Positions 1 through 64,000 of a DNA stretch of 64,000 nucleotides are shown here, in pieces (position 1 is the first letter of the stretch; each line of letters starts with the position of its first letter). Source of the DNA: an uncultured Bacteroidota bacterium. GTDB lineage: Bacteria > Bacteroidota > Bacteroidia > Bacteroidales > VadinHA17. Made by a program: the position numbers and the translations under genes. The notes beneath the pieces were generated by a model that ran no database searches, was not told the origin of the DNA, and saw only the letters and a program-made list of their open reading frames with translations. The stretch lies in the NCBI GenBank assembly GCA_903844815.1, contig CAIMVD010000101.1, positions 4,220-68,219 on the forward strand, written 5' to 3'.

Positions 1-1
1 A

Positions 2-2086
2 AATATCACAGTAGCCGAAACCGCTTTAAACAACCCTGTCTCCTTCTCTATCCTGAAAAGCAACGATGTCTCGGATGAAATAACTGAAATCAGTCCCGAT
101 ATCGCAGTCTGCAACGATTGTCTTGCTGATATCGCAATTGAGGGTAACCGAAGTGATTATGCTTTTGTCAATTGCACCAACTGCGGACCCCGTTTCACAA
201 TAATCGAGGACCTCCCCTACGACCGGGCAAAAACAACCATGAAGTCGTTTCCAATGTGCCCAAAATGTGAAAATGAATATAAAACAGTTACCGACAGACG
301 GTTTCATGCCCAGCCTGTAGCCTGCAACGATTGCGGACCAAATTATCAGCTATTTGTAAATGGTTTACATGCTCCTTCGGATATAAAAACCATTCTCACC
401 AAAACCTCCGGCTACATAAAGGAAGGAGGAGTTGTTCTCATAAAAGGTTTAGGTGGTATGCACCTTGCCTGTGATGCGTGTAATGAAAAGGCTGTTGCGA
501 GGCTCAGGGAGATTAAGAAACGCGACGGCAAGCCTTTTGCAGTCATGTTCCGGAATATGGCTTCACTGAATCAATATGCTGAAGTTGATACTTTTGAAGA
601 AGAATCTTTGACTTCATGGAAGAGGCCAATAGTATTGCTTGAAAAGAAGAAGAATCCACTCTCTAATGCCCTGCCCGATAGTCTTACTTCAGGATTGAAC
701 CTTATTGGCGCAATGCTGCCCTATATGCCGTTTCATTATATGCTATTTGAAAGGCTTCAAACAAATGTGATTGTTCTCACCAGCGGCAACTTCAGCAACG
801 AACCTATTATTACTTCTGATGAGGCTGCCTTAAGTAAGTTTTCGGATTTTACTGACGCTATTATTCTGCATAACCGTATCATTTTCAATCGTACCGACGA
901 TTCGGTGGTAAGGATAATAGACAACCTTGAAAGGGTTTTCAGACGTTCGCGCGGATTTGTCCCCTCTCCTGTAAGAACTTCTCTGAATACCGAAGGCATA
1001 GTTGCTTTCGGAGCGGAGCTGACAAATTGTTTTTGCGTTGGCCGCGGCAACAAAGCCTTTATGAGCCAACATATTGGCGACCTGCAGGGTATTGAAACAA
1101 CAAATTTTTATGAAGAAACCATTAATAAATTTATTAAGCTCTTCCGTATAAAACCCGCTTTGGCAGCCGTCGACATGCACCCCGATTATATTTCTACAAG
1201 GCTGGGAACTGACTGGGATTCCCTTCCTGTCGTTAAAGTTCAGCATCACCACGCCCATATAGCCTCATGCATGACAGAACACAGGATCGATGAGAAAGTA
1301 ATCGGCGTGGTGTTCGATGGTACCGGTTACGGGACAGATGGAAATATATGGGGCAGTGAATTCATGATTTGCGACCTGAATGACTTTGAAAGAGTTACAC
1401 ATTTCGAATACATCGGGTTACCCGGTGGCGACAGCGCAGCAGAGGAACCATGGCGTATTGCCGTCGCGTGGCTTTATAAGGTTTTCGGTCGGACATTTCT
1501 GGATCTCAATTTACCCGTGGTGAAGAATATCGATCCCGATAAAATTGAAACGATCTTATTAATGATTGATAAAAACATAAACTGTCCCCTGTCATCAGGA
1601 GCCGGAAGGTTATTCGATGCAGTTGCATCGCTCACCGGCCTGGTGCAGGTTGCATCATTTCAGGCCGAGGGTCCCATGCGGCTTGAGGCGCTTGTAAACA
1701 GTAATATTGCAGGAAGCTATCCATTTTCCTCAGGCACAACAATACGGCTCGACGAAACCATTCGTGCCATCGTCGATGATGTCCTCAATGATTCGGAAAA
1801 CATGACAATTGCAACTAAACTGCATAACACCATAATTAATATTATTTTTGATACCGTTAATGCAATCCGTACAAGGGAAGGCATTAACAAGGCAGTTCTC
1901 TCGGGCGGGGTATTTCAGAATAAATATCTTCTTAATGGGGTAACAGAACTGCTTCAAAAGAATAGTTTTGAAGTTTATTCACATGCGACAATTCCAACAA
2001 ATGACGGGGGCATCGCTCTCGGGCAACTGGCTGTCGCCTCAAAACGGAGGGAAATAAAATGTGCCTTGCCATTCCTGCAAAAGTGA
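2..2086 (+). CDS. hypF: Carbamoyltransferase HypF (5' end outside the window)
   Basis: The frame is open from base 2 (…ISPDIAVCNDC…FVNCTNCGPRFTII…YDR) into the listed ORF. It has zinc fingers CPKC/CNDC, KGLGGMHLACD, QHHHAH, DGTGYG and NDGGIALGQ. Confidence 0.97.
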   Translation, partial: NITVAETALNNPVSFSILKSNDVSDEITEISPDIAVCNDCLADIAIEGNRSDYAFVNCTNCGPRFTIIEDLPYDRAKTTMKSFPMCPKCENEYKTVTDRRFHAQPVACNDCGPNYQLFVNGLHAPSDIKTILTKTSGYIKEGGVVLIKGLGGMHLACDACNEKAVARLREIKKRDGKPFAVMFRNMASLNQYAEVDTFEEESLTSWKRPIVLLEKKKNPLSNALPDSLTSGLNLIGAMLPYMPFHYMLFERLQTNVIVLTSGNFSNEPIITSDEAALSKFSDFTDAIILHNRIIFNRTDDSVVRIIDNLERVFRRSRGFVPSPVRTSLNTEGIVAFGAELTNCFCVGRGNKAFMSQHIGDLQGIETTNFYEETINKFIKLFRIKPALAAVDMHPDYISTRLGTDWDSLPVVKVQHHHAHIASCMTEHRIDEKVIGVVFDGTGYGTDGNIWGSEFMICDLNDFERVTHFEYIGLPGGDSAAEEPWRIAVAWLYKVFGRTFLDLNLPVVKNIDPDKIETILLMIDKNINCPLSSGAGRLFDAVASLTGLVQVASFQAEGPMRLEALVNSNIAGSYPFSSGTTIRLDETIRAIVDDVLNDSENMTIATKLHNTIINIIFDTVNAIRTREGINKAVLSGGVFQNKYLLNGVTELLQKNSFEVYSHATIPTNDGGIALGQLAVASKRREIKCALPFLQK

Positions 2087-2283
2087 TCAGCGTTAACGGA
2101 GCCATCGCTGTGGTATCTATTGAAGATGTTGAGTATAATGCAAGCCTCCTTCTCCTCGACGGTGTAACTCCGGGAGATTTTATCATGCTACATGCTGGGT
2201 TTGCTATTGAAAAAGTCGACCCTGAGGAAGCTGCTGAAACGCTTCGATTGCTTAATGAAATGGATATGAATCGTCCAAGCTGA
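2059..2283 (+). CDS. hypC: Hydrogenase maturation chaperone HypC
   Basis: N-terminal MCLAIPAKV and LHAGFAI motifs; 74 aa; overlaps the hypF end. Confidence 0.97.
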   Translation: MCLAIPAKVISVNGAIAVVSIEDVEYNASLLLLDGVTPGDFIMLHAGFAIEKVDPEEAAETLRLLNEMDMNRPS

Positions 2284-2291
2284 ACTGATGT

Positions 2292-3371
2292 ATGAAATAC
2301 GTTGACGAATACCGGAAAAGGGACCTGATCCTTGCAGTGGCTGAAAAGCTTAAATCGATATCCCGAAAGGAGATTGTACTGATGGAAGTTTGCGGTGGTC
2401 ATACAATGGCCATACACCGTTTCGGACTTAACTCGCTTCTTCCTGCAACAATAAAGCTTGTTTCAGGGCCGGGCTGTCCGGTATGCGTTTCAAGCCAGCA
2501 GTTCCTCGACAAGGCAATTGCCTACAGCCGGATAAAGGACGTAATTATAACAACATATGGTGATCTTATAAGGGTACCCGGATCTGCTACCTCACTCGAA
2601 AAAGAGAGGGCGGCGGGAAGTGATGTCCGGATTATTTATTCTGTTCTTGAAGCAGTCGATATTGCCAGGGAAAACCCCGGCAAACAGGTAATATTTCCCG
2701 GAATAGGCTTTGAGACCACTGCCCCTGCCACAGCAGCGGCAATAATCAAGGCCAGGAACGAAAATGTTTCCAACTTCTTTGTTCTCAGTGCACATAAAGT
2801 AATGCCCCCTGTTATGAAAGCCCTGGTTGAAGAAGGAGTAAAGATCGATGGTTTTATTGCTCCTGGCCACGTAACAGCTATCACCGGTACTTCGATCTAT
2901 AACGAACTTGCGGAAAAGTATGGTCTTGGTGTTGTCGTATCGGGATTTGAGCCTGCCGATATGATGCAGGCGGTACTTATGCTTGTGACTCAGATAGAAA
3001 CAGGAGCGCCAAAGGTTGAAGTGCAATATAGCAGAGTTGTAAACCTGAACGGAAACCCCGTTGCCCGTAAATTGCTTGAAGAGGTTTTTGAACCTGGCGA
3101 CGACAGGTGGAGGGGGCTTGGTATCATTCCTGACAGCGGACTGAAGATCCGTGATGTTTTTTCAAAATTTGATGCAGAGAAACAGATTGAAGTTGAAGTT
3201 CCCGAGTCGACCGAGCCCAGGGGGTGTATCTGCGGTCAGATTCTCAGGGGACTTAAGACACCAGCAGATTGCGGTCTTTTTGCCAAAAAATGTACTCCTT
3301 CTGATCCTGTTGGTGCATGCATGGTTTCAGGCGAAGGTACCTGCGCTACATTTTACAAATACCGGTCATAA
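2292..3371 (+). CDS. hypD: Hydrogenase formation protein HypD
   Basis: MEVCGGHT, GPGCPVC, GFETTAP, PGHV and C-terminal CICG…C…C…GACMVSGEGTC motifs. Confidence 0.98.
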   Translation: MKYVDEYRKRDLILAVAEKLKSISRKEIVLMEVCGGHTMAIHRFGLNSLLPATIKLVSGPGCPVCVSSQQFLDKAIAYSRIKDVIITTYGDLIRVPGSATSLEKERAAGSDVRIIYSVLEAVDIARENPGKQVIFPGIGFETTAPATAAAIIKARNENVSNFFVLSAHKVMPPVMKALVEEGVKIDGFIAPGHVTAITGTSIYNELAEKYGLGVVVSGFEPADMMQAVLMLVTQIETGAPKVEVQYSRVVNLNGNPVARKLLEEVFEPGDDRWRGLGIIPDSGLKIRDVFSKFDAEKQIEVEVPESTEPRGCICGQILRGLKTPADCGLFAKKCTPSDPVGACMVSGEGTCATFYKYRS

Positions 3372-4387
3372 TGGAAAAAGAAAACAGGATCTTGCTTGGT
3401 CATGGCAGCGGCGGAAAACTTATGCATGAACTCATCGAAAATGTATTCGTACGCTTATTCAGTAACAGCATTTTAGATGCCCAGACCGATTCTGCAATCT
3501 TGCACACCGGATCTTCTGACATCGCCTTTACAACAGATTCTTTCGTAATAGATCCTCTTTTCTTCCCGGGGGGTAACATTGGCAAACTGGCTGTTTGCGG
3601 CACTGTTAACGACCTCGCCGTTTCAGGAGCAGAACCGCTTTTTCTTAGCGTTTCATTCATCATTGAGGAAGGTTTCCCAATTGATGAACTGGAAATAATT
3701 GCCGAATCCCTGGCAGCAGAAGCAAAAAATGCGGGAGTGACGATTGTTACCGGCGATACTAAGGTTGTCAATAAAGGTAAATGCGATAAACTCTTCATAA
3801 ACACCTCAGGGATAGGACGTATAACAAGCGATAAACTGAAGATTGGCAGTGCTGACGGTATCATTCCCGGTGACGTGATAATAATAAACGGGACCATCGG
3901 CGATCATGGAATGGCTGTATTTAATTCCCGGGAATCATTTAATTTCAAAATACCCGTAGAATCTGATTGTGCCTCCTTAAATCATCTCATAAGGGAGGTT
4001 ACTGAAAAATTTCCTGTTAAATTCATGCGTGATCCTACCAGGGGAGGTGTTGCTACCGTTCTGAACGAACTTGCCGTTAAAGCCGGTTTGGGTATTGCAA
4101 TTGAGGAATCATCTCTTCCCGTCAGGAAAGGGGTTAAGGCAATGTGTGAAATACTCGGGTTCGATCCGCTTCATGTTGCAAATGAGGGTAAGGTGATAAT
4201 GGTTGCAGCCAAGGAAAATGCAACAGCCATACTTGAAATTTTAAGAAACAACGACAAGGGCAGCGAAAGCTCAATTATCGGATATATCACTTCAGATCAT
4301 CCCCGCAGGGTGGTCCTCAGAAATGAGACCGGAGGCAGCAGGATAATCGATACTTTATCGGGCGACCAGTTGCCCAGAATCTGTTAA
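3371..4387 (+). CDS. hypE: Carbamoyl dehydratase HypE
   Basis: Start moved to the ATG at 3371 (TAATG overlap with the hypD stop). Motifs GHGSGG, TTDSFV, GTVNDLA, RDPTRGG and QLPRIC C-terminus. Confidence 0.97.
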   Translation: MEKENRILLGHGSGGKLMHELIENVFVRLFSNSILDAQTDSAILHTGSSDIAFTTDSFVIDPLFFPGGNIGKLAVCGTVNDLAVSGAEPLFLSVSFIIEEGFPIDELEIIAESLAAEAKNAGVTIVTGDTKVVNKGKCDKLFINTSGIGRITSDKLKIGSADGIIPGDVIIINGTIGDHGMAVFNSRESFNFKIPVESDCASLNHLIREVTEKFPVKFMRDPTRGGVATVLNELAVKAGLGIAIEESSLPVRKGVKAMCEILGFDPLHVANEGKVIMVAAKENATAILEILRNNDKGSESSIIGYITSDHPRRVVLRNETGGSRIIDTLSGDQLPRIC

Positions 4388-4397
4388 CATTACTTAT

Positions 4398-4739
4398 ATG
4401 CATGAGTTTTCATTAGCCACAGAAGTTATTAATCTTGTTCAGCGCGAGGCTCAAAAAAGAAACGCACCGGTTGTTAATGAAATAACAATCGAGGTGGGAA
4501 GTCTGAGCGGTGTTGAAGCCGGGGCTTTTGAATCGGCTTTAAAACTTCTTTCTGAAGGCTCAATTATTGAAAATGCAGGTCTCAATATTCTCAGAATAAA
4601 TGGCATAGGTGTATGCAAGACCTGCTCCATCGAATTTGAGATGATGCAAAGAATGGAATCATGCCCTGTTTGTCATGCGTTTCCATCAGAGATAAATGGA
4701 GGTAATGAATTCAGGGTCATATCGATGACCATAGAATAG
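4398..4739 (+). CDS. hypA: Nickel metallochaperone HypA
   Basis: MHE N-terminus and two CxxC motifs (CKTC, CPVC). Confidence 0.96.
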   Translation: MHEFSLATEVINLVQREAQKRNAPVVNEITIEVGSLSGVEAGAFESALKLLSEGSIIENAGLNILRINGIGVCKTCSIEFEMMQRMESCPVCHAFPSEINGGNEFRVISMTIE

Positions 4740-4766
4740 TAATTAAGTTTAAATAAATATTAAAAT

Positions 4767-5672
4767 ATGTGCGATACATGCGGATGCGAAGGCACTGACG
4801 GGGTGAAAATTCACGAACCGGGACATACACACAGTCATGATCATGGCCATGGCCACAGTCACAGTCATCATCATCACGATCACGATCACGATCACAATCA
4901 CGATCATGAGCATGAACACGATCACGAACATGAGCATGAGCATGAACATGAGCATGATAACATGCAACCGCATACTCATTCGCATGATGAAACAGGAGAT
5001 CATTCCCACAGTCATACTGATCAGAAGGTCATAAGCCTCAATATGAATATTTTGTCGCAAAACAATATCACTGCTCAAATGAACCGTCGTTTTTTTGAGG
5101 GGAGAAAAGTTCTGTGTCTGAATATGGTTAGTTCACCCGGATCAGGAAAAACAACAATTCTCGAGAAAACAATAACAAATCTGAAGTCTGCCAGAAAAAT
5201 ATTTGTAATTGAAGGCGATCAGCAGACCCTTTTGGATGCCGATCGCATTGAAAAAGCCGGGGCCCCTGCCCTGCAGATAAACACAGGCTCGGGTTGTCAT
5301 CTCGATGCCTCGATGATTGATTTAGCCCTTAAGAAATTTGACATAGATTCAAATTCAATCCTTTTTATCGAGAATGTAGGGAACCTCGTGTGCCCGGCCA
5401 TGTTCGACCTGGGAGAATTCAAGAGAGTTGTAGTAATAAGCGTTACTGAAGGTGATGATAAACCTCTGAAATATCCATATATGTTCCAGACGTCGCACCT
5501 CTGCATAATTAACAAATCAGACCTCCTGCCTTACGTAGATTTCAGGGTTGATGAGACCATTAAACATGCCAGAACAATAAACCCGGATCTTGAGTTCATT
5601 TCGGTATCAGCAAGGACAGGCGAAGGAATGGACAGATGGTATGAGTGGGTGTTGAAACAGAATAGCAGGTGA
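4767..5672 (+). CDS. hypB: Nickel-insertion GTPase HypB with a long His-rich linker
   Basis: N-terminal CDTCGC, about 31 His in the linker, SSPGSGKT P-loop, GCHLDA, ENVGNLVCPA and NKSD. Confidence 0.98.
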   Translation: MCDTCGCEGTDGVKIHEPGHTHSHDHGHGHSHSHHHHDHDHDHNHDHEHEHDHEHEHEHEHEHDNMQPHTHSHDETGDHSHSHTDQKVISLNMNILSQNNITAQMNRRFFEGRKVLCLNMVSSPGSGKTTILEKTITNLKSARKIFVIEGDQQTLLDADRIEKAGAPALQINTGSGCHLDASMIDLALKKFDIDSNSILFIENVGNLVCPAMFDLGEFKRVVVISVTEGDDKPLKYPYMFQTSHLCIINKSDLLPYVDFRVDETIKHARTINPDLEFISVSARTGEGMDRWYEWVLKQNSR

Positions 5673-5684
5673 TGATTAACGGCG

Positions 5685-5746
5685 ACAGGCTTCAGGCTTC
5701 AGGAAAAATACCCTGCAGCCTGAAGCCCGAAGCCTGTAGCCCCTAG
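5685..5746. terminator. Bidirectional hairpin between convergent hypB and hyaD, built from AGGCT(T/A/G)C heptamers
   Basis: caggcttcaggcttcagg (5686-5703) pairs 17/18 with cctgaagcccgaagcctg (5719-5736). The last heptamer contains the hyaD stop. Confidence 0.7.
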
Positions 5747-6216
5747 TTATTACTGAGCTCTGAAACCAGATTCTTTACATTTTCAACCGCAAACGGTATC
5801 GCAGCTTCGACCTCCGGTGTTAGTTCCATTCCCAACTCCTGAAAGTCTTTCACTGAAACTGCGACTAGGTGTAGATCTGGCATATTTCCGAGAAGGAAGG
5901 CGGCATCAAGAAGATCTCTCAGGCCAATCTCATGAGCGCTGAGCTGATGAGGAAAATCTTTTGCATACCTGGGATGAAGAATCCTTACATTACCGGTGGG
6001 ATACTGGTCAAGCGATGCGTCAATTATAATTACGTGAGTATAAGACTGTATGAAACCGAGCAGGTGGAATCCGCCGGTGCCGCCATCCATTAGGTCAGCA
6101 CCGGCAAAATTCTCCTCTTCAAGCTTTTTAACGACGTGAATACCAACACCTTCGTCGTTTAACAGAATATTTCCAATCCCCAATACAAGGATATTATTTT
6201 TTAAATCTTCGATAAT
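5743..6216 (-). CDS. hyaD: Hydrogenase maturation endopeptidase (HyaD/HybD family); start codon uncertain
   Basis: ILVLGIGNILLNDEGVG, DGGT and SAHEIGL motifs. The frame stays open upstream of the listed TTG (6183) to about 6225 with no ATG, only ATT at 6216 and ATC at 6213. Confidence 0.9.
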   Translation of the reverse strand: MIEDLKNNILVLGIGNILLNDEGVGIHVVKKLEEENFAGADLMDGGTGGFHLLGFIQSYTHVIIIDASLDQYPTGNVRILHPRYAKDFPHQLSAHEIGLRDLLDAAFLLGNMPDLHLVAVSVKDFQELGMELTPEVEAAIPFAVENVKNLVSELSNN

Positions 6217-6251
6217 GAATTCAGTTTACAGTTTAATACCCTTGTTCAGAT

Positions 6252-6956
6252 TTACTTAGCACTTTGATTGTTACGATCAATGACATCTTCCTCAATGAAT
6301 TTCCACCCGCCGATCATTGATGAGGTAACTCCCCTGCGTTCAATATAGTCATGATAAAAAACAAGGTATACATGCACTATTGAAAACAGGATAAAGCCCC
6401 ACATCAGAATATGATGAAGCTGCCTGGTATGGATATCGCCACCGAGAAAGGGGACTATCCATGCAAACAGTTTAGGCAGGAAAGCATTGCTCATGGCGGC
6501 ATACATGCCAAAACCCGTAAGACTTTGCAGCAGGAAGATCAGGAATGTTACAAAATAGATAAAACTTGCCAATGCATTGTGTCCAATCGAATCGATAGGT
6601 TTTTTTGCAGTCTGAAGAACATCTACCTTAATGACATCAATCATTTCCTGCCATTGTTTTCTTTTAAGCGGAATGAAGTTATACCAGCGCGAGAATTCGT
6701 TTCCCGCAAATCCCCAGTATATCCGGAAAAGAAAGTTGAAAAAGAAAACAAAAGCTGAGACAAAATGGATGAAGCGCACTGTTCCAAACCAGTAGTTATG
6801 GTAAGCTTCAGTGCCTGTTGTTATTGCCAATGGCGCGCCGATCAGATATCCTGTAATGCACAGTACAACAATACAAAGTGCATTTATCCAGTGGTAAAGG
6901 CGGACAGGCAATTCCCAAACATGCACTTCGCGCATCGGGATTGATCTGCTTCTCAT
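6252..6956 (-). CDS. hyaC: Ni/Fe-hydrogenase b-type cytochrome subunit
   Basis: WELPVRLYHW, RFIHF, GHNALA and LHH heme-ligand motifs; four hydrophobic helices. Confidence 0.96.
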   Translation of the reverse strand: MRSRSIPMREVHVWELPVRLYHWINALCIVVLCITGYLIGAPLAITTGTEAYHNYWFGTVRFIHFVSAFVFFFNFLFRIYWGFAGNEFSRWYNFIPLKRKQWQEMIDVIKVDVLQTAKKPIDSIGHNALASFIYFVTFLIFLLQSLTGFGMYAAMSNAFLPKLFAWIVPFLGGDIHTRQLHHILMWGFILFSIVHVYLVFYHDYIERRGVTSSMIGGWKFIEEDVIDRNNQSAK

Positions 6957-6959
6957 GGC

Positions 6960-8681
6960 TTAATATGTTTTAAGGTCATGAATGTGACTTCCGTTTTCGT
7001 CGTAAACATGCACTGCACAGGCAAGGCATGGATCGAATGAGTGTATCGTCCGGATAACTTCCAGAGGTAGTTTCGGATCAGCTACAGGAGTGCCAATAAG
7101 TGATTCCTCAAAAGCTGAACGTTTTCCTTCAGGGTCGCGCGGAGAGGCATTCCAGGTAGTTGGAACAACCAATTGATAGTTTGCAATTTTTTTGTCTTCT
7201 ATTTTAATAAAATGTGAGAGAGCACCACGAGGAGCTTCAACCAAACCTATACCTTTAGCAGATGCTGGCCATGTTTCCGGTCCCCACTTGTCATTGTTCT
7301 GGGTACGGGTGTCACCATTTTTTATATTTGCAAGAAGCTGCTGATAGAATTCAAGAGCCCAATCGCAACACAACTTAGTCTCAAGTCCTCTGGCTGCCGT
7401 TCTTCCAAGAGTTGAGAAAAGAGCTGCAACTGGAACGTCAAGTGCTTTAAGAGCACCTTCTATAACCTCCTTATATTCAGGCTTTCCGGAAGCATAACCT
7501 ACTAACATCCTCGATAATGGACCAACTTCCATTGCATTGCCTTTCCACCTTGGGGTCTTTACCCAGCTGTATTTCTGGGATACGTCAAGCATATCATAAG
7601 GTGGTTTTGGTCCTGTATATTTCAGGTTAGTCTCACCATCCCATGGATGAAGCCCGGCTTTGTCACCCTTGGAATACTCATACCATGAATTATTAATATA
7701 CTCCTGGATCTGTGAAGGATCATCTGCATGTATTTCATGAATAGTACTCAGGTCGCGGTTCAGAATTGCACCCCTTGGCATCTTGAAACTATCGGGATTA
7801 TTGTAGCCATTGGTTGGGAAATCACCAAATGACATATAATTACTTAATCCCCCTCCTATTGCGCCCCAGTCACTTTTATAAAATGAAGCCACAGCCAGAA
7901 GATCAGGAATATAAACCTGGTTAACAAATGTCTTGGCATCTTCAAACAGTTTTCCAACCATTGCAAGCCTCTCTGCATTCACTGCATTAGCCTCTTCAAT
8001 GTTGATTGAACATGGAACACCTCCGACAAGGTAATTAGGATGAGGGTTCTTTCCTCCAAAAATAGTATGGACCTTTACAATTTCCTTCTGCCACTCGAGA
8101 GCCTCAAGATAATGGGCAACGGCAATCAGGTTAACTGCAGGAGGAAGCTTATAGGCAGGATGCCCCCAATATCCGTTAGCGAATATACCAAGCTGGCCGC
8201 TGTCGACAAAATTCTTGAAACGCTTCTGTACATCCGTAAAATAGCCAACCGAACTTTTCGGCCAGGGAGAGATACTCTGGGCAATTGCTGAAGCATCAGC
8301 AGGATTTGCCTTTAGAGCCGACACCACATCTACCCAGTCGAGGGCATGAAGAACATAGAAATGAACAACATGGTCCTGAATATATAAGGCATTGGCCATC
8401 AGGTTACGGATTAGTTCCGCATTTGGCGGTGCCGAAATTCCGAGAGCATTTTCGACCGCGCGTACCGATGTCAGCGAATGAGTGGATGTACAGACACCAC
8501 AAACACGTCCAACAAAAGCCCATGCGTCGCGAGGATCGCGTCCTTTGAGTATTGTTTCAATGCCGCGTACCATGGTTCCCGAACTGTATGCATCGGTTAT
8601 TTTACCGTCATTAACTTCAATTTCAACCCTGAGGTGGCCCTCGATTCGGGTTATGGGATCAATAACTATTCTTTCAGCCAT
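6960..8681 (-). CDS. hyaB: [NiFe]-hydrogenase large subunit (group 1d-like)
   Basis: DPITRIEGH, L1 GRVCGVC, KNPHP, EAPRG, and L2 SFDPCLACAVH followed by a cleavable C-terminal extension. Confidence 0.98.
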   Translation of the reverse strand: MAERIVIDPITRIEGHLRVEIEVNDGKITDAYSSGTMVRGIETILKGRDPRDAWAFVGRVCGVCTSTHSLTSVRAVENALGISAPPNAELIRNLMANALYIQDHVVHFYVLHALDWVDVVSALKANPADASAIAQSISPWPKSSVGYFTDVQKRFKNFVDSGQLGIFANGYWGHPAYKLPPAVNLIAVAHYLEALEWQKEIVKVHTIFGGKNPHPNYLVGGVPCSINIEEANAVNAERLAMVGKLFEDAKTFVNQVYIPDLLAVASFYKSDWGAIGGGLSNYMSFGDFPTNGYNNPDSFKMPRGAILNRDLSTIHEIHADDPSQIQEYINNSWYEYSKGDKAGLHPWDGETNLKYTGPKPPYDMLDVSQKYSWVKTPRWKGNAMEVGPLSRMLVGYASGKPEYKEVIEGALKALDVPVAALFSTLGRTAARGLETKLCCDWALEFYQQLLANIKNGDTRTQNNDKWGPETWPASAKGIGLVEAPRGALSHFIKIEDKKIANYQLVVPTTWNASPRDPEGKRSAFEESLIGTPVADPKLPLEVIRTIHSFDPCLACAVHVYDENGSHIHDLKTY

Positions 8682-8686
8682 GGCAA

Positions 8687-9796
8687 TTATTCTTTAGTAG
8701 TTTGAGTTTCGGAAGCAGGTTCAGGAGCGTTTATTATTTCACGGTGTTTACGGACGTTTGTAAGTATCGCATGTCCGGCAATTCCGGCAGCGGTGGCTAC
8801 ACCAAGACCCACTCCGATCTTATCGGCTGTGGTTTCAATACCAAACCCTTTAACACCAGGCAGGTGCTGATAGAATGGTCCGTTGTCCCAAAAACCTTCC
8901 TCAGCGCATCCTATACAGGGATGGCCGGACTGAATAGGATAGCTTATACCATCGTTCCATTTTATTATACCACATGAGTTATAGGTAACAGGTCCTTTGC
9001 ATCCCATCTTGAAAAGACAATATCCCCTTTTTGCTCCTTCATCATCGAACGATTCCACAAAGAGACCAGCATCGAAATTGGCTCTCCTGTAGCATGTATC
9101 ATGAACACGCCGGGAGTAAAATGCTTTTGGCCTGCCAAGACCGTCAAGCTGAGGAATCCTGTCGAAAGTAAGTAAATGAACAACAACCCCTGCCATTACA
9201 TCTGCAATAGGAGGACAACCCTGAACATTAATAATTGGTTTCCCGCTAATGATTTTATGAACTGGCTTGGCTCCGGTTGGGTTTGGCCTTGCTGCCTGCA
9301 CACATCCTGATGAAGCACAGTTACCCCAGGCAACAACAGCTTTTGCATTGGCCGCTGCCTCCTCAAGGATCTGACGGGCACTCCTGCCACCGATACAGCA
9401 ATAGGCTTCGTTCTCCGTAGGGATCGAACCTTCAACCATTACAATGTATTCGCCGGGGTATTTTGCCATGACAGCCTTATAGGCATCTTCAGCCTGAACT
9501 CCGGAGGCAGCCATCAGTGTCTCCTGATAGTCCAGTGAAATTTTGTCCAGGACAATAGAAGCAACGATGGGGTGTGAAGCCCTGATAAACGACTCGCTGC
9601 AGCAGGTGCACTCCTGGAAATGAAACCATATCACGGGAAGCCGGGGCTTTGTTTCAAGCGCCTTGACTATCTGGCCCACGCCGCTCGCTTCAAGTCCGAG
9701 CATCGCAGCCATAGTGGTGCAGAATTTAAGAAAATCCTTACGGGATATTCCGTTCCCTTTGGCTTCCTCATAAAAAGAGGGTTGTTTGTTTTCCAT
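8687..9796 (-). CDS. hyaA: [NiFe]-hydrogenase small subunit with Tat-like signal and C-terminal membrane anchor
   Basis: SRKDFLKFC signal, ECTCCSES, WGNCASSGC, GCPP, HDTCYRR…CLFKMGCKGP and GHPCIGC; hydrophobic C-terminal helix. Confidence 0.98.
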   Translation of the reverse strand: MENKQPSFYEEAKGNGISRKDFLKFCTTMAAMLGLEASGVGQIVKALETKPRLPVIWFHFQECTCCSESFIRASHPIVASIVLDKISLDYQETLMAASGVQAEDAYKAVMAKYPGEYIVMVEGSIPTENEAYCCIGGRSARQILEEAAANAKAVVAWGNCASSGCVQAARPNPTGAKPVHKIISGKPIINVQGCPPIADVMAGVVVHLLTFDRIPQLDGLGRPKAFYSRRVHDTCYRRANFDAGLFVESFDDEGAKRGYCLFKMGCKGPVTYNSCGIIKWNDGISYPIQSGHPCIGCAEEGFWDNGPFYQHLPGVKGFGIETTADKIGVGLGVATAAGIAGHAILTNVRKHREIINAPEPASETQTTKE

Positions 9797-9862
9797 AAAA
9801 GGTTTGGTTTAAGTTTTTCAGATAAAGTAAATATAGATAATTAATGTTAAAATGCATTCAAA

Positions 9863-9881
9863 GCTGATAATTATCATTATT
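9863..9881 (-). promoter_or_regulatory. Fur-box-like or FNR-like dyad upstream of hyaA
   Basis: The minus strand AATAATGATAATTATCAGC matches the 19-bp Fur consensus at 15/19. The core CTGAT-N4-ATCAT matches the FNR consensus at 8/10. Confidence 0.4.
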
Positions 9882-10119
9882 TATTTTGAATTTTCTTTAA
9901 AATCCCATCCTTTCTGGTTTCCTGACTACTTCTGTTAAACAAATAACAGTTATTTTCAGTCTCTTTTCATCTCGTTATTATTTTTTTATGAATTTTGTTG
10001 CCGCTATTCACAAGTAAAAGTTAATCCGGAGTTTTTCTGAAACAGATTAACCCAACCTTGGTTAATATCCTCATTATATGAACATTAACAGAATATCACG
10101 TTTATTGACAATTTAAGAG

Positions 10120-10127
10120 TACCTTTG
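10120..10127 (+). promoter_or_regulatory. Bacteroidota -7 promoter element for rhlE
   Basis: TACCTTTG matches TAnnTTTG in an intergenic region. Confidence 0.55.
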
Positions 10128-10346
10128 CAGCCAATAATAAATTAAATAATAACCATAAGGAAGCTGCATTAAAAAGTCAAAACTTCCTTTTAAAATTCCT
10201 TTGAGACCCCTGTAAAACCCTTTGCGCCCATTCTGTTTAAGAATAAGATTGGAACACACAAAAGCGTCCTGGTATAATGATAAGGCTCACAAAGTGAATA
10301 AAATAAAAGAACTGACTCTTGATGCGGCCATTTTAATATTAAAAAA

Positions 10347-11552
10347 ATGACTTTTGAATCACTCGACATTATAGAATCAATTATCAAATCGTTAAAGGAA
10401 GAGGGTTATGAAAAACCTACTCCGATTCAATCTGAAGCAATACCAATAATACTTGACGGAAAAGATCTGATAGGTTGTGCTCAAACCGGAACCGGGAAAA
10501 CAGCAGCATTTGCTGTCCCAATTCTACAGTTGCTTGGAAAAGACAAATCATTTTCGTCCAGAAAGAAAATCCGGAGCCTTATTGTAACACCTACCCGTGA
10601 GCTGGCGATACAGATAGAGGAAAGTTTCAAGACCTACGGACGCTATACCGGGCTGACATGCACTGTTGTTTTTGGCGGAGTAAACCAGAATCCTCAGACC
10701 GCTATCCTCCGCAACGGCGTTGACATTCTTGTTGCAACCCCTGGCAGACTTCTCGACCTTATGACCCAGGGATTCATTTCACTGAGTCAAATTTCAATAT
10801 TTGTCCTTGATGAAGCCGACCGGATGCTCGATATGGGTTTTATTCATGATGTTAAAAGAATCATTGCTGCCTTGCCGCATAAACGACAGTCCCTTTTCTT
10901 TTCAGCAACCATGCCCCCCGAGATTATTAAACTTGCAGGCACAATTGTTACAAAGCCTGTCAGAGTAGAAGTTACCCCGTCAGCATCAACCGTTGACCTT
11001 GTTGATCAGATTGTCTACTTTGTCGATAAGGAAAACAAGAACGCATTATTGACCGATCTTCTGGCTGATGAGAAAATCAAGACTGCACTCGTCTTTACCC
11101 GCACAAAGTATGGTGCCGACAAGGTTGTGAAGATGCTGAGGAAAAAGGGAATCAGTTCCGAAGCGATTCATGGCGATAAGGCTCAGAATGCAAGGCAACG
11201 GGCTCTCTCGGGTTTCAAGGCTCAAACCACCAGGGTCCTTGTAGCTACAGATATTGCGGCACGTGGCATCGATGTGGATGAACTGGAATATGTGATAAAC
11301 TACGAAATCCCCAATATTTCCGAAACCTACGTTCACAGGATTGGCCGTACTGGCAGGGCTGGCGCAAACGGCACAGCCATATCATTCTGTGCAGCCGATG
11401 AGATTGATTATCTGAAAGATATCGAAAAACTAATATCAAAAAAGATTCAGATTATAAAGAATCATCAATATCCCATGACTGATCTTAGTGCTGCAAAACC
11501 CGTTCAGGGAAAGCGCAATCATAACCAGCAAAAAAAAGGAAACAGAAGATAA
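10347..11552 (+). CDS. rhlE: DEAD-box RNA helicase (RhlE-like)
   Basis: Q motif PTPIQ, AQTGTGKT, PTRELA, DEAD, SAT and HRIGRTGR. Confidence 0.95.
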   Translation: MTFESLDIIESIIKSLKEEGYEKPTPIQSEAIPIILDGKDLIGCAQTGTGKTAAFAVPILQLLGKDKSFSSRKKIRSLIVTPTRELAIQIEESFKTYGRYTGLTCTVVFGGVNQNPQTAILRNGVDILVATPGRLLDLMTQGFISLSQISIFVLDEADRMLDMGFIHDVKRIIAALPHKRQSLFFSATMPPEIIKLAGTIVTKPVRVEVTPSASTVDLVDQIVYFVDKENKNALLTDLLADEKIKTALVFTRTKYGADKVVKMLRKKGISSEAIHGDKAQNARQRALSGFKAQTTRVLVATDIAARGIDVDELEYVINYEIPNISETYVHRIGRTGRAGANGTAISFCAADEIDYLKDIEKLISKKIQIIKNHQYPMTDLSAAKPVQGKRNHNQQKKGNRR

Positions 11553-11560
11553 AACTGGGA

Positions 11561-11595
11561 ATTGCGGATTGCGGATTTTAGATTGCGGATTATAA
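11561..11595 (+). repeat. Heptamer tandem repeat (ATTGCGG)
   Basis: attgcgg attgcgg attttag attgcgg attataa immediately after the rhlE stop. Confidence 0.8.
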
Positions 11596-11680
11596 TTAAC
11601 CTGAATTTCCTATCTTAACGGTTTAATTTGGATTTCCTTCTCTGTATTTGAGACAAGTCATACTATTAATAATATCCGAT

Positions 11681-12568
11681 ATGGCTGAAATATTCACAAC
11701 GAATGGAACCGGGGCAGGCTCCAATCCTGAAAAACCGGACAAACCCGAAAATCACACGGGATACAACCCTAAATTTCTGGGAACCCCGGTTCCTGTTCCA
11801 AAACTCACACCAACCCAGAAAAAGAAAGTTGCGAGACAGGGCAGGTCGCTAACTCTCGACTATACCCACTTCTCAATCTGCATGAATCAGCAGCGTCGTC
11901 TGGCATTTTTTACTGCAGTTAATATCGATGGCGGAAATCTTCAAAAAATTATCCGCAAAAAAGATAAATGGGTATATGACAGCAGGATAAATGAAGAGTA
12001 CCAGTGCGGAAATGAAATCTACAAAAAGAATAAGCTCGACAAAGGCCACCTCGTCAGGCGTCTCGATCCTTGCTGGGGGCCCGCAGATGTAGCAAAGAAG
12101 GCCGAAGAAGATACCTTTCACTATACCAATGCCTCACCCCAGCATTCGAACCTGAACCAGAACAGGTGGAATGACCTGGAAGACTATATTCTCAGGAACA
12201 CAGGCGAAAACAGCCTTAAAATAAATGTTTTCACCGGGCAGGTATTCGACCAGGAAAAAGATCCCCTTTACAGAGGGATTCAGATCCCTTTAAGATACTG
12301 GAAAATAGTGACGATGATTAAGCAGAACAACGAACTCTCTGCCACAGCATATATTCTCGACCAGGAAAAGGATATTGAGGAGATGCCAAAAGCACGATTT
12401 GTTTTTGGTGAATTCAAAATCTATCAGACAACGATTGCAGAAATTGAAAAACTAACCTTACTTGATTTCGGCGACCTCAAAAACCACGACCCGAAAGCAG
12501 CCATCAGGTACACTTATGTGGCCTCACCACGAACATATCTTGATAGTTTTGAGAAGATAGTCTTTTGA
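11681..12568 (+). CDS. DNA/RNA non-specific endonuclease (betabetaalpha-Me, NucA/EndA type)
   Basis: DKGHLVRR, TFHYTNASPQH and NQNRWNDLE motifs. The ATG at 11681 is preferred to the TTG at 11648. No signal peptide is apparent. Confidence 0.9.
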   Translation: MAEIFTTNGTGAGSNPEKPDKPENHTGYNPKFLGTPVPVPKLTPTQKKKVARQGRSLTLDYTHFSICMNQQRRLAFFTAVNIDGGNLQKIIRKKDKWVYDSRINEEYQCGNEIYKKNKLDKGHLVRRLDPCWGPADVAKKAEEDTFHYTNASPQHSNLNQNRWNDLEDYILRNTGENSLKINVFTGQVFDQEKDPLYRGIQIPLRYWKIVTMIKQNNELSATAYILDQEKDIEEMPKARFVFGEFKIYQTTIAEIEKLTLLDFGDLKNHDPKAAIRYTYVASPRTYLDSFEKIVF

Positions 12569-12573
12569 GAGTC

Positions 12574-12615
12574 AGCGGAGAGCGGAGAGCGGAGAGCGTA
12601 GAGCGGAGAGCATTG
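12574..12615 (+). repeat. Heptamer tandem repeat (AGCGGAG x5)
   Basis: agcggag x3, agcgtag, agcggag, then degenerate agcattg, starting 6 nt after the endonuclease stop. Confidence 0.9.
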
Positions 12616-12642
12616 AGATCTGCCAAAACATTGCCCGTTCTT

Positions 12643-12732
12643 CTCCGTGGAACTCCGTGAGATCCGTGGTTAATAAAAGATGCCAGGATAAGGTGACTAT
12701 TCAGTTTACTTAGCGTCTTCGTGTCTTCGTGG
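12643..12732. repeat. Two short REP-like half-elements
   Basis: ctccgtgg/ctccgtga/atccgtgg at 12643-12669 and cttagcgt/cttcgtgt/cttcgtgg at 12709-12732. These resemble the arms at 27406 and 50128. Confidence 0.6.
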
Positions 12733-12870
12733 CGATTGCATTTATTATCTTTTTCGGAGGGGGCTCAAGAATGAGTTTTAAGAAATTTTAACAATTATTC
12801 TGTTTAATACTATTGTCGCAGCACTACATTTACACAAACCAGTAATTAGAGAACTACATTTAACAAAACT

Positions 12871-14034
12871 ATGAAGCGAATCAACAGCATCGACACAGCA
12901 AGAGGTTTTGTTATGGTAATTATGGCCCTCGATCATGTCCGCGATTTTCTTCACACCGCATCAGCCAGTCAGGATCCTCTCAATCTGCATACTACAACCG
13001 CAATTCTCTTTCTCACAAGGTGGATTACTCATCTTTGTGCCCCAACATTTGTCTTCCTCTCGGGCATTTCAGCATATTTGTATTTTAAAAAAAGCAGCAA
13101 CCTTCCCCAGAGCAGGAAATTCTTTTTCACCAGGGGAATATGGCTGGTTATTCTTGAATGTACTATAATAAATTTTGCGCTATGGTACGATTTCAGATTC
13201 CGCCTTCTTATTTTTGAAGTTATCGGGGCAATCGGACTGAGTTTCATCGTACTTTCCTTTCTCCTCAGGGTTCCGTCAGGAGTCATCGGTTTAACAGGTG
13301 TTATTATAATATTTACTCACAATCTGTTTCAATCTGTCCCCACTCCTGCGCAACCTGTTATGGGATTTTTGACCTCGGTACTATTTCGTCCTGCTTTAAT
13401 TCAGTTATCACCAGGTACTGCATTCTTTACTGCATATCCACTTGTACCATGGCTTGGCATAATGCTTGCTGGTTTTGGATTTGGCAAACTCTTCGGGATG
13501 GAACAACATCTTCGCAAAAAGAGCTTTCTGATTACAGGTTTTTCACTCCTCTCACTTTTTGTTCTCCTTCGTGTTCTTAATTTTTATGGTGATCCTGTAA
13601 AATGGGAGGCTCAGAAAACAACTCTGTTTTCTATTCTCTCATTCATTAATGTGACAAAATACCCGCCGTCATTACTTTTCTCCCTCCTGTTTATTGGTAT
13701 AACCATGTTGGTTTTATTTTTTTCAGAGACAGGATGGAACCGGATAACTGAATTTCTTTCAGTCTACGGAAGAGTGCCCCTTTTCTATTTCGTAATTCAT
13801 CTCTTCATGATACACGGGCTGATGTTCATAATTCTTTACATTCAGGGATTCACAAACAGCGATTTTGTCTTCGGAGCTTTTAAAAATGGCCGACCGGAAG
13901 TTGCTAACGGAGTAAATCTGGGGACAGTCTATCTTATCTGGATAGCTGTAGCTCTGATTCTTTATCCTGTATGCAAATGGTATGGGGATTATAAATCAAG
14001 GAACAGTCAAAATAAATTCCTCAGGTATCTCTAG
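12871..14034 (+). CDS. DUF1624 / heparan-alpha-glucosaminide N-acetyltransferase-like membrane protein
   Basis: RINSIDTARGFVMVIMALDHVRDF, RWITHLCAPTF and KYPPSL; polytopic hydrophobic. Confidence 0.85.
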   Translation: MKRINSIDTARGFVMVIMALDHVRDFLHTASASQDPLNLHTTTAILFLTRWITHLCAPTFVFLSGISAYLYFKKSSNLPQSRKFFFTRGIWLVILECTIINFALWYDFRFRLLIFEVIGAIGLSFIVLSFLLRVPSGVIGLTGVIIIFTHNLFQSVPTPAQPVMGFLTSVLFRPALIQLSPGTAFFTAYPLVPWLGIMLAGFGFGKLFGMEQHLRKKSFLITGFSLLSLFVLLRVLNFYGDPVKWEAQKTTLFSILSFINVTKYPPSLLFSLLFIGITMLVLFFSETGWNRITEFLSVYGRVPLFYFVIHLFMIHGLMFIILYIQGFTNSDFVFGAFKNGRPEVANGVNLGTVYLIWIAVALILYPVCKWYGDYKSRNSQNKFLRYL

Positions 14035-14069
14035 TAATACGAAAACTACCGATCCTCGCAGCTTATCTG

Positions 14070-15182
14070 TTAAATAAAAGCAATATTAATTATCATTATC
14101 TCCGACTTTCCTGCTGTCCTGACCGGAGGTCCCCAAAGCCTTATTCCGCTTGTTACAAAGAAATGAGTGTTTCCTATTTTCCTGAAGCCCCAGCTCAACC
14201 TGTAAACACTTTTTGTAATAAGGCTGACCGGGAAGAGTTGTCCGTCATGAGTGTGTCCCGACAATTGGACGTCAGTTTTAGTCTTGCTGACGAAGTCGAT
14301 TTCCGTGGGCCGGTGGTCGACAAGTATAAGAGGTAAAGAATCGGGACTAAGGCTTAAAATCTGAGGCAGGCTCTTTCTTCCCCTGAAATGACTGTCTTTT
14401 CTTCCTGCCAGACTGAATGCCCCGTCTATTATATCAACTGTGTCGTTCAACAATGTAATCCCTGCCATGGAAAAAAAATTTCCTTTGTCACCGCCATAAT
14501 AATACTCATGATTCCCGAGTACTCCAAAAACACCATATTTTGGACTTATTCCGGTAAGGATCCTCGCAAAGGATTCAAGGTTTCCATCTCCCCTGTCACC
14601 CTCAACCATGTCTCCACCATAAATCATCAGGTCCGGATTTATCTCGTGGATCTTGTTTGCAAATTTCCCGACAAAACTCAGGGGAATCCTTCCATTCAGA
14701 TGAAAATCAGCTACAAAAGCTATTTTCAGATTCTTAAGGCCTGACGATTTAGCCGGTACTGTAATGCTGTATTCAGACGTACGAATTGTATTGAAGTTAA
14801 TGATACCTGCAATTACAATAATTAATGAGAGCAACATTATTCCAGGCAAACAGAACTTCCTGTACGGGGAAGATCTAATCACCCCGACCGGGAAAATTTT
14901 CAAAGCAAAGTTGATCAGGAGAAAAATGTCGAGGAACAAGACCAGCATGAAAACATAGAGATAGAATGGAAGCAGGTATCCTGATATTACTTCAATAACT
15001 GAAGCAACAGAGCCAACTTCTTCGCCGGCAAGAATAATTGTCGCCGGATAAATCAAAGCCACCAGAAGGTATACAATTGTATAAACCAGTCTGTATTCTT
15101 TGCCAATGAAAAGGCTTTTTATTCTGAGAAACAGATAAACATTTGGAACAAGATACCCGATTGTCATCAAAGTATGAAACAT
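14070..15182 (-). CDS. Membrane-anchored metallophosphoesterase (YkuE-like)
   Basis: N-terminal TM helices, then ADFH, GGD, GNHE, DHRP and GHTHDGQ. Confidence 0.9.
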   Translation of the reverse strand: MFHTLMTIGYLVPNVYLFLRIKSLFIGKEYRLVYTIVYLLVALIYPATIILAGEEVGSVASVIEVISGYLLPFYLYVFMLVLFLDIFLLINFALKIFPVGVIRSSPYRKFCLPGIMLLSLIIVIAGIINFNTIRTSEYSITVPAKSSGLKNLKIAFVADFHLNGRIPLSFVGKFANKIHEINPDLMIYGGDMVEGDRGDGNLESFARILTGISPKYGVFGVLGNHEYYYGGDKGNFFSMAGITLLNDTVDIIDGAFSLAGRKDSHFRGRKSLPQILSLSPDSLPLILVDHRPTEIDFVSKTKTDVQLSGHTHDGQLFPVSLITKSVYRLSWGFRKIGNTHFFVTSGIRLWGPPVRTAGKSEIMIINIAFI

Positions 15183-15233
15183 GGCAGTTACTGTAGTCTG
15201 TTTTTATTTTTAATACCTTATTATCAAATAGTT

Positions 15234-16610
15234 TCAACTCATTAACCAGCTTACAATCCTGGTTTTATACTTTTTATATGGCGGATACCTTAGCCATATA
15301 TCAAGTAGTGTAGATTTAACCAGAACCGGCCTCATATTGGAGAAAGTCTCAAACGATTTTTTGCCGTGATAACTGCCCATCCCGCTGGTTCCAACTCCTC
15401 CGAATGGCATATGATGAGAAGCTATCTGCATTACGGTGTCATTTACAGCAACGGTACCTGACCTTGTCTTGTTCATAAACTCCCTGACCAGTTTCCTGCT
15501 TTCAGAAAAAAGATAAGCAGCGAGGGGCATGGGGTTCAGTTCAATAATCGGATAAACTTCTGAGAATTCCCCGAATTCAATTATCGGAAGAACAGGTCCG
15601 AAGATCTCTTCCTTCATTATCGGATCATCCGGACTTACATTTCTTATAATCGTCGGAGCCACATAGCATGACTGCTCATCGACGGTTCCCCCGGTTACGA
15701 TCTCGCCGCATCTCATCAATTCAGAAAGTCGCCGTACGCTCTTTGCATTTATGACACGGGCAAAATCGGGGCTGGTAGAAGGATCATTGCCATAAAATGA
15801 GTTTATCTCCAAAGTCATAAGTTCAATGAACCTGTCGGATACCTTCCTGTCGATCAGGAGATAATCGGGGCCTATGCAAAGCTGACCGGCATTTATGAAT
15901 TTACCCCAGGCAATTCTCCTGGCTGCAAGATCGAGACGTGCGTCGGCAGCTACAATGCAGGGGTTTTTCCCTCCAAGCTCAAGCGATACGGGTGTCAGAT
16001 GTTCAGCCGCACTCTTCATAATCATTTTGCCTACATTAGTACTTCCCGTAAAAAATATGTAATCAAATCGCTGCTCCAGAAGGAAACTGCTAACGGAATG
16101 ATCGCCGTCGACAAATGCGACGAGTTCTTTTGGAAAATGGCTAAGAATCTTTTTCATCACAGCGGAAGTTGCCGGAACCTGCTGGGATGTCTTAAGTATA
16201 GCACAATTACCTGCAGCCAGGGCCCCGACCAACGGCATAAACGCCAGTTGAAAGGGGAAATTCCAGGGTGAAAGTATCAGCACCTGGCCATAGGGCTGAG
16301 GAGCTATGTAACTCGACGACAAAAAATTGACCAAAAGTGTCGGCACCCTGCGTGGTTTCGACCACTTTTTAATTTTTCGTATAAGATAACTAATCTCGCT
16401 TATTACAAACCTTGACTCAGTTCCAATAACCTCAAATTCAGGCTTGCGGAAATCTTTCCAAAGGGCATCAATGATCTCTTTTTCATGTGCTATAATCAGT
16501 GAGCGCAGTTTCTTAAGAGTTTCAACCCTGAAAGAAGGATCCAGAGTCTTTCCTGAAGCGAAATATTTTTTCTGGGCCTCAAGAATCAGGCTAATATCTT
16601 CTCTTTCCAT
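15234..16610 (-). CDS. Aldehyde dehydrogenase (ALDH3 / coniferyl-aldehyde DH-like)
   Basis: PWNFP, FTGST, ELGGKNP, AGQLC (catalytic Cys), EEIFGP and PFGGVGTSG. Confidence 0.93.
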   Translation of the reverse strand: MEREDISLILEAQKKYFASGKTLDPSFRVETLKKLRSLIIAHEKEIIDALWKDFRKPEFEVIGTESRFVISEISYLIRKIKKWSKPRRVPTLLVNFLSSSYIAPQPYGQVLILSPWNFPFQLAFMPLVGALAAGNCAILKTSQQVPATSAVMKKILSHFPKELVAFVDGDHSVSSFLLEQRFDYIFFTGSTNVGKMIMKSAAEHLTPVSLELGGKNPCIVAADARLDLAARRIAWGKFINAGQLCIGPDYLLIDRKVSDRFIELMTLEINSFYGNDPSTSPDFARVINAKSVRRLSELMRCGEIVTGGTVDEQSCYVAPTIIRNVSPDDPIMKEEIFGPVLPIIEFGEFSEVYPIIELNPMPLAAYLFSESRKLVREFMNKTRSGTVAVNDTVMQIASHHMPFGGVGTSGMGSYHGKKSFETFSNMRPVLVKSTLLDIWLRYPPYKKYKTRIVSWLMS

Positions 16611-18220
16611 TCCTCTTCAATTTCAGATAATTGCTTCGACATCTCAAATTCAGCTGCACCCTTTTTTGCAGGTATCTTGCTCATACAATATTCAGCCATG
16701 GCCGTAATTGTAAAGCTGGGGTTAACTCCTATATTACCCTGAACAACGGATCCTCCCGTAATATAAAAATCCGGGTACCCGTGAACCTTAAGATCCTGGT
16801 CCACAACACCACCTGCTACATTTTCCGACATCGGGCATCCTCCAAGTATGTGAGCGGTTGTCGGCCTGTCGAAGAACACTTCAAGAAGGATATTCTGCGG
16901 CTCTCCTGACGCTTTCTTTGCGTATCTCTCCATCACTTCCTGTCCTATAGGAAAGAATGCAGGAACCTTGTCCTGTCCGGTGTTGTCTATCTTCATCTTT
17001 CCTCCGAAAACACCCTTCTTCCAGATCATCTTCATGGCATTGTCGGAAGTCTGCATTATCAGGAAAATAACTGCGCCGGTCGACCATTTAGTGTTTAAGA
17101 TCATTTTTAAAAACTTCCGGGGCTGTAAAAGTGACCTTACAAAAAGCATCCTTGTTCTTTTAAGGGAGGTCTCGGCTCCTCCAACCGCCAGCCCGAAAAA
17201 CCATTTCATGGCATTGGACTTATCAGGATACTTAACTATTTCAGCATGGGTAAAAGCATCGGGACTGAAAACAGAAGTAATAGCCAGTCCATTGTTTAGC
17301 TTTTCTTTTACCCCTGAAACAGCACAAAGAGTCTCGGAATTTGTTCTCAACTGTGACCCCAGCAAGTCAGATAACCCTTTTAGAGTACTGTATTTGTATT
17401 TTTGTTTAAGAAGGAGTTCCAGAGTGCCCAGTGCCCCGGCGGCAACGACAATCCCTTTTGATCTGAAAACTTTTTTTCTCTTCCTTAAAAATGAAGTTAT
17501 CGAAAATGTTTCAACGGTGTAGACATTACCGTCGAAGGTAATTTTTTCAGCTTTTGTTTCGGGAAGTATCACAGCTCCAAATTTTTCAGCAAACCAGAGG
17601 TAATTCCTGTCGAGGGTGTTTTTTGCATTTTCCCTGCATCCCACCATGCATCCGCCACATTCGATGCACCCCTTCCTCATCGGGCCAAGGCCTTTGAAGT
17701 ATGGGTCGCTTTCTTCCTCTGATCCGTCAATATTAACAGCTACCTGAACAGTTTCAAAAGTATGATGAGCGTTCATATCTTTTGACACTTCCTCAAGCAA
17801 TAGGTCCTCTGTATTCAGTTTTGAGTATTTCTTTCTCCCAAGCATGAAAGAGGCCCTGTCGAAAAAAGGCCCGAGAATCTTTTTCCAGTCGCCGAAACGG
17901 CTCCATGAATTATTAACAAAAAACTCATCCGGGGGCAAATATAGAGTATTGGCATAGACAAGACTGCCACCTCCAACTCCCGTTCCTGAAAGAATGCTTG
18001 CAGTTGAATAAAATGAGAGTTTCTGAAACCCAAAAAACCGTAATGCCGGCACCCAAAGGTATTTTGAAAGCCGCCAGTTCGATTTCGGAAAATCGGATGG
18101 ATTAAATCTTTTTCCCTGCTCAAGCGTAAGAACCTTATAGCCCTTTTCCGCAAGACGGAGACTAGCCACGCTTCCTCCGAAGCCCGACCCGATAACTATA
18201 TAATCATAATCGTAATCCAT
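16586..18220 (-). CDS. GMC oxidoreductase, cholesterol-oxidase (ChoD)-like
   Basis: GSGFGG FAD-binding motif, GVGGGSLVYAN, CIECGGCMVGC, TAHILGG and GVNPS. Confidence 0.85.
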   Translation of the reverse strand: MDYDYDYIVIGSGFGGSVASLRLAEKGYKVLTLEQGKRFNPSDFPKSNWRLSKYLWVPALRFFGFQKLSFYSTASILSGTGVGGGSLVYANTLYLPPDEFFVNNSWSRFGDWKKILGPFFDRASFMLGRKKYSKLNTEDLLLEEVSKDMNAHHTFETVQVAVNIDGSEEESDPYFKGLGPMRKGCIECGGCMVGCRENAKNTLDRNYLWFAEKFGAVILPETKAEKITFDGNVYTVETFSITSFLRKRKKVFRSKGIVVAAGALGTLELLLKQKYKYSTLKGLSDLLGSQLRTNSETLCAVSGVKEKLNNGLAITSVFSPDAFTHAEIVKYPDKSNAMKWFFGLAVGGAETSLKRTRMLFVRSLLQPRKFLKMILNTKWSTGAVIFLIMQTSDNAMKMIWKKGVFGGKMKIDNTGQDKVPAFFPIGQEVMERYAKKASGEPQNILLEVFFDRPTTAHILGGCPMSENVAGGVVDQDLKVHGYPDFYITGGSVVQGNIGVNPSFTITAMAEYCMSKIPAKKGAAEFEMSKQLSEIEEEWKEKILA

Positions 18221-18345
18221 AAACAGCTGATAAAATGGAACCCCCGGTAAATATAGAAAGTCTATTGAATCAAAATGAAAAAGGTGATAAAGAAATAGAA
18301 ATAATTATCTTTACGAAACACCTCTCATCAAAACATAACTTTTCC

Positions 18346-19218
18346 ATGAAAACAATAGAAACTCTCTTTTCAATTGTCCTGATAGTTTTTCTTTCAACCC
18401 GGCTTTCAGGACAAAATAATCAGACTAATCCAAAAAGTGCTTCTGCAATTATTGAAAACATCATCCTTCATACCGGTGCCCCGAAGATACCGAATACAGT
18501 TGATGTGATAAAGGAAGGCAACCCGTCGACAAATGTGACAGGTATCGTAACATGCATGTTTGCCACAATGGACGTGATGAAACAGGCAATCGAGAAGAAA
18601 TGCAACCTGATAATTGTGCACGAACCTCTTTTTTATAATCACCTTGATGAGACAAAAGATTTCCAAAATGACCCGGTCTTTCTGGAAAAGAAAAAGTTCA
18701 TTGACGACAATCATCTGATAATATGGAGGTTTCACGATTACATTCATAGCATAAATCCGGATGGCATTGAAACAGGCATGGTTGAAAAGCTGGGCTGGGG
18801 CAAATATGCTGTAAAAGGCAGCACTGAACATTTTATTCTTCCCGAAACAACACTTAATGAACTTCTTGCATATTTAAAGGGAATATTCGGAAACAACGCA
18901 TTCTATGTTATTGGCAAACCCGGGATGAAGCTAACCTCCGTAGCTCTTGCAGTTGGCGCTCCGGGGAGCATGAAGCACATCAGAATGCTGGAGGACAAAA
19001 ATACTGATGTCCTCATAGCCGGCGAATCTTCGCAGTGGGAGACATATGAATATATGCGAGATGCTGTTGATCAGGGAAGGAAAAAAGCAGTTATCTTTCT
19101 TGGCCATATCCCCTCGGAAGAGGCAGGTATGAATTATTGCGCAGTATGGCTTAAGGGCTTTATCAAGGATATCCCGATTACGTTTATCTCTGGTGGCCCC
19201 TCCTTCTGGTCATATTGA
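18346..19218 (+). CDS. Nif3/DUF34 dinuclear-metal protein with apparent signal peptide
   Basis: HEPLFY, RFHDYIH, GE…WE and LGHIPSEEAG motifs. Likely start MKTIETLFSIVLIVFL at 18346. Confidence 0.85.
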   Translation: MKTIETLFSIVLIVFLSTRLSGQNNQTNPKSASAIIENIILHTGAPKIPNTVDVIKEGNPSTNVTGIVTCMFATMDVMKQAIEKKCNLIIVHEPLFYNHLDETKDFQNDPVFLEKKKFIDDNHLIIWRFHDYIHSINPDGIETGMVEKLGWGKYAVKGSTEHFILPETTLNELLAYLKGIFGNNAFYVIGKPGMKLTSVALAVGAPGSMKHIRMLEDKNTDVLIAGESSQWETYEYMRDAVDQGRKKAVIFLGHIPSEEAGMNYCAVWLKGFIKDIPITFISGGPSFWSY

Positions 19219-19297
19219 TTTATAGCAGATAAGCTTATGGAAATCTATTGAATCCCATAACCGGTTCTCATCCCGGTTATTTCAAGGAAAATTCTTT

Positions 19298-19305
19298 TAC
19301 CTTTG
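19298..19305 (+). promoter_or_regulatory. Bacteroidota -7 promoter element
   Basis: TACCTTTG, 20 nt upstream of the HAD gene. Confidence 0.55.
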
Positions 19306-19325
19306 TGCCCTCAAACATTTAAAAT

Positions 19326-19925
19326 ATGCAATACGACATAAAAGAGGGTATCAAAGGACTTATTTTCGATCTCGACGGGACCCTTGCCGACACCATGCCA
19401 TACCATTTCAAGGGATGGAGAATTGCCTGCCTTAAATACGGAGCCGATCTTGACACCTCATTCCTGAGGAAGCACACCGGGTCACCCGGATGGATGATAG
19501 CCGATGAAATAATCTCGATCTGCGGCTTTGAGGGTAAGGTAACCAGGGAACAGATACTGAAGGAGAAACTTTCCGAGTTCTTTAAAGACCAGCACCTGGT
19601 AAAACCGATCAACCAGGTTGCCGATATAGCAAAAAAATACCACGGGATACTTCCGATGGCTGTTGGTACAGGCGGACACAGGGAAGCCGTTGAAAGGACG
19701 CTTGAAATTACAGGTCTTAGAAAATACTTCGATATAATTATTACAGCAAATGATGTTGAGAACTTCAAACCTCATCCTGAAACCTTTCTGAAGTGCTCGG
19801 AACAGATGAATGTCGATCCGCAGTTCATAGAGGTTTTTGAGGATGGTGATTTGGGTATTGAAGCTGCTATCACTGCGGGAATGCAGGCAACTGATGTAAG
19901 AACCTGGTACGATTCCAATTGGTAA
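19326..19925 (+). CDS. HAD-family phosphatase (YqaB / beta-PGM-like)
   Basis: FDLDGTLADT, KPHPETF and FEDGDLG. Confidence 0.92.
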   Translation: MQYDIKEGIKGLIFDLDGTLADTMPYHFKGWRIACLKYGADLDTSFLRKHTGSPGWMIADEIISICGFEGKVTREQILKEKLSEFFKDQHLVKPINQVADIAKKYHGILPMAVGTGGHREAVERTLEITGLRKYFDIIITANDVENFKPHPETFLKCSEQMNVDPQFIEVFEDGDLGIEAAITAGMQATDVRTWYDSNW

Positions 19926-20232
19926 AACTTTCTTATTAAACAGCAAGTTAAACTCAGAGTCTTTTCCTGATATCCCTTAGAGTATTCCATTTGCTGTATG
20001 CTGCCTGAAAGCCACAGGAGGCTAATTCTATTTCCTTGTGCCAGGACAAAAATCATTAAAGTAGAAAATACATGTTTTGTTTAATATTTAAACCATAATG
20101 CATAAACACATAAATTATTCACACACCAGGGACATAGAAATTTTATGCAATCTTATGAGAAATAAGAAAAATAAATAAATTTGTCTGAAGTTAAATGTTC
20201 AAAAGCAAAGGCCGTAAATCCGGCGCTTGGTA

Positions 20233-20604
20233 ATGTGCATTTTTACTGAATCAAGGGAATTAAGGGGAATCTTTTCAAACAAATATATTTTGGGAAATCA
20301 TGATTGGGATGATGCATATCTTGATACGATACGCATTAAGACTGAAGCCTTTTCGGAAATAATAGCCATTATGGGGACTGATGGTTTTATGAAATACATT
20401 GTCGATAAAGCAGGAAATCCGACAGGATTTCGGGGAACTGATACGGATTTCACTGAACTTAACATAAGCGAGGATAAATTGTTAAACGCGATTGAAGCAG
20501 ACAACAAAAAACTGGCCGGTCAACTGATGGTCCATGCCAATAATTTCAACCATAAATACCTGATGAAAATGTTTAAAAAAGAAATGGCAAATAATGGAGA
20601 ATGA
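20233..20604 (+). CDS. Hypothetical protein; start uncertain, possibly frameshifted
   Basis: An ORF of about 123 aa overlapping the next start by 11 nt, which suggests coupling. No family recognised. Confidence 0.5.
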   Translation: MCIFTESRELRGIFSNKYILGNHDWDDAYLDTIRIKTEAFSEIIAIMGTDGFMKYIVDKAGNPTGFRGTDTDFTELNISEDKLLNAIEADNKKLAGQLMVHANNFNHKYLMKMFKKEMANNGE

Positions 20605-21724
20605 CAACATACCAGCGCAGGATATACCAATTATTCTGGTAGTTGATGATGTAGTTGAAAACCTTAAGTTGCTGGGGAACATCTTAACCAATGAAGGATT
20701 TAAAGTCCGTCAGGTAACAAGTGGTTCACAGGCACTGATTGTTGCTGCAAAAGAGTTACCCTCACTGATTCTCCTTGATATTATGATGCCTGAAATGGAT
20801 GGAATTGAAGTCTGTTGCAGGTTAAAAGAAAATGTAATTTTAAAAGACATCCCTGTAATATTTATAAGCGCTCTTAACGAGACGAAGTCAATTGTAAAAG
20901 CTTTAAACAGCGGAGGAGCAGATTATGTCAATAAGCCATTTCAGTCTGAAGAGGTAATTGCAAGAGTGAATACGCAACTTAAACTGCGCCGGCAAAGTAT
21001 AGAACTTCAGAAGCTCCTTGCTGCAAAAGATAAATTCTTCGCCATCATTGCCCACGATTTGCGCAGCCCTTTAGGCGGAATGATGACGTTGGCGAAGTTA
21101 TTGCTTGAAAGATCCGGATCTATTTCAAATGACCTGAGAAATGAGGTAATACTGAATCTGCACGATTCATTAAAAAATACTTATGATTTGCTTATTAATC
21201 TGTTCGATTGGTCAAATATGGATAGAGGTCTTGCTGAGTTCAACCCCAAAATTCTGCGTTTAACAGATGCTGTAACCGAATGTAAAAAAACAGTTTCAGA
21301 ATTTGCCCATGAAAAGGACATTCTTATAATCACTGACATAAACGAAGATCAGGAAGTATTTGTTGATTCCAACATGCTTCAGATAGTTATTCGCAACCTT
21401 CTTTCGAATTCAATAAAATTCACAAACCGGGGCGGATCAATTACGATTTCATCCTGCTTTGATCGGAACAATATGACCAGAGTCTCAGTAAAAGACACTG
21501 GTATCGGAATGAATGATGAAATCAGGAACAATCTTTTCCGTATCGGTGAAAACATAAAACGATCGGGCACGGCAGGCGAACTAAGTACCGGACTGGGATT
21601 ACTGCTATGTAAAGAATTTGTTGAAAAGCTAAAGGGGAAGATCTGGGTTGAAAGTGAGGAAGGAATAGGAACTGTTTTTCATTTTACCATCCCTTCCCGG
21701 AGTAATCCGGCTCACTCATTATAG
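20594..21724 (+). CDS. Hybrid response regulator / histidine kinase (REC-HisKA-HATPase)
   Basis: VVDD…LLDIMMP…KPF receiver, IAHDLRSP H-box, RNLLSNSIKF, DTGIGM and GTGLGL-like G2 box. Confidence 0.95.
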   Translation: MENDNIPAQDIPIILVVDDVVENLKLLGNILTNEGFKVRQVTSGSQALIVAAKELPSLILLDIMMPEMDGIEVCCRLKENVILKDIPVIFISALNETKSIVKALNSGGADYVNKPFQSEEVIARVNTQLKLRRQSIELQKLLAAKDKFFAIIAHDLRSPLGGMMTLAKLLLERSGSISNDLRNEVILNLHDSLKNTYDLLINLFDWSNMDRGLAEFNPKILRLTDAVTECKKTVSEFAHEKDILIITDINEDQEVFVDSNMLQIVIRNLLSNSIKFTNRGGSITISSCFDRNNMTRVSVKDTGIGMNDEIRNNLFRIGENIKRSGTAGELSTGLGLLLCKEFVEKLKGKIWVESEEGIGTVFHFTIPSRSNPAHSL

Positions 21725-21736
21725 AGCTATAACCTG

Positions 21737-22921
21737 TCAACAAGCCATCTCACCGGCATTCTTCTTGGCCGACAAAAGATTATATGCGCCTTTGACTACC
21801 ACCTTCGAATTTTCAATTTTAATACCATTGAGAACCTTAATCTGCGTATATTCCTTTCCGGATACTCCCTTCTCAACTTCTATCATCCTGTATTCGGTAA
21901 AAGGTTGCCCTGCCTCCTCCTTATCCTTTTCAAATATAAATATGTATTCTTTATCGTCGAAACTGACTACTGCTTCTGATGGAAGTACTGGTACGCTATC
22001 CGCAGATTCTTCGATAAGGGCATTTACATACATTCCTGGAAGAATATTGGTACAGGAACTTGTAACTTGCCCATATACTGTAAGTGTTTTGTCTCCATTT
22101 ACTGACCTCCCGATATGAGAGATCACAGCATGATGTTCTTCGGTTTCGTTGTTAATAAAAAAACGAATATTCTGTCCTTTCAAAACTTTCCCGGCATCCT
22201 TCTCAAATACTGAAAGGTCAAGAAATAACTGGCTGCTGTTTACAATTTCAAACAGCACGTCGGTAGGCGAAACATATTTACCTATATTAACATTCACTGA
22301 TTTCAGAAAACCGTTAATAGGTGAAACAAGGTTAACAGTGCTGCTAATATTATCCTCCGTAAGCTGAGAAGGGGTTATACCTATCATGATAAGTTTTTGT
22401 TCAAGAGATTTTACATCGGCTTTCAGGTTCCTGTACTCCACGGTAACCTGTTGAAGGTTTTTTTCAGAATATACGTCCTCATTATAAAGATCAGTATGTC
22501 TTTTGAATTCTGCTTCGGCATACGTAAGTTTGTTTCTGGCTTCAAGATAATCGCGCTGGATATCGACAAAATCCTGGTTTTCAACAACAGCAAGGGTCTG
22601 TCCTTTGGATACTGAATTCCCGGGAAAAAGGGAAGTGCTTTTAATAAAGCCTCCCGTCGGCATACTGACAGTCGCCTGGTTTTGAGGCGCGACCGACACA
22701 TAACCGTTTACTTTCAGTATGTTTCCCATGGAACGCGTTTGAACGGATCCCATCTCAACACCTGCAAGTTTAATCTGGTCAGCTCTTAGTTCCACTATCT
22801 CTTCTGGAAGAGTTTCCTTAATGATAGCTTCAGTAGCCTTGACGCTGCCATTTCCGCACGAAACAGTCAGAAAAGCGGAAGCGCATAGGACGAGTGATAT
22901 ATTGACAATTGCTTTATTCAT
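21737..22921 (-). CDS. czcB: Heavy-metal RND periplasmic adaptor (CzcB-like lipoprotein)
   Basis: Lipobox TVSC; membrane-fusion-protein hairpin and lipoyl pattern; immediately downstream of czcA. Confidence 0.9.
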   Translation of the reverse strand: MNKAIVNISLVLCASAFLTVSCGNGSVKATEAIIKETLPEEIVELRADQIKLAGVEMGSVQTRSMGNILKVNGYVSVAPQNQATVSMPTGGFIKSTSLFPGNSVSKGQTLAVVENQDFVDIQRDYLEARNKLTYAEAEFKRHTDLYNEDVYSEKNLQQVTVEYRNLKADVKSLEQKLIMIGITPSQLTEDNISSTVNLVSPINGFLKSVNVNIGKYVSPTDVLFEIVNSSQLFLDLSVFEKDAGKVLKGQNIRFFINNETEEHHAVISHIGRSVNGDKTLTVYGQVTSSCTNILPGMYVNALIEESADSVPVLPSEAVVSFDDKEYIFIFEKDKEEAGQPFTEYRMIEVEKGVSGKEYTQIKVLNGIKIENSKVVVKGAYNLLSAKKNAGEMAC

Positions 22922-22932
22922 GATTATGTATT

Positions 22933-25900
22933 TTAATATATTTTACCTGTGATGTAATCGATTGAAATAATGGTCTGGTTATAATTATTTATGGCATCAA
23001 TATAGCTTTGCCTCACACCGAGAGCTCTGTTAAGGGTAAGAACATACTCGAGGTAATCGAGTGCCCCGGCCTTGTAACTTCTGGCGGCCTGATCGACAAT
23101 TATGTCAGCCTCAGGTACCGCTTGTTTCTCATAAAACCCGACAGTTGAGGTATATTTCGAGAGTTCATCAAGCAGGTTAAGATAGTTGCCTTCGGTTTGC
23201 CGTGCATATTCATCAGCATCGGTCATTGCAACCCTCTCATTTATTTTTGCTGCCTTAGCCCTTGCCATAAATGGGGGAAACCAGATTGGAACTGATATTC
23301 CAGCCTGTAATCCCGAAAAACGATACCCATTACCGAAGCTTTGAGGATTACCGTTTACCTCCTGCGTTCCTATAATTGTTTGTGTAAAATAGCCAAGGCT
23401 AAGGTCAGGAAGCATCTGGCTGCGTTCAAGTTTCTTTTCAATCCTTGAAACCTCTGCTTTTTGCTTCATATAACCAAGCATGGGATTGTTACTGACTACC
23501 ATACTGTCGGATGCAATAACTACTTTTATCCTTTGTAAACTATTTTCGTCGGGTTGCACCAGCATTGAACTTTTAAGCAATATGGCAAGCTTTCTGCTTA
23601 AGATGACAAGGTCAGACGATACCTGGAAAAGCTGGTTGTTTACTTCCAGGCTCTGTGATCTGGCTGTCATCATTTCAAGCTTATTAGTCTCCCCTGAACT
23701 GGCCCTGAGTTCTGCTGCACGTGAAAAACCGGAATAAAGACTATCCTGGTAGACAAGTAATTTTTTCTTTGCAGCAAGGTAGACATATTGCCAGTAGGTC
23801 TGCTTGACCTGGCTGGCAATATCAAGCCTGGTTGCCTCATACTTCCACTCGCTGCTCTTAACATTAGCACTGTTGAGTTTTGATTTGTTAATGTAGACGG
23901 TAGGAAAAGAAAATGACTGGGAGACTGTAAAACTGTTGTCATTATTTAAAGAATTGAACTGGCCGTATTGCCCGTCGATACTTGTTTTTGGAAGATCGAC
24001 TGATGTTCCCTTAAGGGCTTTTACAGCTTCAACCGAATAAGCTGCAGACCTGACTGTCAGGTTACTGTCGAGGGCAGTCTGAATAGCCTCTTTAATTCCG
24101 ATTTTCCGGACATTCTGTCCGTATGCCGGATTTATCATAGTTCCGCCGGTGAGCATCAGAAAAATCAGGATAATGTTACTCCCCTGAGTTCTTTTGACTT
24201 TACGGTTTTTCTTTGTCCCTGAAAAGAAAATATAAAATAACGGAAGTATAAAAAGGGTAAGCAGGGTAGCCGATATAAGCCCGCCTATTACAACAGTGGC
24301 GAGTGGTTTCTGAACTTCTGCACCTGCCGAAGTAGAAAGAGCCATTGGAAGAAAACCCAATGATGCTACAGCAGCAGTCATAATTACCGGCCGCAACCTG
24401 GAATGAAGTCCTTTCATTACCCGTTCGGTTATATCGGAAATACCCTCCTTTTCAAGTCGGTTAAATTCAGCAATCAAAACAATACCGTTTAAGACTGCAA
24501 CCCCGAAAAGTGCAATAAAACCTACTCCCGCTGAGATTGAAAAGTTCATACCTCTTAACCAAAGCGCAAATACTCCTCCTATTGCCGACATGGGAACTGC
24601 AGAGAAGATTAGCATTGTTTCAGTTACAGAATGAAAAGTAAAATATAAAAGCAGGAAAATCAGCAATAATGCGACCGGCACAGCAATGGCAAGCCTTTTC
24701 TGTGCCGCTTCAAGGTTTTTATATTCCCCACCGTAAGTAATATAATACCCCGTTGGCAATTTTATCTTCTCATCAATCTGGGCCGATACATCAGCAATTA
24801 CACTTTTAACATCACGATTCCGGACATTAAATCCTATAGTTATTCTCCGTCGGGTATCTTCACGGGAGACCTGGGCAGGACCCGATTTTATTGATATTAA
24901 TGCCAACTGGTCAAGAGGCACTTGTCGACCACCCGCAATAGTTACAGCCAGATTCCTTATATCATCAAGACTCTGACGGTAATCCTTATCGAGACGAACT
25001 ACAAGTCCGAAACGTTTCTCTCCATCAAAAACTATACCTGCCTGGCTTCCGGCTATTGCGGCTCTCAGGATATTGTTAACATCTTCTACCGAAATGCCAT
25101 ATTGAGCAAGACGGGAACGATCATACTCCACCTGGATCTGAGCGAGTCCTGTAACCTTTTCGACATTTATATCTTCCACTCCCTTAACATTGCTGATTAT
25201 TTTTTCAACTTCAGCAGCTTCAGAAGAGAGAGTTAAAAGATCATCTCCGAATATTTTTATAGCGATATCCTGTTTAGAGCCGGTCATCAGTTCGTTGAAA
25301 CGCATCTGAATCGGTTGTTGAAATTCAAATTTCACTCCCGCTAATACTACCAGTTTCTCTTCCATTTTACTAACCAGTTCCTCTCGCGTCGTTGCAGATA
25401 CCCACTCGCTCTTATCTTTCAGGGTTATTATATAATCCCCTGTTTCCATAGGTGTAGGATCAGTGGGGATCTCACCTGCTCCTATCTTGCAGACGGCATG
25501 TTTTACTTCCGGGAAATTTTCAAGCAAAATCCTGTTAGCCATTATAACTTTATCAACTGTATTCGTCAATGAACCTCCCTGCAGAGTCATAACACCCGAG
25601 GCAAGATCGCCTTCTTCAAGCTGGGGGATAAACTCTCCGCCAAGTCTGGTGAAAAGAAAAATACTGAAAACAAAAAGTGCAAGGGAAGTAATTGTTATCA
25701 AAAGTTTTCTTCTCAGGGCAAATCCAATGAGCGGATTAAATACCTTTATTATACCTTCCATCAGCTTATCTGAAAAATTCGTCCTGTGCTCTGTTTTTTT
25801 GCTCAGGAACAAGGCAGATGCCATAGGTACATAAGTTAGCGAAAGAATTGCTGCGCCTATAAGAGCAAATGTCACAACTTCCGCCATCGGTCTGAACATT

Positions 25901-27321
25901 TTTCCTTCAATTCCTGTAAGAGCCATGATCGGAAGATAGACTATCAGTATTATTATCTGTCCGAAGGTTGCCGAGCTCATCATCCTCTTTGCAGAACCCA
26001 GAACGTTTTCATCCATCTGTTCCTGAGTAAGTTTCGGAACACCTGATTGCATATTTCCCTGATAAATCCGGTAGACAACACTCTCCACAATAATCACTGC
26101 ACCATCAACTATAAGTCCGAAATCAATGGCTCCAAGGCTCATGAGGTTTCCTGAAACGCCAAAAATATTCATCAACGAAACTGCAAAAAGCATAGAAAGA
26201 GGGATTACTGAAGCCACGATCAGGCCGGCCCTGACATTTCCAAGCATAATTACCAGGATGAAAATCACAATAAGGGCACCTTCGATGAGGTTTCTTGAGA
26301 CAGTGCCAATAGCTCTTCCCACAAGGTCGGATCTGTTAAGATAAGGTTCAATTTTGACCTTGTCGGGCAGGGATTTCTGAATTGAGGCAATCTTTGATTC
26401 AACGTTATCGATGACCTGATGGGCGTTAGCCCCCTTAAGCATCATCACAACCCCGCCCACTGCTTCGGTTGTATCGACTACAAAGGCTCCGTAACGTATG
26501 GCACTTCCGAACTGAACCGTAGCTACATCACCTATGAGAACAGGGATACCGCCATCTCCCGTTTTTACAACAATTTTTTCAACGTCTGAGAGGGTTTTGA
26601 CGAGCCCTATCCCCCGGATAAAATAAGCAGCCGGTTTTTTGTCGATATAGGCGCTTCCCGTATTTTCATTATTCTTTTCAAGTGCATTGAAAATATCGGT
26701 AAGTGAAAGGTTCATTGCCCTAAGCCTCTCAGGATTTACTGCAATTTCATATTGCTTTACAAATCCTCCGTAACTGTTTATATCAGCTACACCTGGTGTT
26801 CCGAGCATTTCGCGCCTGACAACCCAATCCTGGAGCGTCCGAAGCTCCATAGGATCATATTCCTTCTCAAAGCCCTTTTCAACGGCAAGCCGGTACTGGA
26901 ATATCTCACCCAGTCCCGAGGATATTGGCGCAAGTGAAATCTGTGCGAGTTTTGAAGGGATCTGTTCCTCCGCTTCCCTGATCCTCTCATTAAGCTGCTG
27001 CCGTGCCCAATAGACGTCAACATTATCTTTGAAAACAACAGTTACAACCGATAGTCCCAGACGGGAAATAGATCTGAGCTCAACAATATCCGGAATACTG
27101 GCTACTGAAACCTCAAGAGGAGCCGTAATAAAACTCTCCACTTCCTGAACAGCGAGTGATGGAGCTAGTGAAATTATCTGGACCTGATTATTTGTTACAT
27201 CAGGAATTGCATCCACCGGCAGCCTGGTCAGGGAATACGTTCCCCAGCCAATAAGCACCAGAGTAAAAAGGATTATTATGAACTTATTCCTTACTGAAAA
27301 AGTGATGATACTATCTATCAT
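22933..27321 (-). CDS. czcA: CusA/CzcA heavy-metal RND transporter fused to a C-terminal TolC-like domain
   Basis: DAIPDVTNNQVQI, GAIDFGLIVDGAVIIVE and RLRPVIMTA motifs, then about 420 aa of outer-membrane-efflux-like sequence. Confidence 0.95.
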   Translation of the reverse strand: MIDSIITFSVRNKFIIILFTLVLIGWGTYSLTRLPVDAIPDVTNNQVQIISLAPSLAVQEVESFITAPLEVSVASIPDIVELRSISRLGLSVVTVVFKDNVDVYWARQQLNERIREAEEQIPSKLAQISLAPISSGLGEIFQYRLAVEKGFEKEYDPMELRTLQDWVVRREMLGTPGVADINSYGGFVKQYEIAVNPERLRAMNLSLTDIFNALEKNNENTGSAYIDKKPAAYFIRGIGLVKTLSDVEKIVVKTGDGGIPVLIGDVATVQFGSAIRYGAFVVDTTEAVGGVVMMLKGANAHQVIDNVESKIASIQKSLPDKVKIEPYLNRSDLVGRAIGTVSRNLIEGALIVIFILVIMLGNVRAGLIVASVIPLSMLFAVSLMNIFGVSGNLMSLGAIDFGLIVDGAVIIVESVVYRIYQGNMQSGVPKLTQEQMDENVLGSAKRMMSSATFGQIIILIVYLPIMALTGIEGKMFRPMAEVVTFALIGAAILSLTYVPMASALFLSKKTEHRTNFSDKLMEGIIKVFNPLIGFALRRKLLITITSLALFVFSIFLFTRLGGEFIPQLEEGDLASGVMTLQGGSLTNTVDKVIMANRILLENFPEVKHAVCKIGAGEIPTDPTPMETGDYIITLKDKSEWVSATTREELVSKMEEKLVVLAGVKFEFQQPIQMRFNELMTGSKQDIAIKIFGDDLLTLSSEAAEVEKIISNVKGVEDINVEKVTGLAQIQVEYDRSRLAQYGISVEDVNNILRAAIAGSQAGIVFDGEKRFGLVVRLDKDYRQSLDDIRNLAVTIAGGRQVPLDQLALISIKSGPAQVSREDTRRRITIGFNVRNRDVKSVIADVSAQIDEKIKLPTGYYITYGGEYKNLEAAQKRLAIAVPVALLLIFLLLYFTFHSVTETMLIFSAVPMSAIGGVFALWLRGMNFSISAGVGFIALFGVAVLNGIVLIAEFNRLEKEGISDITERVMKGLHSRLRPVIMTAAVASLGFLPMALSTSAGAEVQKPLATVVIGGLISATLLTLFILPLFYIFFSGTKKNRKVKRTQGSNIILIFLMLTGGTMINPAYGQNVRKIGIKEAIQTALDSNLTVRSAAYSVEAVKALKGTSVDLPKTSIDGQYGQFNSLNNDNSFTVSQSFSFPTVYINKSKLNSANVKSSEWKYEATRLDIASQVKQTYWQYVYLAAKKKLLVYQDSLYSGFSRAAELRASSGETNKLEMMTARSQSLEVNNQLFQVSSDLVILSRKLAILLKSSMLVQPDENSLQRIKVVIASDSMVVSNNPMLGYMKQKAEVSRIEKKLERSQMLPDLSLGYFTQTIIGTQEVNGNPQSFGNGYRFSGLQAGISVPIWFPPFMARAKAAKINERVAMTDADEYARQTEGNYLNLLDELSKYTSTVGFYEKQAVPEADIIVDQAARSYKAGALDYLEYVLTLNRALGVRQSYIDAINNYNQTIISIDYITGKIY

Positions 27322-27322
27322 T

Positions 27323-27344
27323 ATCTGTGAAATATTTAACAGAT
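27323..27344. promoter_or_regulatory. 22-bp near-perfect palindrome abutting the czcA start codon
   Basis: atctgtgaaatatttaacagat is 20/22 self-complementary and lies 1 nt from the ATG. Confidence 0.5.
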
Positions 27345-27405
27345 GAAAATTATATATTCAATTTTAATCAGGTGTTATTTGAAAAGCAGGTTCGTCAGAT
27401 TTCTT

Positions 27406-27501
27406 CCTTAGTGTCCTTACCGTATTCCTTAGTGCCCTTTGTGTTAAAAAAGATGTAATTAAACACGAAGGGCTCAAAGGTCTAAAAGAAAGGACACACA
27501 G
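27406..27501. repeat. REP-like hairpin with four 9-nt units in the left arm and a degenerate right arm
   Basis: Left arm ccttagtgt ccttaccgt att ccttagtgc cctttgtgt; right arm acacgaagg gctcaaagg tct aaaagaaagg acac. Confidence 0.7.
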
Positions 27502-27570
27502 TCCGATAGAAGTACTTATTCAAAACCAGTGAAGTGGGACTATGAAAGCAAATGAATAGTATTGCTATAG

Positions 27571-27963
27571 TCAGCCTAATACGGGCGGAGCCCTGAATGG
27601 AGAAAGTTCAAGAAGGTGTGATACCGGCAGATGCTCGGGTAATACAAGAATGTTATAGGAATGAAGGTATAATTCAGAAGTATTTGTCGGAGCAATTTCT
27701 TCCCTGAGAAAATAAACGTATCTGAAATTAAAGAAGAAGGTATAAATCAGTGCCTTTTCGGAGGCAAGGTCATTTAATGCGTGACAGTGACCAGGGAATC
27801 TTGAATGATTATCAGATTCATGACCCGATGCAGGACAGGACACTTCTCTGCTTCCAAATGATTCCGGGGAATGGTGGTCGTGAGGAATGACAGAATGAGC
27901 AGTTAGTAGAATCCAGGCTGCCCAGAGAAATAAGACCGATACTTTGGAACTGATCTTTTTCAT
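27571..27963 (-). CDS. His/Cys-rich small protein with N-terminal signal/TM segment and C-terminal RAPP motif (DUF2946/CutF/CruR-like leader candidate)
   Basis: MKK…hydrophobic…HSVIPHDHH…C…H…H…GHCH…PFRAPPVLG*; first gene of the czc unit. Confidence 0.75.
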   Translation of the reverse strand: MKKISSKVSVLFLWAAWILLTAHSVIPHDHHSPESFGSREVSCPASGHESDNHSRFPGHCHALNDLASEKALIYTFFFNFRYVYFLREEIAPTNTSELYLHSYNILVLPEHLPVSHLLELSPFRAPPVLG

Positions 27964-27996
27964 GTTTTAAAATGATCTATCCTGCTTTTCGATCAG

Positions 27997-28004
27997 CAAA
28001 TATA
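27997..28004 (-). promoter_or_regulatory. Bacteroidota -7 promoter element for the RAPP-leader/czc unit
   Basis: TATATTTG on the minus strand, about 34 nt upstream of the start at 27963. Confidence 0.5.
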
Positions 28005-28162
28005 GAAAATTATCAGATAAAAAGTTGATTTTGCAATTTCTGCCAACAATTCTTCATTCCTTTGCTCAATAAAACCACGAACTTATACGGTTAAAACAAC
28101 TCACTAAAATAAATGTTCCCTTTAATACCGGATATAAAACGTAAAAGATTAAAATAATTACA

Positions 28163-28819
28163 TTGAATAAGATAATATTGACATCCGACGGCTCGCACAC
28201 GATTTTTGTGCCGGAATTAGATGAGCATTACCATTCCATTCACGGGGCAGTTCAGGAATCAGAATTCATATTTGTCAGAACCGGTTTCGAAACCTGCAAT
28301 ACGAATCCGGTAAACATATTTGAAGCTGGTTTCGGAACAGGCCTCAATGCACTTTTAACTGCCATTAAAAGCATGAAAGGCGAAAGGGAAGTCTTTTATA
28401 CTTCAATTGAAAAGTATCCGTTACCGGAAGATATTACAAATTCTCTCAATTATAATCTTTTTACATCAGATGAGGACAGCAGCCTTTTCAGGCTTATTCA
28501 TTCCGCTCCCTGGAATACAAGCGTAAGGATCTGCAGGAATTTCAATCTTTTAAAAATCGAAGGAGATTTAACTTTATTTTCGTTTCCGGGAATGTACGAC
28601 CTGATCTATTTCGATGCTTTCGGGCCTGACAAACAGCCTGAAATGTGGTCGGCGGATGTATTTGCTTCTATTGGATCAGTAACTGTGAAAGGCGGAATCT
28701 TCGTAACATACTCTGCAAAAGGTGATGTAAAAAGGAAATTGCGAGCCTCAGGTTTTGAGGTCAGATTGTTGCCAGGGCCCCCGGGGAAGAGACAAATAAT
28801 CAGAGCAGTGAAAATTTAA
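28163..28819 (+). CDS. mnmD: tRNA mnm5s2U34 methyltransferase MnmD
   Basis: DGSHT, HYHSIHGAVQES, EAGFGTGLN, YFDAF…PEMW and GPPGKR. Confidence 0.9.
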   Translation: MNKIILTSDGSHTIFVPELDEHYHSIHGAVQESEFIFVRTGFETCNTNPVNIFEAGFGTGLNALLTAIKSMKGEREVFYTSIEKYPLPEDITNSLNYNLFTSDEDSSLFRLIHSAPWNTSVRICRNFNLLKIEGDLTLFSFPGMYDLIYFDAFGPDKQPEMWSADVFASIGSVTVKGGIFVTYSAKGDVKRKLRASGFEVRLLPGPPGKRQIIRAVKI

Positions 28820-28859
28820 ATTTTATTTTTAACCATGGTTTTTGCTTTCACTAAAGTAT

Positions 28860-28867
28860 TATCTTTG
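28860..28867 (+). promoter_or_regulatory. Bacteroidota -7 promoter element
   Basis: TATCTTTG with an upstream TTTG at 28841-28844, ahead of the FKBP gene. Confidence 0.6.
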
Positions 28868-28887
28868 GGCAAATTTTAAAATTAAAA

Positions 28888-29610
28888 ATGTTTAGTATGA
28901 AAATCAAAGTAGCTATTGTAATGACAAGTGTAGCAGCCTTATTGCTCAGCTCATGCGGAAATAATGCTGTTAAAAATGCAAAAATCCAGACTAAGGAAGA
29001 TTCACTCTCGTATGCTTTTGGTATTGTTAACTATAACGCGCTTAAAACAGATAGTCTAACTCTCGACCCAATGATTGTTGCAAAAGCGATGCTTGACGGA
29101 AAAGCTGAGAAGGCTGTCATGACGGACGATGTAGCGCGTAATTTCATAATGGGATTTATCAATAAAAGAGAAGCTGTTAAAAAAGAAAAACAGGCTGAAC
29201 TTGATAAAGTAACCTTCAAGGAATATATTGATCAGAATGAGGCTTTCCTTGCAAAAAATAAGGAAAAATCAGGTGTTACAGTTACTCCAAGCGGACTTCA
29301 ATATGAGGTTGTCAAAATGGGTACCGGAGCAAAACCAACCGCAGAGAACACTGTTAAAGTTCATTATGTCGGAACACTTATCGATGGAACCGAATTTGAC
29401 TCATCTGTCGCAAGGAATGAGCCAGCAACATTTCCCGTTTCAGGTGTTATTCCAGGATGGACAGAGGCTCTTCAGCTTATGCCTGTAGGATCAAAATTCA
29501 GAATCTGCCTTCCTGAGTCGATTTCTTACGGAGCACAGGGTGCCGGCGACAAGATTAAACCTTATTCAACCCTTATTTTCGAAGTAGAGCTTCTTGAAAT
29601 CGTTCAGTAA
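28888..29610 (+). CDS. FKBP-type peptidyl-prolyl isomerase (Mip/FkpA-like lipoprotein)
   Basis: Lipobox [34 protein letters not shown] and [12 protein letters not shown]. Confidence 0.95.
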
Positions 29611-29611
29611 T

Positions 29612-30070
29612 ATGACAACTGCAGAAATTCAGACGCCAAAAGGCACAATGAAGGTCAGCTTTTTTGCTGAGGATGCCCCGAATACTGTCGCAAATTTCAT
29701 CAAGCTTGCTAAAAGCGGTTATTACGACGGACTGGCTTTTCACAGAGTAATCCCTGATTTCGTAATCCAGGGCGGATGTCCTTTTTCAAAAGATATGAGC
29801 GACCCGAAAGTCGGAACAGGTGGCCCTGGTTATAAGATTAACTGCGAACTAAACGGAGGCAACCAATATCACGACAAGGGAGTCCTTTCAATGGCCCATG
29901 CCGGAAGAAATTCAGGAGGATCACAGTTTTTCATCTGCCATAGCCGCACTAACACAAAACACCTTGACAGGCAGCATACCTGCTTTGGCAAAGTTTATGA
30001 AGGCCTCGATGTGATTGATCTGATACGTCAGGGCGATAAAATCGAAAAAATAACCATCAACGAAGAATAG
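29612..30070 (+). CDS. Cyclophilin-type peptidyl-prolyl isomerase
   Basis: [28 protein letters not shown] and HTCFG. ATG at 29612, one nt after the FKBP stop. Confidence 0.95.
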
Positions 30071-30076
30071 ACTGAA

Positions 30077-30457
30077 ATGGCATTTGAGATTACCGGCAAA
30101 GTTATTGATATCGCACCCGTAAACCAGGTAAGCGATAAATTCAAGAAGCGCGAGTTCGTTATTGAAAAGAAAGAGACCGGCGGAAGCGCTGTTTTTATTG
30201 ACTACATTAAATTCCAGCTGATACAGGATAAATGTGACCTTATCAACGAATCATTCATGAATGAGGAGATCAAGATCTGGTTCAACCTTAAAGGAAACAA
30301 GTGGGAACGTGACGGTAAAATAAATTACTTCACTAACCTCGATGCCTGGAAAATAGAAAAACTGTCGGCTCAGAACCGGGAACAAATCAGCTCTTCAAAG
30401 CCTTCTTTTGAAGACACTCCTCCCGAAATTGATGATATGAGCGACCTTCCGTTCTAA
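30077..30457 (+). CDS. DUF3127 OB-fold protein with an SSB-like acidic tail
   Basis: FKKREFVI, FNLKGNKW, YFTNLDAWKI and C-terminal DDMSDLPF. Confidence 0.88.
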   Translation: MAFEITGKVIDIAPVNQVSDKFKKREFVIEKKETGGSAVFIDYIKFQLIQDKCDLINESFMNEEIKIWFNLKGNKWERDGKINYFTNLDAWKIEKLSAQNREQISSSKPSFEDTPPEIDDMSDLPF

Positions 30458-30470
30458 GAAAAATGCATAA

Positions 30471-30503
30471 AAAAAGGCTGTCTGATTTCAGGACAGCCTT
30501 TTT
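30471..30503 (+). terminator. Intrinsic terminator (potentially bidirectional)
   Basis: aaaaaggctgtc-loop-gacagccttttt. Confidence 0.85.
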
Positions 30504-30538
30504 ATTTTAAATTGCAGTCTGGGTATAAATGTACAAAG

Positions 30539-30615
30539 AGGCTACAGGCTACAGGCTACAGGCTACAGGCTACAGGCTACAGGCTACAGGCTGCAGAGCG
30601 CAGGCACCAGGCAAC
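30539..30615 (+). repeat. Heptamer tandem array (AGGCTAC x7 plus 4 degenerate copies)
   Basis: Seven perfect units at 30539-30587, then aggctgc agagcgc aggcacc aggcaac. Confidence 0.95.
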
Positions 30616-30679
30616 TTGCCAATACATTGAGGATTTCGCTTTTGTTTTGATCTTTAGTTAATTATAATAACATATTGAA

Positions 30680-33331
30680 ATGAAGTATTTAAATATAGCT
30701 CTGTTTTTATTGCTGAGCCTGGCAGTTTGCGCTCAGGAAAAATCATCTTCTGCCACAAAAAATGCCAGACAGGTACAGCTTACTTATAACAGACTCATTC
30801 AGCCTGCCGGAACCCAGATTTTCTTTGGACTGGACAACCTGGAGAATCATGCTATGGATGCAGCCTTGTCAACCGACGGCAAGTGGCTTGCAGTGGAAGA
30901 AAGATTTAGCATTGTCTTTATCAGTACTGTCGAAAATACTGTGAAATACCGACTTCCCGTAAACATTGATACTACCCTCAAGGGAGGTGCCAATACCTAT
31001 TCCGGAATAGTCTGGCATAACGGAAATGAAGGCCCTGAGGTTTACTGGAGTATGACTGGTGCTAACAGAAGGTCTTTCGTTGTTTCTGCAAAATGGACAG
31101 GAGAGAGAGCTGAAATCAATAAGATAATTGAATACAAACCTGATTTAGTCTCAAAAATTGCTCTTCCGAATGAGATTCTCATCACGGAAGAATCTCAAAA
31201 GGAATATCTGTACGTCGTTTTGAATGGAAATAACAATCTGATAAAACAGGATCTTAATACAGGCGAAATCATATGGATCGCCAATCCGGGAGTAGCACCC
31301 TACGGGATTACGATGGCTTCCGGAAAACTTTATGTGACCAACTGGGCCGGGAGAATACCTGAAGCCGGAGATGTTGAGGTTGCAGGTATTCCTTGGGGAT
31401 CAGCCAGAGTTAACAACAAGACGGGAGGCGGCACAAGAGAAGGCAGCGTGGCAGTAATTAACCCTGCTGACGGCAAAATTATCAAGGAGATAATTGTGGG
31501 TCTGCACCCTAACGATATAGTCTCTGATCCTGCCGGAAAGTTTGTTTATCTTACAAATTCGAACAGTGACAATGTTTCAGTTATTAATACTGAAAAAGAC
31601 CGGGTCACAGAGACAATCAATGTCCGGTTACAACCGAAAATAAACCCTTTTTTCGGAGACTCTCCCAACGGACTTGCCCTGTCAGAAGATGGAAAGACCC
31701 TTTATGTAGCAAACGGGATGGACAATGCCGTCGCTGTTATAGAGCTGGGCAAAAACTCCGCACTGAACTCGGCAATTGGGAAAAGCAGGATTATAGGCTT
31801 CATCCCTACAGGTGCCTACCCGTCTGCAATAAGTATTCTGAACTCTGATATTATGTACGTCTGCAATCTCGAAGCATCAGGAGCAAGAGTTGGTCTCAAA
31901 AACGAAAGCACTACAAATACGGTTTACAATTCTCACAATATGCTTGCTTCTGTTTCGGTAATTCCGCTGCCCGGGAAGAAGGCGCTAAAGGCCTATACCG
32001 ATACGGTTATTGCCGTAAATGACCTTTCAAGGGCCGCGGCATCACTGGAAAAACCCGATATGACAGCTCCAATGAAGGCTGTACCCGACAGGATTGGAGA
32101 ACCCTCCTTTTTTAAACATGTTGTGTATATAATTAAAGAAAACCGGACTTATGACCAGGTCCTTGGCGACATGAAACAAGGCGACGGAGATCCTGGTCTT
32201 TGCATTTACGGAGAAGAGATTACTCCCAACATCCATAAGCTCGCCAGTGAATTTATGCTCCTTGACAATTTCCATGTATCGGGAAAATGTTCTGCCGAAG
32301 GCCATCAGTGGACCGATGCATCAATAGTAACCGATTATATCGAAAAGAATATGAGGGTCTGGTTCAGAAGCTATCCTCATGTTCAGGAAGATGCCCTGGT
32401 ATATGCACCCACCGGATTTATCTGGGACAACGCGTTAAAACATGGTAAATCAGCCAGGATATATGGAGAAGCCTCTGTGCCTGTTATGGATAAAGAATAT
32501 AAATGGATAGATATTTACAATAAATATAAAAGCGGTGAAAAGGTGGAATTCACAAATCAAACTACAATTGAACCCGTTAAAAAGATCCTTAGCCAAACCT
32601 ATCCATCATATGGAAACCACGAATTCTCCGATGCAATGCGCGCCGATGCCCTGATTAAGGAATTGAACGGCTTTGAAGCACTTGAAGGTGACCAGCTTCC
32701 GGAACTGATGGTTGTTGCCCTCCCAAACGATCATACTGCCGGAATGAAACCCGGCTATCCAACCCCAAGAGCAATGGTTGCCGACAACGACTACTCACTG
32801 GGACGTATTGTAGAAGCTTTTTCAAAAAGCAGGTTCTGGGAAAACACAGTCATTTTCGTTGTTGAAGATGATTCACAGGGCGGATGGGACCATGTTTCAG
32901 CCTACCGGACAGTAAGCCTTGTATTGAGCCCATATTCCAGAATGAAAACTGTAAACCATTCATATTACACTCAGCCGTCAATGGTAAGAACCATCGAACA
33001 GATCCTCGGACTTCCTCCTATGAACGTTCAGGATGCTATCGCTAATCCAATGACCGACTGTTTCGGAGCAGTAAAAGATCTTACTCCCTACACTGCAATC
33101 CCGAATAAAATCCCGATTGATGAAGTGACTCCTCCTCTGGCCTCATTAACCGGTAAAGCCCTCCATTTTGCAAAAAAAAGCATGTTGCCTGAGTTCAATG
33201 GTGTCGATTCAGGTGACGATGATCTGCTTAACAGAATCCTTTGGTACTCAGCGAAAGGCAATATCCCCTACCCCTCCAAATATGCAGGAAAAGCTGAAGA
33301 AGAGGAAGAGGAAAATCCTATCACTAAATGA
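30680..33331 (+). CDS. Secreted YVTN/YncE beta-propeller plus phosphoesterase (alkaline-phosphatase superfamily) protein
   Basis: Signal peptide; VGLHP, SPNGLALS and IPTGAYP propeller repeats; YIIKENRTYDQVLGD, SAEGH, LPNDH, EDDSQGGWDHV. Confidence 0.88.
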   Translation: MKYLNIALFLLLSLAVCAQEKSSSATKNARQVQLTYNRLIQPAGTQIFFGLDNLENHAMDAALSTDGKWLAVEERFSIVFISTVENTVKYRLPVNIDTTLKGGANTYSGIVWHNGNEGPEVYWSMTGANRRSFVVSAKWTGERAEINKIIEYKPDLVSKIALPNEILITEESQKEYLYVVLNGNNNLIKQDLNTGEIIWIANPGVAPYGITMASGKLYVTNWAGRIPEAGDVEVAGIPWGSARVNNKTGGGTREGSVAVINPADGKIIKEIIVGLHPNDIVSDPAGKFVYLTNSNSDNVSVINTEKDRVTETINVRLQPKINPFFGDSPNGLALSEDGKTLYVANGMDNAVAVIELGKNSALNSAIGKSRIIGFIPTGAYPSAISILNSDIMYVCNLEASGARVGLKNESTTNTVYNSHNMLASVSVIPLPGKKALKAYTDTVIAVNDLSRAAASLEKPDMTAPMKAVPDRIGEPSFFKHVVYIIKENRTYDQVLGDMKQGDGDPGLCIYGEEITPNIHKLASEFMLLDNFHVSGKCSAEGHQWTDASIVTDYIEKNMRVWFRSYPHVQEDALVYAPTGFIWDNALKHGKSARIYGEASVPVMDKEYKWIDIYNKYKSGEKVEFTNQTTIEPVKKILSQTYPSYGNHEFSDAMRADALIKELNGFEALEGDQLPELMVVALPNDHTAGMKPGYPTPRAMVADNDYSLGRIVEAFSKSRFWENTVIFVVEDDSQGGWDHVSAYRTVSLVLSPYSRMKTVNHSYYTQPSMVRTIEQILGLPPMNVQDAIANPMTDCFGAVKDLTPYTAIPNKIPIDEVTPPLASLTGKALHFAKKSMLPEFNGVDSGDDDLLNRILWYSAKGNIPYPSKYAGKAEEEEEENPITK

Positions 33332-33353
33332 ATTTGTTTTTTTAAAGAGTTCG

Positions 33354-33544
33354 GAGTGTCTAGAGTGCCTAAATTGCCTAAAGTTATAATATTAAACACT
33401 TTAGACACTCTAAACACTCTTAACACTCTAGACACTCTAGACACTTTTGGCACTTTAGACACTTTAGACACTCTAGACACTTTAGACACTCTAGACACTC
33501 TAGACACTTTATACACTCTAGCCACTCTAGCCACTTATACCACT
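33354..33544. repeat. 9-mer tandem array (consensus YTAGACACT x17) preceded by three inverted copies
   Basis: Seventeen contiguous 9-nt units at 33392-33544. Inverted gagtgtcta/gagtgccta/aattgccta at 33354-33380. Confidence 0.95.
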
Positions 33545-33548
33545 TTAA

Positions 33549-35582
33549 ATGAATAATCCTCTTCTGGATAACTGGAAAACTCCCTTTGGAACTCCGCCTT
33601 TCAACGAAATTCAAAATTCGCATTTTTTGCCTGCGGCTGAGGAGGCGATAAAAATAGCAACAGAAGAGATATTGCAGATTACCGACAATCGGGAACCTGC
33701 AACATTTGAGAATACTATAGCTCGGCTTGACCTGGCAGGCGAGATCCTTGGCCGCATCTCGTCGGTCCTGTTTAACCTTAACAGTGCCGAAACAAGCAAG
33801 GAGCTTCAGGCTGCTGCAAGGGATGTTTCACCTCTCCTCACCCGTTTTTCAAATGACATTACCCTGAATGTTAAACTCTTTGACAGGATCAGTGCGGTTT
33901 ATGAAAGCAGAAATCATGAGAAGCTTACAACAGAACAGATAATACTAACCGAAAACAAGTACAGGAATTTCTTACTGGGAGGAGCAGGACTAAAAGAAGA
34001 CAAGCACAAGCGATTCAGGGAGATATCTGAAGAGATGTCTACCCTGGCGCTGAAATTTGAAGAGAATGTACTTGAGGAAACCAATTCTTTTGAGCTTCAC
34101 CTTACAGAAGAGTCCCAGCTTGAAGGATTGCCTGAGAGTCTTAAAGAACAAGCCGTTTCGGAAGCTGAAAAAAGAAATAAAACGGGTTGGATCTTTACCC
34201 TCCATTTCCCAAGTTATGTCCCTTTCATGCAGTACTCGGAGAAAAGGGAACTGCGCGAAAAGATGTTCAGGGCATATTCCTCCCGCGGGTTCAGGGATAA
34301 TGAATATGATAATAAGGCTCTTGTGGTCAGAATCGCTAATCTGCGGCTGGAATTGGCAAAAATTCTGGGTTTCGCGAATTTTGCCACCATGGCTCTCACC
34401 GACAGAATGGCCGATACTCCTGAAAAAGTTGCTTCCTTCCTTGAAAGGCTCTCTGAAGCAGCAAAACCTGCAGCAAAAAAGGATTTTGAACAGGTTTTAC
34501 TGTTTGCCGGAGAAGCAGGACATTCAGGTTCCCTTGAACGATGGGACTGGGCTTTTTATTCCGAGAAACTGAAGAAGAAGCTCCATGATATTGATGATGA
34601 AATTCTAAAACCCTATTTCCATCTGGAAGCGGTTGAAAAAGCAATTTTTGACCTTGCAGGCAAATTGTACGGAATAAAATTTGTTCTGAACAGAGATATT
34701 CCTGTATATCATCCTGAAGTAAAATCATTTGAAGTTTACGATGGGGACGGATCATTCCTCGCCTTGCTATATACTGACTATCATCCGCGACCAGGTAAGA
34801 GCGGAGGCGCCTGGATGACAAGCTACAGGGAACAGAAATATGAAGAGAATAATGATATAAGACCCTTTATCTCGATTGTTGCCAATTTTACCAGGGCAAC
34901 TGAGACCAGACCTTCACTGCTAACATTCAATGAACTTACTACTTTCCTTCATGAATTTGGCCATTCTCTGCACGGTATGCTTACCAGGTGCCATTATGAA
35001 GGTCTGTCCGGAACAAACGTAGCCCGTGATTTTGTTGAGCTTCCATCACAGTTCAGGGAGAACTATGCTTATGAGAAAGAGTGGCTTAATACCTGGGCGG
35101 TTCATTACTTAACAGGTGAGATGATCCCTGAAGAAATTATCAGGAGGGTAAAGGATGCTTCAACCTTCAACGAAGGTTATGCCTGCTCAAGACAACTTGG
35201 ATTCTGCTCCCTTGACATGGCATGGCATTCTATAAATGAACCCGCAGAAGTTGACTTAAACAGATTTGAGAAGACTGCTTTGGAAAAAACCGAATTGTTT
35301 CCTCCTGTCGAAGGAACTAACATGAGTACCTCCTTCAGTCATCTCTTCGCAGGAGGTTATGCAGCCGGATATTATGGATATAAATGGGCTGAGGTGCTCG
35401 ATGCGGATGCCTTCAGCTTTTTTACTGAAACCGGGATATTTAATCCGATAACAGCTGAACGATTCAGAAAATTTATTCTTGAAAAAGGCGGCAGTGAGAA
35501 ACCTCAGGACCTGTACCTTAATTTCAGGGGAAAGGAACCTTCAATTGAGGCTTTTCTGATCAGGAGCGGTTTGATGAAGTGA
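33549..35582 (+). CDS. dcp: M3 family metallopeptidase (peptidyl-dipeptidase Dcp)
   Basis: NPLL…TPFGTPPF, KSGGAWM, FLHEFGHSLH, DFVELPSQ and GYAAGYYGYKWAEVLDAD. Confidence 0.95.
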   Translation: MNNPLLDNWKTPFGTPPFNEIQNSHFLPAAEEAIKIATEEILQITDNREPATFENTIARLDLAGEILGRISSVLFNLNSAETSKELQAAARDVSPLLTRFSNDITLNVKLFDRISAVYESRNHEKLTTEQIILTENKYRNFLLGGAGLKEDKHKRFREISEEMSTLALKFEENVLEETNSFELHLTEESQLEGLPESLKEQAVSEAEKRNKTGWIFTLHFPSYVPFMQYSEKRELREKMFRAYSSRGFRDNEYDNKALVVRIANLRLELAKILGFANFATMALTDRMADTPEKVASFLERLSEAAKPAAKKDFEQVLLFAGEAGHSGSLERWDWAFYSEKLKKKLHDIDDEILKPYFHLEAVEKAIFDLAGKLYGIKFVLNRDIPVYHPEVKSFEVYDGDGSFLALLYTDYHPRPGKSGGAWMTSYREQKYEENNDIRPFISIVANFTRATETRPSLLTFNELTTFLHEFGHSLHGMLTRCHYEGLSGTNVARDFVELPSQFRENYAYEKEWLNTWAVHYLTGEMIPEEIIRRVKDASTFNEGYACSRQLGFCSLDMAWHSINEPAEVDLNRFEKTALEKTELFPPVEGTNMSTSFSHLFAGGYAAGYYGYKWAEVLDADAFSFFTETGIFNPITAERFRKFILEKGGSEKPQDLYLNFRGKEPSIEAFLIRSGLMK

Positions 35583-35623
35583 CCTGCTATGGAGAATCCC
35601 GTCCTGAAAATAAAATTTAATGC

Positions 35624-35631
35624 TATCTTTG
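35624..35631 (+). promoter_or_regulatory. Bacteroidota -7 promoter element for purL
   Basis: TATCTTTG, 65 nt upstream of the ATG. Confidence 0.55.
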
Positions 35632-35696
35632 CGAAGCTCTTTACTAGTTAAAAAACCTTTTAAGTACTTATTTATCAGCACATTAAAATTCGCCAT

Positions 35697-38600
35697 ATGA
35701 TCCTCTTTTTCGAATCCCCATCTGGAAACCTGATAGCTGCCGGCACATCAGATAAACTGACGCAGAATGACATCGAAAAACTTACCTGGCTTTTTGGAAA
35801 CGCCCGTATGATGGAAAAAGAGAGTATCCAGGGCTTTTTCGTTGGTCCCAGAAAAGAGATGGTAACCCCGTGGAGCACAAATGCTGTTGAAATAACTCAG
35901 AATATGGGCATTGCGGGAATAAATCGAATAGAAGAGTTCCATCTCACAGAATCTTCACTTCCTCACCACGACCCAATGCTGCAATCGGTTTATCAAGGAC
36001 TCGACCAGCATTTATTTACAATCGATAAAGTGCCCGATAAAGTTCTCTATATCGACGATATAAAAGAATATAACCTGAAAGAAGGTCTTGCCCTTAACAA
36101 TGATGAGATTGCATATCTTGAGGGGCTTCGGGTTTCCCTTGGACGCAAACTTACCGATAGCGAAGTGTTCGGATTTTCGCAAGTCAATTCCGAACACTGC
36201 AGGCATAAAATCTTCAACGGCACTTTTATTATTTCAGGGGAGGAGAAAAATGACACCTTATTTCAAATGATAAGGGAAACCACCAAAACAAATCCAAACA
36301 AGGTAGTTTCAGCCTATAAAGATAATTGTGCATTTATCCAGGGGCCCGTCGTAGAACAATTCGCCCCGTCTACCCAGGACAAACCTGATTATTTCAGAAT
36401 AGATGATTTTGAATCAGTGCTTTCAATTAAGGCTGAGACTCATAATTTTCCGACAACAGTCGAACCTTTTAACGGAGCGGCAACAGGAACAGGCGGGGAG
36501 ATCAGAGACCGCATTGCAGGGGGAAAAGGTGCCTTTCCTATTGCCGGAACTGCTGTTTACATGACCTCTTATCCACGTCCGGATGGAAACCGTTCATGGG
36601 AAAAGGCCACCGATGAAAGACCATGGCTCTATCAGACACCAGAAGATATTCTGATAAAAGCATCGAATGGAGCCAGCGACTTTGGCAATAAATTCGGACA
36701 ACCTCTTATCTGCGGATCAGTGTTCACCTTTGAACATTTCGAGCATATGAAAAAGTTCGGATATGATAAGGTTATTATGCTCGCCGGCGGTATAGGAATC
36801 GGGAAAAAGAAGGATAGTGAAAAGAGTATTCCTGAAAAGGGGGACATTATTGTGCTCCTTGGCGGCGATAATTACAGAATCGGCATGGGTGGTGGAGCCG
36901 TATCGTCGGTTGATACAGGCGAATTCCACAGCTCTATTGAACTCAATGCTGTTCAAAGGGCTAATCCCGAGATGCAGAAGAGAGTATATAATGCTATCAG
37001 GGCTTTCAGCGAATCGGATAACAACCCTGTTATATCAATACATGACCACGGTGCAGGCGGACACCTTAACTGTCTTTCAGAACTGGTTGAAGCCACAGGC
37101 GGCAGGATAGATATCAGCAAACTGCCTGTTGGTGACCCTACCCTTTCAGCCAGGGAGATTATTGGAAACGAGTCACAGGAGAGAATGGGACTTGTAATTA
37201 AGAAAAAAGATGCCGAAGTAGTCAGGATGATTTCCGAAAGGGAACGAGCCCCTATTTATGTTATCGGTGAGGTAACAGACGACCATCAGTTCACTCTTGT
37301 TAACTCTGTTACGGGTGAAATGCCAATCGATATTACACTGGAATCGCTTTTCGGAAATCCTCCGAAAACAGTTATGAATGATTCCCCTGTTGAAAACGGA
37401 TACAGGGAATTGAAATACGACACGGAGAAAATACACGAATATCTTGACCAGGTATTACAGCTTGAAGAGGTTGCATGCAAGGACTGGCTAACCAATAAGG
37501 TTGACAGGTCGGTAACCGGCCGTATTGCCAAACAGCAATGCGCAGGTCCGCTTCAGCTTCCCCTTAACAATCTTGGTGCCATAGCCCTCGACTACCGTGG
37601 AGTTAAAGGAATGGCAACATCAATCGGTCATGCCCCGGCTGCGGGGCTTGTTGATCCTGCTGCTGGTTCCGTTCTATCAATTGCCGAGGCGCTTACGAAT
37701 ATTATCTGGGCACCGATGCCCGACATGCTAAGTAGTGTCTCACTTTCAGCAAACTGGATGTGGCCCTGCAAAAATCAGGGCGAAGATGCCAGATTATATT
37801 CTGCAGTAAAGGCTGCCAGTGATTTTTCTATTGCTCTTGGCATTAATATCCCAACCGGCAAGGACAGTCTTTCCATGACTCAAAAATACAGCGACCAGGT
37901 AGTTTATTCACCTGGTACCGTAATCATTTCGGCATCAGGTGAAGTTTCGGAAATAAGAAAAATAGTTGAACCTGTAATTGTCAATGATCCGGCTACAAGC
38001 TTACTTTACATCGACATGAGTTCCGATGACTTCAAAACAGGAGGAAGCTCCCTTGCCCAGATACTGAACAGGCTGGGCAATGAAGTTCCAACTGTAAAGG
38101 ATCCGGAATATTTCAAAACCGTCTTCGATACAGTTCAGGAACTGATATCTGAAGACAAGATCATGGCAGGCCATGACATATCTGCAGGAGGGATGATAAC
38201 AACATTGCTTGAAATGTGTTTCGCGAACATTTCCGGCGGATTGATGATAAATCTATCGGCCTTCGATGAAAACGATACAGTTAAAATCCTTTTCAGTCAG
38301 AATCCCGGCATCATTATTCAGGTAAGTGAAGCTGATGAAGCGGAGATTGAAGAGAAGCTTCTTGAGAACGGGATCTCGTACTACTCTATTGGTCATCCGA
38401 TTGATGAAAGAGCGCTTCTGGTTGCAAATATGAATAAGAATCTGAAGTTTAGTATTGATATTCTTCGCGACAAATGGTTTCATACCTCGTACCTCCTCGA
38501 CAGAAGACAAAGCGGCTCCGAAAAGGCACTCGAAAGATACCATCACTATAAAAAACATGATCTTAAATTCCGTTTGGTCAGCTTTGACGGATCATTTAAA

Positions 38601-39392
38601 TCGCTTGGCATCTCGCCTGACCGACGGATAGCAAGCGGTGTACGTGCAGCCATTATCAGGGAGAAAGGTGTTAATGGCGACAGAGAAATGGCCTATGCAC
38701 TCTATCTGGCCGGCTTTGATGTAAAAGATGTCCATATGACCGACCTTATCTCGGGAAGAGAAACACTCGAAGATCTGAATATGATAGTATTTGTCGGAGG
38801 GTTCTCAAATTCAGATGTGCTTGGATCTGCAAAGGGTTGGGCCGGGGCATTCAAATATAACGAAAAGGCAAAAAGCACACTCGAAAACTTTTATAAAAGG
38901 GAAGATACTCTTTCCCTGGGTGTTTGCAATGGCTGTCAGCTAATGGTTGAACTTGGACTGGTTTATCCCGATCAAAAAAAGCGACCAGAACTCCATCACA
39001 ACAGATCACATAAATTCGAATCGGGATTTATAGGCGTAAAAATACAGGATAACAAATCAATAATGCTGGCCAACCTGAAGGGTATGGAACTGGGAATCTG
39101 GGTGGCTCACGGGGAAGGGAAATTTACATTACCTGATTCGGAAGATAAGTACAATATAGTTATGAAATACAGCAAGAGTTCATACCCGGCAAACCCAAAC
39201 GGATCCGATTACGATGTTGCTGGTTTATGTTCCGCTGATGGTCGCCATCTGGTAATGATGCCACATCTTGAGAGAGCCTATTTCCCATGGCAATGCGGAT
39301 TTTACCCCGAAGAGAATAAAAAAGACGATGTAACACCCTGGATGAAAGCGTTTGTTAATGCCAGAGAATGGATTGAAAAAATCAACGGGTAA
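35697..39392 (+). CDS. purL: Phosphoribosylformylglycinamidine synthase (large single-chain type)
   Basis: NSEHCRHKIFN, KAETHNFPT, HDHGAGG, GKDSLSM; glutaminase domain GVCNGCQ…MPHLER. Confidence 0.98.
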   Translation: MILFFESPSGNLIAAGTSDKLTQNDIEKLTWLFGNARMMEKESIQGFFVGPRKEMVTPWSTNAVEITQNMGIAGINRIEEFHLTESSLPHHDPMLQSVYQGLDQHLFTIDKVPDKVLYIDDIKEYNLKEGLALNNDEIAYLEGLRVSLGRKLTDSEVFGFSQVNSEHCRHKIFNGTFIISGEEKNDTLFQMIRETTKTNPNKVVSAYKDNCAFIQGPVVEQFAPSTQDKPDYFRIDDFESVLSIKAETHNFPTTVEPFNGAATGTGGEIRDRIAGGKGAFPIAGTAVYMTSYPRPDGNRSWEKATDERPWLYQTPEDILIKASNGASDFGNKFGQPLICGSVFTFEHFEHMKKFGYDKVIMLAGGIGIGKKKDSEKSIPEKGDIIVLLGGDNYRIGMGGGAVSSVDTGEFHSSIELNAVQRANPEMQKRVYNAIRAFSESDNNPVISIHDHGAGGHLNCLSELVEATGGRIDISKLPVGDPTLSAREIIGNESQERMGLVIKKKDAEVVRMISERERAPIYVIGEVTDDHQFTLVNSVTGEMPIDITLESLFGNPPKTVMNDSPVENGYRELKYDTEKIHEYLDQVLQLEEVACKDWLTNKVDRSVTGRIAKQQCAGPLQLPLNNLGAIALDYRGVKGMATSIGHAPAAGLVDPAAGSVLSIAEALTNIIWAPMPDMLSSVSLSANWMWPCKNQGEDARLYSAVKAASDFSIALGINIPTGKDSLSMTQKYSDQVVYSPGTVIISASGEVSEIRKIVEPVIVNDPATSLLYIDMSSDDFKTGGSSLAQILNRLGNEVPTVKDPEYFKTVFDTVQELISEDKIMAGHDISAGGMITTLLEMCFANISGGLMINLSAFDENDTVKILFSQNPGIIIQVSEADEAEIEEKLLENGISYYSIGHPIDERALLVANMNKNLKFSIDILRDKWFHTSYLLDRRQSGSEKALERYHHYKKHDLKFRLVSFDGSFKSLGISPDRRIASGVRAAIIREKGVNGDREMAYALYLAGFDVKDVHMTDLISGRETLEDLNMIVFVGGFSNSDVLGSAKGWAGAFKYNEKAKSTLENFYKREDTLSLGVCNGCQLMVELGLVYPDQKKRPELHHNRSHKFESGFIGVKIQDNKSIMLANLKGMELGIWVAHGEGKFTLPDSEDKYNIVMKYSKSSYPANPNGSDYDVAGLCSADGRHLVMMPHLERAYFPWQCGFYPEENKKDDVTPWMKAFVNAREWIEKING

Positions 39393-39951
39393 TTGGAGTC
39401 AGGAAAACTGAAATAAGTTTTGAACTGTCATCCGTATTGAGAGCAGCGGCATTATAATCCTTTGGAAGGATTTTATCACTGATGACTGTTATACTGTATG
39501 AACCTGTATCCTGAATATACAGGGAACCCAAAAACGAATCAGCCCTGAAATACGGATATGAGACATCAGATGAGTGCAGGACTATTTTATCGCAGCCGGG
39601 ACGCTTCTCAATATTATTTTCCCTTATATTAAACCTGACATTATTCCTGTATCTAAGATTTGTTGTATCAATAGTTGCACTTGACAGCCATACATCAAAC
39701 CGTCCGGATTTGGAAACCAGAACACTCCATTCGGCAGTGTTGTTTTTAGGGTCAGCCACATCGTGATAAAGGGCTGCCTTTTCAACTCTAAGCGAAATCG
39801 ATCCGTCTTTCTCCTGAAGGATCTTACTCCCGTCAGAATCGCTATTTACATCAGCTGTCGCTGTATTTTCACCTGAACCGACATTTTTGCCGCAAGAGCT
39901 GAAAAATGCAACCATTAATATCACTGAACATGTAAATAATATCCTTTTCAT
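39382..39951 (-). CDS. Hypothetical lipoprotein (beta-rich, possibly carbohydrate-binding-like)
   Basis: Start MKRILF at 39951 with lipobox FSSC; beta-strand-rich body; no family recognised with certainty. Confidence 0.7.
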   Translation of the reverse strand: MKRILFTCSVILMVAFFSSCGKNVGSGENTATADVNSDSDGSKILQEKDGSISLRVEKAALYHDVADPKNNTAEWSVLVSKSGRFDVWLSSATIDTTNLRYRNNVRFNIRENNIEKRPGCDKIVLHSSDVSYPYFRADSFLGSLYIQDTGSYSITVISDKILPKDYNAAALNTDDSSKLISVFLTPITR

Positions 39952-40254
39952 TTTCAATTCTTCTTTTAACATTTATCTGATTTTATAACGAGTTAAAGTC
40001 AATTTAAGTATAACACAGCAAAAAAAAATCAACTTTTTGAGCCTCAATTAACTAATCTGGTGGCTGGCTTTTTACGTGAAATAAAATTCTCAAACTATTC
40101 TTAACATTGCATTACGGGGTAAAGGTAACAAACTGATATCACAAAAAATATTCTTTTTGACAAGCGGTTAGTTTATTGTGATAATTGAGCTTTTTTGGGG
40201 ATTAAGCATTTTTATGGCTTTTTTCGCCTGTTTGAAAACCTGAATCTAATAAAG

Positions 40255-40304
40255 TTCCTGATTCTATCTGAATTCCTTTTTGAGGCTTCAGATAAAATCA
40301 GGAA
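40255..40304 (-). terminator. 18-bp stem hairpin downstream of iolG
   Basis: ttcctgattctatctgaa (40255-40272) pairs 17/18 with ttcagataaaatcaggaa (40287-40304). Confidence 0.7.
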
Positions 40305-40337
40305 TACATAAAAAGCCAGAACTATTAATCTAAAAAC

Positions 40338-41351
40338 TTAAATAATTTCTTTAAGTTTCACAGGTCTGCTCTCCAGATATGATTTTTTCGCAGCAATAGC
40401 AATTGCTACAGACATAAGTCCGTCGTAACCCGAAACGGGAAGAACCAGATTATTAATAATAGCGTTGCAAAATATTTTCATCTCATTAGCATAAGCTTCA
40501 AGATACCTGTCCATGAAGAAATTCAGAGGCAGGGCACCGTGAACTCCATCGCTACTGTAGAACCGGTGATTATCAGGAAAATTATTATCAGCACTGGCCA
40601 TACCTTTCGATCCGAATATTTCAACCCTCTGGTCGTAACCATAAACAGCTTTCCTGCTATTGTCAATCACTCCGATGGCTCCATTCTCAAAGGATAATGT
40701 AATAATTGCCGTATCAACGTCACCAGCCCTGCCTATTTCAGGATCTACAAGTACAGCAGCCTTTGTAAAGACCTCTGTAACCTCACTGCCGGCAATATAG
40801 CGGGCCATATCGAAATCATGAATTGTCATGTCCATAAACATTCCACCCGATACTGCGCTGTATTTGGCCGGAGGTGGTGCCGGGTCACGCGAAGTAATTT
40901 TAAGTATATGAGGTTCACCGATCTTTCCAGCTACAACCATCTGTTTAATTTTAAGAAAGTTAGGATCAAACCTCCGGTTAAAACCTACCATAAGTTTTAC
41001 GCCTGCCGATTCTACTGCCATTAAAGCCCCTTTTATAATCTCAAGCGACAGGTCAACAGGTTTTTCGCAAAAGATGTGCTTCCCGGCTTTTGCGGCATCA
41101 ACGATAATTTGGGCATGAGTGTCAGTAGATGAACATATTACAATGGCATCCACTCCGGAATGATTAATTACATCCAAATAGTTGCTATAGACTGATTTTA
41201 TGCCGAATTGTCCCGCAACCTCCTTTGCCGAATCAAGGTTTACATCGGCTACGGCAATAACTTCTGCCTGAGGTACATTTTGAACCAGAGTCGCAATGTG
41301 CACCTTACCTATGCGACCTGTTCCGATAACTCCAAGATTGATTTTTTCCAT
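40338..41351 (-). CDS. iolG: myo-Inositol 2-dehydrogenase
   Basis: GTGRIG, CEKPVDL, VGFNRRFDP, TSRDPAPP, DMTIHDFD and GYDQRVE. Confidence 0.93.
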   Translation of the reverse strand: MEKINLGVIGTGRIGKVHIATLVQNVPQAEVIAVADVNLDSAKEVAGQFGIKSVYSNYLDVINHSGVDAIVICSSTDTHAQIIVDAAKAGKHIFCEKPVDLSLEIIKGALMAVESAGVKLMVGFNRRFDPNFLKIKQMVVAGKIGEPHILKITSRDPAPPPAKYSAVSGGMFMDMTIHDFDMARYIAGSEVTEVFTKAAVLVDPEIGRAGDVDTAIITLSFENGAIGVIDNSRKAVYGYDQRVEIFGSKGMASADNNFPDNHRFYSSDGVHGALPLNFFMDRYLEAYANEMKIFCNAIINNLVLPVSGYDGLMSVAIAIAAKKSYLESRPVKLKEII

Positions 41352-41385
41352 TGGTATGATATTTTTTTGGTTTGAAGGGTTAAAA

Positions 41386-42285
41386 TTATAAGCTCAATGA
41401 TTTAAGGTAATTACGATTCCTGCCGGCACAAATTTCAGGATTTCCCATCCCGGGAAGCACATCCTGCTCCACGACTATCCATCCCGAGTATTCCTGATCA
41501 CGAAGTTCCTTTACTATTGCCGGAAAATCTACAGCGCCTTTTCCAAGTTCACAAAAAACTCCGCTGCCTACCGATTTGAAATAGTCCCAGCCTTCATTTC
41601 TTGATTGGTCTGCGATTTCAGGATGGCAATCCTTAAAATGAATATGCCATATCCTGCCATAATGATTCTTAAGCGCTGAAAGAGGATCGCCTCCGCCAAA
41701 CATATAATGGCCCATATCAAGTACAAGCCCTACAAGCAAAGGATCAGTGTATTCAAGAAGCTTGTCTATCTCAGCAGGTGTTTCAACATACCCTGCACAA
41801 TGATGATGAAAGACAGTGCGCAGGCCGGTTGATTTTTTCACTTCGGCGGCTACAAGATTCGCTCCTTCGGCAAAGATCTTCCATTCTGCGTCAGAGAGGC
41901 TCATTTCAGGTGTAATCCTTCCAGCGTTTTCAGTACGCTCTTTAATAGTACCGTTTTCATCGGCTAAAACGATAAATGCATCTTTATAGCCGGCATCAGC
42001 CATTAATTTTGCCGTTTTAACAGCTGCTTCCGCACCAGCAGCATGCTTTGATTTATCCTTCAGAAAAACCGGGACAAAGGCACCAACCATTGACAAATTT
42101 CTTTTTTCAAGTTCCGATTTCAGTTCTGAAGGAACAACCGGCATGAAACCCCAGTCTCCAAGTTCACTTCCCTCATAACCTGTATCGCGGATCTCATCAA
42201 GAACCTGGTCATAAGTGGCTGCTTTGCCTTCAAGATCAAATTCCAGGACGCCCCAGGAACATGGGGCATTAGCTATTTTTATCAT
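41386..42285 (-). CDS. iolE: Inosose dehydratase-like TIM-barrel protein
   Basis: ANAPCSWG, ELGDWGF, FHHH, DMGH, HIHFKD, FCELGKG and VVEQD; located in an iol operon. Confidence 0.85.
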   Translation of the reverse strand: MIKIANAPCSWGVLEFDLEGKAATYDQVLDEIRDTGYEGSELGDWGFMPVVPSELKSELEKRNLSMVGAFVPVFLKDKSKHAAGAEAAVKTAKLMADAGYKDAFIVLADENGTIKERTENAGRITPEMSLSDAEWKIFAEGANLVAAEVKKSTGLRTVFHHHCAGYVETPAEIDKLLEYTDPLLVGLVLDMGHYMFGGGDPLSALKNHYGRIWHIHFKDCHPEIADQSRNEGWDYFKSVGSGVFCELGKGAVDFPAIVKELRDQEYSGWIVVEQDVLPGMGNPEICAGRNRNYLKSLSL

Positions 42286-42315
42286 ATTAAGTTATTTATT
42301 TGGTACGTTAAAAAA

Positions 42316-43788
42316 TCAGAATTTTCTGCTCCACTCATCATGCCAGCGCTCAATGACAACCTTTGTCTGGGTATAGAACTCAATTGCATGCCCCGATTGT
42401 CCGTGCAGATCACCGAAGAAACTCTCTTTCCATCCGCTAAAGGGAAAGAAAGCCATCGGAGCCGCAATACCTATGTTTATCCCGATATTTCCTGCCAGCG
42501 CGTCGTGACGGAACTTCCTTGCTGCGGATCCGCTCCTTGTAAAGATGCATGCTGAATTTCCAAAACGGCTTTTATTGATTATCTCAATGGCAGCGTCCAG
42601 AGATGAGACATTTATTATTGTCAGTACCGGTCCGAAAATCTCGGTATTGTACAATTCACCATCCGGATCGACATTAGTCAGAACGGTTGGACCAATGAAG
42701 TTACCTTTTTCCAGGCCCGGGACAGAAATATTTCTGCCGTCGAGCAATAGGCGTGCACCTTCGGCAACACCTTTCTGTACTAGTTTTTCAATTCGTTCCT
42801 TGCTTTCAGGTGAAATCACCGGGCCCATTTCAGTCTCAGGCGACAATCCGTCGCCAGTCTTCTTCGACCGGGCAGCCTCTAAGATCTTTTCAGTAAAAAT
42901 TTCACCGGCACTACCCACTGTGATCACAACCGAAGCAGCCAGGCATCTCTGTCCGGCACATCCGAAAGCACTGTCGGCAATGATTCTGACGGTGGTTTCA
43001 ACATCGGCATCGGGCATCACCACAACAGGGTTTTTTGCACCGCCCTGAGCCTGAACGCGCTTGTTATATTTGACTCCGGTCTGGTAGATATATTTTGCCA
43101 CAGGTGAAGATCCCACAAAACTGATTGCTGGCACAAGCGGATTTTCGAGAATTGCATCTACAGTCTCCCTGCCACCGTGAACGAGGTTCAGCACACCCTT
43201 AGGAAGGTCCAGACCTTCAAAAAGTTCAAATATCCGGGCCATGGTCAGGGGAACTTTTTCCGAAGGCTTTACAATAAAAGTATTACCTGTAGCAATGGCA
43301 TAAGGCATGAACCAGAAAGGTATCATCACCGGAAAGTTAAAGGGCGATATACAAGCCCCGACGCCAAGCGGCTGACGTATATAGAACTCGTCTATACCTC
43401 GTGCAATATCTTCTGAAAAATCGCTCTGCATGAGTTTCGGAATGCCACAGGCAACTTCAATATTCTCAACGGCTCGTGTGATTTCAGCCTTTGACTCACC
43501 AAGTGTCTTCCCGCATTCCCTGGTGCATATTTCGGCAATCTCATCACCTTTAGCTTCAAGTATCTGCTTCATTTTAAAAAGATACTGAATCCTCTGCAAA
43601 GCAGGAGTATTTCGCCATGCAGGCCAGGCTTCATGAGCTTTTTCAGCAGCAATAATCACATCCTTCCCCGATCCTGCCGGGACCAGGGCAAGAAGCTGAC
43701 CTGTTGCAGGATTGATTACGTCGAGATATCCGGAACCGAGCGAATCAACCCATTCTCCGTTAATATAATTTTTAAGTTTAAGTGCCAT
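42316..43788 (-). CDS. iolA: CoA-acylating (methyl)malonate-semialdehyde dehydrogenase
   Basis: PFNFPVMIP, KPSEKVP, FVGSSPVA, QAQGGAKN, GCAGQRCLA and FFGDLH. Confidence 0.95.
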   Translation of the reverse strand: MALKLKNYINGEWVDSLGSGYLDVINPATGQLLALVPAGSGKDVIIAAEKAHEAWPAWRNTPALQRIQYLFKMKQILEAKGDEIAEICTRECGKTLGESKAEITRAVENIEVACGIPKLMQSDFSEDIARGIDEFYIRQPLGVGACISPFNFPVMIPFWFMPYAIATGNTFIVKPSEKVPLTMARIFELFEGLDLPKGVLNLVHGGRETVDAILENPLVPAISFVGSSPVAKYIYQTGVKYNKRVQAQGGAKNPVVVMPDADVETTVRIIADSAFGCAGQRCLAASVVITVGSAGEIFTEKILEAARSKKTGDGLSPETEMGPVISPESKERIEKLVQKGVAEGARLLLDGRNISVPGLEKGNFIGPTVLTNVDPDGELYNTEIFGPVLTIINVSSLDAAIEIINKSRFGNSACIFTRSGSAARKFRHDALAGNIGINIGIAAPMAFFPFSGWKESFFGDLHGQSGHAIEFYTQTKVVIERWHDEWSRKF

Positions 43789-43822
43789 TATTTAAATATT
43801 TCAAATTAGCAATTTTCAATTT

Positions 43823-45682
43823 TTAAAGGAAATACCGCTGTTTCTTCTTGTTCTCGGTATAAACTTCAAACGCCTTCTTAACTGTTTCAATTTCTGCAAC
43901 TTCCGAAACTGCAACTTCCCACCATGCATAGCCGGGAATACCCTTGTACAGGTCAGTCTCGATAGTAATAACTGTAGTCACTGTCTGTTTCTTTGCCTCT
44001 TCAATAGCAGATTTTAGTGAACTTATATCGTGTGCCTCAATTACGTTGGCGCCAAGGCTGCGGGCATTGCCTGCAAAATCGACCGGAAGAGTTTCACCAG
44101 TCAGTAACCCTGTTTTTTCATCGCGGTAACGGTATTTGGTACCGAAACGCTGTGACCCCACCGATTCCGATAATGCTCCAATGCTTCCATAACCGTTGTT
44201 ATTCAGAAGAATGATAATGAATTTTATCCCCTCCTGTATCGAAGTCACTAGTTCATTGTTCATCATCAGGTAGTTCCCGTCGCCAACCATTACGAATATT
44301 TCCCTGTCGGGGCAGGCCATTTTGGCTCCTATTCCGGCAGCGACTTCATATCCCATAGTAGAATATCCATATTCAAGATGGAATCCTTTGGGATCCGTTG
44401 TTCTCCATAGCTTATGCAGATCGCCGGGAAGGCTTCCTGCAGCGCAAAGAACCACATCGCGTGGCCCTGCAGCCTCATTTACAGCTCCTACAACTTCACC
44501 CTGTGTAACAGGACAGGAACCAGTGACTTTATAAAAATCACTTACCTGTTCATCCCATCTCCTGTTAAGGTCAGCTATCCTGTCAGTATATTCGGTCTGA
44601 GCATGGTAACCATCAAGCAGAACCAACAATTCTTCAAGACAGACTCTGGCATCTGCCGTCATTGGAAGAGCTGAATGTTTGAAGGAATCAAAATCGGCAA
44701 TGTTAATGTTGATAAATTTCACACCTGGATTTTGAAATGCTGTTTTGGATGCCGTTGTAAAGTCGCTGTACCTGGTGCCAATCCCTATCACAAGGTCAGC
44801 TTCGCCTGTTATCTCGTTAGCTCCAGGTGTTCCGGTTGCTCCGACTGCTCCGAGATTAGACGGATGGTTAAAAGGCAGTGACCCCTTTCCTGCAAAAGTT
44901 TCTGCAACAGGAATTCCTGTCAGATCAACAAAAGCTTTCAGTGCATCTGTAGCCTGACTGTAAATAACCCCGCCGCCGGCAATAATTACCGGCTTCTTTG
45001 AGGACCTGATCAAACCTGCGGCTTCCTTTGCAATTTCCCTGTCGGGTCGTGGCCTGGCAATCTTCCAGGTTCTTTTCCTGAAAAGCTCTTCAGGGAAATC
45101 ATAGGCCTCTGCCTGAACATCCTGTGGAATCGCAAGCGTTACTGCTCCCGTTTCGGAAGGAGAGGTCAGTACACGCATTACTTCGGGAAGAGAGGTAATC
45201 AACTGCTCCTGCCTGTTTATCCTGTCCCAGTATTTTGAAACAGGTTTAAAGCAATCATTCACTGAAATATCCTGAGTTGAAGCTGATTCCAGCTGCTGCA
45301 GTACGGGTGCCACATTCCTTCTGGCAAAAATATCACCGGGAATAATAAGCACCGGAATACGGTTTATTGTAGCACATGCTGCTCCTGTCACCATATTTGT
45401 AGCGCCAGGACCTATTGAAGAGATACAGGCGAAGGTTTGCAGACGGTTCTTCATTTTAGCATAGGCAATAGCAATATGAACCGATGCCTGCTCATTACGG
45501 GTCATATAATACCTGAAATCAGGATTTTCCATCAACCCCTCGCCTACCCCGGCAACTATTCCATGTCCGAATATGCCAAGGCAGCCTGCAAAGAACGGAT
45601 TTTCAACACCATCACATTCAACGTACTGGTTTTTCAGAAACCTTACAACCGCCTGCCCTACTGTCAATCTTATTGTTTTCAT
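43823..45682 (-). CDS. iolD: THcHDO hydrolase (ThDP-dependent ring-opening acylhydrolase)
   Basis: RLTVGQAVVRFL, GIFGHG, RNEQ, SIGPGATNM, AAGSLPGDLHKLW, EYGYSTMGYE and GDGNY. Confidence 0.95.
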   Translation of the reverse strand: MKTIRLTVGQAVVRFLKNQYVECDGVENPFFAGCLGIFGHGIVAGVGEGLMENPDFRYYMTRNEQASVHIAIAYAKMKNRLQTFACISSIGPGATNMVTGAACATINRIPVLIIPGDIFARRNVAPVLQQLESASTQDISVNDCFKPVSKYWDRINRQEQLITSLPEVMRVLTSPSETGAVTLAIPQDVQAEAYDFPEELFRKRTWKIARPRPDREIAKEAAGLIRSSKKPVIIAGGGVIYSQATDALKAFVDLTGIPVAETFAGKGSLPFNHPSNLGAVGATGTPGANEITGEADLVIGIGTRYSDFTTASKTAFQNPGVKFININIADFDSFKHSALPMTADARVCLEELLVLLDGYHAQTEYTDRIADLNRRWDEQVSDFYKVTGSCPVTQGEVVGAVNEAAGPRDVVLCAAGSLPGDLHKLWRTTDPKGFHLEYGYSTMGYEVAAGIGAKMACPDREIFVMVGDGNYLMMNNELVTSIQEGIKFIIILLNNNGYGSIGALSESVGSQRFGTKYRYRDEKTGLLTGETLPVDFAGNARSLGANVIEAHDISSLKSAIEEAKKQTVTTVITIETDLYKGIPGYAWWEVAVSEVAEIETVKKAFEVYTENKKKQRYFL

Positions 45683-45758
45683 TTTATAACAGAGTTCTTT
45701 ATATTGTTAATTAAGTGTCGTTTAGTTTAGTCTGGATAAAAAGTTTCTCACTCTTACT

Positions 45759-45823
45759 TTTTTACCCCACTGCCCCCAGGGGGGTGTTCTTAAATCCCCC
45801 CTTGGGGGGTTGGGGGGTAAAAA
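45759..45823. repeat. G/C-run REP-like nested hairpin between iolB and iolD
   Basis: ttttaccccactgcccccagggggg … ccccccttggggggttggggggtaaaa. There is an outer inverted repeat, and each arm contains a C5-6/G6 hairpin. Confidence 0.75.
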
Positions 45824-45942
45824 CACAAGAATAAAAGAGTGGTATTGGTGGTAAAATATTCCTTTCATGTTTGGTAATAATATTCCTTAACTAAATGCCA
45901 TTGATTGTTTATTCATGGATAATTTAACTCGTAATTCTGTTT

Positions 45943-46839
45943 TCAGGTTTTCAGGTTCATCTCCAGTGTTACTACCGGCACCCTGGGGTCCATCGCCTTC
46001 CAGGTACCGTAGATCCACTCATGGTCAGGATCGTTGCTGCTGGCAAGGCTCTGATCGGAGCCTGCAAGGAAATTAAGATAGTAGACGTTGTAACCATGAC
46101 CGGCCACCACAGGATGGTATCCCTCAGGTATAAGTACCACATCATTGTTATGAGCCTCGGCAATCTCATCAAGCGTCCGGCTGTCATTGTATACCTTCTG
46201 GATTGCAAAGCCCCGGGGTTTGTCGATCTTATAAAAATAAATCTCCTCCAAGTCCGCTTCCTTCAGAATACCAGTAGTAGGATCTGTTTTCCTCGTATCG
46301 TGCTTGTGAGCAGGAAATGAGCTCCAGTTTCCTGAGGGAGTATAGACTTCAACGCATACAAGGTGGTTGCATGGTGAACCGGGTGGAAGGATGCTGTTGA
46401 TCTGACGGCTGGCATTATCGCCACCCCTGTATTCGATACCCAATGAATTAACGTCGGAAGGAGTCATAAGCCTGGCAGGAAAACTTTTCTCCGCAGGGCA
46501 CCAACCGCAGGCAAGGTCCAAAAGTTCTCCGGCAGCCGAAATTTCAAACTCAGTATCCGGCGGAAGGTATAAAGCATGAGGAAGGCCTGAAAAAACATTA
46601 CGCCGTGCATCAGCTGTTGTCCAACTCCCCTTCGAAGTATTGGCAAACATATTGCCGCCAAGAATGACAAAGAGGTATTCACTACTTCCGGTTTCACCCG
46701 ACCATTTTTGGCCGGGCTTTAAAGTCCTTGCAAGGAAATTCAGATTCTTCCATCCTGCTTCAGAAGAGCTAAGATGCTGGTAGATCTCTTCTCCGGGAGA
46801 AGATTTTGCCAGAACCTTACATTTTTTATCACGATTCAT
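45943..46839 (-). CDS. iolB: 5-Deoxy-glucuronate isomerase
   Basis: LVCVEVYTPSGNWSSFPAHKHD, LEEIYFY, VLIPEGYHP and YYLNFLAG. Confidence 0.95.
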   Translation of the reverse strand: MNRDKKCKVLAKSSPGEEIYQHLSSSEAGWKNLNFLARTLKPGQKWSGETGSSEYLFVILGGNMFANTSKGSWTTADARRNVFSGLPHALYLPPDTEFEISAAGELLDLACGWCPAEKSFPARLMTPSDVNSLGIEYRGGDNASRQINSILPPGSPCNHLVCVEVYTPSGNWSSFPAHKHDTRKTDPTTGILKEADLEEIYFYKIDKPRGFAIQKVYNDSRTLDEIAEAHNNDVVLIPEGYHPVVAGHGYNVYYLNFLAGSDQSLASSNDPDHEWIYGTWKAMDPRVPVVTLEMNLKT

Positions 46840-46852
46840 TGCTAAATTACTT

Positions 46853-48661
46853 TTACCAGAAAAAATAATAGAGTGAGGCCAGTATACCGCAGATCCCTAT
46901 CGCAGCAATGTTGAAAGTCATTGACGTATGAAAAATACCGCTATGAAGGTTAATGCTCGCTGAATCTTTCTTTTTAAGAGTATTATTCAGAATCATTATG
47001 AGACCTGTAAGAATTATCATAACAATCGGCACATAAATTGCTTCAAGTGCCAGATTCCTGAGCGGATGAACAAAGAAGGCGGATATGATACCTGCAAGCA
47101 TTGCAACTGCAATAAGTTTATAGCCGATCTTAATAATTTTAATGCCTTTATTACCGTCAAAGACATTTTCAACCTTTCGTGTCTTATCCATAAGGCTCAT
47201 ACCGACCATCACGAACGAAAGAAGTATGAAGACATATCCTATCCTGAGGACGAAAGGCATTTCGGGGAAGCATATCTTCATCACCAGTCCTAGTGGGATT
47301 GTAAGCAATGCGGTCCAAAGAGCTGCTTTAGAAGAAGATTGTCTCCAAAACAGGCCACAGAAGAAGATCAGAAACTCGCCAGGATAAATGAACCCGGTAT
47401 ATTCCTGAATGTACTGGTAAGCCTGATCGAGAGATCCCAGTTGGGGAGCAATTATTGTTGAAATTGTAAGGGCAACAAGCGCCACTATCTGACCTACCTT
47501 CACCATCTGCCTGTCAGTAGCATTCTTATTGATGTAGCTTTTATAAATATCCATCGTAAAAATGGTAGAAGTACTATTCACAATTGAACTTATTGAAGAG
47601 ACAGCCGCAGCCGCAATAGCAGCGAATGAAAGACCTGTAATACCAACCGGTACAATATTCCGGATAAGCCATGGATAGGCTTCATCGGATTTTCCAAGTT
47701 TTGCCCCTAATGCAAAGACAGCTATACCCGGGATTACAACCAAAAGCGGGATTAAAAGTTTCAGATAGCCGGCAAATACAACTCCAAGCTGGGCTTCCCT
47801 TATTGTTTTTCCTGCAAGCCCCCTTTGAATAATGAATTGATTGAATCCCCAGAAGCTAAGATTGGTAAGCCACATCGAACCAAGTACTACACCAAGACCA
47901 GGAAGATCTGAAAAGGCGTCTTTGAGACCACCTTTCCCATCAGGGGCAAAGAGAGTTCCCTTAGAAATTATCATATGAAATTTCTGCGGAGCTCTGCTTA
48001 TCAATTCGTTAAATCCGGCTAAAACTCCGTGACCATCGCTTAAGGCATTAAGAGCAAATCCGGTTGTAATAAGGCCTCCAATTATCAAAACAATTACATT
48101 TATTACATCTGTCCAGGCAACTGCTTTCATTCCGCCCCATAATGAGTAGAGTGCCGAAAATAAAGAAAAGCCTATAATCCCGTAAATCAATGGTATCCCG
48201 ATGATTCGTTCCATTGCCAGAGCACCCAGATAAATAACCGCAGTCATGTTTACAAAAATGTAAACGAGGATCCAGAAGACTGCAAAAACCGTACTCACCC
48301 TTTTATCATACCGGTCCGAAAGAAACTGCGGCATCGTAAATATGCCCTTCTCAATGAAGACAGGGAGGAAATACTTAGCTACAAATATCAGACAAATGGC
48401 AGCAATCCACTCATAAGCGGCGATTGCCAGACCTATCGCATAACCCGACCCCGACATAGCAATGAAATGCTCTGCCGAAATATTTGCTGCCAGGAGTGTT
48501 GAACCGATAGCCCACCAGGGGAGCGAACGTCCGGCCAGAAAATAGTCATCCGAAGTCCTCTGTTCTCCTTTTTTCTTGCGGGAAACCCATAGACCTACGC
48601 CTACAATGATTAAGGCATAAACAATAAAAATAATCCAGTCGAGTAAAGCAAATTCTTTCAA
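46853..48661 (-). CDS. Sodium:solute symporter (vSGLT-type), probable inositol uptake
   Basis: YFLAGRSLPWWAIG…ANISAEHF, AYEW, WGFNQFIIQR, AAAVSSISS and YIQEYTG. Confidence 0.9.
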   Translation of the reverse strand: MKEFALLDWIIFIVYALIIVGVGLWVSRKKKGEQRTSDDYFLAGRSLPWWAIGSTLLAANISAEHFIAMSGSGYAIGLAIAAYEWIAAICLIFVAKYFLPVFIEKGIFTMPQFLSDRYDKRVSTVFAVFWILVYIFVNMTAVIYLGALAMERIIGIPLIYGIIGFSLFSALYSLWGGMKAVAWTDVINVIVLIIGGLITTGFALNALSDGHGVLAGFNELISRAPQKFHMIISKGTLFAPDGKGGLKDAFSDLPGLGVVLGSMWLTNLSFWGFNQFIIQRGLAGKTIREAQLGVVFAGYLKLLIPLLVVIPGIAVFALGAKLGKSDEAYPWLIRNIVPVGITGLSFAAIAAAAVSSISSIVNSTSTIFTMDIYKSYINKNATDRQMVKVGQIVALVALTISTIIAPQLGSLDQAYQYIQEYTGFIYPGEFLIFFCGLFWRQSSSKAALWTALLTIPLGLVMKICFPEMPFVLRIGYVFILLSFVMVGMSLMDKTRKVENVFDGNKGIKIIKIGYKLIAVAMLAGIISAFFVHPLRNLALEAIYVPIVMIILTGLIMILNNTLKKKDSASINLHSGIFHTSMTFNIAAIGICGILASLYYFFW

Positions 48662-48679
48662 TTCCTTAGTTTTTAGTTG

Positions 48680-49786
48680 TTAATCCGGTACAATAAGCAT
48701 CATCTCCCGCATTTTTGCTGTCAGGTTTGCGGTTGCCTGTGAAAATTGGGTAAGGGTCATAACCGTAGCCCCAAAACCATCAAACTCTTCTATTGTCATC
48801 CCGTCTTCATGGTATGCACGGCGAAAATCAGTGAATTTTTTTTCAAGTTCCTCAATAATTGCCTTACCAACAGGCACATCCATACGATTTTCAACACTGA
48901 CATCCGATGCGTTATACCGTTTTTGCCATTGATACGGAGGAGATATTACCACATCACCTCCTATAAATTCCGACCAGTGAAGGTGATTCCTGAACGCAGC
49001 GCTTAAAAGCCTCAGGCGATAACCTCTCTCCCTGAATATTGCATAAGCTTTTTTCATCACTGCAACGCCCGCCCAATCGAAGATATGAGGATTTGCGATA
49101 ATATTCCTTTTATCAGCAACATGCCGCAACCAGTCGTCAAGCCTTCCTACCATCAGGGTACAAACCGGCCCCATGGAGCTAATATCCTTACCCTCTTTCT
49201 CGCGCCTGGTCAATCCCCTTTCAACAGCCTCGGCAACTGCTATTGCCTGCGGGAGGGTAAAGCTAACGGTTGCGTTTATGCTCACCCCCAGGTAAGTAGC
49301 CTCCTCAATGGCCTTTACCCCGGCTTTTGTTACCGGAATTTTTACTATCATATTAGGAGCCAGCTGACTGAAATGAACCGCCTGCTTTACGATTTTGTCA
49401 GTATCACGGTATAATCTCGGATCGGTCTGAATAGAAAGACGCCCGTTGCGTCCTTTTTCCCTGTCAAAAACCGGCTTTAGGACACCAGCGGCTTTAACCG
49501 ACATGGCCTCAATAAGTTTCCACGCTACATCATCTTCGGAATATGCAGGATTATCATTAATGATCTGAATAATCGTATCCTTCCATTTATCCCACTCCTG
49601 TTTAAGAACGTTCCATACTATGACCGGATTGCAGGTTGCTCCATTAGCTCCATGCTCAATTGAATACATAAGCTCCTCAATTGAACATGAATCATTCCAC
49701 AGAACTGTGGGAGTGCTCTGCGTCATTTTATGAAGAGGGCTCTTGTAATTCATCTTCTGATTCAGTTCATCACTAATAATATCCAT
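48680..49786 (-). CDS. Transaldolase-fold class I (Schiff-base) enzyme with an atypical active site
   Basis: LWNDS, ATCNPV, RLSIQTDPRL, IVKIP (K149), INATVSF, LMVGRLDD and AAFRN align with TalB motifs. Alternative start at 49753. Confidence 0.9.
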   Translation of the reverse strand: MDIISDELNQKMNYKSPLHKMTQSTPTVLWNDSCSIEELMYSIEHGANGATCNPVIVWNVLKQEWDKWKDTIIQIINDNPAYSEDDVAWKLIEAMSVKAAGVLKPVFDREKGRNGRLSIQTDPRLYRDTDKIVKQAVHFSQLAPNMIVKIPVTKAGVKAIEEATYLGVSINATVSFTLPQAIAVAEAVERGLTRREKEGKDISSMGPVCTLMVGRLDDWLRHVADKRNIIANPHIFDWAGVAVMKKAYAIFRERGYRLRLLSAAFRNHLHWSEFIGGDVVISPPYQWQKRYNASDVSVENRMDVPVGKAIIEELEKKFTDFRRAYHEDGMTIEEFDGFGATVMTLTQFSQATANLTAKMREMMLIVPD

Positions 49787-49879
49787 CGGTACGTTTATTT
49801 ATATTTGGGTTGAATCATGACCCGGATTTTTCAGGTCAGTCTGGCACAAAACAGGAAACATTACAGTACTCATTAAAGC

Positions 49880-49887
49880 CAAAGATA
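49880..49887 (-). promoter_or_regulatory. Bacteroidota -7 promoter element for the tal-iol operon
   Basis: TATCTTTG on the minus strand, about 94 nt upstream of the start at 49786. Confidence 0.6.
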
Positions 49888-50112
49888 ATTTTAATTCACA
49901 TATACTATTTTTACATTCTTACCATTCTATGGTGATATTTTAGCATTTTTCGAATATATCCCAAAGCATCAGGCTAATTTGAGTAATTTACTGTGTGAGT
50001 ATTTGTAATCAGTAACAGAATTATCAATTATGTTAATTTACTTCCCCCATGAGAGATAGCTGTTAAGTTAAGCCAAGATAGAAAACGGAAATATAGAGAT
50101 TTAAAAAAATCG

Positions 50113-50259
50113 GACTGTCAAAAAAGTCCTCCGTGGTCCTCAGTGGCACCTCTGTGGTCCTCTGTGAAAGTTCTTAACAGTTTGTTACACAGAGATCCAC
50201 AGAGAAGGCACGGAGATCCACAGAGGCCTGAAGTTAAAATTCGTGCTTTTTAGACAGCC
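50113..50259. mobile_element. MITE-like element of about 147 bp containing a four-unit hairpin
   Basis: Ends gactgtcaaaaaag and ctttttagacagcc form a 12/14 inverted repeat. Internal arms of four 10-nt units lie at 50128-50168 and 50187-50226. No clear target-site duplication. Confidence 0.45.
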
Positions 50260-50310
50260 TCATAATTATTGTTTATACTTTCATCATAATAAACCGGTAA
50301 CTATATCGAA

Positions 50311-53217
50311 TCAAAAAATGACCTCAATGAATTTTACCTCAAATGGTTTAAGAGTCACTGACGAGAGCTTCTGCCCTATCTGAACACCAAGCGTATTAAC
50401 CTCCGTAATCCCCGAAACTGATAAATCAGGCAATGCCGACGATATTTTTACTTCTGCCGGCTTTCCGTCAGTTTCCCTGAAATGCAGCAATATAGTCCTC
50501 TCCTTTTTAAACACAGGACGTGTATTAACAAGGAGGGCATTTTCAGAACCCTCAATATTCAGGGTTTTGAGGCTGAAATCCTTCAGCTTATTCTCTCCTG
50601 CCGGAAAGGTTCTTGTAAGAAAAGGATTTCGTTCGCCCCATGAATATTTTGCAGCGAAGGAATTTGAGGTATCGCGAGTGGAAGTAATCTGGTAGCTCCA
50701 TGTGAATGCGCCTTCCTGAAAGGCTCTGAAGTTGGTGAACCAGTAATTATTCATGACGTAGGAATAGAGCCATGCCTTGCCTGCCTTTGGGTTCCTTTCG
50801 TATTTCCCAAGGTTGAAATCGCTAAACTGCCATAAGGGCGCCTCGTTGCTAACAACTATTATTTGTCCTGTTTTGCCTCTTACTGCCACAAAGTTCTGAA
50901 CAGTATTCCAATCGGTTGATGAGCCAGGCAACTGATCTCCCTGCGACAATGTCCCCCCGATTGTTTCGAAGACAATCCGCGATTGCGGCAGGGTGAAAGG
51001 GAAAGCCACATACAGAGCTTCCGGAGAAGTTACAATTTCCTTGTTTGCACTGAAAACGAACTCAGCCTTTTTTGAGTTTTTGTAAAGACGTATTTCGACT
51101 TCAACTCCTTTCGGATTTTCCAGCTTCCCCGCGGTAAATCCGTCGAGATCTGCACCAATTTTTATGCTTTCCCATACCTGTCCGGATTCTCCGGCTTCTA
51201 CCCTAACATTCCTCACAGTTGTATGTGTCAGAGCCATCGAATCACGGTTCGGAACCGTTTCATGAACAAGCTGACCGATCAGATAAGGATTATTATGGTC
51301 AATAAGATCGGTACCAAGATCCTTATCAAAAAGACCACTGACGGCTCCGGTTTTTTTATCAACAGTAATCCTGTAATATTGGTTTTCAAGGATCTCAATG
51401 CCGGAAGAAACCTGGTTAACCTGAGGTTCCTGTGAGTCGCCTGTCTCAACTTTCAGGGCTTTAAAGCCTAACGCGGGCACCTCTTTTACATCAAGCATCC
51501 AATAGGCTCCTTCCGAACGCCTTGTAAGCATCTGAGAGGGAACTTCAGCACCCGTAGAAAGATCGATAAGCCTCACCTTTCTATTCAATGGAAGTATCTG
51601 GCCGTCAATAAAAAGCTTCACATTACCTGATCGCTTCCACCCCATCGGGTTCACGACATATATTACCGGGAATTCTGCCTTAGGAAGAAATTGCTGAAAC
51701 CTTGCATTAGCCTCTTCATTGAGAAGGGTAACCTGTTTAAGCGCCTCCCATGCATAAGATCCTTTCATGAGCCACTGTTTTGTAGTATTCTCCGAAAAGG
51801 GACGATCGATACTCTCATCGGCCCCGGAAGTATGCTCATCGAAGAAGATTGCATTTTCGTTGATATGAGCTATTTTCTCTTCGGTCAACGGACTAAGCTC
51901 GCCTTTCAACATCGAGACCATTGCAAAAAGAGCCTCATCGGTTTGTAAAAGATTCTGGGTCTTTCTTACCTCGGCTGTTTCGCGTGATGAGGAACCAAAG
52001 CCGTCGGTCCACCAGTCGGGCCATGCTTTCCTGTAGACAGGCAGGCTTGCAGAATAATTCTTCTGAACATATTCAGGAAATTCGCTTGCCAGGGCGAGCC
52101 TGAGTTTTGGAGATTCATACTTTGAATTCCAATCCTCAACTACCTTGCAGGCAGCCGTTGAAGGAGGTGCATTATCGGTCCAGTAGCCAGAAAACTGAAT
52201 CCCGATTTTATCAAAAGGATATCCCTTCGAATCGATGTCGGCGATATGATCGAGCAATTTATATTCATTTAATGCCTTGCTGTGTATCCCGTAAAAATTA
52301 CCGGTATGGTAATGGTCGGCCCTGAAGGCAAGCAGTCTCTCACCGGAGGGAGCCTCCCACCAGAAGGCAGTAGGTTTGTCGAAGGGAAGTACCGACCTGG
52401 TCTCATTAATGCCCATTATCAGGTATTTTACCCCTGTATTCTTAAAATAATCGGGCATGCACCAGGCTATACCATTCACATCGTTCTGCATGGCGCTCGT
52501 GACAGGAATACCCTGAGCAACAAGTTCCTTTAGGGGCTGAAGAAAATCGAACATAATGTTTTCATCGGTGATCTCGGCCATATTTGCGAACATTGCAGTC
52601 ACCTCAATACGGCCTTCGGCAATCCTTTTCTTCAACCTTTCGATCTGGTATTTTGGCCTGGTGCGCATGAACTCACGTGTTACCCAGGCCGATTCGCAGG
52701 TCCATCTGAATTTGCTGTCATCAGGCAGGTTATCGGTCTGGTCGCAATAATCAAGGGCATAGTCGATATACCTTATCTGTTCTGCAAGTATTTCCGACTG
52801 GGGCCTCGTATAACCGATATCGGTATGGGAATGCTGTACAAATAATATCTCCCATTTTTTGGGTGGGATGAGCTGAAAAGGGATCTTAACCTCTGCATTC
52901 CTGTTGACTCTTACAGAAATTGTTAACTTTTCAGGTTTGCTTACAGCAGGGACAGTTAACAGGAATTTATTCTTCTCTGTGTTAAAATCAGAAGAAAGAA
53001 CCTGTTTTCCTGAGATTGATATTACAACATTTCCCATATCAGGGGATTTAATTTCAGCCAGAATCTGCTGATATGATTTCCCTCCCTCTTTAAAGAGAAC
53101 AGGTGCATTCTTGAATCCGACAAATGTTTCGTCTTTAACCTGACCATATACAGGCATTGCAGCACACAGCAGCAGAAATATCATGATAGCTTCGGGAAGT
53201 ACTCTTTTCTTCATCAT
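50311..53217 (-). CDS. Secreted GH38-like glycoside hydrolase (alpha-mannosidase-like)
   Basis: Signal peptide, HSHTDIGYT, FRWTCES, MQNDVNG…W and W…WTDG; GH38-type middle and C-terminal beta domains. Confidence 0.8.
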   Translation of the reverse strand: MMKKRVLPEAIMIFLLLCAAMPVYGQVKDETFVGFKNAPVLFKEGGKSYQQILAEIKSPDMGNVVISISGKQVLSSDFNTEKNKFLLTVPAVSKPEKLTISVRVNRNAEVKIPFQLIPPKKWEILFVQHSHTDIGYTRPQSEILAEQIRYIDYALDYCDQTDNLPDDSKFRWTCESAWVTREFMRTRPKYQIERLKKRIAEGRIEVTAMFANMAEITDENIMFDFLQPLKELVAQGIPVTSAMQNDVNGIAWCMPDYFKNTGVKYLIMGINETRSVLPFDKPTAFWWEAPSGERLLAFRADHYHTGNFYGIHSKALNEYKLLDHIADIDSKGYPFDKIGIQFSGYWTDNAPPSTAACKVVEDWNSKYESPKLRLALASEFPEYVQKNYSASLPVYRKAWPDWWTDGFGSSSRETAEVRKTQNLLQTDEALFAMVSMLKGELSPLTEEKIAHINENAIFFDEHTSGADESIDRPFSENTTKQWLMKGSYAWEALKQVTLLNEEANARFQQFLPKAEFPVIYVVNPMGWKRSGNVKLFIDGQILPLNRKVRLIDLSTGAEVPSQMLTRRSEGAYWMLDVKEVPALGFKALKVETGDSQEPQVNQVSSGIEILENQYYRITVDKKTGAVSGLFDKDLGTDLIDHNNPYLIGQLVHETVPNRDSMALTHTTVRNVRVEAGESGQVWESIKIGADLDGFTAGKLENPKGVEVEIRLYKNSKKAEFVFSANKEIVTSPEALYVAFPFTLPQSRIVFETIGGTLSQGDQLPGSSTDWNTVQNFVAVRGKTGQIIVVSNEAPLWQFSDFNLGKYERNPKAGKAWLYSYVMNNYWFTNFRAFQEGAFTWSYQITSTRDTSNSFAAKYSWGERNPFLTRTFPAGENKLKDFSLKTLNIEGSENALLVNTRPVFKKERTILLHFRETDGKPAEVKISSALPDLSVSGITEVNTLGVQIGQKLSSVTLKPFEVKFIEVIF

Positions 53218-53517
53218 GTCAAATATTTTCAGAAGGTTAATTATCCAGGTTAATTTCAGTATTTTCAGTCAACATAAATATAATGGATAATCGTGATAAA
53301 ATATGCGATCAGCTACAAATCAGTACTCAGGGACTTCAAATTCGGTTTTCAATTTGATGAATTGTATAAAAATACTTAGGTTTAAGAAATAATAAATTCA
53401 CGAAGAAATAATCATGAATAACAGGAGCAGTATGATCTGTAATATTTTCGGTGAACATATAAGACCTATTTCCAAGGGTAAAACTACAGCCAGAAGTTTT
53501 CCATTTAAAAAAACAAA

Positions 53518-56500
53518 ATGAAAAACAGCAAAGAAAGCAGCCGGATACTCCTTCGCCAAAAGGCAGAAGAGCTTCTGAAAATGAAATATCCAGGGTCAGG
53601 TTCGCAACTTACTGAAGACGAATCGCTCAGACTCATACACGAACTGGAGGTTCACCAGATTGAGCTGGAATTGCAGAATGAAGAACTCATGAATGCATTA
53701 AGTATGGCAGAGGCTGCAAATGTCAAGTTAATTGGATTATATGACCAAACGGTTGTTGATATTTCCGACTGCAGGGATGTAGAAAAAAAGTTGCAGGACA
53801 TCATCGACAAAAATCCGATATCAATTCAAATACTCGATATTAACGGCTACACTATTCAAACAAATTCAGCTCACCTCAATCTTTTTGGCGCTGCTGTCCC
53901 TCAGGGATATTCATTATTTCAGGATCCTCAACTAATACAGCAAGGATTAGGAGAGTATTTCGATCGCATTATTAACGGTGAAGTTGTTTTTTTCCCCGAC
54001 TCGTATTTCAATGCCCATGAAGTTGATCCATCCTTTCCTGATATTCCTGTTGTGATAAAGACTACCGGGTTCTCATTGGCTGACGGCAATGGAATAACGG
54101 AGAAAATTGTTTTGATGCAGGAAAATATTACAGAGCGAAATCATGCCCAGCAAAAACTACAGGCTTCAGAGGAGATGTATCATGCCATTTTTCAGGGAAG
54201 TCACGACGGAATATTGATTGCCGATAGTACATCAAAGATGATTACCTATGCCAATGCGGCTCAATGCCATTTATTCGGCTATACAGAGGAACAATTCAAA
54301 ACGATGGACATTGCCGCTATTCATCCGCAGGATACTTTCACACATACTCTTGCAGAGTTTGAGAGTATGTTGCACGGGAAAACATCGCTTGCCGAAAATA
54401 TTCAATGCCTTAAAAGGAACGGCGAAATTTTTTATGCCGATATCAGCGGGGCGCTTATCTCAATAAATGGAAAAACCCAGCTACTGGGTTTTTTCAGGGA
54501 TATTACAACGCGCAAAAATGCTGAAAATGCACTGAAAGGAAGCGAAGAAAAATATCGTAAAGATTTGATATTTCTGCAATCAATTTTAGAAAGCCCAATT
54601 AACATCGTTATATTTTCAATTGATAAAAATTATTGTTATACAAAATTTTCAGTGTCTCATAAAGAAACAATGAGAAAAATCTGGGGCGTTGATATACAGA
54701 TTGGAATGAACATGCTTGATTTAATTGCCAATCCTGAAGACAGAAAAAAGGCTAAGAATAATTTTGACAGGGCCTTTAAAGGGGATTTTTTCATGTTGAC
54801 GGAAGAATATGGTGATAAAGAACTTTCCAGAATTTATTACGATAATTATTACAATCCGGTCAATGATGACGAAGGAAACATTGTTGGCTTATCCGTTTTC
54901 GTTCTCGATGTGACGCAACGCAAGCAGGCAGAAATGAAGATTATTGAACTGAATACTAACCTCGAACTGACGGTCAGTAAGAGAACTGCCCAGTATCAGG
55001 AAGCCCTGAGCAGGTTGGAGAAGATTGCCGACCGTGTCCCCGGCGTTGTGTATCAATTCCAGATGAACCCCGACGGCTCTTCCTGTTTCCCCTTTACCAG
55101 TGAAGGCATCCATGATATTTACCGGGTCTTCCCAGAAGATGTAGTCAATGATGCTTCCATAATATTTTCAAGGATTCACCCTGATGATTACAATGGTGTG
55201 GTTGCCTCTATTCAGGCATCGGCCAAAGACCTCACCCTTTGGCAGCATGAGTATCGGGTCAGGTTTGATGATGGTACGGTGCGTTGGTTATCGGGCAATG
55301 CCAAACCTCAAACAGAAGCAGATGGCACTATAATATGGCATGGTTTTATTTCAGATATCACCGAACGTAAGCTGGTAGAAGACGATCTCAAAGAAAGTAC
55401 TGAGAGGCATCGTGGATTAAGCGAAGCTGCTTTCGATTCAATCTTTTTCTCTGAAAAAGGTATTTGCATTGAGCAAAACCGGATGGCTGAAAAAATATTC
55501 GGTTATACCAACGAGGAGGCAATAGGAAGATATGGCACGGATTGGATAATAGAGGCTGACCGGAAAACGGTTATGGACAATATGATTGCGGGTCATGAAG
55601 AACCTTACGAAGTAACAGCTCTGAGAAAAGACGGTACAACATTCCCCTGCATGTTAAGCGGCAGAATGATGTATTATAAAGGGAGAAATGTACGCGTTAC
55701 TTCCCTGAGTGATATCACTCAGCGCAAACAAGCCGAAGAAGCCCTTATTAAAGCTAAAAGCGAAGCGGTAAAGGCAAATCAGGCCAAAAGTGAATTTCTT
55801 TCGCGCATGAGCCACGAACTGCGCACACCAATGAATTCGATACTTGGATTTGCACAGTTAATGCAGATGGCTGAACTTACCCCGAAACAAACTAAAGCTG
55901 TAAACCATATCCTCAACAATGGCAGACATTTACTTAACCTTATCAACGAGGTACTGGACATTTCAGGCATTGAAGCGGGAAGGCAAAACCTGACCCCGGA
56001 ACCAGTGCAGTTATCATCCTTTATCAATGAAATAACCGATGGCATACAAGTTGCAGCTAACAAAAGAAAAATATCAATCTGGCTTGTTGATTCACCAGCC
56101 AACAGCCTCTTTGCACTGGCCGACAGGTTCCGTTTAAAACAGGTTTTGATAAACCTCCTGGGCAACGCCATAAAATACAACAGCGAAGGGGGTTCGGTAA
56201 CGATTCGAACAGCCCGGCAACCAGCAAATGAACAAGGCCTCACCAATATCAGGATTTCAATCAGCGACAAAGGAAACGGAATCAGGCCCGAAGACATCGG
56301 AAAGCTTTTCCAGCCTTTTGAACGCATTGGAGCCGACAGAACCGAAACCGAAGGTACGGGGCTGGGACTGATGGTTGTGAAAAAACTTACTGAAGCCATG
56401 AACGGAACAGTTGGGGTTGAGAGTGAGGTCGGCACAGGAAGTACCTTCTGGATCGAACTGCCGTTCACCGAAAATAACCAACCGGATGTAAGTCAATCCC

Positions 56501-56910
56501 CCGGTTCTTCAACTCCTGAATTGTCTGACTACAAACATGTCTCAACTATTTTGTACATAGAAGACAATCTTTCGAATATAGAACTGGTTGGAGAAATCAT
56601 GGCTGAACATCGGCCGGAAATCCGTCTTATAACATCAGTTTACGGGAAGCAAGCCCTCAAACTTGCGGAAGAGCATAAGCCCGGTTTAATACTGCTCGAT
56701 CTCGATCTGCCCGATGTGCAGGGACGAGAAGTCCTGGAACAATTATTGACTGATGACAGTTCAAAAGCAATTCCGGTAATCATCATCAGTGCCGATGCCA
56801 TGCCGTTTCAGGTTGAAAAATTGATGAAAGCAGGCGCTATGGATTATTTAACAAAGCCGTTAGATATCGTTCAATTTCTGAGCACCATTGAACGGCACCT
56901 TAAAATTTAA
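53518..56910 (+). CDS. Multi-PAS hybrid histidine kinase (PAS x5, HisKA, HATPase, REC)
   Basis: Repeated (D/N)ITxRK PAC ends, SHELRTPMN, QVLINLLGNAIKY, GTGLGL and C-terminal YIEDN…LDLDLP…KP. Confidence 0.95.
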   Translation: MKNSKESSRILLRQKAEELLKMKYPGSGSQLTEDESLRLIHELEVHQIELELQNEELMNALSMAEAANVKLIGLYDQTVVDISDCRDVEKKLQDIIDKNPISIQILDINGYTIQTNSAHLNLFGAAVPQGYSLFQDPQLIQQGLGEYFDRIINGEVVFFPDSYFNAHEVDPSFPDIPVVIKTTGFSLADGNGITEKIVLMQENITERNHAQQKLQASEEMYHAIFQGSHDGILIADSTSKMITYANAAQCHLFGYTEEQFKTMDIAAIHPQDTFTHTLAEFESMLHGKTSLAENIQCLKRNGEIFYADISGALISINGKTQLLGFFRDITTRKNAENALKGSEEKYRKDLIFLQSILESPINIVIFSIDKNYCYTKFSVSHKETMRKIWGVDIQIGMNMLDLIANPEDRKKAKNNFDRAFKGDFFMLTEEYGDKELSRIYYDNYYNPVNDDEGNIVGLSVFVLDVTQRKQAEMKIIELNTNLELTVSKRTAQYQEALSRLEKIADRVPGVVYQFQMNPDGSSCFPFTSEGIHDIYRVFPEDVVNDASIIFSRIHPDDYNGVVASIQASAKDLTLWQHEYRVRFDDGTVRWLSGNAKPQTEADGTIIWHGFISDITERKLVEDDLKESTERHRGLSEAAFDSIFFSEKGICIEQNRMAEKIFGYTNEEAIGRYGTDWIIEADRKTVMDNMIAGHEEPYEVTALRKDGTTFPCMLSGRMMYYKGRNVRVTSLSDITQRKQAEEALIKAKSEAVKANQAKSEFLSRMSHELRTPMNSILGFAQLMQMAELTPKQTKAVNHILNNGRHLLNLINEVLDISGIEAGRQNLTPEPVQLSSFINEITDGIQVAANKRKISIWLVDSPANSLFALADRFRLKQVLINLLGNAIKYNSEGGSVTIRTARQPANEQGLTNIRISISDKGNGIRPEDIGKLFQPFERIGADRTETEGTGLGLMVVKKLTEAMNGTVGVESEVGTGSTFWIELPFTENNQPDVSQSPGSSTPELSDYKHVSTILYIEDNLSNIELVGEIMAEHRPEIRLITSVYGKQALKLAEEHKPGLILLDLDLPDVQGREVLEQLLTDDSSKAIPVIIISADAMPFQVEKLMKAGAMDYLTKPLDIVQFLSTIERHLKI

Positions 56911-56969
56911 GCTATTTTTATTTCGATCAGAACAGAAAATATAAATACATGTAATACAAACTTGATTTT

Positions 56970-57890
56970 ATGAAGCCATTTTATCAGAAACTGGCAGTTG
57001 CTCCAACGCAATCAGTATTATTTTATAATGAAGAAAAACCTCATTTTACCGTTCAGTGGCACTATCATCCGGAGATTGAGATTCTCTTCGTTGTAAAAAG
57101 CTCAGGTTTATGTTATGTGGGCGATGGAATACATCGTTTCACAGAAGGCGAGATCAGCATTATCGGCGAGAATGTACCTCACTGGTGGAAAAGCGATGCA
57201 AGGTATCTTGATCCCAACTACACTCATGGTATCAAAGCCCAGATAATTCAATTCAAGAAGGAGATCTTTGATTCCAATTTCATAAACCTTCCTGAGATGA
57301 CGGCCATAAAGGGGCTGATAGGCAAATCGCAAAGGGGAATCCAGTTCAGCGGAAAATGCAGGAAAATGCTCGGGGACCAGATACAGAAGATCTTCCGGCT
57401 TTCCGGCTTAAGGAGAATCACCGAGCTGATTATCCTGCTGAATATGATGGCAAATGCCGAAGAATACGATTACCACTCCAGTATAGGGTATTCCAGGATT
57501 GTTAACTCCTACGATTTTTCCCGATTCAACATTATTCATGAATACATAATCCGAAACTTCGCAAAGCCAATAAAACTCGAAGACATTGCTGCGAAAGCAA
57601 ACATATGTCCCACAGCATTCTGCAGGTATTTCAAACAGCAAACGGGCCGGACATTTGTCTCGTTTCTGAACGAGATCAGGATCGGTTATGCATGCAAGCT
57701 AATGATCGAAGAAAAACTTCCCGTTTCAATAGCCTGCAGTGAAAGCGGTTTCAACAACCTGGCCCATTTCAATAAATTATTCAAAAGGTTTTTTGGCATG
57801 AGCCCCACCGAATACCTGCGGTCGTACCATCTCAGGGAAAAACCTGTAATGGAATATTCAAAAATGGGTTTTTTAGCTCAGCATGAATGA
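56970..57890 (+). CDS. AraC family transcriptional regulator (cupin plus HTH)
   Basis: WHYHPEIEI cupin; IAAKANICPTAFCRYFK and GFNNLAHFNKLFKR HTHs. Confidence 0.95.
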   Translation: MKPFYQKLAVAPTQSVLFYNEEKPHFTVQWHYHPEIEILFVVKSSGLCYVGDGIHRFTEGEISIIGENVPHWWKSDARYLDPNYTHGIKAQIIQFKKEIFDSNFINLPEMTAIKGLIGKSQRGIQFSGKCRKMLGDQIQKIFRLSGLRRITELIILLNMMANAEEYDYHSSIGYSRIVNSYDFSRFNIIHEYIIRNFAKPIKLEDIAAKANICPTAFCRYFKQQTGRTFVSFLNEIRIGYACKLMIEEKLPVSIACSESGFNNLAHFNKLFKRFFGMSPTEYLRSYHLREKPVMEYSKMGFLAQHE

Positions 57891-57927
57891 CTTTCGCCCA
57901 TTCACTCATTGCGTTACCGTGCAAGAC

Positions 57928-59091
57928 TCATTTTGCAGGTTGAAGCAGACCTGATATTTTCCTGAAGACATCAGTATTTTCATAAATTCCTGCGAACTCC
58001 TCAGCGCCCGGCCCATAGGCATAAACAGGTACCAAAATACCCGAATGGCCTGTTGTCGAAAAATTACCTCTAACGGTTCCTGTACTTATGCTTCCATCTA
58101 GAAGGGTAAGTCCCCCGGTTTCATGGTCGGCAAGAATAATAACAAGGGTATGTCCGTCTTTTTCAGCCCACTGCATAACCTTTCCAATAGTCCTGTCAAA
58201 ATCAAACACCTCTTCCACAAGGGCAGGCATATCATTTGAATGGCCGCAATCGTCGATCCTTGAGCCCTCGTACATTGCAAAAAAGCCTTTGCTATTCCGG
58301 CTCAACAGGCTGAGACTATGCATTACTGCCCTGGCAAACAAGTCTCCACGCTCAGGGGCAAGGGGCAACTGACCCTCTTCAGGAACAGAAAAAACCTTGC
58401 CATAGGTTATCCTTTCAGTCTCTTCCCAGGTAGTGCAAACCTGATATCCCTTATTCTTCATTTCATTAAGAAGGTCACGCTTATCGGTTCTCTTGTTGAA
58501 TTTCTCCCGTCCTGCCCCAAAAATATAGTCGACATTGCAATTCAGATAATCAGCAGCTATTTCCTCCTCCCTGTCGCGGTCAACGTTATTTGCACAAAAT
58601 ACCGAAGGCGTGGCATCCGACAAATTGCAGGTGACTACAATACCTGTCGACAACCCGCCTGCATGGGCAAGGTCGGTCAGGGAATTGAGGGGTTTCCCCT
58701 CCGTATCTACTGAAATACAATGGTAATTTGTCTTGCTCCCGGTAGCCATAGCAGTTCCTGCAGCACCAGAATCGGTTATCAGCTTATCGGCACACCATGT
58801 TCTTGAAAATCCTGAATATGTGCAATTGTCGATATTCAGGCTGCCATGATTGGCCACCCATGCTGCAGAAACCTGAACAAGTCCCATACCGTCGCCAATC
58901 ATGAGAATAACATTTTTTACCGATTTCCCTTTTACCTTTTTTACTTTTACGGTTTCATAGGGCTTTGTTACAGTGTATAAAGACTTATCAGGCAATGATG
59001 CAGGCACTGTCTGGCACACGAGCAGCTTTGCCGGCAGAAGTAATGCAAAAATCAGAGGAATAATCTGAAAATAAATCTTTTTGCTTCTCAT
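57928..59091 (-). CDS. Alkaline phosphatase (PhoA-like), secreted
   Basis: IGDGMG, TDSGAAG (catalytic Ser), EGSRIDDCGH, ADHETGG and GHSG. The Met at 59091 precedes a signal peptide; the ORF track start at 59139 overlaps the upstream stop. Confidence 0.92.
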   Translation of the reverse strand: MRSKKIYFQIIPLIFALLLPAKLLVCQTVPASLPDKSLYTVTKPYETVKVKKVKGKSVKNVILMIGDGMGLVQVSAAWVANHGSLNIDNCTYSGFSRTWCADKLITDSGAAGTAMATGSKTNYHCISVDTEGKPLNSLTDLAHAGGLSTGIVVTCNLSDATPSVFCANNVDRDREEEIAADYLNCNVDYIFGAGREKFNKRTDKRDLLNEMKNKGYQVCTTWEETERITYGKVFSVPEEGQLPLAPERGDLFARAVMHSLSLLSRNSKGFFAMYEGSRIDDCGHSNDMPALVEEVFDFDRTIGKVMQWAEKDGHTLVIILADHETGGLTLLDGSISTGTVRGNFSTTGHSGILVPVYAYGPGAEEFAGIYENTDVFRKISGLLQPAK

Positions 59092-59135
59092 ACTATAGTT
59101 CTGGTAGTTAATAACGAAATCATCAATCCGGATAA

Positions 59136-59918
59136 TCATTTATTTTTGTTATTAAGAAATCCTGCCAATTCATTTACACGGTCGGTATTAATAAAGTCCA
59201 CCCCAAGGCCTTCAAATGTTTTCCATGCATTTTCGCCATCGGGAGCATTCCAGAACCTTATTTTCCTTTTCAGATCATGGACTGAATCAATTACATGCAC
59301 AAGCCTAGATTTGTCGGCTGCCGGCATCTCACCTTCGCCTCTCCATTTGGTGAATACTGCCAGGTTTTCGCTGAAAAGGGGAACTCTTTCAAGCTGTTTC
59401 TGGTTATAATTCCCGTTAAGAAGGCCATCATATAAGATAAATTCAGGGTAGGAGGTGAATCCGGAAGGCTCTGGCCTGTTTCCGGAAATTACCACCATTA
59501 CTCCGTTTGGGTTGACTTTAAGATCGAAAACATCAGGATATTGGCCCAGCTTCTTAGCCAGTATCGAAAGCGTCGGCTCTGCCAGGGTCTTCAGATCGAT
59601 CAGCAACTGGAAAGTCCCCGGAAAGTCGTACCAGGCCTTCCCCTTATTGTGCCTGAAGAGTTTTACTATTGGATTTATGTATAACGCGTCGAGAGTAAGT
59701 TCAGGCTTTATCTGTGATCTGTCGTGGGCCACCAGTAATTCGCCGTTAACCGCCCAGATATCAGCCTCTATTGATCCGAAGTGGCTATAATATGCCAGCC
59801 AGAAAGGTATATCATTACTGTAGTCATTGTGCGAATGAGCATTCAGTGTCGAATACTGGGCAGGTGCTGTTGCGAAAAAGCAACTAAGAATGATGATGGA
59901 AAAAAGAATTCTTTTCAT
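59136..59918 (-). CDS. Secreted PI-PLC/GDPD-like phosphodiesterase (HSHNDY family)
   Basis: Signal peptide, NAHSHNDY, SIEADIW, LLVAHD, LLIDLK, RFW and VDFINTD. Confidence 0.8.
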   Translation of the reverse strand: MKRILFSIIILSCFFATAPAQYSTLNAHSHNDYSNDIPFWLAYYSHFGSIEADIWAVNGELLVAHDRSQIKPELTLDALYINPIVKLFRHNKGKAWYDFPGTFQLLIDLKTLAEPTLSILAKKLGQYPDVFDLKVNPNGVMVVISGNRPEPSGFTSYPEFILYDGLLNGNYNQKQLERVPLFSENLAVFTKWRGEGEMPAADKSRLVHVIDSVHDLKRKIRFWNAPDGENAWKTFEGLGVDFINTDRVNELAGFLNNKNK

Positions 59919-59937
59919 ATCAGTACTGTTTTTTGTA

Positions 59938-62900
59938 TTATTTTATTTTAGTCAAAGGTGAATCAATTTTCATTTCTTTTTCTATCTCCCCTGGGGTTAA
60001 AGGTTCAGAAAATAATTTAAAACAATCAATACTGCCATTAAAGAACCTCGAATCGGGAAATTCTTCATTTCGACCCAGATTCCATTTCGCAGTTGTTGCA
60101 AGGATGGAATTCTCACCTGTGTCAACCATTCCTTCCTCTTTTCCGTCAATATATATTCGTAGTATTCTGCCTTCACACACTCCTGCAATATGATGCCACT
60201 TATTATTCCATCCGGAAGGTAACATAACCGTACAACTTCCCCTGCCCCACCCTCCGGCAAAAAAGGATATCGACCTGTTTCCTGATGTTTGAATAACATT
60301 ATAATCTCCTTGTGTAATAATATCGGAAAGTCCTGAGTTTTTAACCGAAGGAAAGATCCATGCCATAACAGTAAGATTATTTCCTGAAATAGAAGCAGAT
60401 GGACTATTCTCAAATTCTGCATAACAACCACCATCTGTTTTCAGCCCCGTACCATTCTTCGGAGGCGCTTCAACATCACGAATAATTATAGCATCATTCT
60501 GCAAACCAGACCTGTCATCCACTTTCTTCCCTGACCTGTCATTGGGAAATTTGATATCGATTATCTTCGAATCAGTGTTTAAAAGATATGTTTTAACACG
60601 GACCGATTCGCTTCCAGCTCTCATTAAATGAATACCTGCCTCGGCAATCCTGACAGTATGAGTAATCTTTTTCAGCTCTCCAGGCCTCAGATCCACAATA
60701 ATGCTGCTAATAAGTGAATCATCAAGAAATACCTGGGTTTTCATACTGTCACGAAACCCTCCTGCATTTCTGACCGAATATGAGAATTCACTATTATTAT
60801 TCACCCTCAATAGCGGAGTTATTTCTAGATCAGTAATCTCAGGACTTGCTGCAGGTGCCATCTCATTCTTCACGATTTCAATATTTTTTTCTTCAAGATC
60901 ATCTATTGTGTAGCTTCTTTTCCCGACAGGAAAAAATCTGCATTCAATCGAGTCGTACTTCACGACGCCAGAATCTGCAAGCACGCTCTTCGCCGAATAT
61001 TCCTTTCCATCAATGTAAAGCCTGAAAGTCTTAGCCCCGAAACTGCCTGAATTAAGATAAGAAAACCCAACCATACATTTTTCTCCGGGCTCTGCTGATG
61101 GTTTAGTGCAATTGAAATCCCGAATTCTGAAAGAGGCTGGATTTTTTGTCAGGGAAGGGATTTCATCCCTGGAAAAAGCCAACATAGCTGACGCAGGTTT
61201 GTCTGTCATACTGAAAACTATTTCTCCTCCCCGGGCCAAATCAGGATGCAATATCCAGGGTTTCCCTTGATCAGTTCCATTCAGCGAAAATGATTTTACA
61301 TAAACATTTTCGCTGCCGTTATTCTCCGATCTGATAACCAGCTTTTTGCCATTATGAAAATGAATCGTCACTTTTTTGAACAGAGGGGATCCGATATCAT
61401 AGACAGGCCTGCCAGGACATACAGGAAAGAATCCCATTGCACTGAAAACGAACCACGATGACATTGATCCGAGGTCATCATTGCCTGGAAGTCCGGATGG
61501 AAACGCCGTATAATGAGAACTCATAATTTTCCTTACCCATTTCTGTGTTTGATATGGGGCCCCTGAGTAATTAAAAAGGTAAGGGACATGAAGAACCGGT
61601 TCATTGTCGAAGGGTATTTTTCCATTTTCCAGGGCAAAATCAAGTCTCTCAGCAAAATCTTTCTGTCCGCCGCTAAGATTTATAAGATCAACAGGGTTAT
61701 GAGGAACAAATAACGAATAGCTCCATTTGTCACCCTCCTTGTATCCAAAACAGGCAGATTCTGAGATGAAATCTGACCCGTCCCGCGGCACAAGGAAAAG
61801 AGTTGCCGGGTCGATAAGGTTCCTGTAATTTAAGCTTCTTTGAATAAGCCGTTTGTATTCAGCGCCATTGTTCATGACCTCCCCGGCAAAAACGGCAAGA
61901 GCCCAGTCATTGTAGGCATATTCCACTGTTCGTGTTACCGATTCTGAATAAGATGAGGGCACATACCCTGCTTTTGAGTATGCAATAAAATCACTACCGG
62001 AATTGGATTCATCGGTCATCGATTTCATTGCGTTAAATGCCAGGGTGCTGTCGAATCCACGTACTCCCTTCATCCATGAATCAACAATTATTGGTATTAC
62101 ATGATTGCCTGTCATAGGGCCTTTAGGTAACCTTCCTGTTTGTTCATAAGTACTTAACAATGAAAGAATCATATCCCTTTGCCTTTCCGGTTCCAGAATA
62201 CAGAGCAGGGGATGCAATGTCCGGAAAGTATCCCAGGGCGAAAAAGAACCATACTGGTAAGCGCCTTTTGTTCTGAAGATCTTTCCTCCTGCACCCATAT
62301 ATCTGCCTTCGACGTCTGAAATCACGTAAGGCAGCAGCAGTGAATGGTAAAGTGCAGTATAAAATACTGTCTTATTTATAGTTGATGTATCCTCAACCTC
62401 AATGACTTTCAGTTCCTTTGCCCATCGATCCCGGTTACTTTTCCTGAACGATTCAAAACTCCATCCGGGTGCTTCCGCATCAAGATTCTTCTGTGTACTT
62501 ACCTGACTTACAGTTGAAGCACTTATTTTTAATAACAAAATATTATTGTTCCCGGAAGACGGAAAGAAAGTAAGAATATTTCCGTCACCTGTCTTTCTGA
62601 CAAGTTCAGGTTTCCTGTTAAAAATGATTTTTGTATTGAACAATTGACCTTCAATTACCGAATCGGAACGAACAGTCAGTTTACCAATGTTTCCGATGAA
62701 AATCGAAGGTTTGACTCCAGCTGGAAAGGTTATTCTAAACATGCCTGCCCTGACTGAAGCAGTTGCCTCAACCGATGTTCCGTCATCATTCAGAATAACT
62801 GAATAAAATCCGGGTTCTGATTTTTCCTGGCTGTGGCTGAAGGGTCTGCAATATTTCCCGGGCTGAAAACCGGAAGTATCGCTTACCGGCATAATATGAA

Positions 62901-63225
62901 TATTTCCCGATGAGCCTTCGGGATAACCGCTTTTATGGTTAAGACAGCTGAAAAACAGGATAGAGGTGTCGTTATAGTCATATCCGGCGGATGGAATTGT
63001 CCTTGTTTCGGGTGAAAGCTGAATGTATCCGAAGGGGGCGACTGCACCAGGATAAGTCCCGCCTTCGGACCCCCATCGTGAAAACGTCCTGGTTTTTGTC
63101 GTTCCGATAAAGGGATTAACATACTTAAGAACATCTTCCTGTGAAAAGAGGAATGATGTCCATTGTGTTAACAGGCAAATCAGCAAAAGGTATCGTGAAA
63201 CTTTAACGGGCACTATGTATCTCAT
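59938..63225 (-). CDS. GH92 alpha-mannosidase with C-terminal Ig-like and LamG/ConA-like domains
   Basis: YVNPFIGT, FYTALYH, FSPWDTFRT, SRT-like VTRTVEY, EGDKW, NEP and GNDDLGSMSSWFVF; C-terminal WHHIAGV LamG-type motif. Confidence 0.92.
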   Translation of the reverse strand: MRYIVPVKVSRYLLLICLLTQWTSFLFSQEDVLKYVNPFIGTTKTRTFSRWGSEGGTYPGAVAPFGYIQLSPETRTIPSAGYDYNDTSILFFSCLNHKSGYPEGSSGNIHIMPVSDTSGFQPGKYCRPFSHSQEKSEPGFYSVILNDDGTSVEATASVRAGMFRITFPAGVKPSIFIGNIGKLTVRSDSVIEGQLFNTKIIFNRKPELVRKTGDGNILTFFPSSGNNNILLLKISASTVSQVSTQKNLDAEAPGWSFESFRKSNRDRWAKELKVIEVEDTSTINKTVFYTALYHSLLLPYVISDVEGRYMGAGGKIFRTKGAYQYGSFSPWDTFRTLHPLLCILEPERQRDMILSLLSTYEQTGRLPKGPMTGNHVIPIIVDSWMKGVRGFDSTLAFNAMKSMTDESNSGSDFIAYSKAGYVPSSYSESVTRTVEYAYNDWALAVFAGEVMNNGAEYKRLIQRSLNYRNLIDPATLFLVPRDGSDFISESACFGYKEGDKWSYSLFVPHNPVDLINLSGGQKDFAERLDFALENGKIPFDNEPVLHVPYLFNYSGAPYQTQKWVRKIMSSHYTAFPSGLPGNDDLGSMSSWFVFSAMGFFPVCPGRPVYDIGSPLFKKVTIHFHNGKKLVIRSENNGSENVYVKSFSLNGTDQGKPWILHPDLARGGEIVFSMTDKPASAMLAFSRDEIPSLTKNPASFRIRDFNCTKPSAEPGEKCMVGFSYLNSGSFGAKTFRLYIDGKEYSAKSVLADSGVVKYDSIECRFFPVGKRSYTIDDLEEKNIEIVKNEMAPAASPEITDLEITPLLRVNNNSEFSYSVRNAGGFRDSMKTQVFLDDSLISSIIVDLRPGELKKITHTVRIAEAGIHLMRAGSESVRVKTYLLNTDSKIIDIKFPNDRSGKKVDDRSGLQNDAIIIRDVEAPPKNGTGLKTDGGCYAEFENSPSASISGNNLTVMAWIFPSVKNSGLSDIITQGDYNVIQTSGNRSISFFAGGWGRGSCTVMLPSGWNNKWHHIAGVCEGRILRIYIDGKEEGMVDTGENSILATTAKWNLGRNEEFPDSRFFNGSIDCFKLFSEPLTPGEIEKEMKIDSPLTKIK

Positions 63226-63315
63226 AAAGGGCGCAAAGGAATAAAAGGAAATTACTGATTTTAAGAAATCCTGACCTTAAAATTAAGATAAGATTTATTA
63301 AACCTTCAAAAAAAA

Positions 63316-63361
63316 TCAGGGAAGAATCAAACCTCTAAAAAGATCTGAAAATCTTCCCTGA
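63316..63361 (-). terminator. Stem-loop between susD and GH92
   Basis: tcagggaaga (63316-63325) pairs with tcttccctga (63352-63361). Confidence 0.45.
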
Positions 63362-63383
63362 CAAATATTCAGGTATTCAGGGC

Positions 63384-63998
63384 TTATCTTGCTCCCGAAT
63401 ATCCGGGATTCTGAGTGATAGAACCGCCACTATTGTCAATTTCCCTCTGTGGATATGGCATCAGCTTATGAATTGCAGGGTTGAATGTTCTGACAGGCTT
63501 GTAGGTACCCTCAGCCGGAAGGCTGTTATACACTTCGGCTGCAAGTCCCCAGCGAACCAGGTCGAAATGCCGGTCGCCACCTTCAAAAGCAAGTTCCATC
63601 TTGCGTTCGTACATCAGGTTATTGAAGTTCGGGGAGGCAATTGCAGGAAGACCGGCACGTGTACGCACCAGATTGAAAGGTACTGCAGCAGCAGCAACTC
63701 CTGTAGTTCTCGATGCAGGTCCGCCACCGTTAAGCATCATTATGGCTTCAGCATCGATAAGCAGAATATCGGAATATCTCAGGGCAGGTACATTCAATCC
63801 TGCTGCCCAGCTTGAATATTCTTCTGCATAAGGCGACATATACTTTATGCATACGACGTCCGACTGGTTATTCGGAGCCTGAAGCACATCGGTGGAGCCG
63901 TTATAGGTAACAACATCAACGCCCCTTTTTGCCACTGTTGCTGCTTTACGGGTGTCGCCGGCCTGATATGCATTATAGAAAGCATTTGTAGCACTTAC
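63384..63998 (-). CDS. susD: RagB/SusD family outer-membrane lipoprotein (5' part outside the window)
   Basis: LRYSDILLIDAEA, ERKMELAFEG…RHFDLVRWG and PYPQREID; the frame is open to the window edge. Confidence 0.93.
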   Translation of the reverse strand, partial: VSATNAFYNAYQAGDTRKAATVAKRGVDVVTYNGSTDVLQAPNNQSDVVCIKYMSPYAEEYSSWAAGLNVPALRYSDILLIDAEAIMMLNGGGPASRTTGVAAAAVPFNLVRTRAGLPAIASPNFNNLMYERKMELAFEGGDRHFDLVRWGLAAEVYNSLPAEGTYKPVRTFNPAIHKLMPYPQREIDNSGGSITQNPGYSGAR

Positions 63999-64000
63999 AA

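Follow-up and report, generated by a model that had tools for sequence, protein, structure and literature searches.

The myo-inositol (iol) operon described here belongs to a lake-water Bacteroidales bacterium and is complete save for the kinase and the aldolase. It runs from 49786 to 40338 of the window, meaning the whole 64,000-nucleotide stretch of DNA that was analysed, and holds seven minus-strand genes in the order TAL-like (transaldolase-like), SSS transporter, iolB, iolD, iolA, iolE and iolG, separated by 18, 13, 260, 34, 30 and 34 nt according to the ORF coordinates. This agrees with an earlier sequence-only reading of the same DNA, which had described seven co-oriented genes in this order and with these gaps, and whose coordinates match the ORFs exactly. 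The -7 promoter that it placed in front of the first gene corresponds to a Bacteroidota-type box, TATCTTTG (TAnnTTTG), which reads on the minus strand at 49887-49880, about 95 nt 5' of the TAL-like start, and is a motif match only. The hairpin it placed after iolG is also present, with an 18-bp stem whose arms (40255-40272 and 40287-40304, minus strand) are 94% complementary. A consensus terminator scan did not call this hairpin at 40255-40304, which is likely a terminator or an RNA-end structure.

Profile searches assign nearly every gene of the operon to a step of inositol catabolism. The TAL-like gene (48680-49786, minus strand) encodes a 368-aa protein, proposed here as a transaldolase acting on 5-dehydro-2-deoxy-D-gluconate (DKG). 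It is followed by a 602-aa sodium:solute symporter (46853-48661, TTG start; PF00474, 232 bits; TIGR00813, 337 bits), the probable inositol importer. Next come iolB, the 5-deoxy-glucuronate isomerase that makes DKG (45943-46839; TIGR04378, 304 bits, cut-off 205), and iolD, the ThDP-dependent 3D-(3,5/4)-trihydroxycyclohexane-1,2-dione hydrolase (43823-45682; TIGR04377, 897 bits, cut-off 715). The CoA-acylating (methyl)malonate-semialdehyde dehydrogenase gene iolA (42316-43788; TIGR01722, 562 bits, cut-off 448), a divergent myo-inosose-2 dehydratase gene iolE (41386-42285) and the inositol 2-dehydrogenase gene iolG (40338-41351; TIGR04380, 461 bits, cut-off 355) complete the set. Four of the five enzymes IolG, IolE, IolD, IolB and IolA thus exceed their curated cut-offs, and IolE is full length (aligned over 2-296 of 299 aa) and below its own (TIGR04379, 212 bits against 290).

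A dispersed repeat accounts for the one wide gap within the operon. The 260-nt space between iolB and iolD is not a regulatory break, because it contains a palindromic, G/C-run dispersed repeat of about 85 nt (45760-45843, with an inverted repeat at 45752-45830). The possibility that this space marks a promoter or a regulatory site inside the operon was considered and rejected, since it holds one copy of the repeat. The repeat has 118 blastn matches across the genome, many of them at contig ends, and the corresponding iolB-iolD gap in relatives measures 23 nt. Upstream of the operon, a dispersed hairpin repeat and a terminator-like stem with a T-run (50112-50225, minus strand) lie between the GH38 gene and the region of the iol promoter; the terminator-like site itself lies at 50129-50112, and the neighbouring repeat has about 70 blastn matches in the genome. 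The DNA runs that contain the TAL-like gene are lake-water metagenomes, and the gene appears in no metatranscriptome run (share 0.00).

In the canonical pathway, IolC phosphorylates DKG, and IolJ cleaves the product to DHAP and malonate semialdehyde, the substrate of IolA. The sequence-only reading had found neither a PfkB kinase nor a class II aldolase in the window, which is true of the window, and had proposed that the full genome be searched for iolC and iolJ orthologues. Whole-genome profile searches and tblastn on this 97.8% complete genome extend most of that absence to the genome. No IolC exceeds the cut-off, the best PfkB protein reaching 107.7 bits on TIGR04382 against a cut-off of 300, and four acidobacterial IolC queries give no tblastn match above 30% identity. 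DUF2090 (PF09863) is absent from the genome, and tblastn finds no Cgl0159-like or IolJ-like gene in it. The single class II aldolase of the genome, an FBA, is encoded on another contig (C82); its identity to an IolJ taken from an iol cluster is 26%, and it looks like a housekeeping enzyme. The PfkB kinases of the genome are generic and lie in ribokinase, nucleoside or sorbitol contexts. The genome also encodes PFK paralogues with a PPi signature and a glycerol kinase that shares 57% identity with E. coli GlpK, and tblastn detects no DhaK, DhaL or DhaM.

The TAL-like protein matches the transaldolase/FSA superfamily (PF00923, TAL_FSA) with 132.9 bits against a gathering cut-off of 27. Its AlphaFold2 model (pLDDT 94.8, pTM 0.91) supports a transaldolase TIM-barrel fold with confidence: the best 50 PDB matches listed by Foldseek are all of the transaldolase family, and the TM-scores to the Corynebacterium glutamicum transaldolase 3r5e are 0.81/0.83. 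All NCBIfam TAL/FSA models score far below their cut-offs (NF002881, 124 against 367; TIGR00876, 87 against 234; TIGR00874, 66 against 396). Mapping against E. coli TalB and FsaA, with counts over 268 family members, highlights Lys149 as the Schiff-base residue, together with Asp32, Asn53, Gln120, Thr173, Met212, Arg215, Arg266 and His268/His270/Trp271. Lys149 aligns with TalB Lys132 and FsaA Lys85 and is kept in 257 members, and both anion/phosphate-binding arginines are retained. The Glu/Phe catalytic pair of classical transaldolases is absent, with Gln120 at the TalB Glu96 position (Gln in 252/268) and Met212 at the Phe178 position (Met in 251/268). The enzyme shares the glutamine of the FSA pair Gln59/Tyr131, but has Met212 and, at 368 aa, is of the long type instead of the short (about 220 aa), decameric FSA form. 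With this Glu to Gln swap and neither Phe nor Tyr at position 212, transferase and lyase cannot be told apart from the sequence. The protein belongs to a TAL subfamily of its own, of the long type and marked by Gln and Met at the catalytic pair. Asn171 and Thr210, at the positions that reportedly bind the donor C1-OH in TalB, are kept as well. Such conservation speaks for DKG as a donor whose C6-OH is free and unphosphorylated. A second transaldolase gene, on contig C167, retains the classical Glu/Phe pair and, like the iol copy, falls below the NCBIfam transaldolase cut-offs. The idea that the iol enzyme is the sole transaldolase of the cell was therefore rejected, and the housekeeping role need not fall to the iol copy.

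Comparative genomics ties the subfamily to inositol genes across distant lineages. At least 583 species genomes from about eight phyla carry relatives of the TAL-like gene. Of 80 species loci, sought with eight close sequences and again spanning about eight phyla, 46 have iolD no more than 10 kb from the gene, and their neighbourhoods show no recurrent kinase or aldolase family. Close homologues sit within SSS/iolB/D/A/E/G clusters of varying gene order, an orthologue of the 602-aa symporter adjoins the TAL gene in L012, L013 and one JGI contig, and one protein, P0129, fuses an IolE domain (341 bits, above the cut-off) to the TAL subfamily as a 'Rosetta stone'. With 62-77% identity across phyla, the iol-TAL cluster appears to spread as a unit. 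The gene is rare among Bacteroidota species representatives, being confined to its own genus in the phylum- and order-level samples (1/401 and 2/201 genomes), yet it has thousands of metagenomic matches. The neighbourhood analysis suggested by the sequence-only reading thus reveals a conserved iol linkage.

The anti-correlation with iolC that it had proposed to test is likewise observed. Across 50 whole genomes bearing the TAL gene, IolD is present in 41 and IolC exceeds its cut-off in none. In a sample of 251 Acidobacteriota genomes, IolD occurs in four of the five with a close TAL-like gene and in 16 of the 246 without one (OR 57, p=1.4e-4), figures that carry no phylogenetic correction and include many MAGs. 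The IolD-positive genomes of this sample have IolC in six cases and TAL in four, with no overlap, and four of the six IolC-type clusters place a Cgl0159-like or class II aldolase next to IolC. Ten further acidobacterial IolD genomes, with neither IolC nor TAL, were considered as a third pathway type and rejected; they were not counted. Nine of them carry an IolD-like paralogue of about 45% identity and one (G775) a paralogue of 59%, with no iolB within 10 kb. The nine IolD-less carriers among the 50 are mostly Spirochaetota and Chloroflexota MAGs with heterogeneous TAL neighbourhoods. Since about one fifth of close homologues lie in genomes without IolD, the family is not strictly inositol-specific and may accept other donors too.

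Taken together, these observations suggest that the TAL-like gene, the only enzyme gene in the operon without an assigned step, fills the gap between DKG, made by IolB, and malonate semialdehyde, used by IolA. In the proposed pathway, the SSS symporter would import inositol, and IolG, IolE, IolD and IolB convert it to unphosphorylated DKG by textbook steps, as their family membership shows. Lys149 of the TAL-like enzyme would form a Schiff base with the C5 keto group of DKG, and cleavage of the C3-C4 bond would release malonate semialdehyde, which IolA would turn into acetyl-CoA, CO2 and NADH. The enzyme-bound dihydroxyacetone unit would most likely pass to GAP (or erythrose 4-phosphate), yielding F6P (or sedoheptulose 7-phosphate). 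A dedicated kinase and a DKG-6-phosphate aldolase would then be needless, and phosphoryl input would shift to phosphofructokinase. The chemistry is sound and agrees with the sequence-only reading, which had assigned DKG the arrangement of a transaldolase donor: counted from the keto end, DKG resembles fructose in its free C1-OH, its keto group at C2 and the D-threo configuration of C3/C4. The comparative data strongly support the replacement of both IolC and IolJ by the TAL-fold enzyme: linkage is conserved, an IolE-TAL fusion exists, IolC is missing from all 50 carriers, and within one phylum the TAL gene and IolC plus aldolase are mutually exclusive. This is the central claim of the sequence-only reading, which as a whole is supported in part, with corrections on the energy balance, the relation to the sulfofructose transaldolase and the inositol specificity of the family. 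The specific reaction, in which DKG is cleaved and its dihydroxyacetone handed to GAP or E4P, is what the enzyme probably catalyses, judging from sequence and context. The broader proposal that this widespread, unnamed long-TAL subfamily, with its Gln/Met site for unphosphorylated keto-sugar acids, is a DKG:GAP dihydroxyacetone transferase stands at about an even chance.

A different outcome of the same cleavage would be an FSA-like lysis, giving free dihydroxyacetone and malonate semialdehyde with no acceptor, the former being phosphorylated by glycerol kinase, either directly or after reduction to glycerol. Gln120 corresponds to FsaA Gln59 rather than TalB Glu96, the genome has its GlpK-like kinase, and the cluster of one relative has a glycerol facilitator and an FGGY kinase nearby. 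However, the catalytic tyrosine of FSA is missing, DhaK, DhaL and DhaM were not found by tblastn and no DHA kinase family recurs in the 80 neighbourhoods, which together argue for transfer over lysis. Free dihydroxyacetone would also still cost one ATP, with no obvious gain over IolC plus IolJ, and lysis is accordingly an unlikely reading. The enzyme might instead replace the aldolase alone, cleaving DKG-6-phosphate from an unrecognised kinase into DHAP and malonate semialdehyde. Several PfkB kinases of the genome have no assigned specificity, and PfkB proteins in three spirochaete carriers reach 220-228 bits on the IolC model, still below the cut-off of 300. Against this stand the conserved TalB-type C1-OH contact residues, the lack of IolC in carriers from many phyla, the absence of a recurring kinase near a cluster that appears to spread as a unit, and the unrelated sugar contexts of the genome's own PfkB genes. 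We also know of no TAL/FSA superfamily member with a donor phosphorylated at C1, which counts against this option too, and we regard it as very improbable. A point against the preferred transfer reading is that the canonical steps could, in principle, be carried out by a generic PfkB kinase together with the housekeeping class II aldolase.

The substrate itself may differ, being for instance a ketose derived from an aminocyclitol or an unphosphorylated keto-sugar acid other than DKG, and the inositol link would then reflect a broader keto-acid transaldolase role. Such a role could accommodate the nine carriers without IolD and the loci that pair the TAL gene with iolA only. It would also fit acidobacterial clusters, which often include DegT-type aminotransferases, APC permeases and Zn-dehydrogenases, and spirochaete contexts with GFO/IDH/MocA oxidoreductases, ABC binding proteins and an L-arabinose isomerase. 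The operon in the window, however, is a minimal complete iolG-E-D-B-A set with no other feeder or drain for the enzyme, and the canonical intermediate is what the IolE fusion and the IolC exclusivity suggest, making this quite improbable. IolA would consume the proposed product, and its gene adjoins TAL in the iolD-less loci L036, L050, L051, L071 and L075. An ordinary pentose-phosphate transaldolase, co-located or co-regulated with iol and rebalancing sugar phosphates during growth on inositol, for example, would explain the PF00923 membership and the two phosphate-binding arginines, and neither transaldolase gene of the genome reaches an NCBIfam cut-off. We give it very little credence: the Glu/Phe pair is lost family-wide and kept by the other gene, nothing in the pathway would then turn DKG into malonate semialdehyde, and a housekeeping enzyme is not expected to show such tight linkage in many phyla, a fusion with IolE or exclusivity with IolC.

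The preferred reading, transfer of dihydroxyacetone from DKG to a sugar phosphate, points to an undescribed ending of the textbook inositol pathway. Full-text literature searches combining transaldolase with inositol, DKG, iolC, iolJ or Bacteroidetes found no description of it, in line with the sequence-only reading, which knew of no biochemical account of this variant. If correct, it would be a third, kinase-independent ending with a new EC activity, and would yield hexose phosphate without gluconeogenesis. The ATP saving that had been claimed holds conditionally. Converting DKG and GAP to F6P and malonate semialdehyde and then running PFK and aldolase takes as much ATP as the IolC route unless PFK uses PPi; with a PPi-dependent PFK, for which the genome has candidate paralogues, one ATP would be saved per inositol. 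Phytate and lipids yield myo-inositol, a major carbon source of plant and soil origin, and the pathway for its breakdown serves as a genomic marker in surveys that treat iolC as a core gene. Such surveys, as well as GapMind and KEGG modules, would then overlook inositol users in Acidobacteriota, Bacteroidota, Spirochaetota, Verrucomicrobiota and Chloroflexota, and the share of inositol users in Bacteroidetes, reportedly 3% in a published survey, would be an underestimate. The reaction would also be new to the transaldolase superfamily, combining a carboxylate-tailed donor with a Gln/Met active site, and the enzyme could find use in biocatalysis, forming C-C bonds from unphosphorylated donors.

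Compared with the canonical iol systems of B. subtilis and Salmonella, the operon has the same single-operon arrangement of IolG, IolE, IolD, IolB, IolA and a transporter, and has in common with them the steps down to DKG and the closing malonate-semialdehyde dehydrogenase reaction. It differs in that the genome has neither a DKG kinase nor any of the three known kinds of DKG-6-phosphate aldolase (class II IolJ, DUF2090, Cgl0159-like), and carries a TAL-family gene instead. An IolC-DUF2090 aldolase ending of the pathway has been described (PMC9007349), the only known alternative to emerge from the literature searches. The sulfo-TAL pathway follows a related logic: an isomerase forms an unphosphorylated, anion-tailed ketose, a Schiff-base transaldolase moves its C1-C3 unit to GAP to give F6P, and a dehydrogenase oxidises the remaining C3 aldehyde (PMC12890257). 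The operon of IolB, TAL-like enzyme and IolA, with no kinase in operon or genome, matches this logic by analogy only, and would be the second natural case, after sulfo-TAL, in which passing a C3 unit to central metabolism replaces substrate phosphorylation. The sulfo-TAL parallel drawn by the sequence-only reading therefore stands for the mechanism and not for descent. The sulfofructose transaldolase (SqvA/SftT, BmSF-TAL, PDB 8bc3) matches only residues 113-185 of the TAL-like protein, with 29.3 bits, and the latter lies outside the SF-TAL clade. 8bc3 belongs to the short (about 220 aa) TalC/FSA-like subfamily, while the TAL-like enzyme is of the 368-aa long type, with Corynebacterium and Neisseria transaldolases as its nearest folds. 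The distal group of the SF-TAL donor is a sulfonate, whereas the proposed DKG donor has its carboxylate two carbons away from the bond to be broken and would meet a Gln/Met pair. With TalB, the C. glutamicum enzyme 3r5e and FsaA, the protein shares the TIM barrel, the Schiff-base lysine, the equivalents of Asp17, Asn35 and Thr156 and both phosphate-site arginines. At about 20% identity to them, it shows Glu96 replaced by Gln120 as in FSA, Phe178 by Met212 as in neither group, and Ser226 by Ala264, while W30-N31, Cys52 and H268/H270/W271 are the family's own additions.

The inositol operon of the window comprises seven open reading frames, all on the minus strand and exactly at the coordinates that the sequence-only reading had assigned to them. 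The leading gene encodes a 368-aa TAL_FSA-family protein (48680-49786, minus strand; PF00923, 133 bits), here called the transaldolase (TAL)-like enzyme. It is followed by an SSS symporter identified by profile search (46853-48661, minus strand), and then by IolB (TIGR04378, 304 bits vs a cut-off of 205), IolD (897 bits vs 715), the CoA-acylating (methyl)malonate-semialdehyde dehydrogenase IolA (562 bits vs 448), IolE (212 bits, below the cut-off of 290, yet full length) and IolG (461 bits vs 355). By motif match, a TAnnTTTG box (TATCTTTG) stands at 49887-49880, 5' of the TAL-like gene, and an 18-bp hairpin occupies 40304-40255, 3' of iolG, the last gene. Intergenic gaps are, in order, 18, 13, 260, 34, 30 and 34 nt. 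The 260-nt gap between iolB and iolD contains one copy of a palindromic repeat of about 85 nt, rich in C/G runs (45760-45843; ACCCCCCAACCCCCCAAGGGGGG...CCCCCCTGGGGGCAGTGGGG), which has 118 blastn matches genome-wide, many at contig ends, and seems to be a REP/MITE-type element at which the assembly also breaks. In relatives the two genes are 23 nt apart, so the operon has no built-in division here.

The flanks carry features of their own. The gene immediately 5' of the operon, on the same strand, is GH38 alpha-mannosidase-like (50311-53217, 968 aa). Between it and the iol promoter lies a second dispersed hairpin repeat of cctcWgtgg-type units (50120-50225; about 70 blastn matches in the genome), and a terminator-like stem with a T-run follows this repeat at 50129-50112. 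The order GH38 then TAL recurs in a JGI contig of 73% identity, where a GH92 gene and an AraC regulator are found as well; this suggests a connection with the use of mannosides or glycans. On the other side, a 196-aa frame on the same strand, 3' of the iolG hairpin (39382-39972), has no Pfam or NCBIfam match.

Genome-wide searches support the proposal that this operon would work without the 5-dehydro-2-deoxy-D-gluconate (DKG) kinase IolC and the DKG-6-phosphate aldolase IolJ, as no orthologue of either was found. In the 6.37-Mb assembly (411 contigs, 97.8% complete; the window lies on contig C101), no protein passes the IolC cut-off, the top match scoring 108 bits vs 300. tblastn queries drawn from acidobacterial iol clusters (four genuine IolC, two Cgl0159-like aldolases, one IolJ) matched nothing but generic PfkB proteins, at 22-30% identity, and the housekeeping aldolase, at 26%. 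The PfkB genes adjoin ribokinase-type, nucleoside-hydrolase or sorbitol-dehydrogenase genes rather than inositol genes, and the single class II FBP aldolase gene lies on a contig other than C101. Nor did the genome yield DUF2090, the alternative aldolase that many Proteobacteria carry as a fusion with IolC (PMC9007349).

The same gene association extends well beyond this genome. Metagenomic relatives of the TAL-like protein number in the thousands (73-88% identical), and in the three contexts that were read directly the genes form the same SSS/TAL/iolB/D/A/E/G cluster, except that SSS and TAL have changed places. A search of RNA data sets for the gene found none that contains it. With each species represented by a single genome, relatives were found in at least 583 genomes. 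The best 80 of these (62-77% identity) come from Bacteroidales, Rikenellaceae, Prolixibacteraceae, Spirochaetota, many Acidobacteriota, Verrucomicrobiota, Chloroflexota, Rhodothermales, Gemmatimonadota and Methylomirabilota. Within 10 kb of these 80 genes lie iolG (48), iolD (46), iolB (41), iolE (38) and iolA (27); at several loci that lack iolD, iolA directly adjoins the TAL gene. Unbiased clustering of neighbours returned LacI regulators, TonB-dependent receptor-like proteins, Zn-dehydrogenases, APC permeases, DegT aminotransferases, ABC components and reductases, and no recurrent kinase or aldolase family. A representative search at 50% identity gave 354 clusters at E<=1e-30, among them a 655-aa protein (P0129) whose N-terminal half is an IolE (341 bits, over the cut-off) fused to the TAL-like subfamily. 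Acidobacterial TAL-type clusters (loci L030, L037, L040 and others) often include a DegT/DnrJ/EryC1 aminotransferase, one or two APC-family permeases, a Zn-dehydrogenase, a LacI regulator and a 1230-aa TonB-dependent-receptor-like protein, which hints at use of aminocyclitols or conjugated inositols.

Whole-genome comparisons support an anti-correlation between TAL and iolC. None of 50 TAL-bearing genomes has an IolC over the cut-off, and 41 have IolD (39 over the cut-off and two truncated); in 14 named control genomes, IolD passes in three (B. subtilis, Caulobacter and C. glutamicum), and the number in which IolC passes is also three. An even sample of 251 Acidobacteriota contains IolD in 20, a close TAL homologue in five and both in four (odds ratio 57, p=1.4e-4). 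Among those 20, six have IolC and four have TAL, with no overlap. Their IolC-type clusters run iolB-IolC-aldolase-iolD, the aldolase being Cgl0159-like (PF22649) or a class II IolJ. The other ten carry an IolD homologue about 45% identical to that of the window in nine cases and 59% in genome G775, and no iolB was found within 10 kb of these genes. In the pooled IolD-positive genomes, IolC occurs in 0/44 with TAL vs 9/19 without (p=4e-6, without phylogenetic correction). Loci L118-L126 (genomes G886, G832, G728, G805, G785, G877, G859, G716 and G868) encode IolD-like proteins of 810-846 bits, above the TIGR04377 cut-off and about 45% identical to the IolD of the window, with no iolB, IolC or TAL nearby. 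These may be paralogues, ThDP hydrolases acting on another substrate, to which the IolD equivalog model would give the wrong name.

Structurally, the enzyme is an unusual member of the transaldolase family. It scores far below every cut-off of the curated transaldolase and FSA (fructose-6-phosphate aldolase) models (at best 124 vs 367), and its nearest solved structure by sequence is C. glutamicum transaldolase (65 bits). A confident AlphaFold model (pLDDT 94.8, with 26 family members as input) matches transaldolase-family folds in all of the best 50 PDB matches listed, at about 20% identity, with TM 0.81-0.83 to 3r5e. When the enzyme is aligned to TalB and FsaA of E. coli, Lys149 falls on the Schiff-base Lys132 of TalB, and Arg215 and Arg266 fall on the anion-site residues Arg181 and Arg228; Asp32 (Asp17), Asn53 (Asn35) and Asn171/Thr173 (Asn154/Thr156) are kept. 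Gln120 replaces TalB Glu96, where FSA also has Gln, and Met212 replaces Phe178, where FSA has Tyr. Across 268 members, Q120 is present in 252, M212 in 251, K149 in 257 and R215 in 259, and C52, H268, H270 and W271 are the family's own. With the classical Glu lost, His268 and His270, near Arg266, are speculative candidates for the acid/base or for binding the carboxylate. A second TAL-family gene outside the window (contig C167:24010-25227, minus strand, 405 aa) has Glu and Phe at these two positions, as in classical transaldolases, and can thus serve the pentose-phosphate pathway. It too falls far below every NCBIfam transaldolase cut-off, has a C-terminal extension of about 100 aa, and may be an unrecognised type of housekeeping transaldolase.

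Seen from the keto end, the DKG chain begins with a free CH2OH, followed by a ketone at C2 and hydroxyls in D-threo arrangement at C3/C4, and ends in a CH2 and a carboxylate. Such a molecule would be a fructose-like transaldolase donor, with the carboxylate where the phosphate-bearing tail would be. Lys149 would form a Schiff base with DKG, and cleavage would free malonate semialdehyde (MSA), the IolA substrate, leaving dihydroxyacetone enzyme-bound for transfer to GAP or E4P; with GAP, the reaction would be DKG + GAP -> F6P + MSA. A free C6-OH, and hence no kinase, is argued for by the conservation of residues aligned with the TalB contacts to the donor C1-OH, by the genome-wide lack of IolC in 50/50 carriers, and by the retention of a kinase-less cluster at 62-77% identity across phyla. 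No TAL/FSA enzyme is known to accept a donor phosphorylated at C1, which counts in the same direction. Release of free dihydroxyacetone is the alternative ending; transfer to GAP or E4P is favoured over it because Tyr is absent at position 212, because DhaK, DhaL and DhaM were not found in this genome, and because no DHA kinase is among the conserved neighbours.

The ATP saving claimed for this route holds if PPi is used at phosphofructokinase (PFK). Under transfer, F6P would pass through PFK and aldolase to regenerate GAP, with a net yield of one DHAP per phosphoryl donor, so that otherwise the cost equals that of the canonical route. The genome has five PFK-family paralogues (C100:56798-57760, C101:98500-99417, C267:41910-44410, C95:14429-15043). 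One bears GGDGS/PGT (in full GGDGS/PGTIDND), the ATP signature; two, adjacent on C267, bear GGDDT/PKT, the PPi signature; in the remaining two, of mixed type, GGNGT or GGDGT is combined with PKT. More generally, the cell would gain F6P directly, with no need for gluconeogenesis, and a single enzyme would do the work of two.

The family may also take other donors, since nine of the 50 carriers (six Spirochaetota, two Chloroflexota and one Gemmatimonadota, all MAGs) lack IolD and have varied TAL neighbours, including GFO/IDH/MocA oxidoreductases, ABC binding proteins, L-arabinose isomerase, an SDR and an IclR regulator. IolD-less loci are L021, L022, L024, L026, L045, L052 and L088 (Spirochaetota), L050 and L059 (Chloroflexota) and L071 (Gemmatimonadota); their TAL homologues are 66-71% identical, and iolA sits directly beside TAL in some.

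Full-text literature searches brought up no account of a transaldolase acting in inositol catabolism. The nearest parallel is the sulfo-TAL pathway of sulfoglycolysis, whose sulfofructose transaldolase (8bc3) belongs to another TAL subfamily and scores only 29 bits against the TAL-like enzyme. The fold and the pathway logic are known; what would be new, judged from sequence, is that a separate TAL subfamily, widespread but uncharacterised, applies them to the textbook inositol pathway.

Follow-up and report, generated by a model that had tools for sequence, protein, structure and literature searches.

A candidate AraC-controlled locus for the use of inositol phosphodiesters in a lake Bacteroidales genome

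Do secreted enzymes encoded beside an inositol catabolic (iol) operon supply that operon with its substrate, or are the two sets of genes neighbours by coincidence? The question is raised by a metagenome-assembled genome from lake water, belonging to the Bacteroidales and 6.37 Mb in size, from which a stretch of 64,000 nucleotides (the window) was analysed. A first-pass annotation had proposed that a GH92 alpha-mannosidase, a phosphodiesterase (PDE), an alkaline phosphatase (PhoA) and a GH38 alpha-mannosidase in the window release inositol from mannosylated phospholipids for the iol operon, while allowing for chance adjacency. Our main reading, to which we assign a probability of roughly 0.6, is that one AraC-controlled regulon of three operons captures soluble inositol phosphodiesters for phosphorus and carbon. 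The operons would be SusC2-SusD2, SusC1-SusD1-GH92-PDE-PhoA, and TAL-SSS-IolB-IolD-IolA-IolE-IolG, and they are regarded as one system for inositol-phosphate head groups because of a regulator site in common and because, among relatives, the genes keep their order and tend to occur together.

The features are collected in Table 1. Pfam searches and gene calls recovered every gene that had been named, all on the minus strand except those for AraC and the kinase, and the signal peptides ascribed to all four secreted enzymes can be read by eye as typical basic-hydrophobic N-termini. The genes upstream of susD, which had been marked for inspection, proved to be SusC1, then a second pair, SusC2/SusD2, and a gene of the MBL fold. 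SusC1, SusD1 and GH92 are adjacent in one operon, separated by 18 and 158 nt, an arrangement characteristic of a PUL.

Table 1. Features of the locus, numbered from the first nucleotide of the window
Feature	Position	Strand	Basis or remark
IolG, Gfo/Idh/MocA inositol dehydrogenase	40338-41351	-	PF01408, PF22725
IolE, xylose-isomerase-like TIM barrel	41386-42285	-	PF01261
IolA, malonate-semialdehyde dehydrogenase type	42316-43788	-	PF00171
IolD, ThDP enzyme	43823-45682	-	PF00205, PF02775, PF02776
IolB	45943-46839	-	PF04962
Sodium:solute symporter (SSS), presumed inositol importer	46853-48661	-	PF00474
Transaldolase/FSA-fold enzyme (TAL)	48680-49786	-	PF00923
Predicted AraC-type operator, direct repeats GCTAAAAT and GGTAAGAAT, 21 bp apart	49908-49947	-	PWM
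Long inverted repeat and T-run, between GH38 and iol operon	50112-50226	-	Sequence
GH38 alpha-mannosidase, secreted	50311-53217	-	Pfam
PAS-HisKA-HATPase-REC hybrid histidine kinase, cytoplasmic	53518-56910	+	Pfam
AraC-family regulator, cupin and HTH	56970-57890	+	Pfam
PhoA-family alkaline phosphatase	57928-59139	-	PF00245 (E=4e-62)
PDE, 260 aa, periplasmic, PLC-like/GDPD superfamily	59136-59918	-	Pfam, PF13653/GDPD_2
GH92 alpha-mannosidase, C-terminal LamG domain, signal peptide	59938-63225	-	PF07971 (E=5e-141), PF17678, PF13385, TIGR01180
SusD1, C-terminal part	63384-64000 (full gene to 64874, outside window)	-	Pfam SusD_RagB
SusC1, operon head	64893-68030 (outside window)		Same contig
Predicted sister operator, upstream of SusC1	68231-68270		PWM
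SusD2, upstream of SusC1	68716-70278 (outside window)		Same contig
SusC2, upstream of SusC1	70298-73576 (outside window)		Same contig
Predicted sister operator, upstream of SusC2	73687-73726		PWM
MBL-fold (metallo-beta-lactamase) gene, upstream of SusC1	73953-75020 (outside window)		Same contig

Linkage of the phosphodiesterase to inositol catabolism

Homologues of PDE were gathered from 79 species-level loci and their 10-kb flanks inspected. The iol genes lie inside the flank in 20 loci and, from coordinates, 15-20 kb away in 3 further ones, which makes 23 of the 79 with iol genes within about 20 kb of PDE, in several arrangements. PDE stands directly ahead of SSS in two loci, with gaps of 7-10 nt, and some iol operons begin with it; the order PDE-AraC<-SSS also occurs, and five loci hold entire glycosidase sets between PDE and iol. 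A genome of the same genus has PDE 2.4 kb upstream of its iol operon, and in a genome of another family a canonical IolJ-IolB-IolC-IolD...IolG operon ends with a PDE of 33% identity. On the PDE tree, iol-linked members are scattered through the Bacteroidia clade, with at least 10 changes forced by well-supported branches. Intact IolD lies within about 20 kb of PDE in 22 of the 34 PDE genomes that possess it, where chance would give less than 1% per genome, and the two are unlinked or on separate contigs in the other 12. Among 401 genomes drawn evenly from the order, IolD was found in 7, PDE in 20 and both in 6 (Fisher p = 4.7e-8); PDE is thus present in 6/7 IolD-positive genomes compared with 14/394 others. 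Linkage and co-occurrence on this scale are far beyond chance, and coincidental adjacency of PDE, PhoA and GH92 with iol can be set aside.

These observations bear on a different explanation, in which the locus is a PUL for phosphomannan or phosphorylated high-mannose glycans, GH92 and GH38 take mannose, PDE and PhoA take Man-1-P and Man-6-P, and iol is adjacent by chance. The Bacteroides thetaiotaomicron GH38 BT3774 cleaves Man-1-phosphate and alpha-1,2-Man, and orthologues of the local GH38 occur in SusCD-GH38-GH92 PULs. Furthermore, dedicated phosphatases remove sugar-6-phosphate in yeast mannan use, and yeast phosphomannan is also attacked by GH92-plus-phosphatase sets (PMC4978465). In the yeast alpha-mannan PULs of B. 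thetaiotaomicron, SusC/D import is combined with periplasmic exo-alpha-mannosidases (GH92, GH38, GH125) and phosphatases (PMC4978465), a plan that the local genes resemble. They differ in the families of their phosphoesterases, which are a PLC-like PDE and a PhoA where the yeast-mannan PULs have EEP-fold sugar-6-phosphatases, and in their tie to inositol catabolism. No GH76 or GH99 endo-mannanase domain is found in any locus gene, PDE is part of the iol operon itself in several species with no glycosidase nearby, and the SusC genes and the iol operon have an operator in common. Against the strength of the PDE-iol association, the phosphomannan explanation is highly improbable.

Clusters of iol genes were found in only 3% of Bacteroidetes species surveyed (PMC9430895). 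The local operon is like canonical clusters in carrying IolG, IolE, IolD, IolB and IolA with a transporter in a single operon, and unlike them in having a transaldolase-fold enzyme instead of IolC or IolJ, an AraC-type regulator, and a proposed coupling to outer-membrane import and to the freeing of inositol from phosphodiesters in the periplasm (PMC9430895). The core set of iolB/iolC/iolD/iolE (with iolG and iolA) is therefore incomplete: no homologue of IolC (PfkB) was detected in the whole genome at E<1e-10, and IolJ was not found at the locus. The TAL-fold gene occupies the position held by IolC and IolJ in relatives and, in the related loci examined, either a TAL gene or PfkB with a class II aldolase is present, never both. 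Homologues of SSS are 71-84% identical in 20 PDE loci, with 1 more at 34%.

A common operator and its probable regulator

Orthologues of the AraC regulator (60-74% identity) lie near PDE in 16 loci, and in 14 of these 16 the gene points away from the SSS gene, or the SusC gene, with which the iol operon begins; AraC is a conserved partner of that operon. An operator PWM was built from the AraC-iol intergenic sites of 14 relatives, with the genome's own sites left out, and used to scan both strands of the 6.37-Mb genome. SusC1, SusC2 and TAL each have one of its three best matches genome-wide upstream of them and in the orientation of the gene; these score 29.6, 23.6 and 23.3 bits, the next best being 16.6 bits. 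The TAL site is 122 nt upstream of the TAL start. Related loci without AraC do not contain the motif. The case for joint regulation of the three operons is confined to this genome, since the operator in relatives was found only ahead of the iol operon, with none ahead of SusC2 or GH92. An ECF sigma/anti-sigma pair is present in 9-11 related loci and absent upstream of SusC2 here, where the predicted operator takes its place.

Periplasmic enzymes and relation to Pus2

The PDE carries an AHSHNDY motif at residues 27-33, and Pfam covers only its last 30 residues (PF13653). Its AF2 model (pLDDT 88) suggests a PLC-like TIM barrel, with sphingomyelinase D (SMase D, 1xx1) and the GDPDs 3no3, 2pz0 and 3qvq as best Foldseek matches, at a probability of 1.0 but a TM-score of about 0.5. 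An alignment of homologues revealed invariant H28/H30, E51, D53, H65, D/E108 and K110. With its TIM barrel, two catalytic His and acidic metal site, the modelled protein falls in the GDPD/PLC-like superfamily; it has the fold and the two-His plus Glu/Asp/Asp/Lys set of the GDPD, sphingomyelinase D and PI-PLC enzymes, with SMase D-like spacing, and differs from them in that its sequence could be matched to no solved structure. PhoA likely starts at Met17 (about 59091), immediately ahead of its signal peptide. The two are separate adjacent genes here; PhoA is adjacent to or fused with PDE in 26 loci, and 23 related loci encode a fusion, the proteins being 583-643 aa long.

A similar combination is known from Pus2 of Flavobacterium johnsoniae, which consists of PusCD2, PhoA1 (Fjoh_3249) and an ECF sigma/anti-sigma pair, PhoA1 being a PhoA domain fused with a PF13653 (cd08577) domain (bioRxiv 10.64898/2026.09.03.749221). 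Pus2 contributes to growth on GroPI and PtdIns as an auxiliary system; PusD2 binds GroPI and IP1, and its conserved, Asp-flanked W297 stacks on the inositol ring (same preprint). There is no mention of iol genes or of mannosidases in the preprint. Here both SusC/D pairs lie upstream of GH92-PDE-PhoA, and orthologues of SusC2/D2 (59-78% identical in the fetched related loci) stand immediately before PDE in about 16 of the 79 loci. By analogy, SusC2/D2-PDE-PhoA can be described as the phospho(inositol)lipid system Pus2 with its enzyme fusion split in two, the orthology of SusC2/D2 to PusCD2 being taken from their common architecture. In each, a SusC/D-like pair adjoins PhoA and PF13653 phosphodiesterase domains, the enzymes are periplasmic and bear Sec signal peptides, and the compounds handled, as found for Pus2 and proposed here, are phospho(inositol) compounds; PDE-PhoA fusions and ECF/FecR pairs are also found in relatives of the local locus. 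The stretch NKGWGQYNGWG of SusD2 contains two nearly invariant tryptophans, W294 and W300, as candidates for comparison with W297. Unlike Pus2, the local locus has PDE and PhoA as separate genes, an AraC operator in place of the ECF pair, a second SusC/D pair and GH92, and is joined to an inositol catabolic operon that would allow use of carbon as well as phosphorus.

The core of the first-pass proposal, that PDE, PhoA and GH92 feed inositol to SSS and iol, thus gains support from conserved linkage, co-occurrence, the common operator and the Pus2 data. In the regulon that we propose, the SusC/D-type pairs would carry head groups of the glycerophosphoinositol type, derived from phosphoinositol lipids, across the outer membrane, and probably their alpha-mannosylated forms as well. 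In the periplasm, GH92 would take off alpha-mannose, the metal-dependent PLC-like PDE would cut the diester and PhoA would free the phosphate, leaving inositol to enter via SSS and be degraded by IolG, IolE, IolD, IolB, the TAL-like aldolase and IolA. The cupin-AraC protein would turn on the three promoters via a 40-nt site in which two direct repeats stand at a spacing of 21 bp. The analysis itself establishes which genes are present, the fold of PDE and its conserved catalytic residues, the association of PDE with iol in position and occurrence, and the common operator; we infer the substrate, the side of the phosphate cut by PDE, the order of steps and the AraC effector.

Mannosidases and the nature of the substrate

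Whether the substrate is mannosylated depends largely on GH92. A narrower account restricts the system to plain inositol phosphodiesters and monoesters (GroPI, and IP1 from phosphatidylinositol), as in Pus2, with GH92 and SusC1/D1 serving an unrelated alpha-mannoside from the same operon. Experiments on the family have dealt with GroPI, PtdIns and IP1 only, and many loci have PDE with iol, or SusC2/D2-PDE-PhoA, without any glycosidase. The GH125 and GH63-like genes of glycan-rich relatives are also missing from this genome, which would make GH92 the sole mannosidase of the regulon. Set against this, GH92 belongs to the same tight operon, 19 nt from PDE and behind an operator-bearing promoter, and GH92, GH125 and GH63-like genes repeatedly flank PDE in independent loci, so that the plain-inositol account is rather unlikely. 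The neighbours of PDE in related loci include GH92 in 9 (orthologues of 46-52% identity, directly upstream), GH125 in 9 and a GH63/MGH1-like enzyme in 15, with twin-arginine leaders on the representatives examined of the latter two. Their presence supports mannosylated substrates by inference, and from sequence a mannosylated form of the candidate substrate is plausible.

Membership of GH38 in the proposed system, by comparison, is not supported. Its orthologues (61-67% identity) occur in 24/32 relatives, distant from PDE and iol; none lies in the 79 PDE loci, and the genome-wide PWM scan placed no operator upstream of GH38. The inverted repeat before iol, which contains a terminator-like match at 50129-50112, likely acts as a terminator or insulator. 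GH38 is divergently paired with the kinase, whose position is not conserved and whose orthologues are absent from the 79 loci. It could be argued that GH38 is nonetheless a working second mannosidase, recruited by insertion beside the regulon to replace the GH125 and GH63-like enzymes that this genome lacks; it is secreted and lies between AraC and the iol operon. Given the hairpin, the missing operator and an adjacency seen in no relative examined (79 PDE loci, 32 relatives), this is unlikely. The neighbouring GH38 is probably outside the system; together with the PAS kinase it gives the impression of having been inserted later, separating AraC from the iol operon.

A wider proposal, which we put forward tentatively and with less than even confidence, is that Bacteroidia have a dedicated AraC-governed 'inositol-phosphoglycan utilisation' system, with SusC/D import of mannosylated inositol-phosphate head groups, periplasmic trimming of mannose by GH92 (with GH125 and GH63-like enzymes in relatives), release of inositol by a PF13653 PDE and its breakdown in a kinase-free iol pathway. 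The head groups might come from fungal MIPC/GIPC, actinobacterial PIM/LM or GPI anchors. If true, PUL-type systems would have a class of nutrient that is new for them, and the activity of the previously uncharacterised PF13653 phosphodiesterase family would likewise be new. Lake metatranscriptome contigs match PhoA and SusD1 at 100% identity, a weak indication that the locus is transcribed.

Gene content of the locus

All the genes named in the first-pass annotation were found where it had placed them by an ORF listing with Pfam and NCBIfam scans, and the signal peptides that it ascribed to GH92, the phosphodiesterase (PDE), the alkaline phosphatase (PhoA) and GH38 are borne out by signal-peptide-like N-termini, judged by eye, in all four. 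The host genome comprises 6.37 Mb in 411 contigs, with the window inside contig CAIMVD010000101.1 (C101), and the sequencing runs that contain this stretch are lake-water metagenomes. Following contig C101 beyond the window, as had been advised for the genes upstream of SusD, gives an operon SusC1-SusD1-GH92-PDE-PhoA, with a further pair, SusC2-SusD2, and a gene of the metallo-beta-lactamase (MBL) fold ahead of it. The region 53518-57890 holds, on one strand, the kinase and, 60 nt further downstream, the AraC gene. The kinase is cytoplasmic and has multiple PAS domains plus a receiver but no output domain; its pairing with AraC is absent in relatives.

Features of the locus on contig C101, in window numbering continued beyond position 64000
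Feature	Positions	Strand	Basis or remark
SusD1, C-terminal part	63384-64000	minus	Pfam/NCBIfam
GH92 with C-terminal LamG domain	59938-63225	minus	Pfam/NCBIfam
PDE, 260 aa	59136-59918	minus	sole Pfam match PF13653 (GDPD_2)
PhoA-type alkaline phosphatase	57928-59139	minus	Pfam/NCBIfam
Cupin-AraC regulator	56970-57890	plus	Pfam/NCBIfam
PAS-HisKA-HATPase-REC kinase	53518-56910	plus	Pfam/NCBIfam
GH38	50311-53217	minus	Pfam/NCBIfam
Transaldolase-fold (TAL)-like, SSS, IolB, IolD, IolA, IolE, IolG, in order	49786 down to 40338	minus	
TAL	48680-49786	minus	
MBL-fold gene	73953-75020		secreted, Lactamase_B_3-like
Putative operator	68231-68270		29.6 bits; 201 nt before SusC1 start
Putative operator	73687-73726		23.6 bits; 111 nt before SusC2 start
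Putative operator	49908-49947		23.3 bits; 122 nt before TAL start
Inverted repeat, GH38-TAL	50128-50226		G/C-rich
Inverted repeat, IolB-IolD	45700-45900		G/C-rich

The mature part of the PDE begins with YSTLNAHSHNDY. A comparison of its profile with PDB sequences gave no relative among solved structures, and no NCBIfam model matches it. In structure, its AlphaFold model (pLDDT 88) resembles sphingomyelinase D (1xx1), the glycerophosphodiester phosphodiesterases 3no3, 2pz0 and 3qvq, and PLC-delta (probability 1.0, TM-score approximately 0.5). Residues H28, H30, E51, D53, H65 and K110 do not vary, with D or E at position 108, a spacing that we take to be that of the SMase D set His12, Glu32-x-Asp34, His47 and Asp91-x-Lys93; conservation in this pattern, read on the predicted fold, suggests that the PDE is most likely a metal-dependent phosphodiesterase. 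Many stand-alone homologues are annotated ‘alkaline phosphatase’ by JGI, a label that was probably carried over from fused forms. The MBL-fold protein, which gave no relative among PDB sequences, accompanies the PDE in five loci, and at L010 (genome G103) it is fused to the N-terminus of the PDE in a single protein of 598 aa; its activity might be the opening of a cyclic inositol phosphate.

Linkage of the phosphodiesterase to inositol catabolism

Searching one genome from each species for PDE homologues yielded 79 loci, with identities of 49-65% in Bacteroidales/Prolixibacteraceae-type MAGs and 42-49% in Chitinophagaceae. When the proteins of the window were compared with these loci by tblastn and neighbours counted up to 10 kb from the PDE, PhoA was found in 26 loci, the sodium:solute symporter SSS and SusC2 in 20 each, SusD2, AraC and IolD in 16 each, IolB in 14, IolA in 13, TAL in 11 and GH92 in nine; neither GH38 nor the kinase was found in any. 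The synteny of PDE and iol genes that the earlier reading had proposed to look for is thus present in many loci, in varied arrangements. In two loci (L040 and L059) only 7-10 nt separate the PDE from SSS, the next gene, others have the order PDE-AraC<-SSS, and others again read SusC2-SusD2-(MBL)-(DUF3863)-GH92-PDE-GH63like-GH125-PhoA-(calcineurin-like)-AraC<-SSS-iol. The PDE is also present in three other genomes of the same genus, one of which (G010) carries it 2.4 kb ahead of the same TAL-SSS-iol operon, none of GH92, PhoA and GH38 intervening.

A whole-genome search for IolD covered the genomes behind 50 Bacteroidia-type PDE loci, and an intact gene was found in 34. In 22 of these the two genes are about 20 kb apart or less, counting L021, L025 and L043 (15-20 kb, same strand) and L024 (contig ending in SSS); in two they are about 70 kb apart, and in 10 IolD is distant or on another contig, several of the contigs concerned being short. 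On a maximum-likelihood tree the iol-linked PDEs are dispersed over the Bacteroidia clade and supported branches force at least 10 changes in linkage, so that the linkage has been kept or regained through rearrangement and not just inherited once. Phylogenetic inertia was rejected as the sole cause on the strength of the varied arrangements and of a genome of a different family (G277), where a PDE of 33% identity closes the operon IolJ-IolB-IolC-IolD-SSSlike-IolA-IolE-IolG. Among 401 evenly sampled genomes of the order, seven have IolD, 20 the PDE and six both (one-sided Fisher p = 4.7e-8). A survey published in 2022 reports iol clusters for only 3% of Bacteroidetes species, most families of the group having none (PMC9430895).

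A genome of the same genus (G183) holds an IolD remnant with seven in-frame stops (C5 340705-341547) and its PDE locus (L012) adjoins a fucosidase instead; the remnant suggests that the iol operon was lost and the PDE retained. A Chitinophagaceae-type PDE-PhoA fusion with SusC genes also occurs on a contig assigned to a Citrobacter freundii MAG (L068); since it groups with Chitinophagaceae on the tree, the contig is probably mis-binned. Within the iol operon, TAL and the pair IolC (PfkB) and IolJ (class II aldolase) are alternatives at the same place, with TAL in 11 loci, IolJ and IolC in three or four, and both in none (the loci concerned include L017, L034, L037, L047 and L099 of G277). No IolC homologue was found anywhere in the present genome, and TAL in place of IolC and IolJ fits a kinase-free cleavage of 2-deoxy-5-keto-gluconate.

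A putative operator and its regulon

The AraC gene is conserved as a companion of the iol operon; 14 loci have it diverging from SSS or from a SusC gene heading that operon. The AraC-iol intergenic regions of these loci have in common a 40-nt motif, AATGCTAAAATAGCATTAYATGNRGNYAAAATYGCAAAAG, that holds two direct repeats G[CA]TAAAAT at a spacing of 21 bp; in loci without AraC the motif was not found. A weight matrix built only from the 14 relatives' sites was used to scan both strands of the whole genome, and the three best matches all fall in this locus, in the orientation of the downstream genes, before SusC1, SusC2 and TAL (table). The next best match elsewhere scores 16.6 bits. The SusC1 and iol sites are similar over about 45 nt, and 26-28 nt past the second repeat each of the three sites has TAnnTTTG or TAnnTTTa, which is the consensus of the Bacteroidota -7 box.

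Among relatives, only the iol promoter proved to carry the motif, none being found in front of their SusC2 or GH92 genes, so that the three-operon regulon is shown for this genome only; many relatives have an ECF sigma/FecR pair before SusC2 instead. A scan for sigma-70 promoters and terminators, uninformative for Bacteroidota promoters, gave one useful result, a terminator-like match after GH38. Metatranscriptome run X11 yielded four short contigs on the locus, too sparse for co-expression. Synteny, co-occurrence and the common operator together strongly support a functional link of PDE, PhoA and GH92 with the iol operon, and uphold that part of the first-pass annotation.

Phosphoinositol head groups, mannosidases and GH38

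Phosphatidylinositol, plant GIPC, fungal MIPC, actinobacterial PIM and GPI anchors are major membrane components with an inositol-phosphate link, and to our knowledge almost nothing has been described of how bacteria consume their head groups. The only experimental work that we found on a SusCD-phosphatase module, a September 2026 preprint, treats it as a phosphorus-scavenging device: in Flavobacterium johnsoniae two SusCD-like complexes, PusCD1 and PusCD2, are required for growth on phosphatidylinositol or glycerophosphoinositol as phosphorus source, and PusD2 binds GroPI and IP1 (10.64898/2026.09.03.749221). The pus2 locus encodes an ECF sigma/anti-sigma pair and PhoA1 (Fjoh_3249), a PhoA domain fused with an uncharacterised PF13653/cd08577 domain; the authors speculate on inositol-phosphoglycans from GIPC, and the text makes no mention of iol genes, mannosidases or carbon use (10.64898/2026.09.03.749221). 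The SusC2/D2-PDE-PhoA core described here has the same architecture, a likeness at that level, and 23 of the loci fetched encode fused PDE-PhoA proteins. SusD2 orthologues are 66-78% identical in most loci holding one, including two of Chitinophagaceae. SusC1 and SusD1 are not orthologues of the relatives' SusC/D pairs (25-38% identity).

What is new here is that synteny, co-occurrence and a common operator tie a SusCD-phosphatase module to complete inositol breakdown and, in many cases, to alpha-mannosidases. Wired in this way, the module would use the whole head group, namely mannose, phosphate and inositol, and the Pus/PUL and iol parts combined would lead inositol phosphodiesters through the periplasm into central metabolism, controlled by a single AraC operator. 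The locus offers a testable function for an uncharacterised phosphodiesterase family, a putative operator for the AraC regulator and enzymes that may act on mannosyl-inositol bonds.

A mannosylated substrate is plausible. Besides GH92, the relatives' PDE neighbours include GH125 (nine loci), a GH63/mannosylglycerate-hydrolase-like enzyme (15), DUF3863/3864 (five) and a calcineurin-like phosphoesterase with a PA14 domain (eight). Representative GH125, GH63-like and DUF3863 sequences have twin-arginine leaders, so these proteins should act in the periplasm, after import, and we infer that the set fits soluble alpha-mannosyl-inositol-phosphate head groups. From this set the present genome has GH92 only. 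A conserved secreted protein of 725 aa with no Pfam match (u11; L056:15504-17681 and four other loci) sits between the PhoA or calcineurin-like gene and AraC in glycan-rich loci, and is a candidate new glycosidase for an inositol-linked sugar.

Membership of GH38, which the first reading had counted as part of the system, is not supported, and it was rejected as a conserved member. Its orthologues (61-67% identity) were found in 24 of the 32 relatives, either on contigs other than that of the PDE or hundreds of kilobases away from it. The matrix scan of the genome gave no operator upstream of GH38, and a 100-nt inverted repeat with a T-run separates it from the iol operon. Here it is divergent from the kinase, which is not conserved at this place. 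Among the eight orthologue loci fetched, a SusC gene precedes GH38 in three, and in five a different GH92 (about 30% identity) stands beside it. A GH38 of B. thetaiotaomicron acts on yeast mannan, cleaving Man-1-phosphate and alpha-1,2-mannose (PMC4978465), and by analogy the enzyme here may belong to that kind of task; nothing supports its recruitment as a second mannosidase of the inositol system. One locus of a relative (L097, G156:C38) holds three tandem paralogues, 65-67% identical to GH38 of the window, together with a distant GH38 and a GH92. Long inverted repeats with cctctgtgg... units and C6/G6 runs fill the GH38-TAL and IolB-IolD intergenic regions (table); they look REP-like and may be terminators or insulators.

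Follow-up and report, generated by a model that had tools for sequence, protein, structure and literature searches.

The stretch analyzed here (hereafter, the window) comprises 64,000 nucleotides from a lake-water Bacteroidales bacterium carrying a gene cluster for the breakdown of myo-inositol, the catabolism of which via IolG, IolE, IolD, IolB, IolC, IolJ and IolA is a textbook pathway. The cluster is a tight co-directional run in which a gene for a transaldolase (TAL)-like protein is followed by those for a sodium:solute symporter (SSF), iolB, iolD, iolA, iolE and iolG (Table 1). The symporter gene follows the TAL-like gene after 18 nt and is syntenic in five related loci (L011, L012, L016, L017 and L018), and the iolE-like gene is syntenic with iolE in all of the related loci. 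As homologues of the AraC/cupin protein encoded further along the window (48–70% identity) adjoin the iol clusters of loci L055, L017 and L136, its gene is a candidate for the regulator of the operon. A scan for sigma-70 promoters and terminators, the model of which is unsuited to Bacteroidota, gave no excess over shuffled sequence, and no Rfam match was found in the window. Palindromes upstream of the TAL-like gene and between iolB and iolD, considered as possible operators, turned out to be repeats dispersed genome-wide.

Table 1. Genes of the predicted inositol operon, the candidate regulator and the active-site codons of the TAL-like gene, in window coordinates.
Feature	Position	Strand	Evidence or equivalence
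iolG, inositol 2-dehydrogenase, last operon gene	40338..41351	-	TIGR04380, 460.8 bits vs cut-off 355
iolE-like, inosose dehydratase	41386..42285	-	TIGR04379, 212 bits, below cut-off 290; Pfam AP_endonuc_2
iolA/mmsA, CoA-acylating malonate-semialdehyde dehydrogenase	42316..43788	-	TIGR01722, 561.9 bits vs cut-off 448.5
iolD, trihydroxycyclohexane-1,2-dione hydrolase	43823..45682	-	TIGR04377, 896.8 bits vs cut-off 715
iolB, 5-deoxy-glucuronate isomerase (makes DKG)	45943..46839	-	TIGR04378, 304 bits vs cut-off 205
Sodium:solute symporter, probable inositol importer	46853..48661	-	Pfam SSF, 1.1e-68; TIGR00813
Gln-type transaldolase-fold gene (P0001), first gene of predicted operon	48680..49786	-	368 aa; ORF and translation
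Ala264-Phe265-Arg266	48989..48997	-	TalB Ser226-Phe227-Arg228; anion-site Ser gone, Arg kept
Arg215, second Arg	49142..49144	-	TalB Arg181 (alignment)
Met212, codon ATG	49151..49153	-	Position of TalB Phe178, FsaA Tyr131
Lys149, codon AAA, predicted Schiff-base lysine	49340..49342	-	TalB Lys132, FsaA Lys85
Gln120, codon CAG	49427..49429	-	Position of TalB Glu96, FsaA Gln59
AraC/cupin regulator	56970..57890	+	Pfam HTH_18, HTH_AraC, Cupin_2

A plus-strand reading of 48680-49786 is ruled out by its many stops, the gene being on the minus strand. The 368-aa product scores 132.9 bits over residues 29–308 with Pfam TAL_FSA (PF00923), for which the cut-off is 27 (E 1.9e-38), and its AlphaFold2 model (pLDDT 91, pTM 0.89) was paired by Foldseek, with a probability of 1.00 throughout, with the C. 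glutamicum transaldolase 3r5e (TM 0.80), with 3clm (0.78) and with TalB (0.68). By sequence and model, the protein has the transaldolase fold, a (beta/alpha)8 barrel, and would be a class I enzyme working through a Schiff base. None of the NCBIfam transaldolase models, however, reached its cut-off on it (124 bits vs 367 for NF002881, 87 vs 234 for TIGR00876 and 66 vs 396 for TIGR00874), and neither did the fructose-6-phosphate aldolase (FSA) model TIGR00875 (42.4 bits vs 245.95). A second, separate transaldolase of the Glu/Phe type, serving the pentose phosphate pathway, is encoded in the same genome.

An earlier note on this DNA had claimed that Gln120, Met212 and Ala264 stand in place of TalB Glu96, Phe178 and Ser226, while the Schiff-base lysine, D32, N53, the NxT motif, R215 and R266 are kept, and every one of these equivalences was reproduced, both when the protein was aligned by MAFFT with TalB and FsaA of E. 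coli (taken from NC_000913; D32=D17, N53=N35, N171/T173=N154/T156, R215=R181 and R266=R228 in TalB) and, for Gln120 and Met212, in HMMER pairwise comparisons with solved transaldolases (GRLSIQTDPRL vs GRVSIEVDPRI; VCTLMVGRLD vs VASFFVSRVD). In the AlphaFold2 model, Q120 and M212 lie at the C-terminal ends of the strands 116–120 and 208–212, as active-site residues of a barrel would be expected to. Neither position 120 nor position 212 has a Glu or a Tyr at it or next to it, which would have spoken against such an assignment. In the site which binds phosphate in TalB (Arg181/Ser226/Arg228), both arginines are present, with the serine replaced by Ala264. Glu96 is the general acid/base in both TalB and the T. 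acidophilum transaldolase; a Gln at its position, unaccompanied by a Tyr which might compensate, counts against the catalytic function proposed below.

A scan of genome contigs with the single protein gave only two loci. Since the gene is rare among the genomes of the phylum and of the order which were searched (1 of 401 and 3 of 401, respectively), the breadth of its homologues was sought in metagenome contigs and a representative library of 1.84 billion sequences, and residue patterns were scanned on the closer of two alignments (A4, with A3 being too diverse). In 121 homologues at identities of at least 73%, no variation is seen at Q120, M212, A264, K149, R215 or R266. Among 38 distant representatives, reaching down to ~32% identity, Gln at 120 was retained in all 38, whereas Met at 212 was seen in 28, the rest having Leu, Phe, Gln, Val or Ile, and Tyr at 212 in none of them. 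Lys149, Asp32, Asn53 and Thr173 are conserved, the lysine being invariant in all of the family members examined, and a search for another acid/base residue led to S33, W68, E161, R190, K245 and Y325 as conserved residues specific to the clade. The ordinary housekeeping transaldolases of Bacteroidota, by comparison, have Glu/Phe/Ser in 30 of 30 cases, and Glu occupies the Glu96 position in 32 of 33 canonical sequences. Gln120 is the sole catalytic-site position fixed differently from the canonical enzymes. In the tree, the Gln-type representatives form one clade apart from the canonical ones (SH-aLRT 96, with a stem branch of 0.88). The Gln120/Met212/Ala264 pattern is, across these alignments, a family trait and not a chance occurrence. 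The proposal that a Gln+Met pair marks a third subfamily next to TAL and FSA accordingly survives in part: the clade is indeed separate, but it is Gln, rather than the Gln+Met pair, which by the residue counts defines it, Met being typical and not universal. As to the suggested weakening of the phosphate site, the loss of the serine extends across the clade (Ala or Gly in 31 of the 38 representatives, with Ser kept in all canonical types) and would fit a re-shaped anion site.

What the gene does in an inositol operon is best approached through what this operon lacks. In this 97.8%-complete genome, no iolC was found above the cut-off (the best match having 108 bits vs 300), DUF2090 (PF09863) had no match anywhere, no dihydroxyacetone kinase Dak1 was found, and tblastn searches with IolC and IolJ of Bacteroidales retrieved only paralogues of 25–31% identity. 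As IolB makes 5-dehydro-2-deoxy-D-gluconate (DKG) and IolA uses malonate semialdehyde, the conversion of the former into the latter is the only step left without an assigned enzyme. At the order level, iolD was found in 7 of 401 genomes, and three of these have the Gln-type TAL and no iolC, while the other four have no Gln-type TAL and carry iolC (358–376 bits) between iolB and iolD, with a class II aldolase gene upstream of iolB in three of the four and none there on the contig of the fourth. At all five related genome loci the TAL-like gene lies inside the iol cluster, its place in the cluster varying among three positions, and at two loci (G644 and L058) it occupies the very slot of iolC, between iolB and iolD; L058 also retains a truncated, 214-aa remnant of IolJ in which GTSHG has become DTSRG. 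Of 41 metagenome loci at least 8 kb long, 23 include IolD and 18 show none within the flanks retrieved; no match to IolC occurs in 85 loci, and PfkB, class II aldolase, DUF2090, Dak and FGGY kinase are all outside the 25 commonest families among 131 neighbours. A homologue designated P0130 is a natural fusion of IolE (341 bits vs cut-off 290) with a Gln-type TAL, i.e., a Rosetta stone; along with P0148, P0221 and P0163, it gives no gene context, the contigs being too short. One case complicates the picture: plasmid pCI3 of Clavibacter michiganensis subsp. insidiosus has a homologue of the Gln/Met/Ala type (53% identity) bordering an iol cluster which also contains iolC and a DeoC-type aldolase, the homologue sitting apart behind a GntR regulator. 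The co-occurrence of both routes on pCI3 rules out a universal swap of the Gln-type TAL for iolC/iolJ; the enzyme thus does not stand in for them in every carrier, and it may serve some further or other purpose.

A cluster with the TAL-like enzyme and without the kinase and the aldolase points to an undescribed one-enzyme shortcut, and the enzyme probably carries out the DKG-cleaving step on the unphosphorylated compound. It is from genomic context only that we infer this activity. The idea of DKG as a fitting carboxylate substrate, voiced in the earlier note, gains from the company of iolB, iolD, iolA, iolE and iolG, the missing iolC, iolJ and DUF2090, and the distribution complementary to iolC, all of which suggest the same compound. 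Lys149 and the keto group at C5 of DKG would form the Schiff base, and the C1 carboxylate of DKG would be held by Arg215 and Arg266, where ordinary transaldolases hold phosphate; cleavage of the C3-C4 bond would then release malonate semialdehyde, the predicted C3 acid product, for oxidation by the co-encoded IolA. The enzyme-bound dihydroxyacetone unit would most likely pass to glyceraldehyde-3-phosphate, giving fructose-6-phosphate, with erythrose-4-P as an alternative acceptor yielding sedoheptulose-7-P. Such an activity may be named DKG:GAP glyceronetransferase, and its logic would be the one known for sulfofructose transaldolase from the sulfo-TAL pathway. We prefer transfer to the release of free dihydroxyacetone because Met212 cannot donate the proton which is supplied by Tyr131 in FSA, and because no dihydroxyacetone kinase gene is found in the genome or near the related loci. 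This full proposal, in which kinase-free cleavage and transfer of the C3 unit to an acceptor make both IolC and IolJ unnecessary, is plausible and put forward tentatively.

The closest contender, an unlikely one in our estimate, retains DKG as the substrate and makes the enzyme a true FSA-like aldolase, in which the Schiff base is hydrolysed and free dihydroxyacetone is released along with malonate semialdehyde. The free dihydroxyacetone would then be a substrate for glycerol kinase or for reduction to glycerol. All that the context says for DKG cleavage fits this equally well, FSA, too, has Gln at the Glu96 position, and glycerol kinase, which could phosphorylate free dihydroxyacetone, is encoded in genomes G000, G521 and G644; yet the acid/base tyrosine of FSA is Met here and is missing from all 38 representatives, neither Dak1 in the genome nor a Dak or FGGY kinase among the commonest neighbour families is available, and TalB, whose aldolase activity went up 70-fold with F178Y, is a poor aldolase without Tyr at 178 (PMC3962226). 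Rather less probable is that the substrate is some other unphosphorylated keto-sugar or keto-acid from a side route (e.g., a compound derived from other inositol isomers or from methyl-inositols, or a keto-gluconate of the IolM/N/O type), with the DKG step being left to unrecognised enzymes. The arrangement on pCI3 favours this, as do the many soil loci in which the gene is accompanied by additional Gfo/Idh/MocA oxidoreductases and isomerase-like AP_endonuc_2 genes and not by iolB/iolD, and the distant Gln-type members in non-inositol contexts, e.g., an acetoin-dehydrogenase-like cluster of Shinella; it is countered by the lack of any other candidate for the DKG step in the genome of the window or its relatives, and by the position of the gene in the iolC slot, with IolJ decaying beside it and IolB and IolA retained.

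The replacement might also concern IolJ only, a non-orthologous kinase encoded elsewhere making DKG-6-phosphate and the TAL-like enzyme acting on it as a class I aldolase or transaldolase. Both of the phosphate-binding arginines are kept and several PfkB kinases in the genome are weakly IolC-like (about 108 bits), but none of the 85 loci shows a linked kinase, it is iolC and not iolJ that has been physically replaced in G644 and L058, and the clade at large has lost the phosphate-site serine, all of which makes this reading improbable. That the gene is simply an ordinary pentose-phosphate transaldolase paralogue riding in the operon, its residue changes neutral or inactivating, would agree with the database annotation, which reads "transaldolase" and nothing more, and nevertheless appears highly improbable given the fixation of Gln120 in a deep clade on which purifying selection clearly acts, the failure of every equivalog model (at best 124 bits vs 367), the presence of a separate Glu/Phe enzyme in the genome, the uniform Glu/Phe/Ser of the housekeeping enzymes of the phylum and the distribution complementary to that of iolC.

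Going beyond the single enzyme, the Gln-type TALs might stand apart within the TAL/FSA fold as a third class by mechanism, having neither the Glu of TAL nor the Tyr of FSA, in which the proton relay would perhaps be provided by Asp32 and an ordered water, by a clade-specific residue such as Tyr325, or by the beta-carboxylate of the substrate. DKG:glyceraldehyde-3-phosphate glyceronetransferase would be the founding activity of the class, and sister branches in which one or both of the arginines are lost would play the corresponding part in other kinase-less sugar operons, with neutral unphosphorylated ketoses as substrates; taken as a whole, this generalization is speculative and somewhat doubtful.

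To our knowledge, only two solutions have been described for the last cleavage of the inositol pathway, IolJ and DUF2090 fused to IolC, and a TAL-fold enzyme acting on unphosphorylated DKG would, if the proposed function is true, be a third and kinase-free one. No published description of such an enzyme was found in the literature searched, subscription journals being outside its coverage. The function, if true, would also explain why automated pathway tools and surveys of iol genes which require iolC score such organisms as incomplete, and would offer a natural protein in which both of the "transaldolase or aldolase" residues are changed, i.e., a direct test case for the acid/base model. Biocatalysis, too, seeks dihydroxyacetone-transferring catalysts which accept unphosphorylated, carboxylated substrates.

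With the IolC and IolJ of B. subtilis and with the IolC-DUF2090 fusions, the TAL-like enzyme would share the position in the pathway (DKG to malonate semialdehyde and a C3 unit entering glycolysis), and it does share the operon neighbours, the iolC slot of Bacteroidales being its own slot in G644 and L058. Those routes begin with an ATP-dependent phosphorylation, whereas the TAL-like enzyme has no kinase partner, and its PF00923 fold differs from those of both DUF2090 and IolJ (class II FBA fold with zinc ligands); the known cleavage of DKG-6-P is carried out by a class II metal aldolase or by a DeoC/LacD-like class I aldolase (PMC9007349).

The likeness to SftT/SqvA (BmSF-TAL, PDB 8bc3) is one of functional logic, namely an anionic unphosphorylated ketose from which a C3 acid-aldehyde is released. 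With GAP or E4P as the acceptor of the C3 unit taken from sulfofructose, SftT replaces the kinase and the aldolase of the sulfo-EMP pathway, and its identity to the T. acidophilum transaldolase is 41.7% (PMC7491151). It belongs to the short type and is close to the enzymes of T. acidophilum and B. subtilis. Its substrate, however, is a sulfonate and not a carboxylate, its genes are accompanied by sft genes (SQ isomerase, SLA dehydrogenase/reductase) and not by iol genes, and within the fold SftT and the Gln-type clade are unrelated, the match to 8bc3 being weak and local (E 5e-6, residues 113–185). Judging from its identity to the T. acidophilum enzyme, SftT probably keeps the canonical residues, and if so, Gln/Met is not simply what anionic unphosphorylated donors require.

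FSA (E. coli FsaA/FsaB) has in common with the TAL-like protein the Schiff-base lysine, the Gln at the Glu96 position (Gln59) and, if the proposal holds, the use or formation of an unphosphorylated dihydroxyacetone unit; it differs in having Tyr131 as its acid/base residue where Met is found here, in being a short, decamer-type protein of ~220 aa as opposed to 368 aa, and in having Ala129 where Thr210 is found here (Ser176 in TalB). The classical TalB (EC 2.2.1.2) and the long actinobacterial-Neisseria type (3r5e, 3clm) share with the TAL-like protein the TIM-barrel (TM 0.68–0.80), the Schiff-base lysine, the equivalents of Asp17, Asn35 and Asn154/Thr156, and both arginines. Against these stand the three replacements (Glu96 to Gln, Phe178 to Met and Ser226 to Ala), an identity of 17–22%, the separate clade and the location of the gene in an inositol operon and not with pentose-phosphate genes. 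An insertion after beta-5 is common to the TAL-like protein and the long-type transaldolases.

The minus strand of 48680-49786 holds a single ORF of 368 codons (the plus-strand reading is ruled out by its many stops), the product of which, P0001, matches the Pfam TAL_FSA family at 1.9e-38, and none of the ten NCBIfam transaldolase/fructose-6-phosphate aldolase (FSA) models that touch it comes near its curated cut-off (NF002881, which scores best, reaches 124 vs 367 bits). Among solved structures, P0001 is closest to two long transaldolases, those of Corynebacterium glutamicum (3r5e, E 7.6e-17) and Neisseria gonorrhoeae. Its AlphaFold2 model (pLDDT 91, pTM 0.89) shows the strand/helix alternation expected and scores a Foldseek TM of 0.80 against 3r5e and of 0.68 against TalB, the sequence identities being 17-22%. 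Alignment with TalB and FsaA taken from E. coli K-12 (see the table) reproduced every residue equivalence that the earlier note had given, as did HMMER pairwise alignments for the local matches, and P0001 has the transaldolase fold, the conserved Lys/Asp/Asn/Thr set and two kept arginines. In the model, strands 116-120 and 208-212 end C-terminally in Q120 and M212, respectively; neither Glu nor Tyr, the presence of which at the acid/base position would speak against the earlier reading, lies at or adjacent to either residue, and that reading therefore stands on this point.

Features of the window, genes of the iol operon and active-site equivalences of P0001
Feature	Position or equivalent	Strand	Remark
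TAL-like gene	operon gene 1		
sodium:solute symporter	operon gene 2		
iolB	operon gene 3		304 bits vs cut-off 205
iolD	operon gene 4		897 bits vs cut-off 715
iolA/mmsA	operon gene 5		562 bits vs cut-off 449
iolE-like dehydratase	operon gene 6		
iolG	operon gene 7		461 bits vs cut-off 355
AraC/cupin regulator	56970-57890	+	7 kb from operon; GH38 and hybrid histidine kinase in between
composite palindrome	50128-50226		between GH38 and TAL-like gene
G/C-rich hairpin element CCCCCCAAGGGGGG ... CACCCCCCTGGGGG	45770-45830		within AT-rich 260-nt iolB-iolD gap
D32 of P0001	TalB D17		alignment
N53 of P0001	TalB N35		alignment
Q120 of P0001	TalB E96, FsaA Q59		alignment
K149 of P0001	TalB K132, FsaA K85		alignment
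N171/T173 of P0001	TalB N154/T156		alignment
M212 of P0001	TalB F178, FsaA Y131		alignment
R215 of P0001	TalB R181		alignment
A264 of P0001	TalB S226		alignment
R266 of P0001	TalB R228		alignment

Q120, M212, A264, K149, D32, R215 and R266 are invariant among 121 homologues of 73-100% identity, and among the 1.84 billion cluster representatives searched, 354 clusters matched at E <= 1e-30, the Gln being kept in 38/38 full-length representatives, down to ~32% identity. Met occupies the Phe178 position in 28 of these (Leu, Phe, Gln, Val or Ile in the rest), and the Ser226 position is Ala or Gly in 31/38. The control set, consisting of the 30 best TAL_FSA genes drawn from 60 further genomes within the phylum, has Glu, Phe and Ser176 in 30/30 and Ser226/Arg228 wherever the alignment extends so far, with Ser kept by every canonical type (GASFR, AASFK, VASIR, WASTG). 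Gln120 is the sole active-site position fixed differently from the canonical enzymes; further clade-specific conserved residues (S33, W68, E161, R190, K245, Y325) lie outside the known site. The maximum-likelihood tree groups the Gln-type sequences in a single clade (SH-aLRT 96, stem length 0.88); FSA and the short, classical and long transaldolases all fall outside it. The clade profile found no solved structure inside the clade (top match 128 bits, the Neisseria enzyme), and the Gln-bearing transaldolases that the fold search brought up are all engineered (TalB E96Q, TalB E96Q/F178Y, NgTAL E93Q), so that no ordinary transaldolase among the solved structures shares the Gln/Met signature. The observation in the earlier note is confirmed, and its interpretation, which had proposed a Gln+Met subfamily, is partly upheld: within the transaldolase fold, P0001 belongs to a separate Gln-type clade, as yet uncharacterised, and Met does not define this clade. 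Judging by conservation, Gln is the defining trait and Met a typical one, and the Q120/M212 pattern is a family trait and no accident. One sub-branch (P0140, P0202, P0212, P0234) has lost Arg181, with Arg228 additionally lost in P0202, P0212 and P0234, and Leu or Gln takes the place of Phe178; members of this sub-branch presumably act on neutral, not anionic, substrates.

The TAL-like gene leads a row of seven genes that run in the same direction with gaps of 13-34 nt between them, except for the 260 nt between iolB and iolD. As 5-dehydro-2-deoxy-D-gluconate (DKG) is the product of IolB, and malonate semialdehyde the substrate of IolA, the conversion of the former into the latter is the only step between these two enzymes without an assigned enzyme. 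Within the assembly (6.37 Mb, 97.8% complete), no iolC above the cut-off (best 108 bits vs 300) and no DUF2090, the alternative aldolase (PMC9007349), were found, and tblastn with Bacteroidales IolC and IolJ returned only paralogues of 25-31% identity; the TAL-like gene is linked to iolB and iolA in a genome from which the kinase is absent. A second transaldolase, of the Glu/Phe type, is encoded on another contig of this genome (G000 contig C167, L002 1120-2337, minus strand) and can serve the pentose phosphate pathway. It is an unusual one (405 aa, a very long branch of 3.77, a low Pfam score of 119 bits); most of the genomes sampled from the phylum have a short transaldolase of ~220 aa scoring ~200 bits.

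The same linkage recurs elsewhere: the TAL-like gene lies within an iolG-E-A-D-B plus symporter (SSF) cluster in 5/5 related genome loci (protein 58-84% identical), where it takes three positions (before SSF, in the SSF-iolB gap or in the iolB-iolD gap), and a metagenome scan yielded 80 loci at 62-80% identity. The metagenome loci of at least 8 kb (n=41) encode IolD in 23 cases, IolB in 17, an IolG-like protein in 27 and an IolE-like one in 20. Clear iol orthologues aside, the 131 neighbours belong most often to the Pfam families of Gfo/Idh/MocA oxidoreductases, LacI-type regulators/binding proteins and AP_endonuc_2, with PfkB kinase, class II aldolase, DUF2090, Dak and FGGY kinase all missing from the top 25, and tblastn found no IolC in 85 loci. 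IolD occurs in 7/401 sampled genomes of the order; the TAL-like gene occurs without IolC in G000, G521 and G644, and G474, G506, G511 and G531 are without the TAL-like gene and carry IolC (358-376 bits, cut-off 300) between iolB and iolD. In G474, G506 and G511, iolB additionally has a class II ketose-bisphosphate aldolase gene upstream (none there on the fetched contig of G531). Both in G644 and in the metagenome locus L058, the TAL-like gene sits in the exact iolC position of the iolC-bearing relatives. L058 (IolJ remnant upstream of iolB, TAL-like gene, iolD) otherwise has the canonical Bacteroidales iolJ-B-C-D order, and its iolJ position (5699-6340) holds a 214-residue stump (full length ~303) in which GTSHG, the motif whose His is a zinc ligand in class II aldolases, reads DTSRG. 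Once the kinase is lost, IolJ would be left without a substrate, and its decay is therefore a prediction of the replacement model. P0130 (L052 686-2653, 655 aa), joining an N-terminal IolE domain (TIGR04379, 341 vs 290 bits) to a C-terminal Gln/Met/Ala-type transaldolase domain, is a natural IolE-TAL fusion.

We consider it likely that the TAL-like enzyme cleaves DKG without a kinase in this organism. The ketol head of DKG would present the same D-threo configuration as that of fructose-6-phosphate, with the C1 carboxylate roughly in place of the C6 phosphate, and IolJ, an FBP aldolase homologue, would cut phosphorylated DKG at the same bond; Lys149 could then form a Schiff base at C5, malonate semialdehyde would leave, and the remaining three-carbon unit would be either transferred to glyceraldehyde-3-phosphate/erythrose-4-phosphate or released. 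Transfer, predicted only tentatively, is favoured because position 212 is Met and, in all 38 representatives, never Tyr, the one residue known to make a transaldolase an aldolase (TalB F178Y gains 70-fold in aldolase activity; PMC3962226), and because dihydroxyacetone kinase is absent from both the genome and the top 25 neighbour families. Both points count against release of the unit, as in an aldolase, which we regard as the less likely outcome, although a glycerol kinase encoded in the genome would speak for it. Transfer is also favoured because sulfofructose transaldolase, which replaces a kinase and an aldolase and acts on an anionic unphosphorylated ketose (PMC7491151), is an exact precedent, the likeness lying in the kinase-plus-aldolase swap and the type of donor. 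No description of a transaldolase in inositol catabolism was found in the literature covered (subscription-only papers lay outside it): the GapMind paper gives only IolJ and IolC-DUF2090 (PMC9007349), and the passages covered from a large iol survey, which counted clusters by iolB/C/D/E, make no mention of one.

Other contexts argue against the enzyme being "always a replacement", without contradicting this reading for the window's organism. On plasmid pCI3 of Clavibacter michiganensis subsp. insidiosus (L139, NZ_CP021037, 30838-31962), a Gln/Met/Ala homologue (53% identity) neighbours a GntR regulator and lies at the end of an iol cluster in which iolC and a DeoC-type aldolase are likewise present; the canonical route does not exclude the Gln-type enzyme, which may be a parallel branch there or have another substrate. 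Clavibacter is a cultivated organism with both routes on one plasmid. IolD was not found within reach in 18/41 long metagenome loci. More distant Gln-type members also occur in other settings, for example on Shinella plasmids: in Shinella sp. H4-D48 (plasmid p1, L140, 66653-67873) a distant Gln/Met/Ser-type transaldolase (32% identity) separates the E1 beta gene of an acetoin-dehydrogenase-like complex from the E2 gene, near triose-phosphate isomerase, a class II aldolase and a sugar ABC transporter, which is a different use of the Gln-type clade.

The iol operon is flanked (50311-53217, 57928-63225, 30680-33331) by GH38 and GH92 alpha-mannosidases, a GDPD-like phosphodiesterase, an alkaline phosphatase and an 883-aa phosphoesterase-family protein, and these neighbours therefore suggest that the inositol may originate from mannosylated inositol-phosphate lipids or glycans (fungal MIPC, actinobacterial PIM or GPI-like molecules may be candidates); a SusD-like gene stands at the window end. 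The AraC/cupin protein is probably the inositol regulator, as homologues of 48-70% identity adjoin iol clusters both of the TAL type (L055, L017) and of the iolC type (L136). The composite palindrome, consisting of two 18-nt direct repeats CCTCTGTGGTCCTCTGTG with 21-nt spacing opposite two inverted copies, was ruled out as a specific operator, the motif occurring 135-350 times on ~70-90 contigs of the genome; it is therefore a dispersed REP-like element. The first motif of the hairpin, CCCCCCAAGGGGGG, is present in ~143 copies spread over 80 contigs and so represents a second family of dispersed repeats, and the operon has its only long intergenic gap because this repeat fills it.
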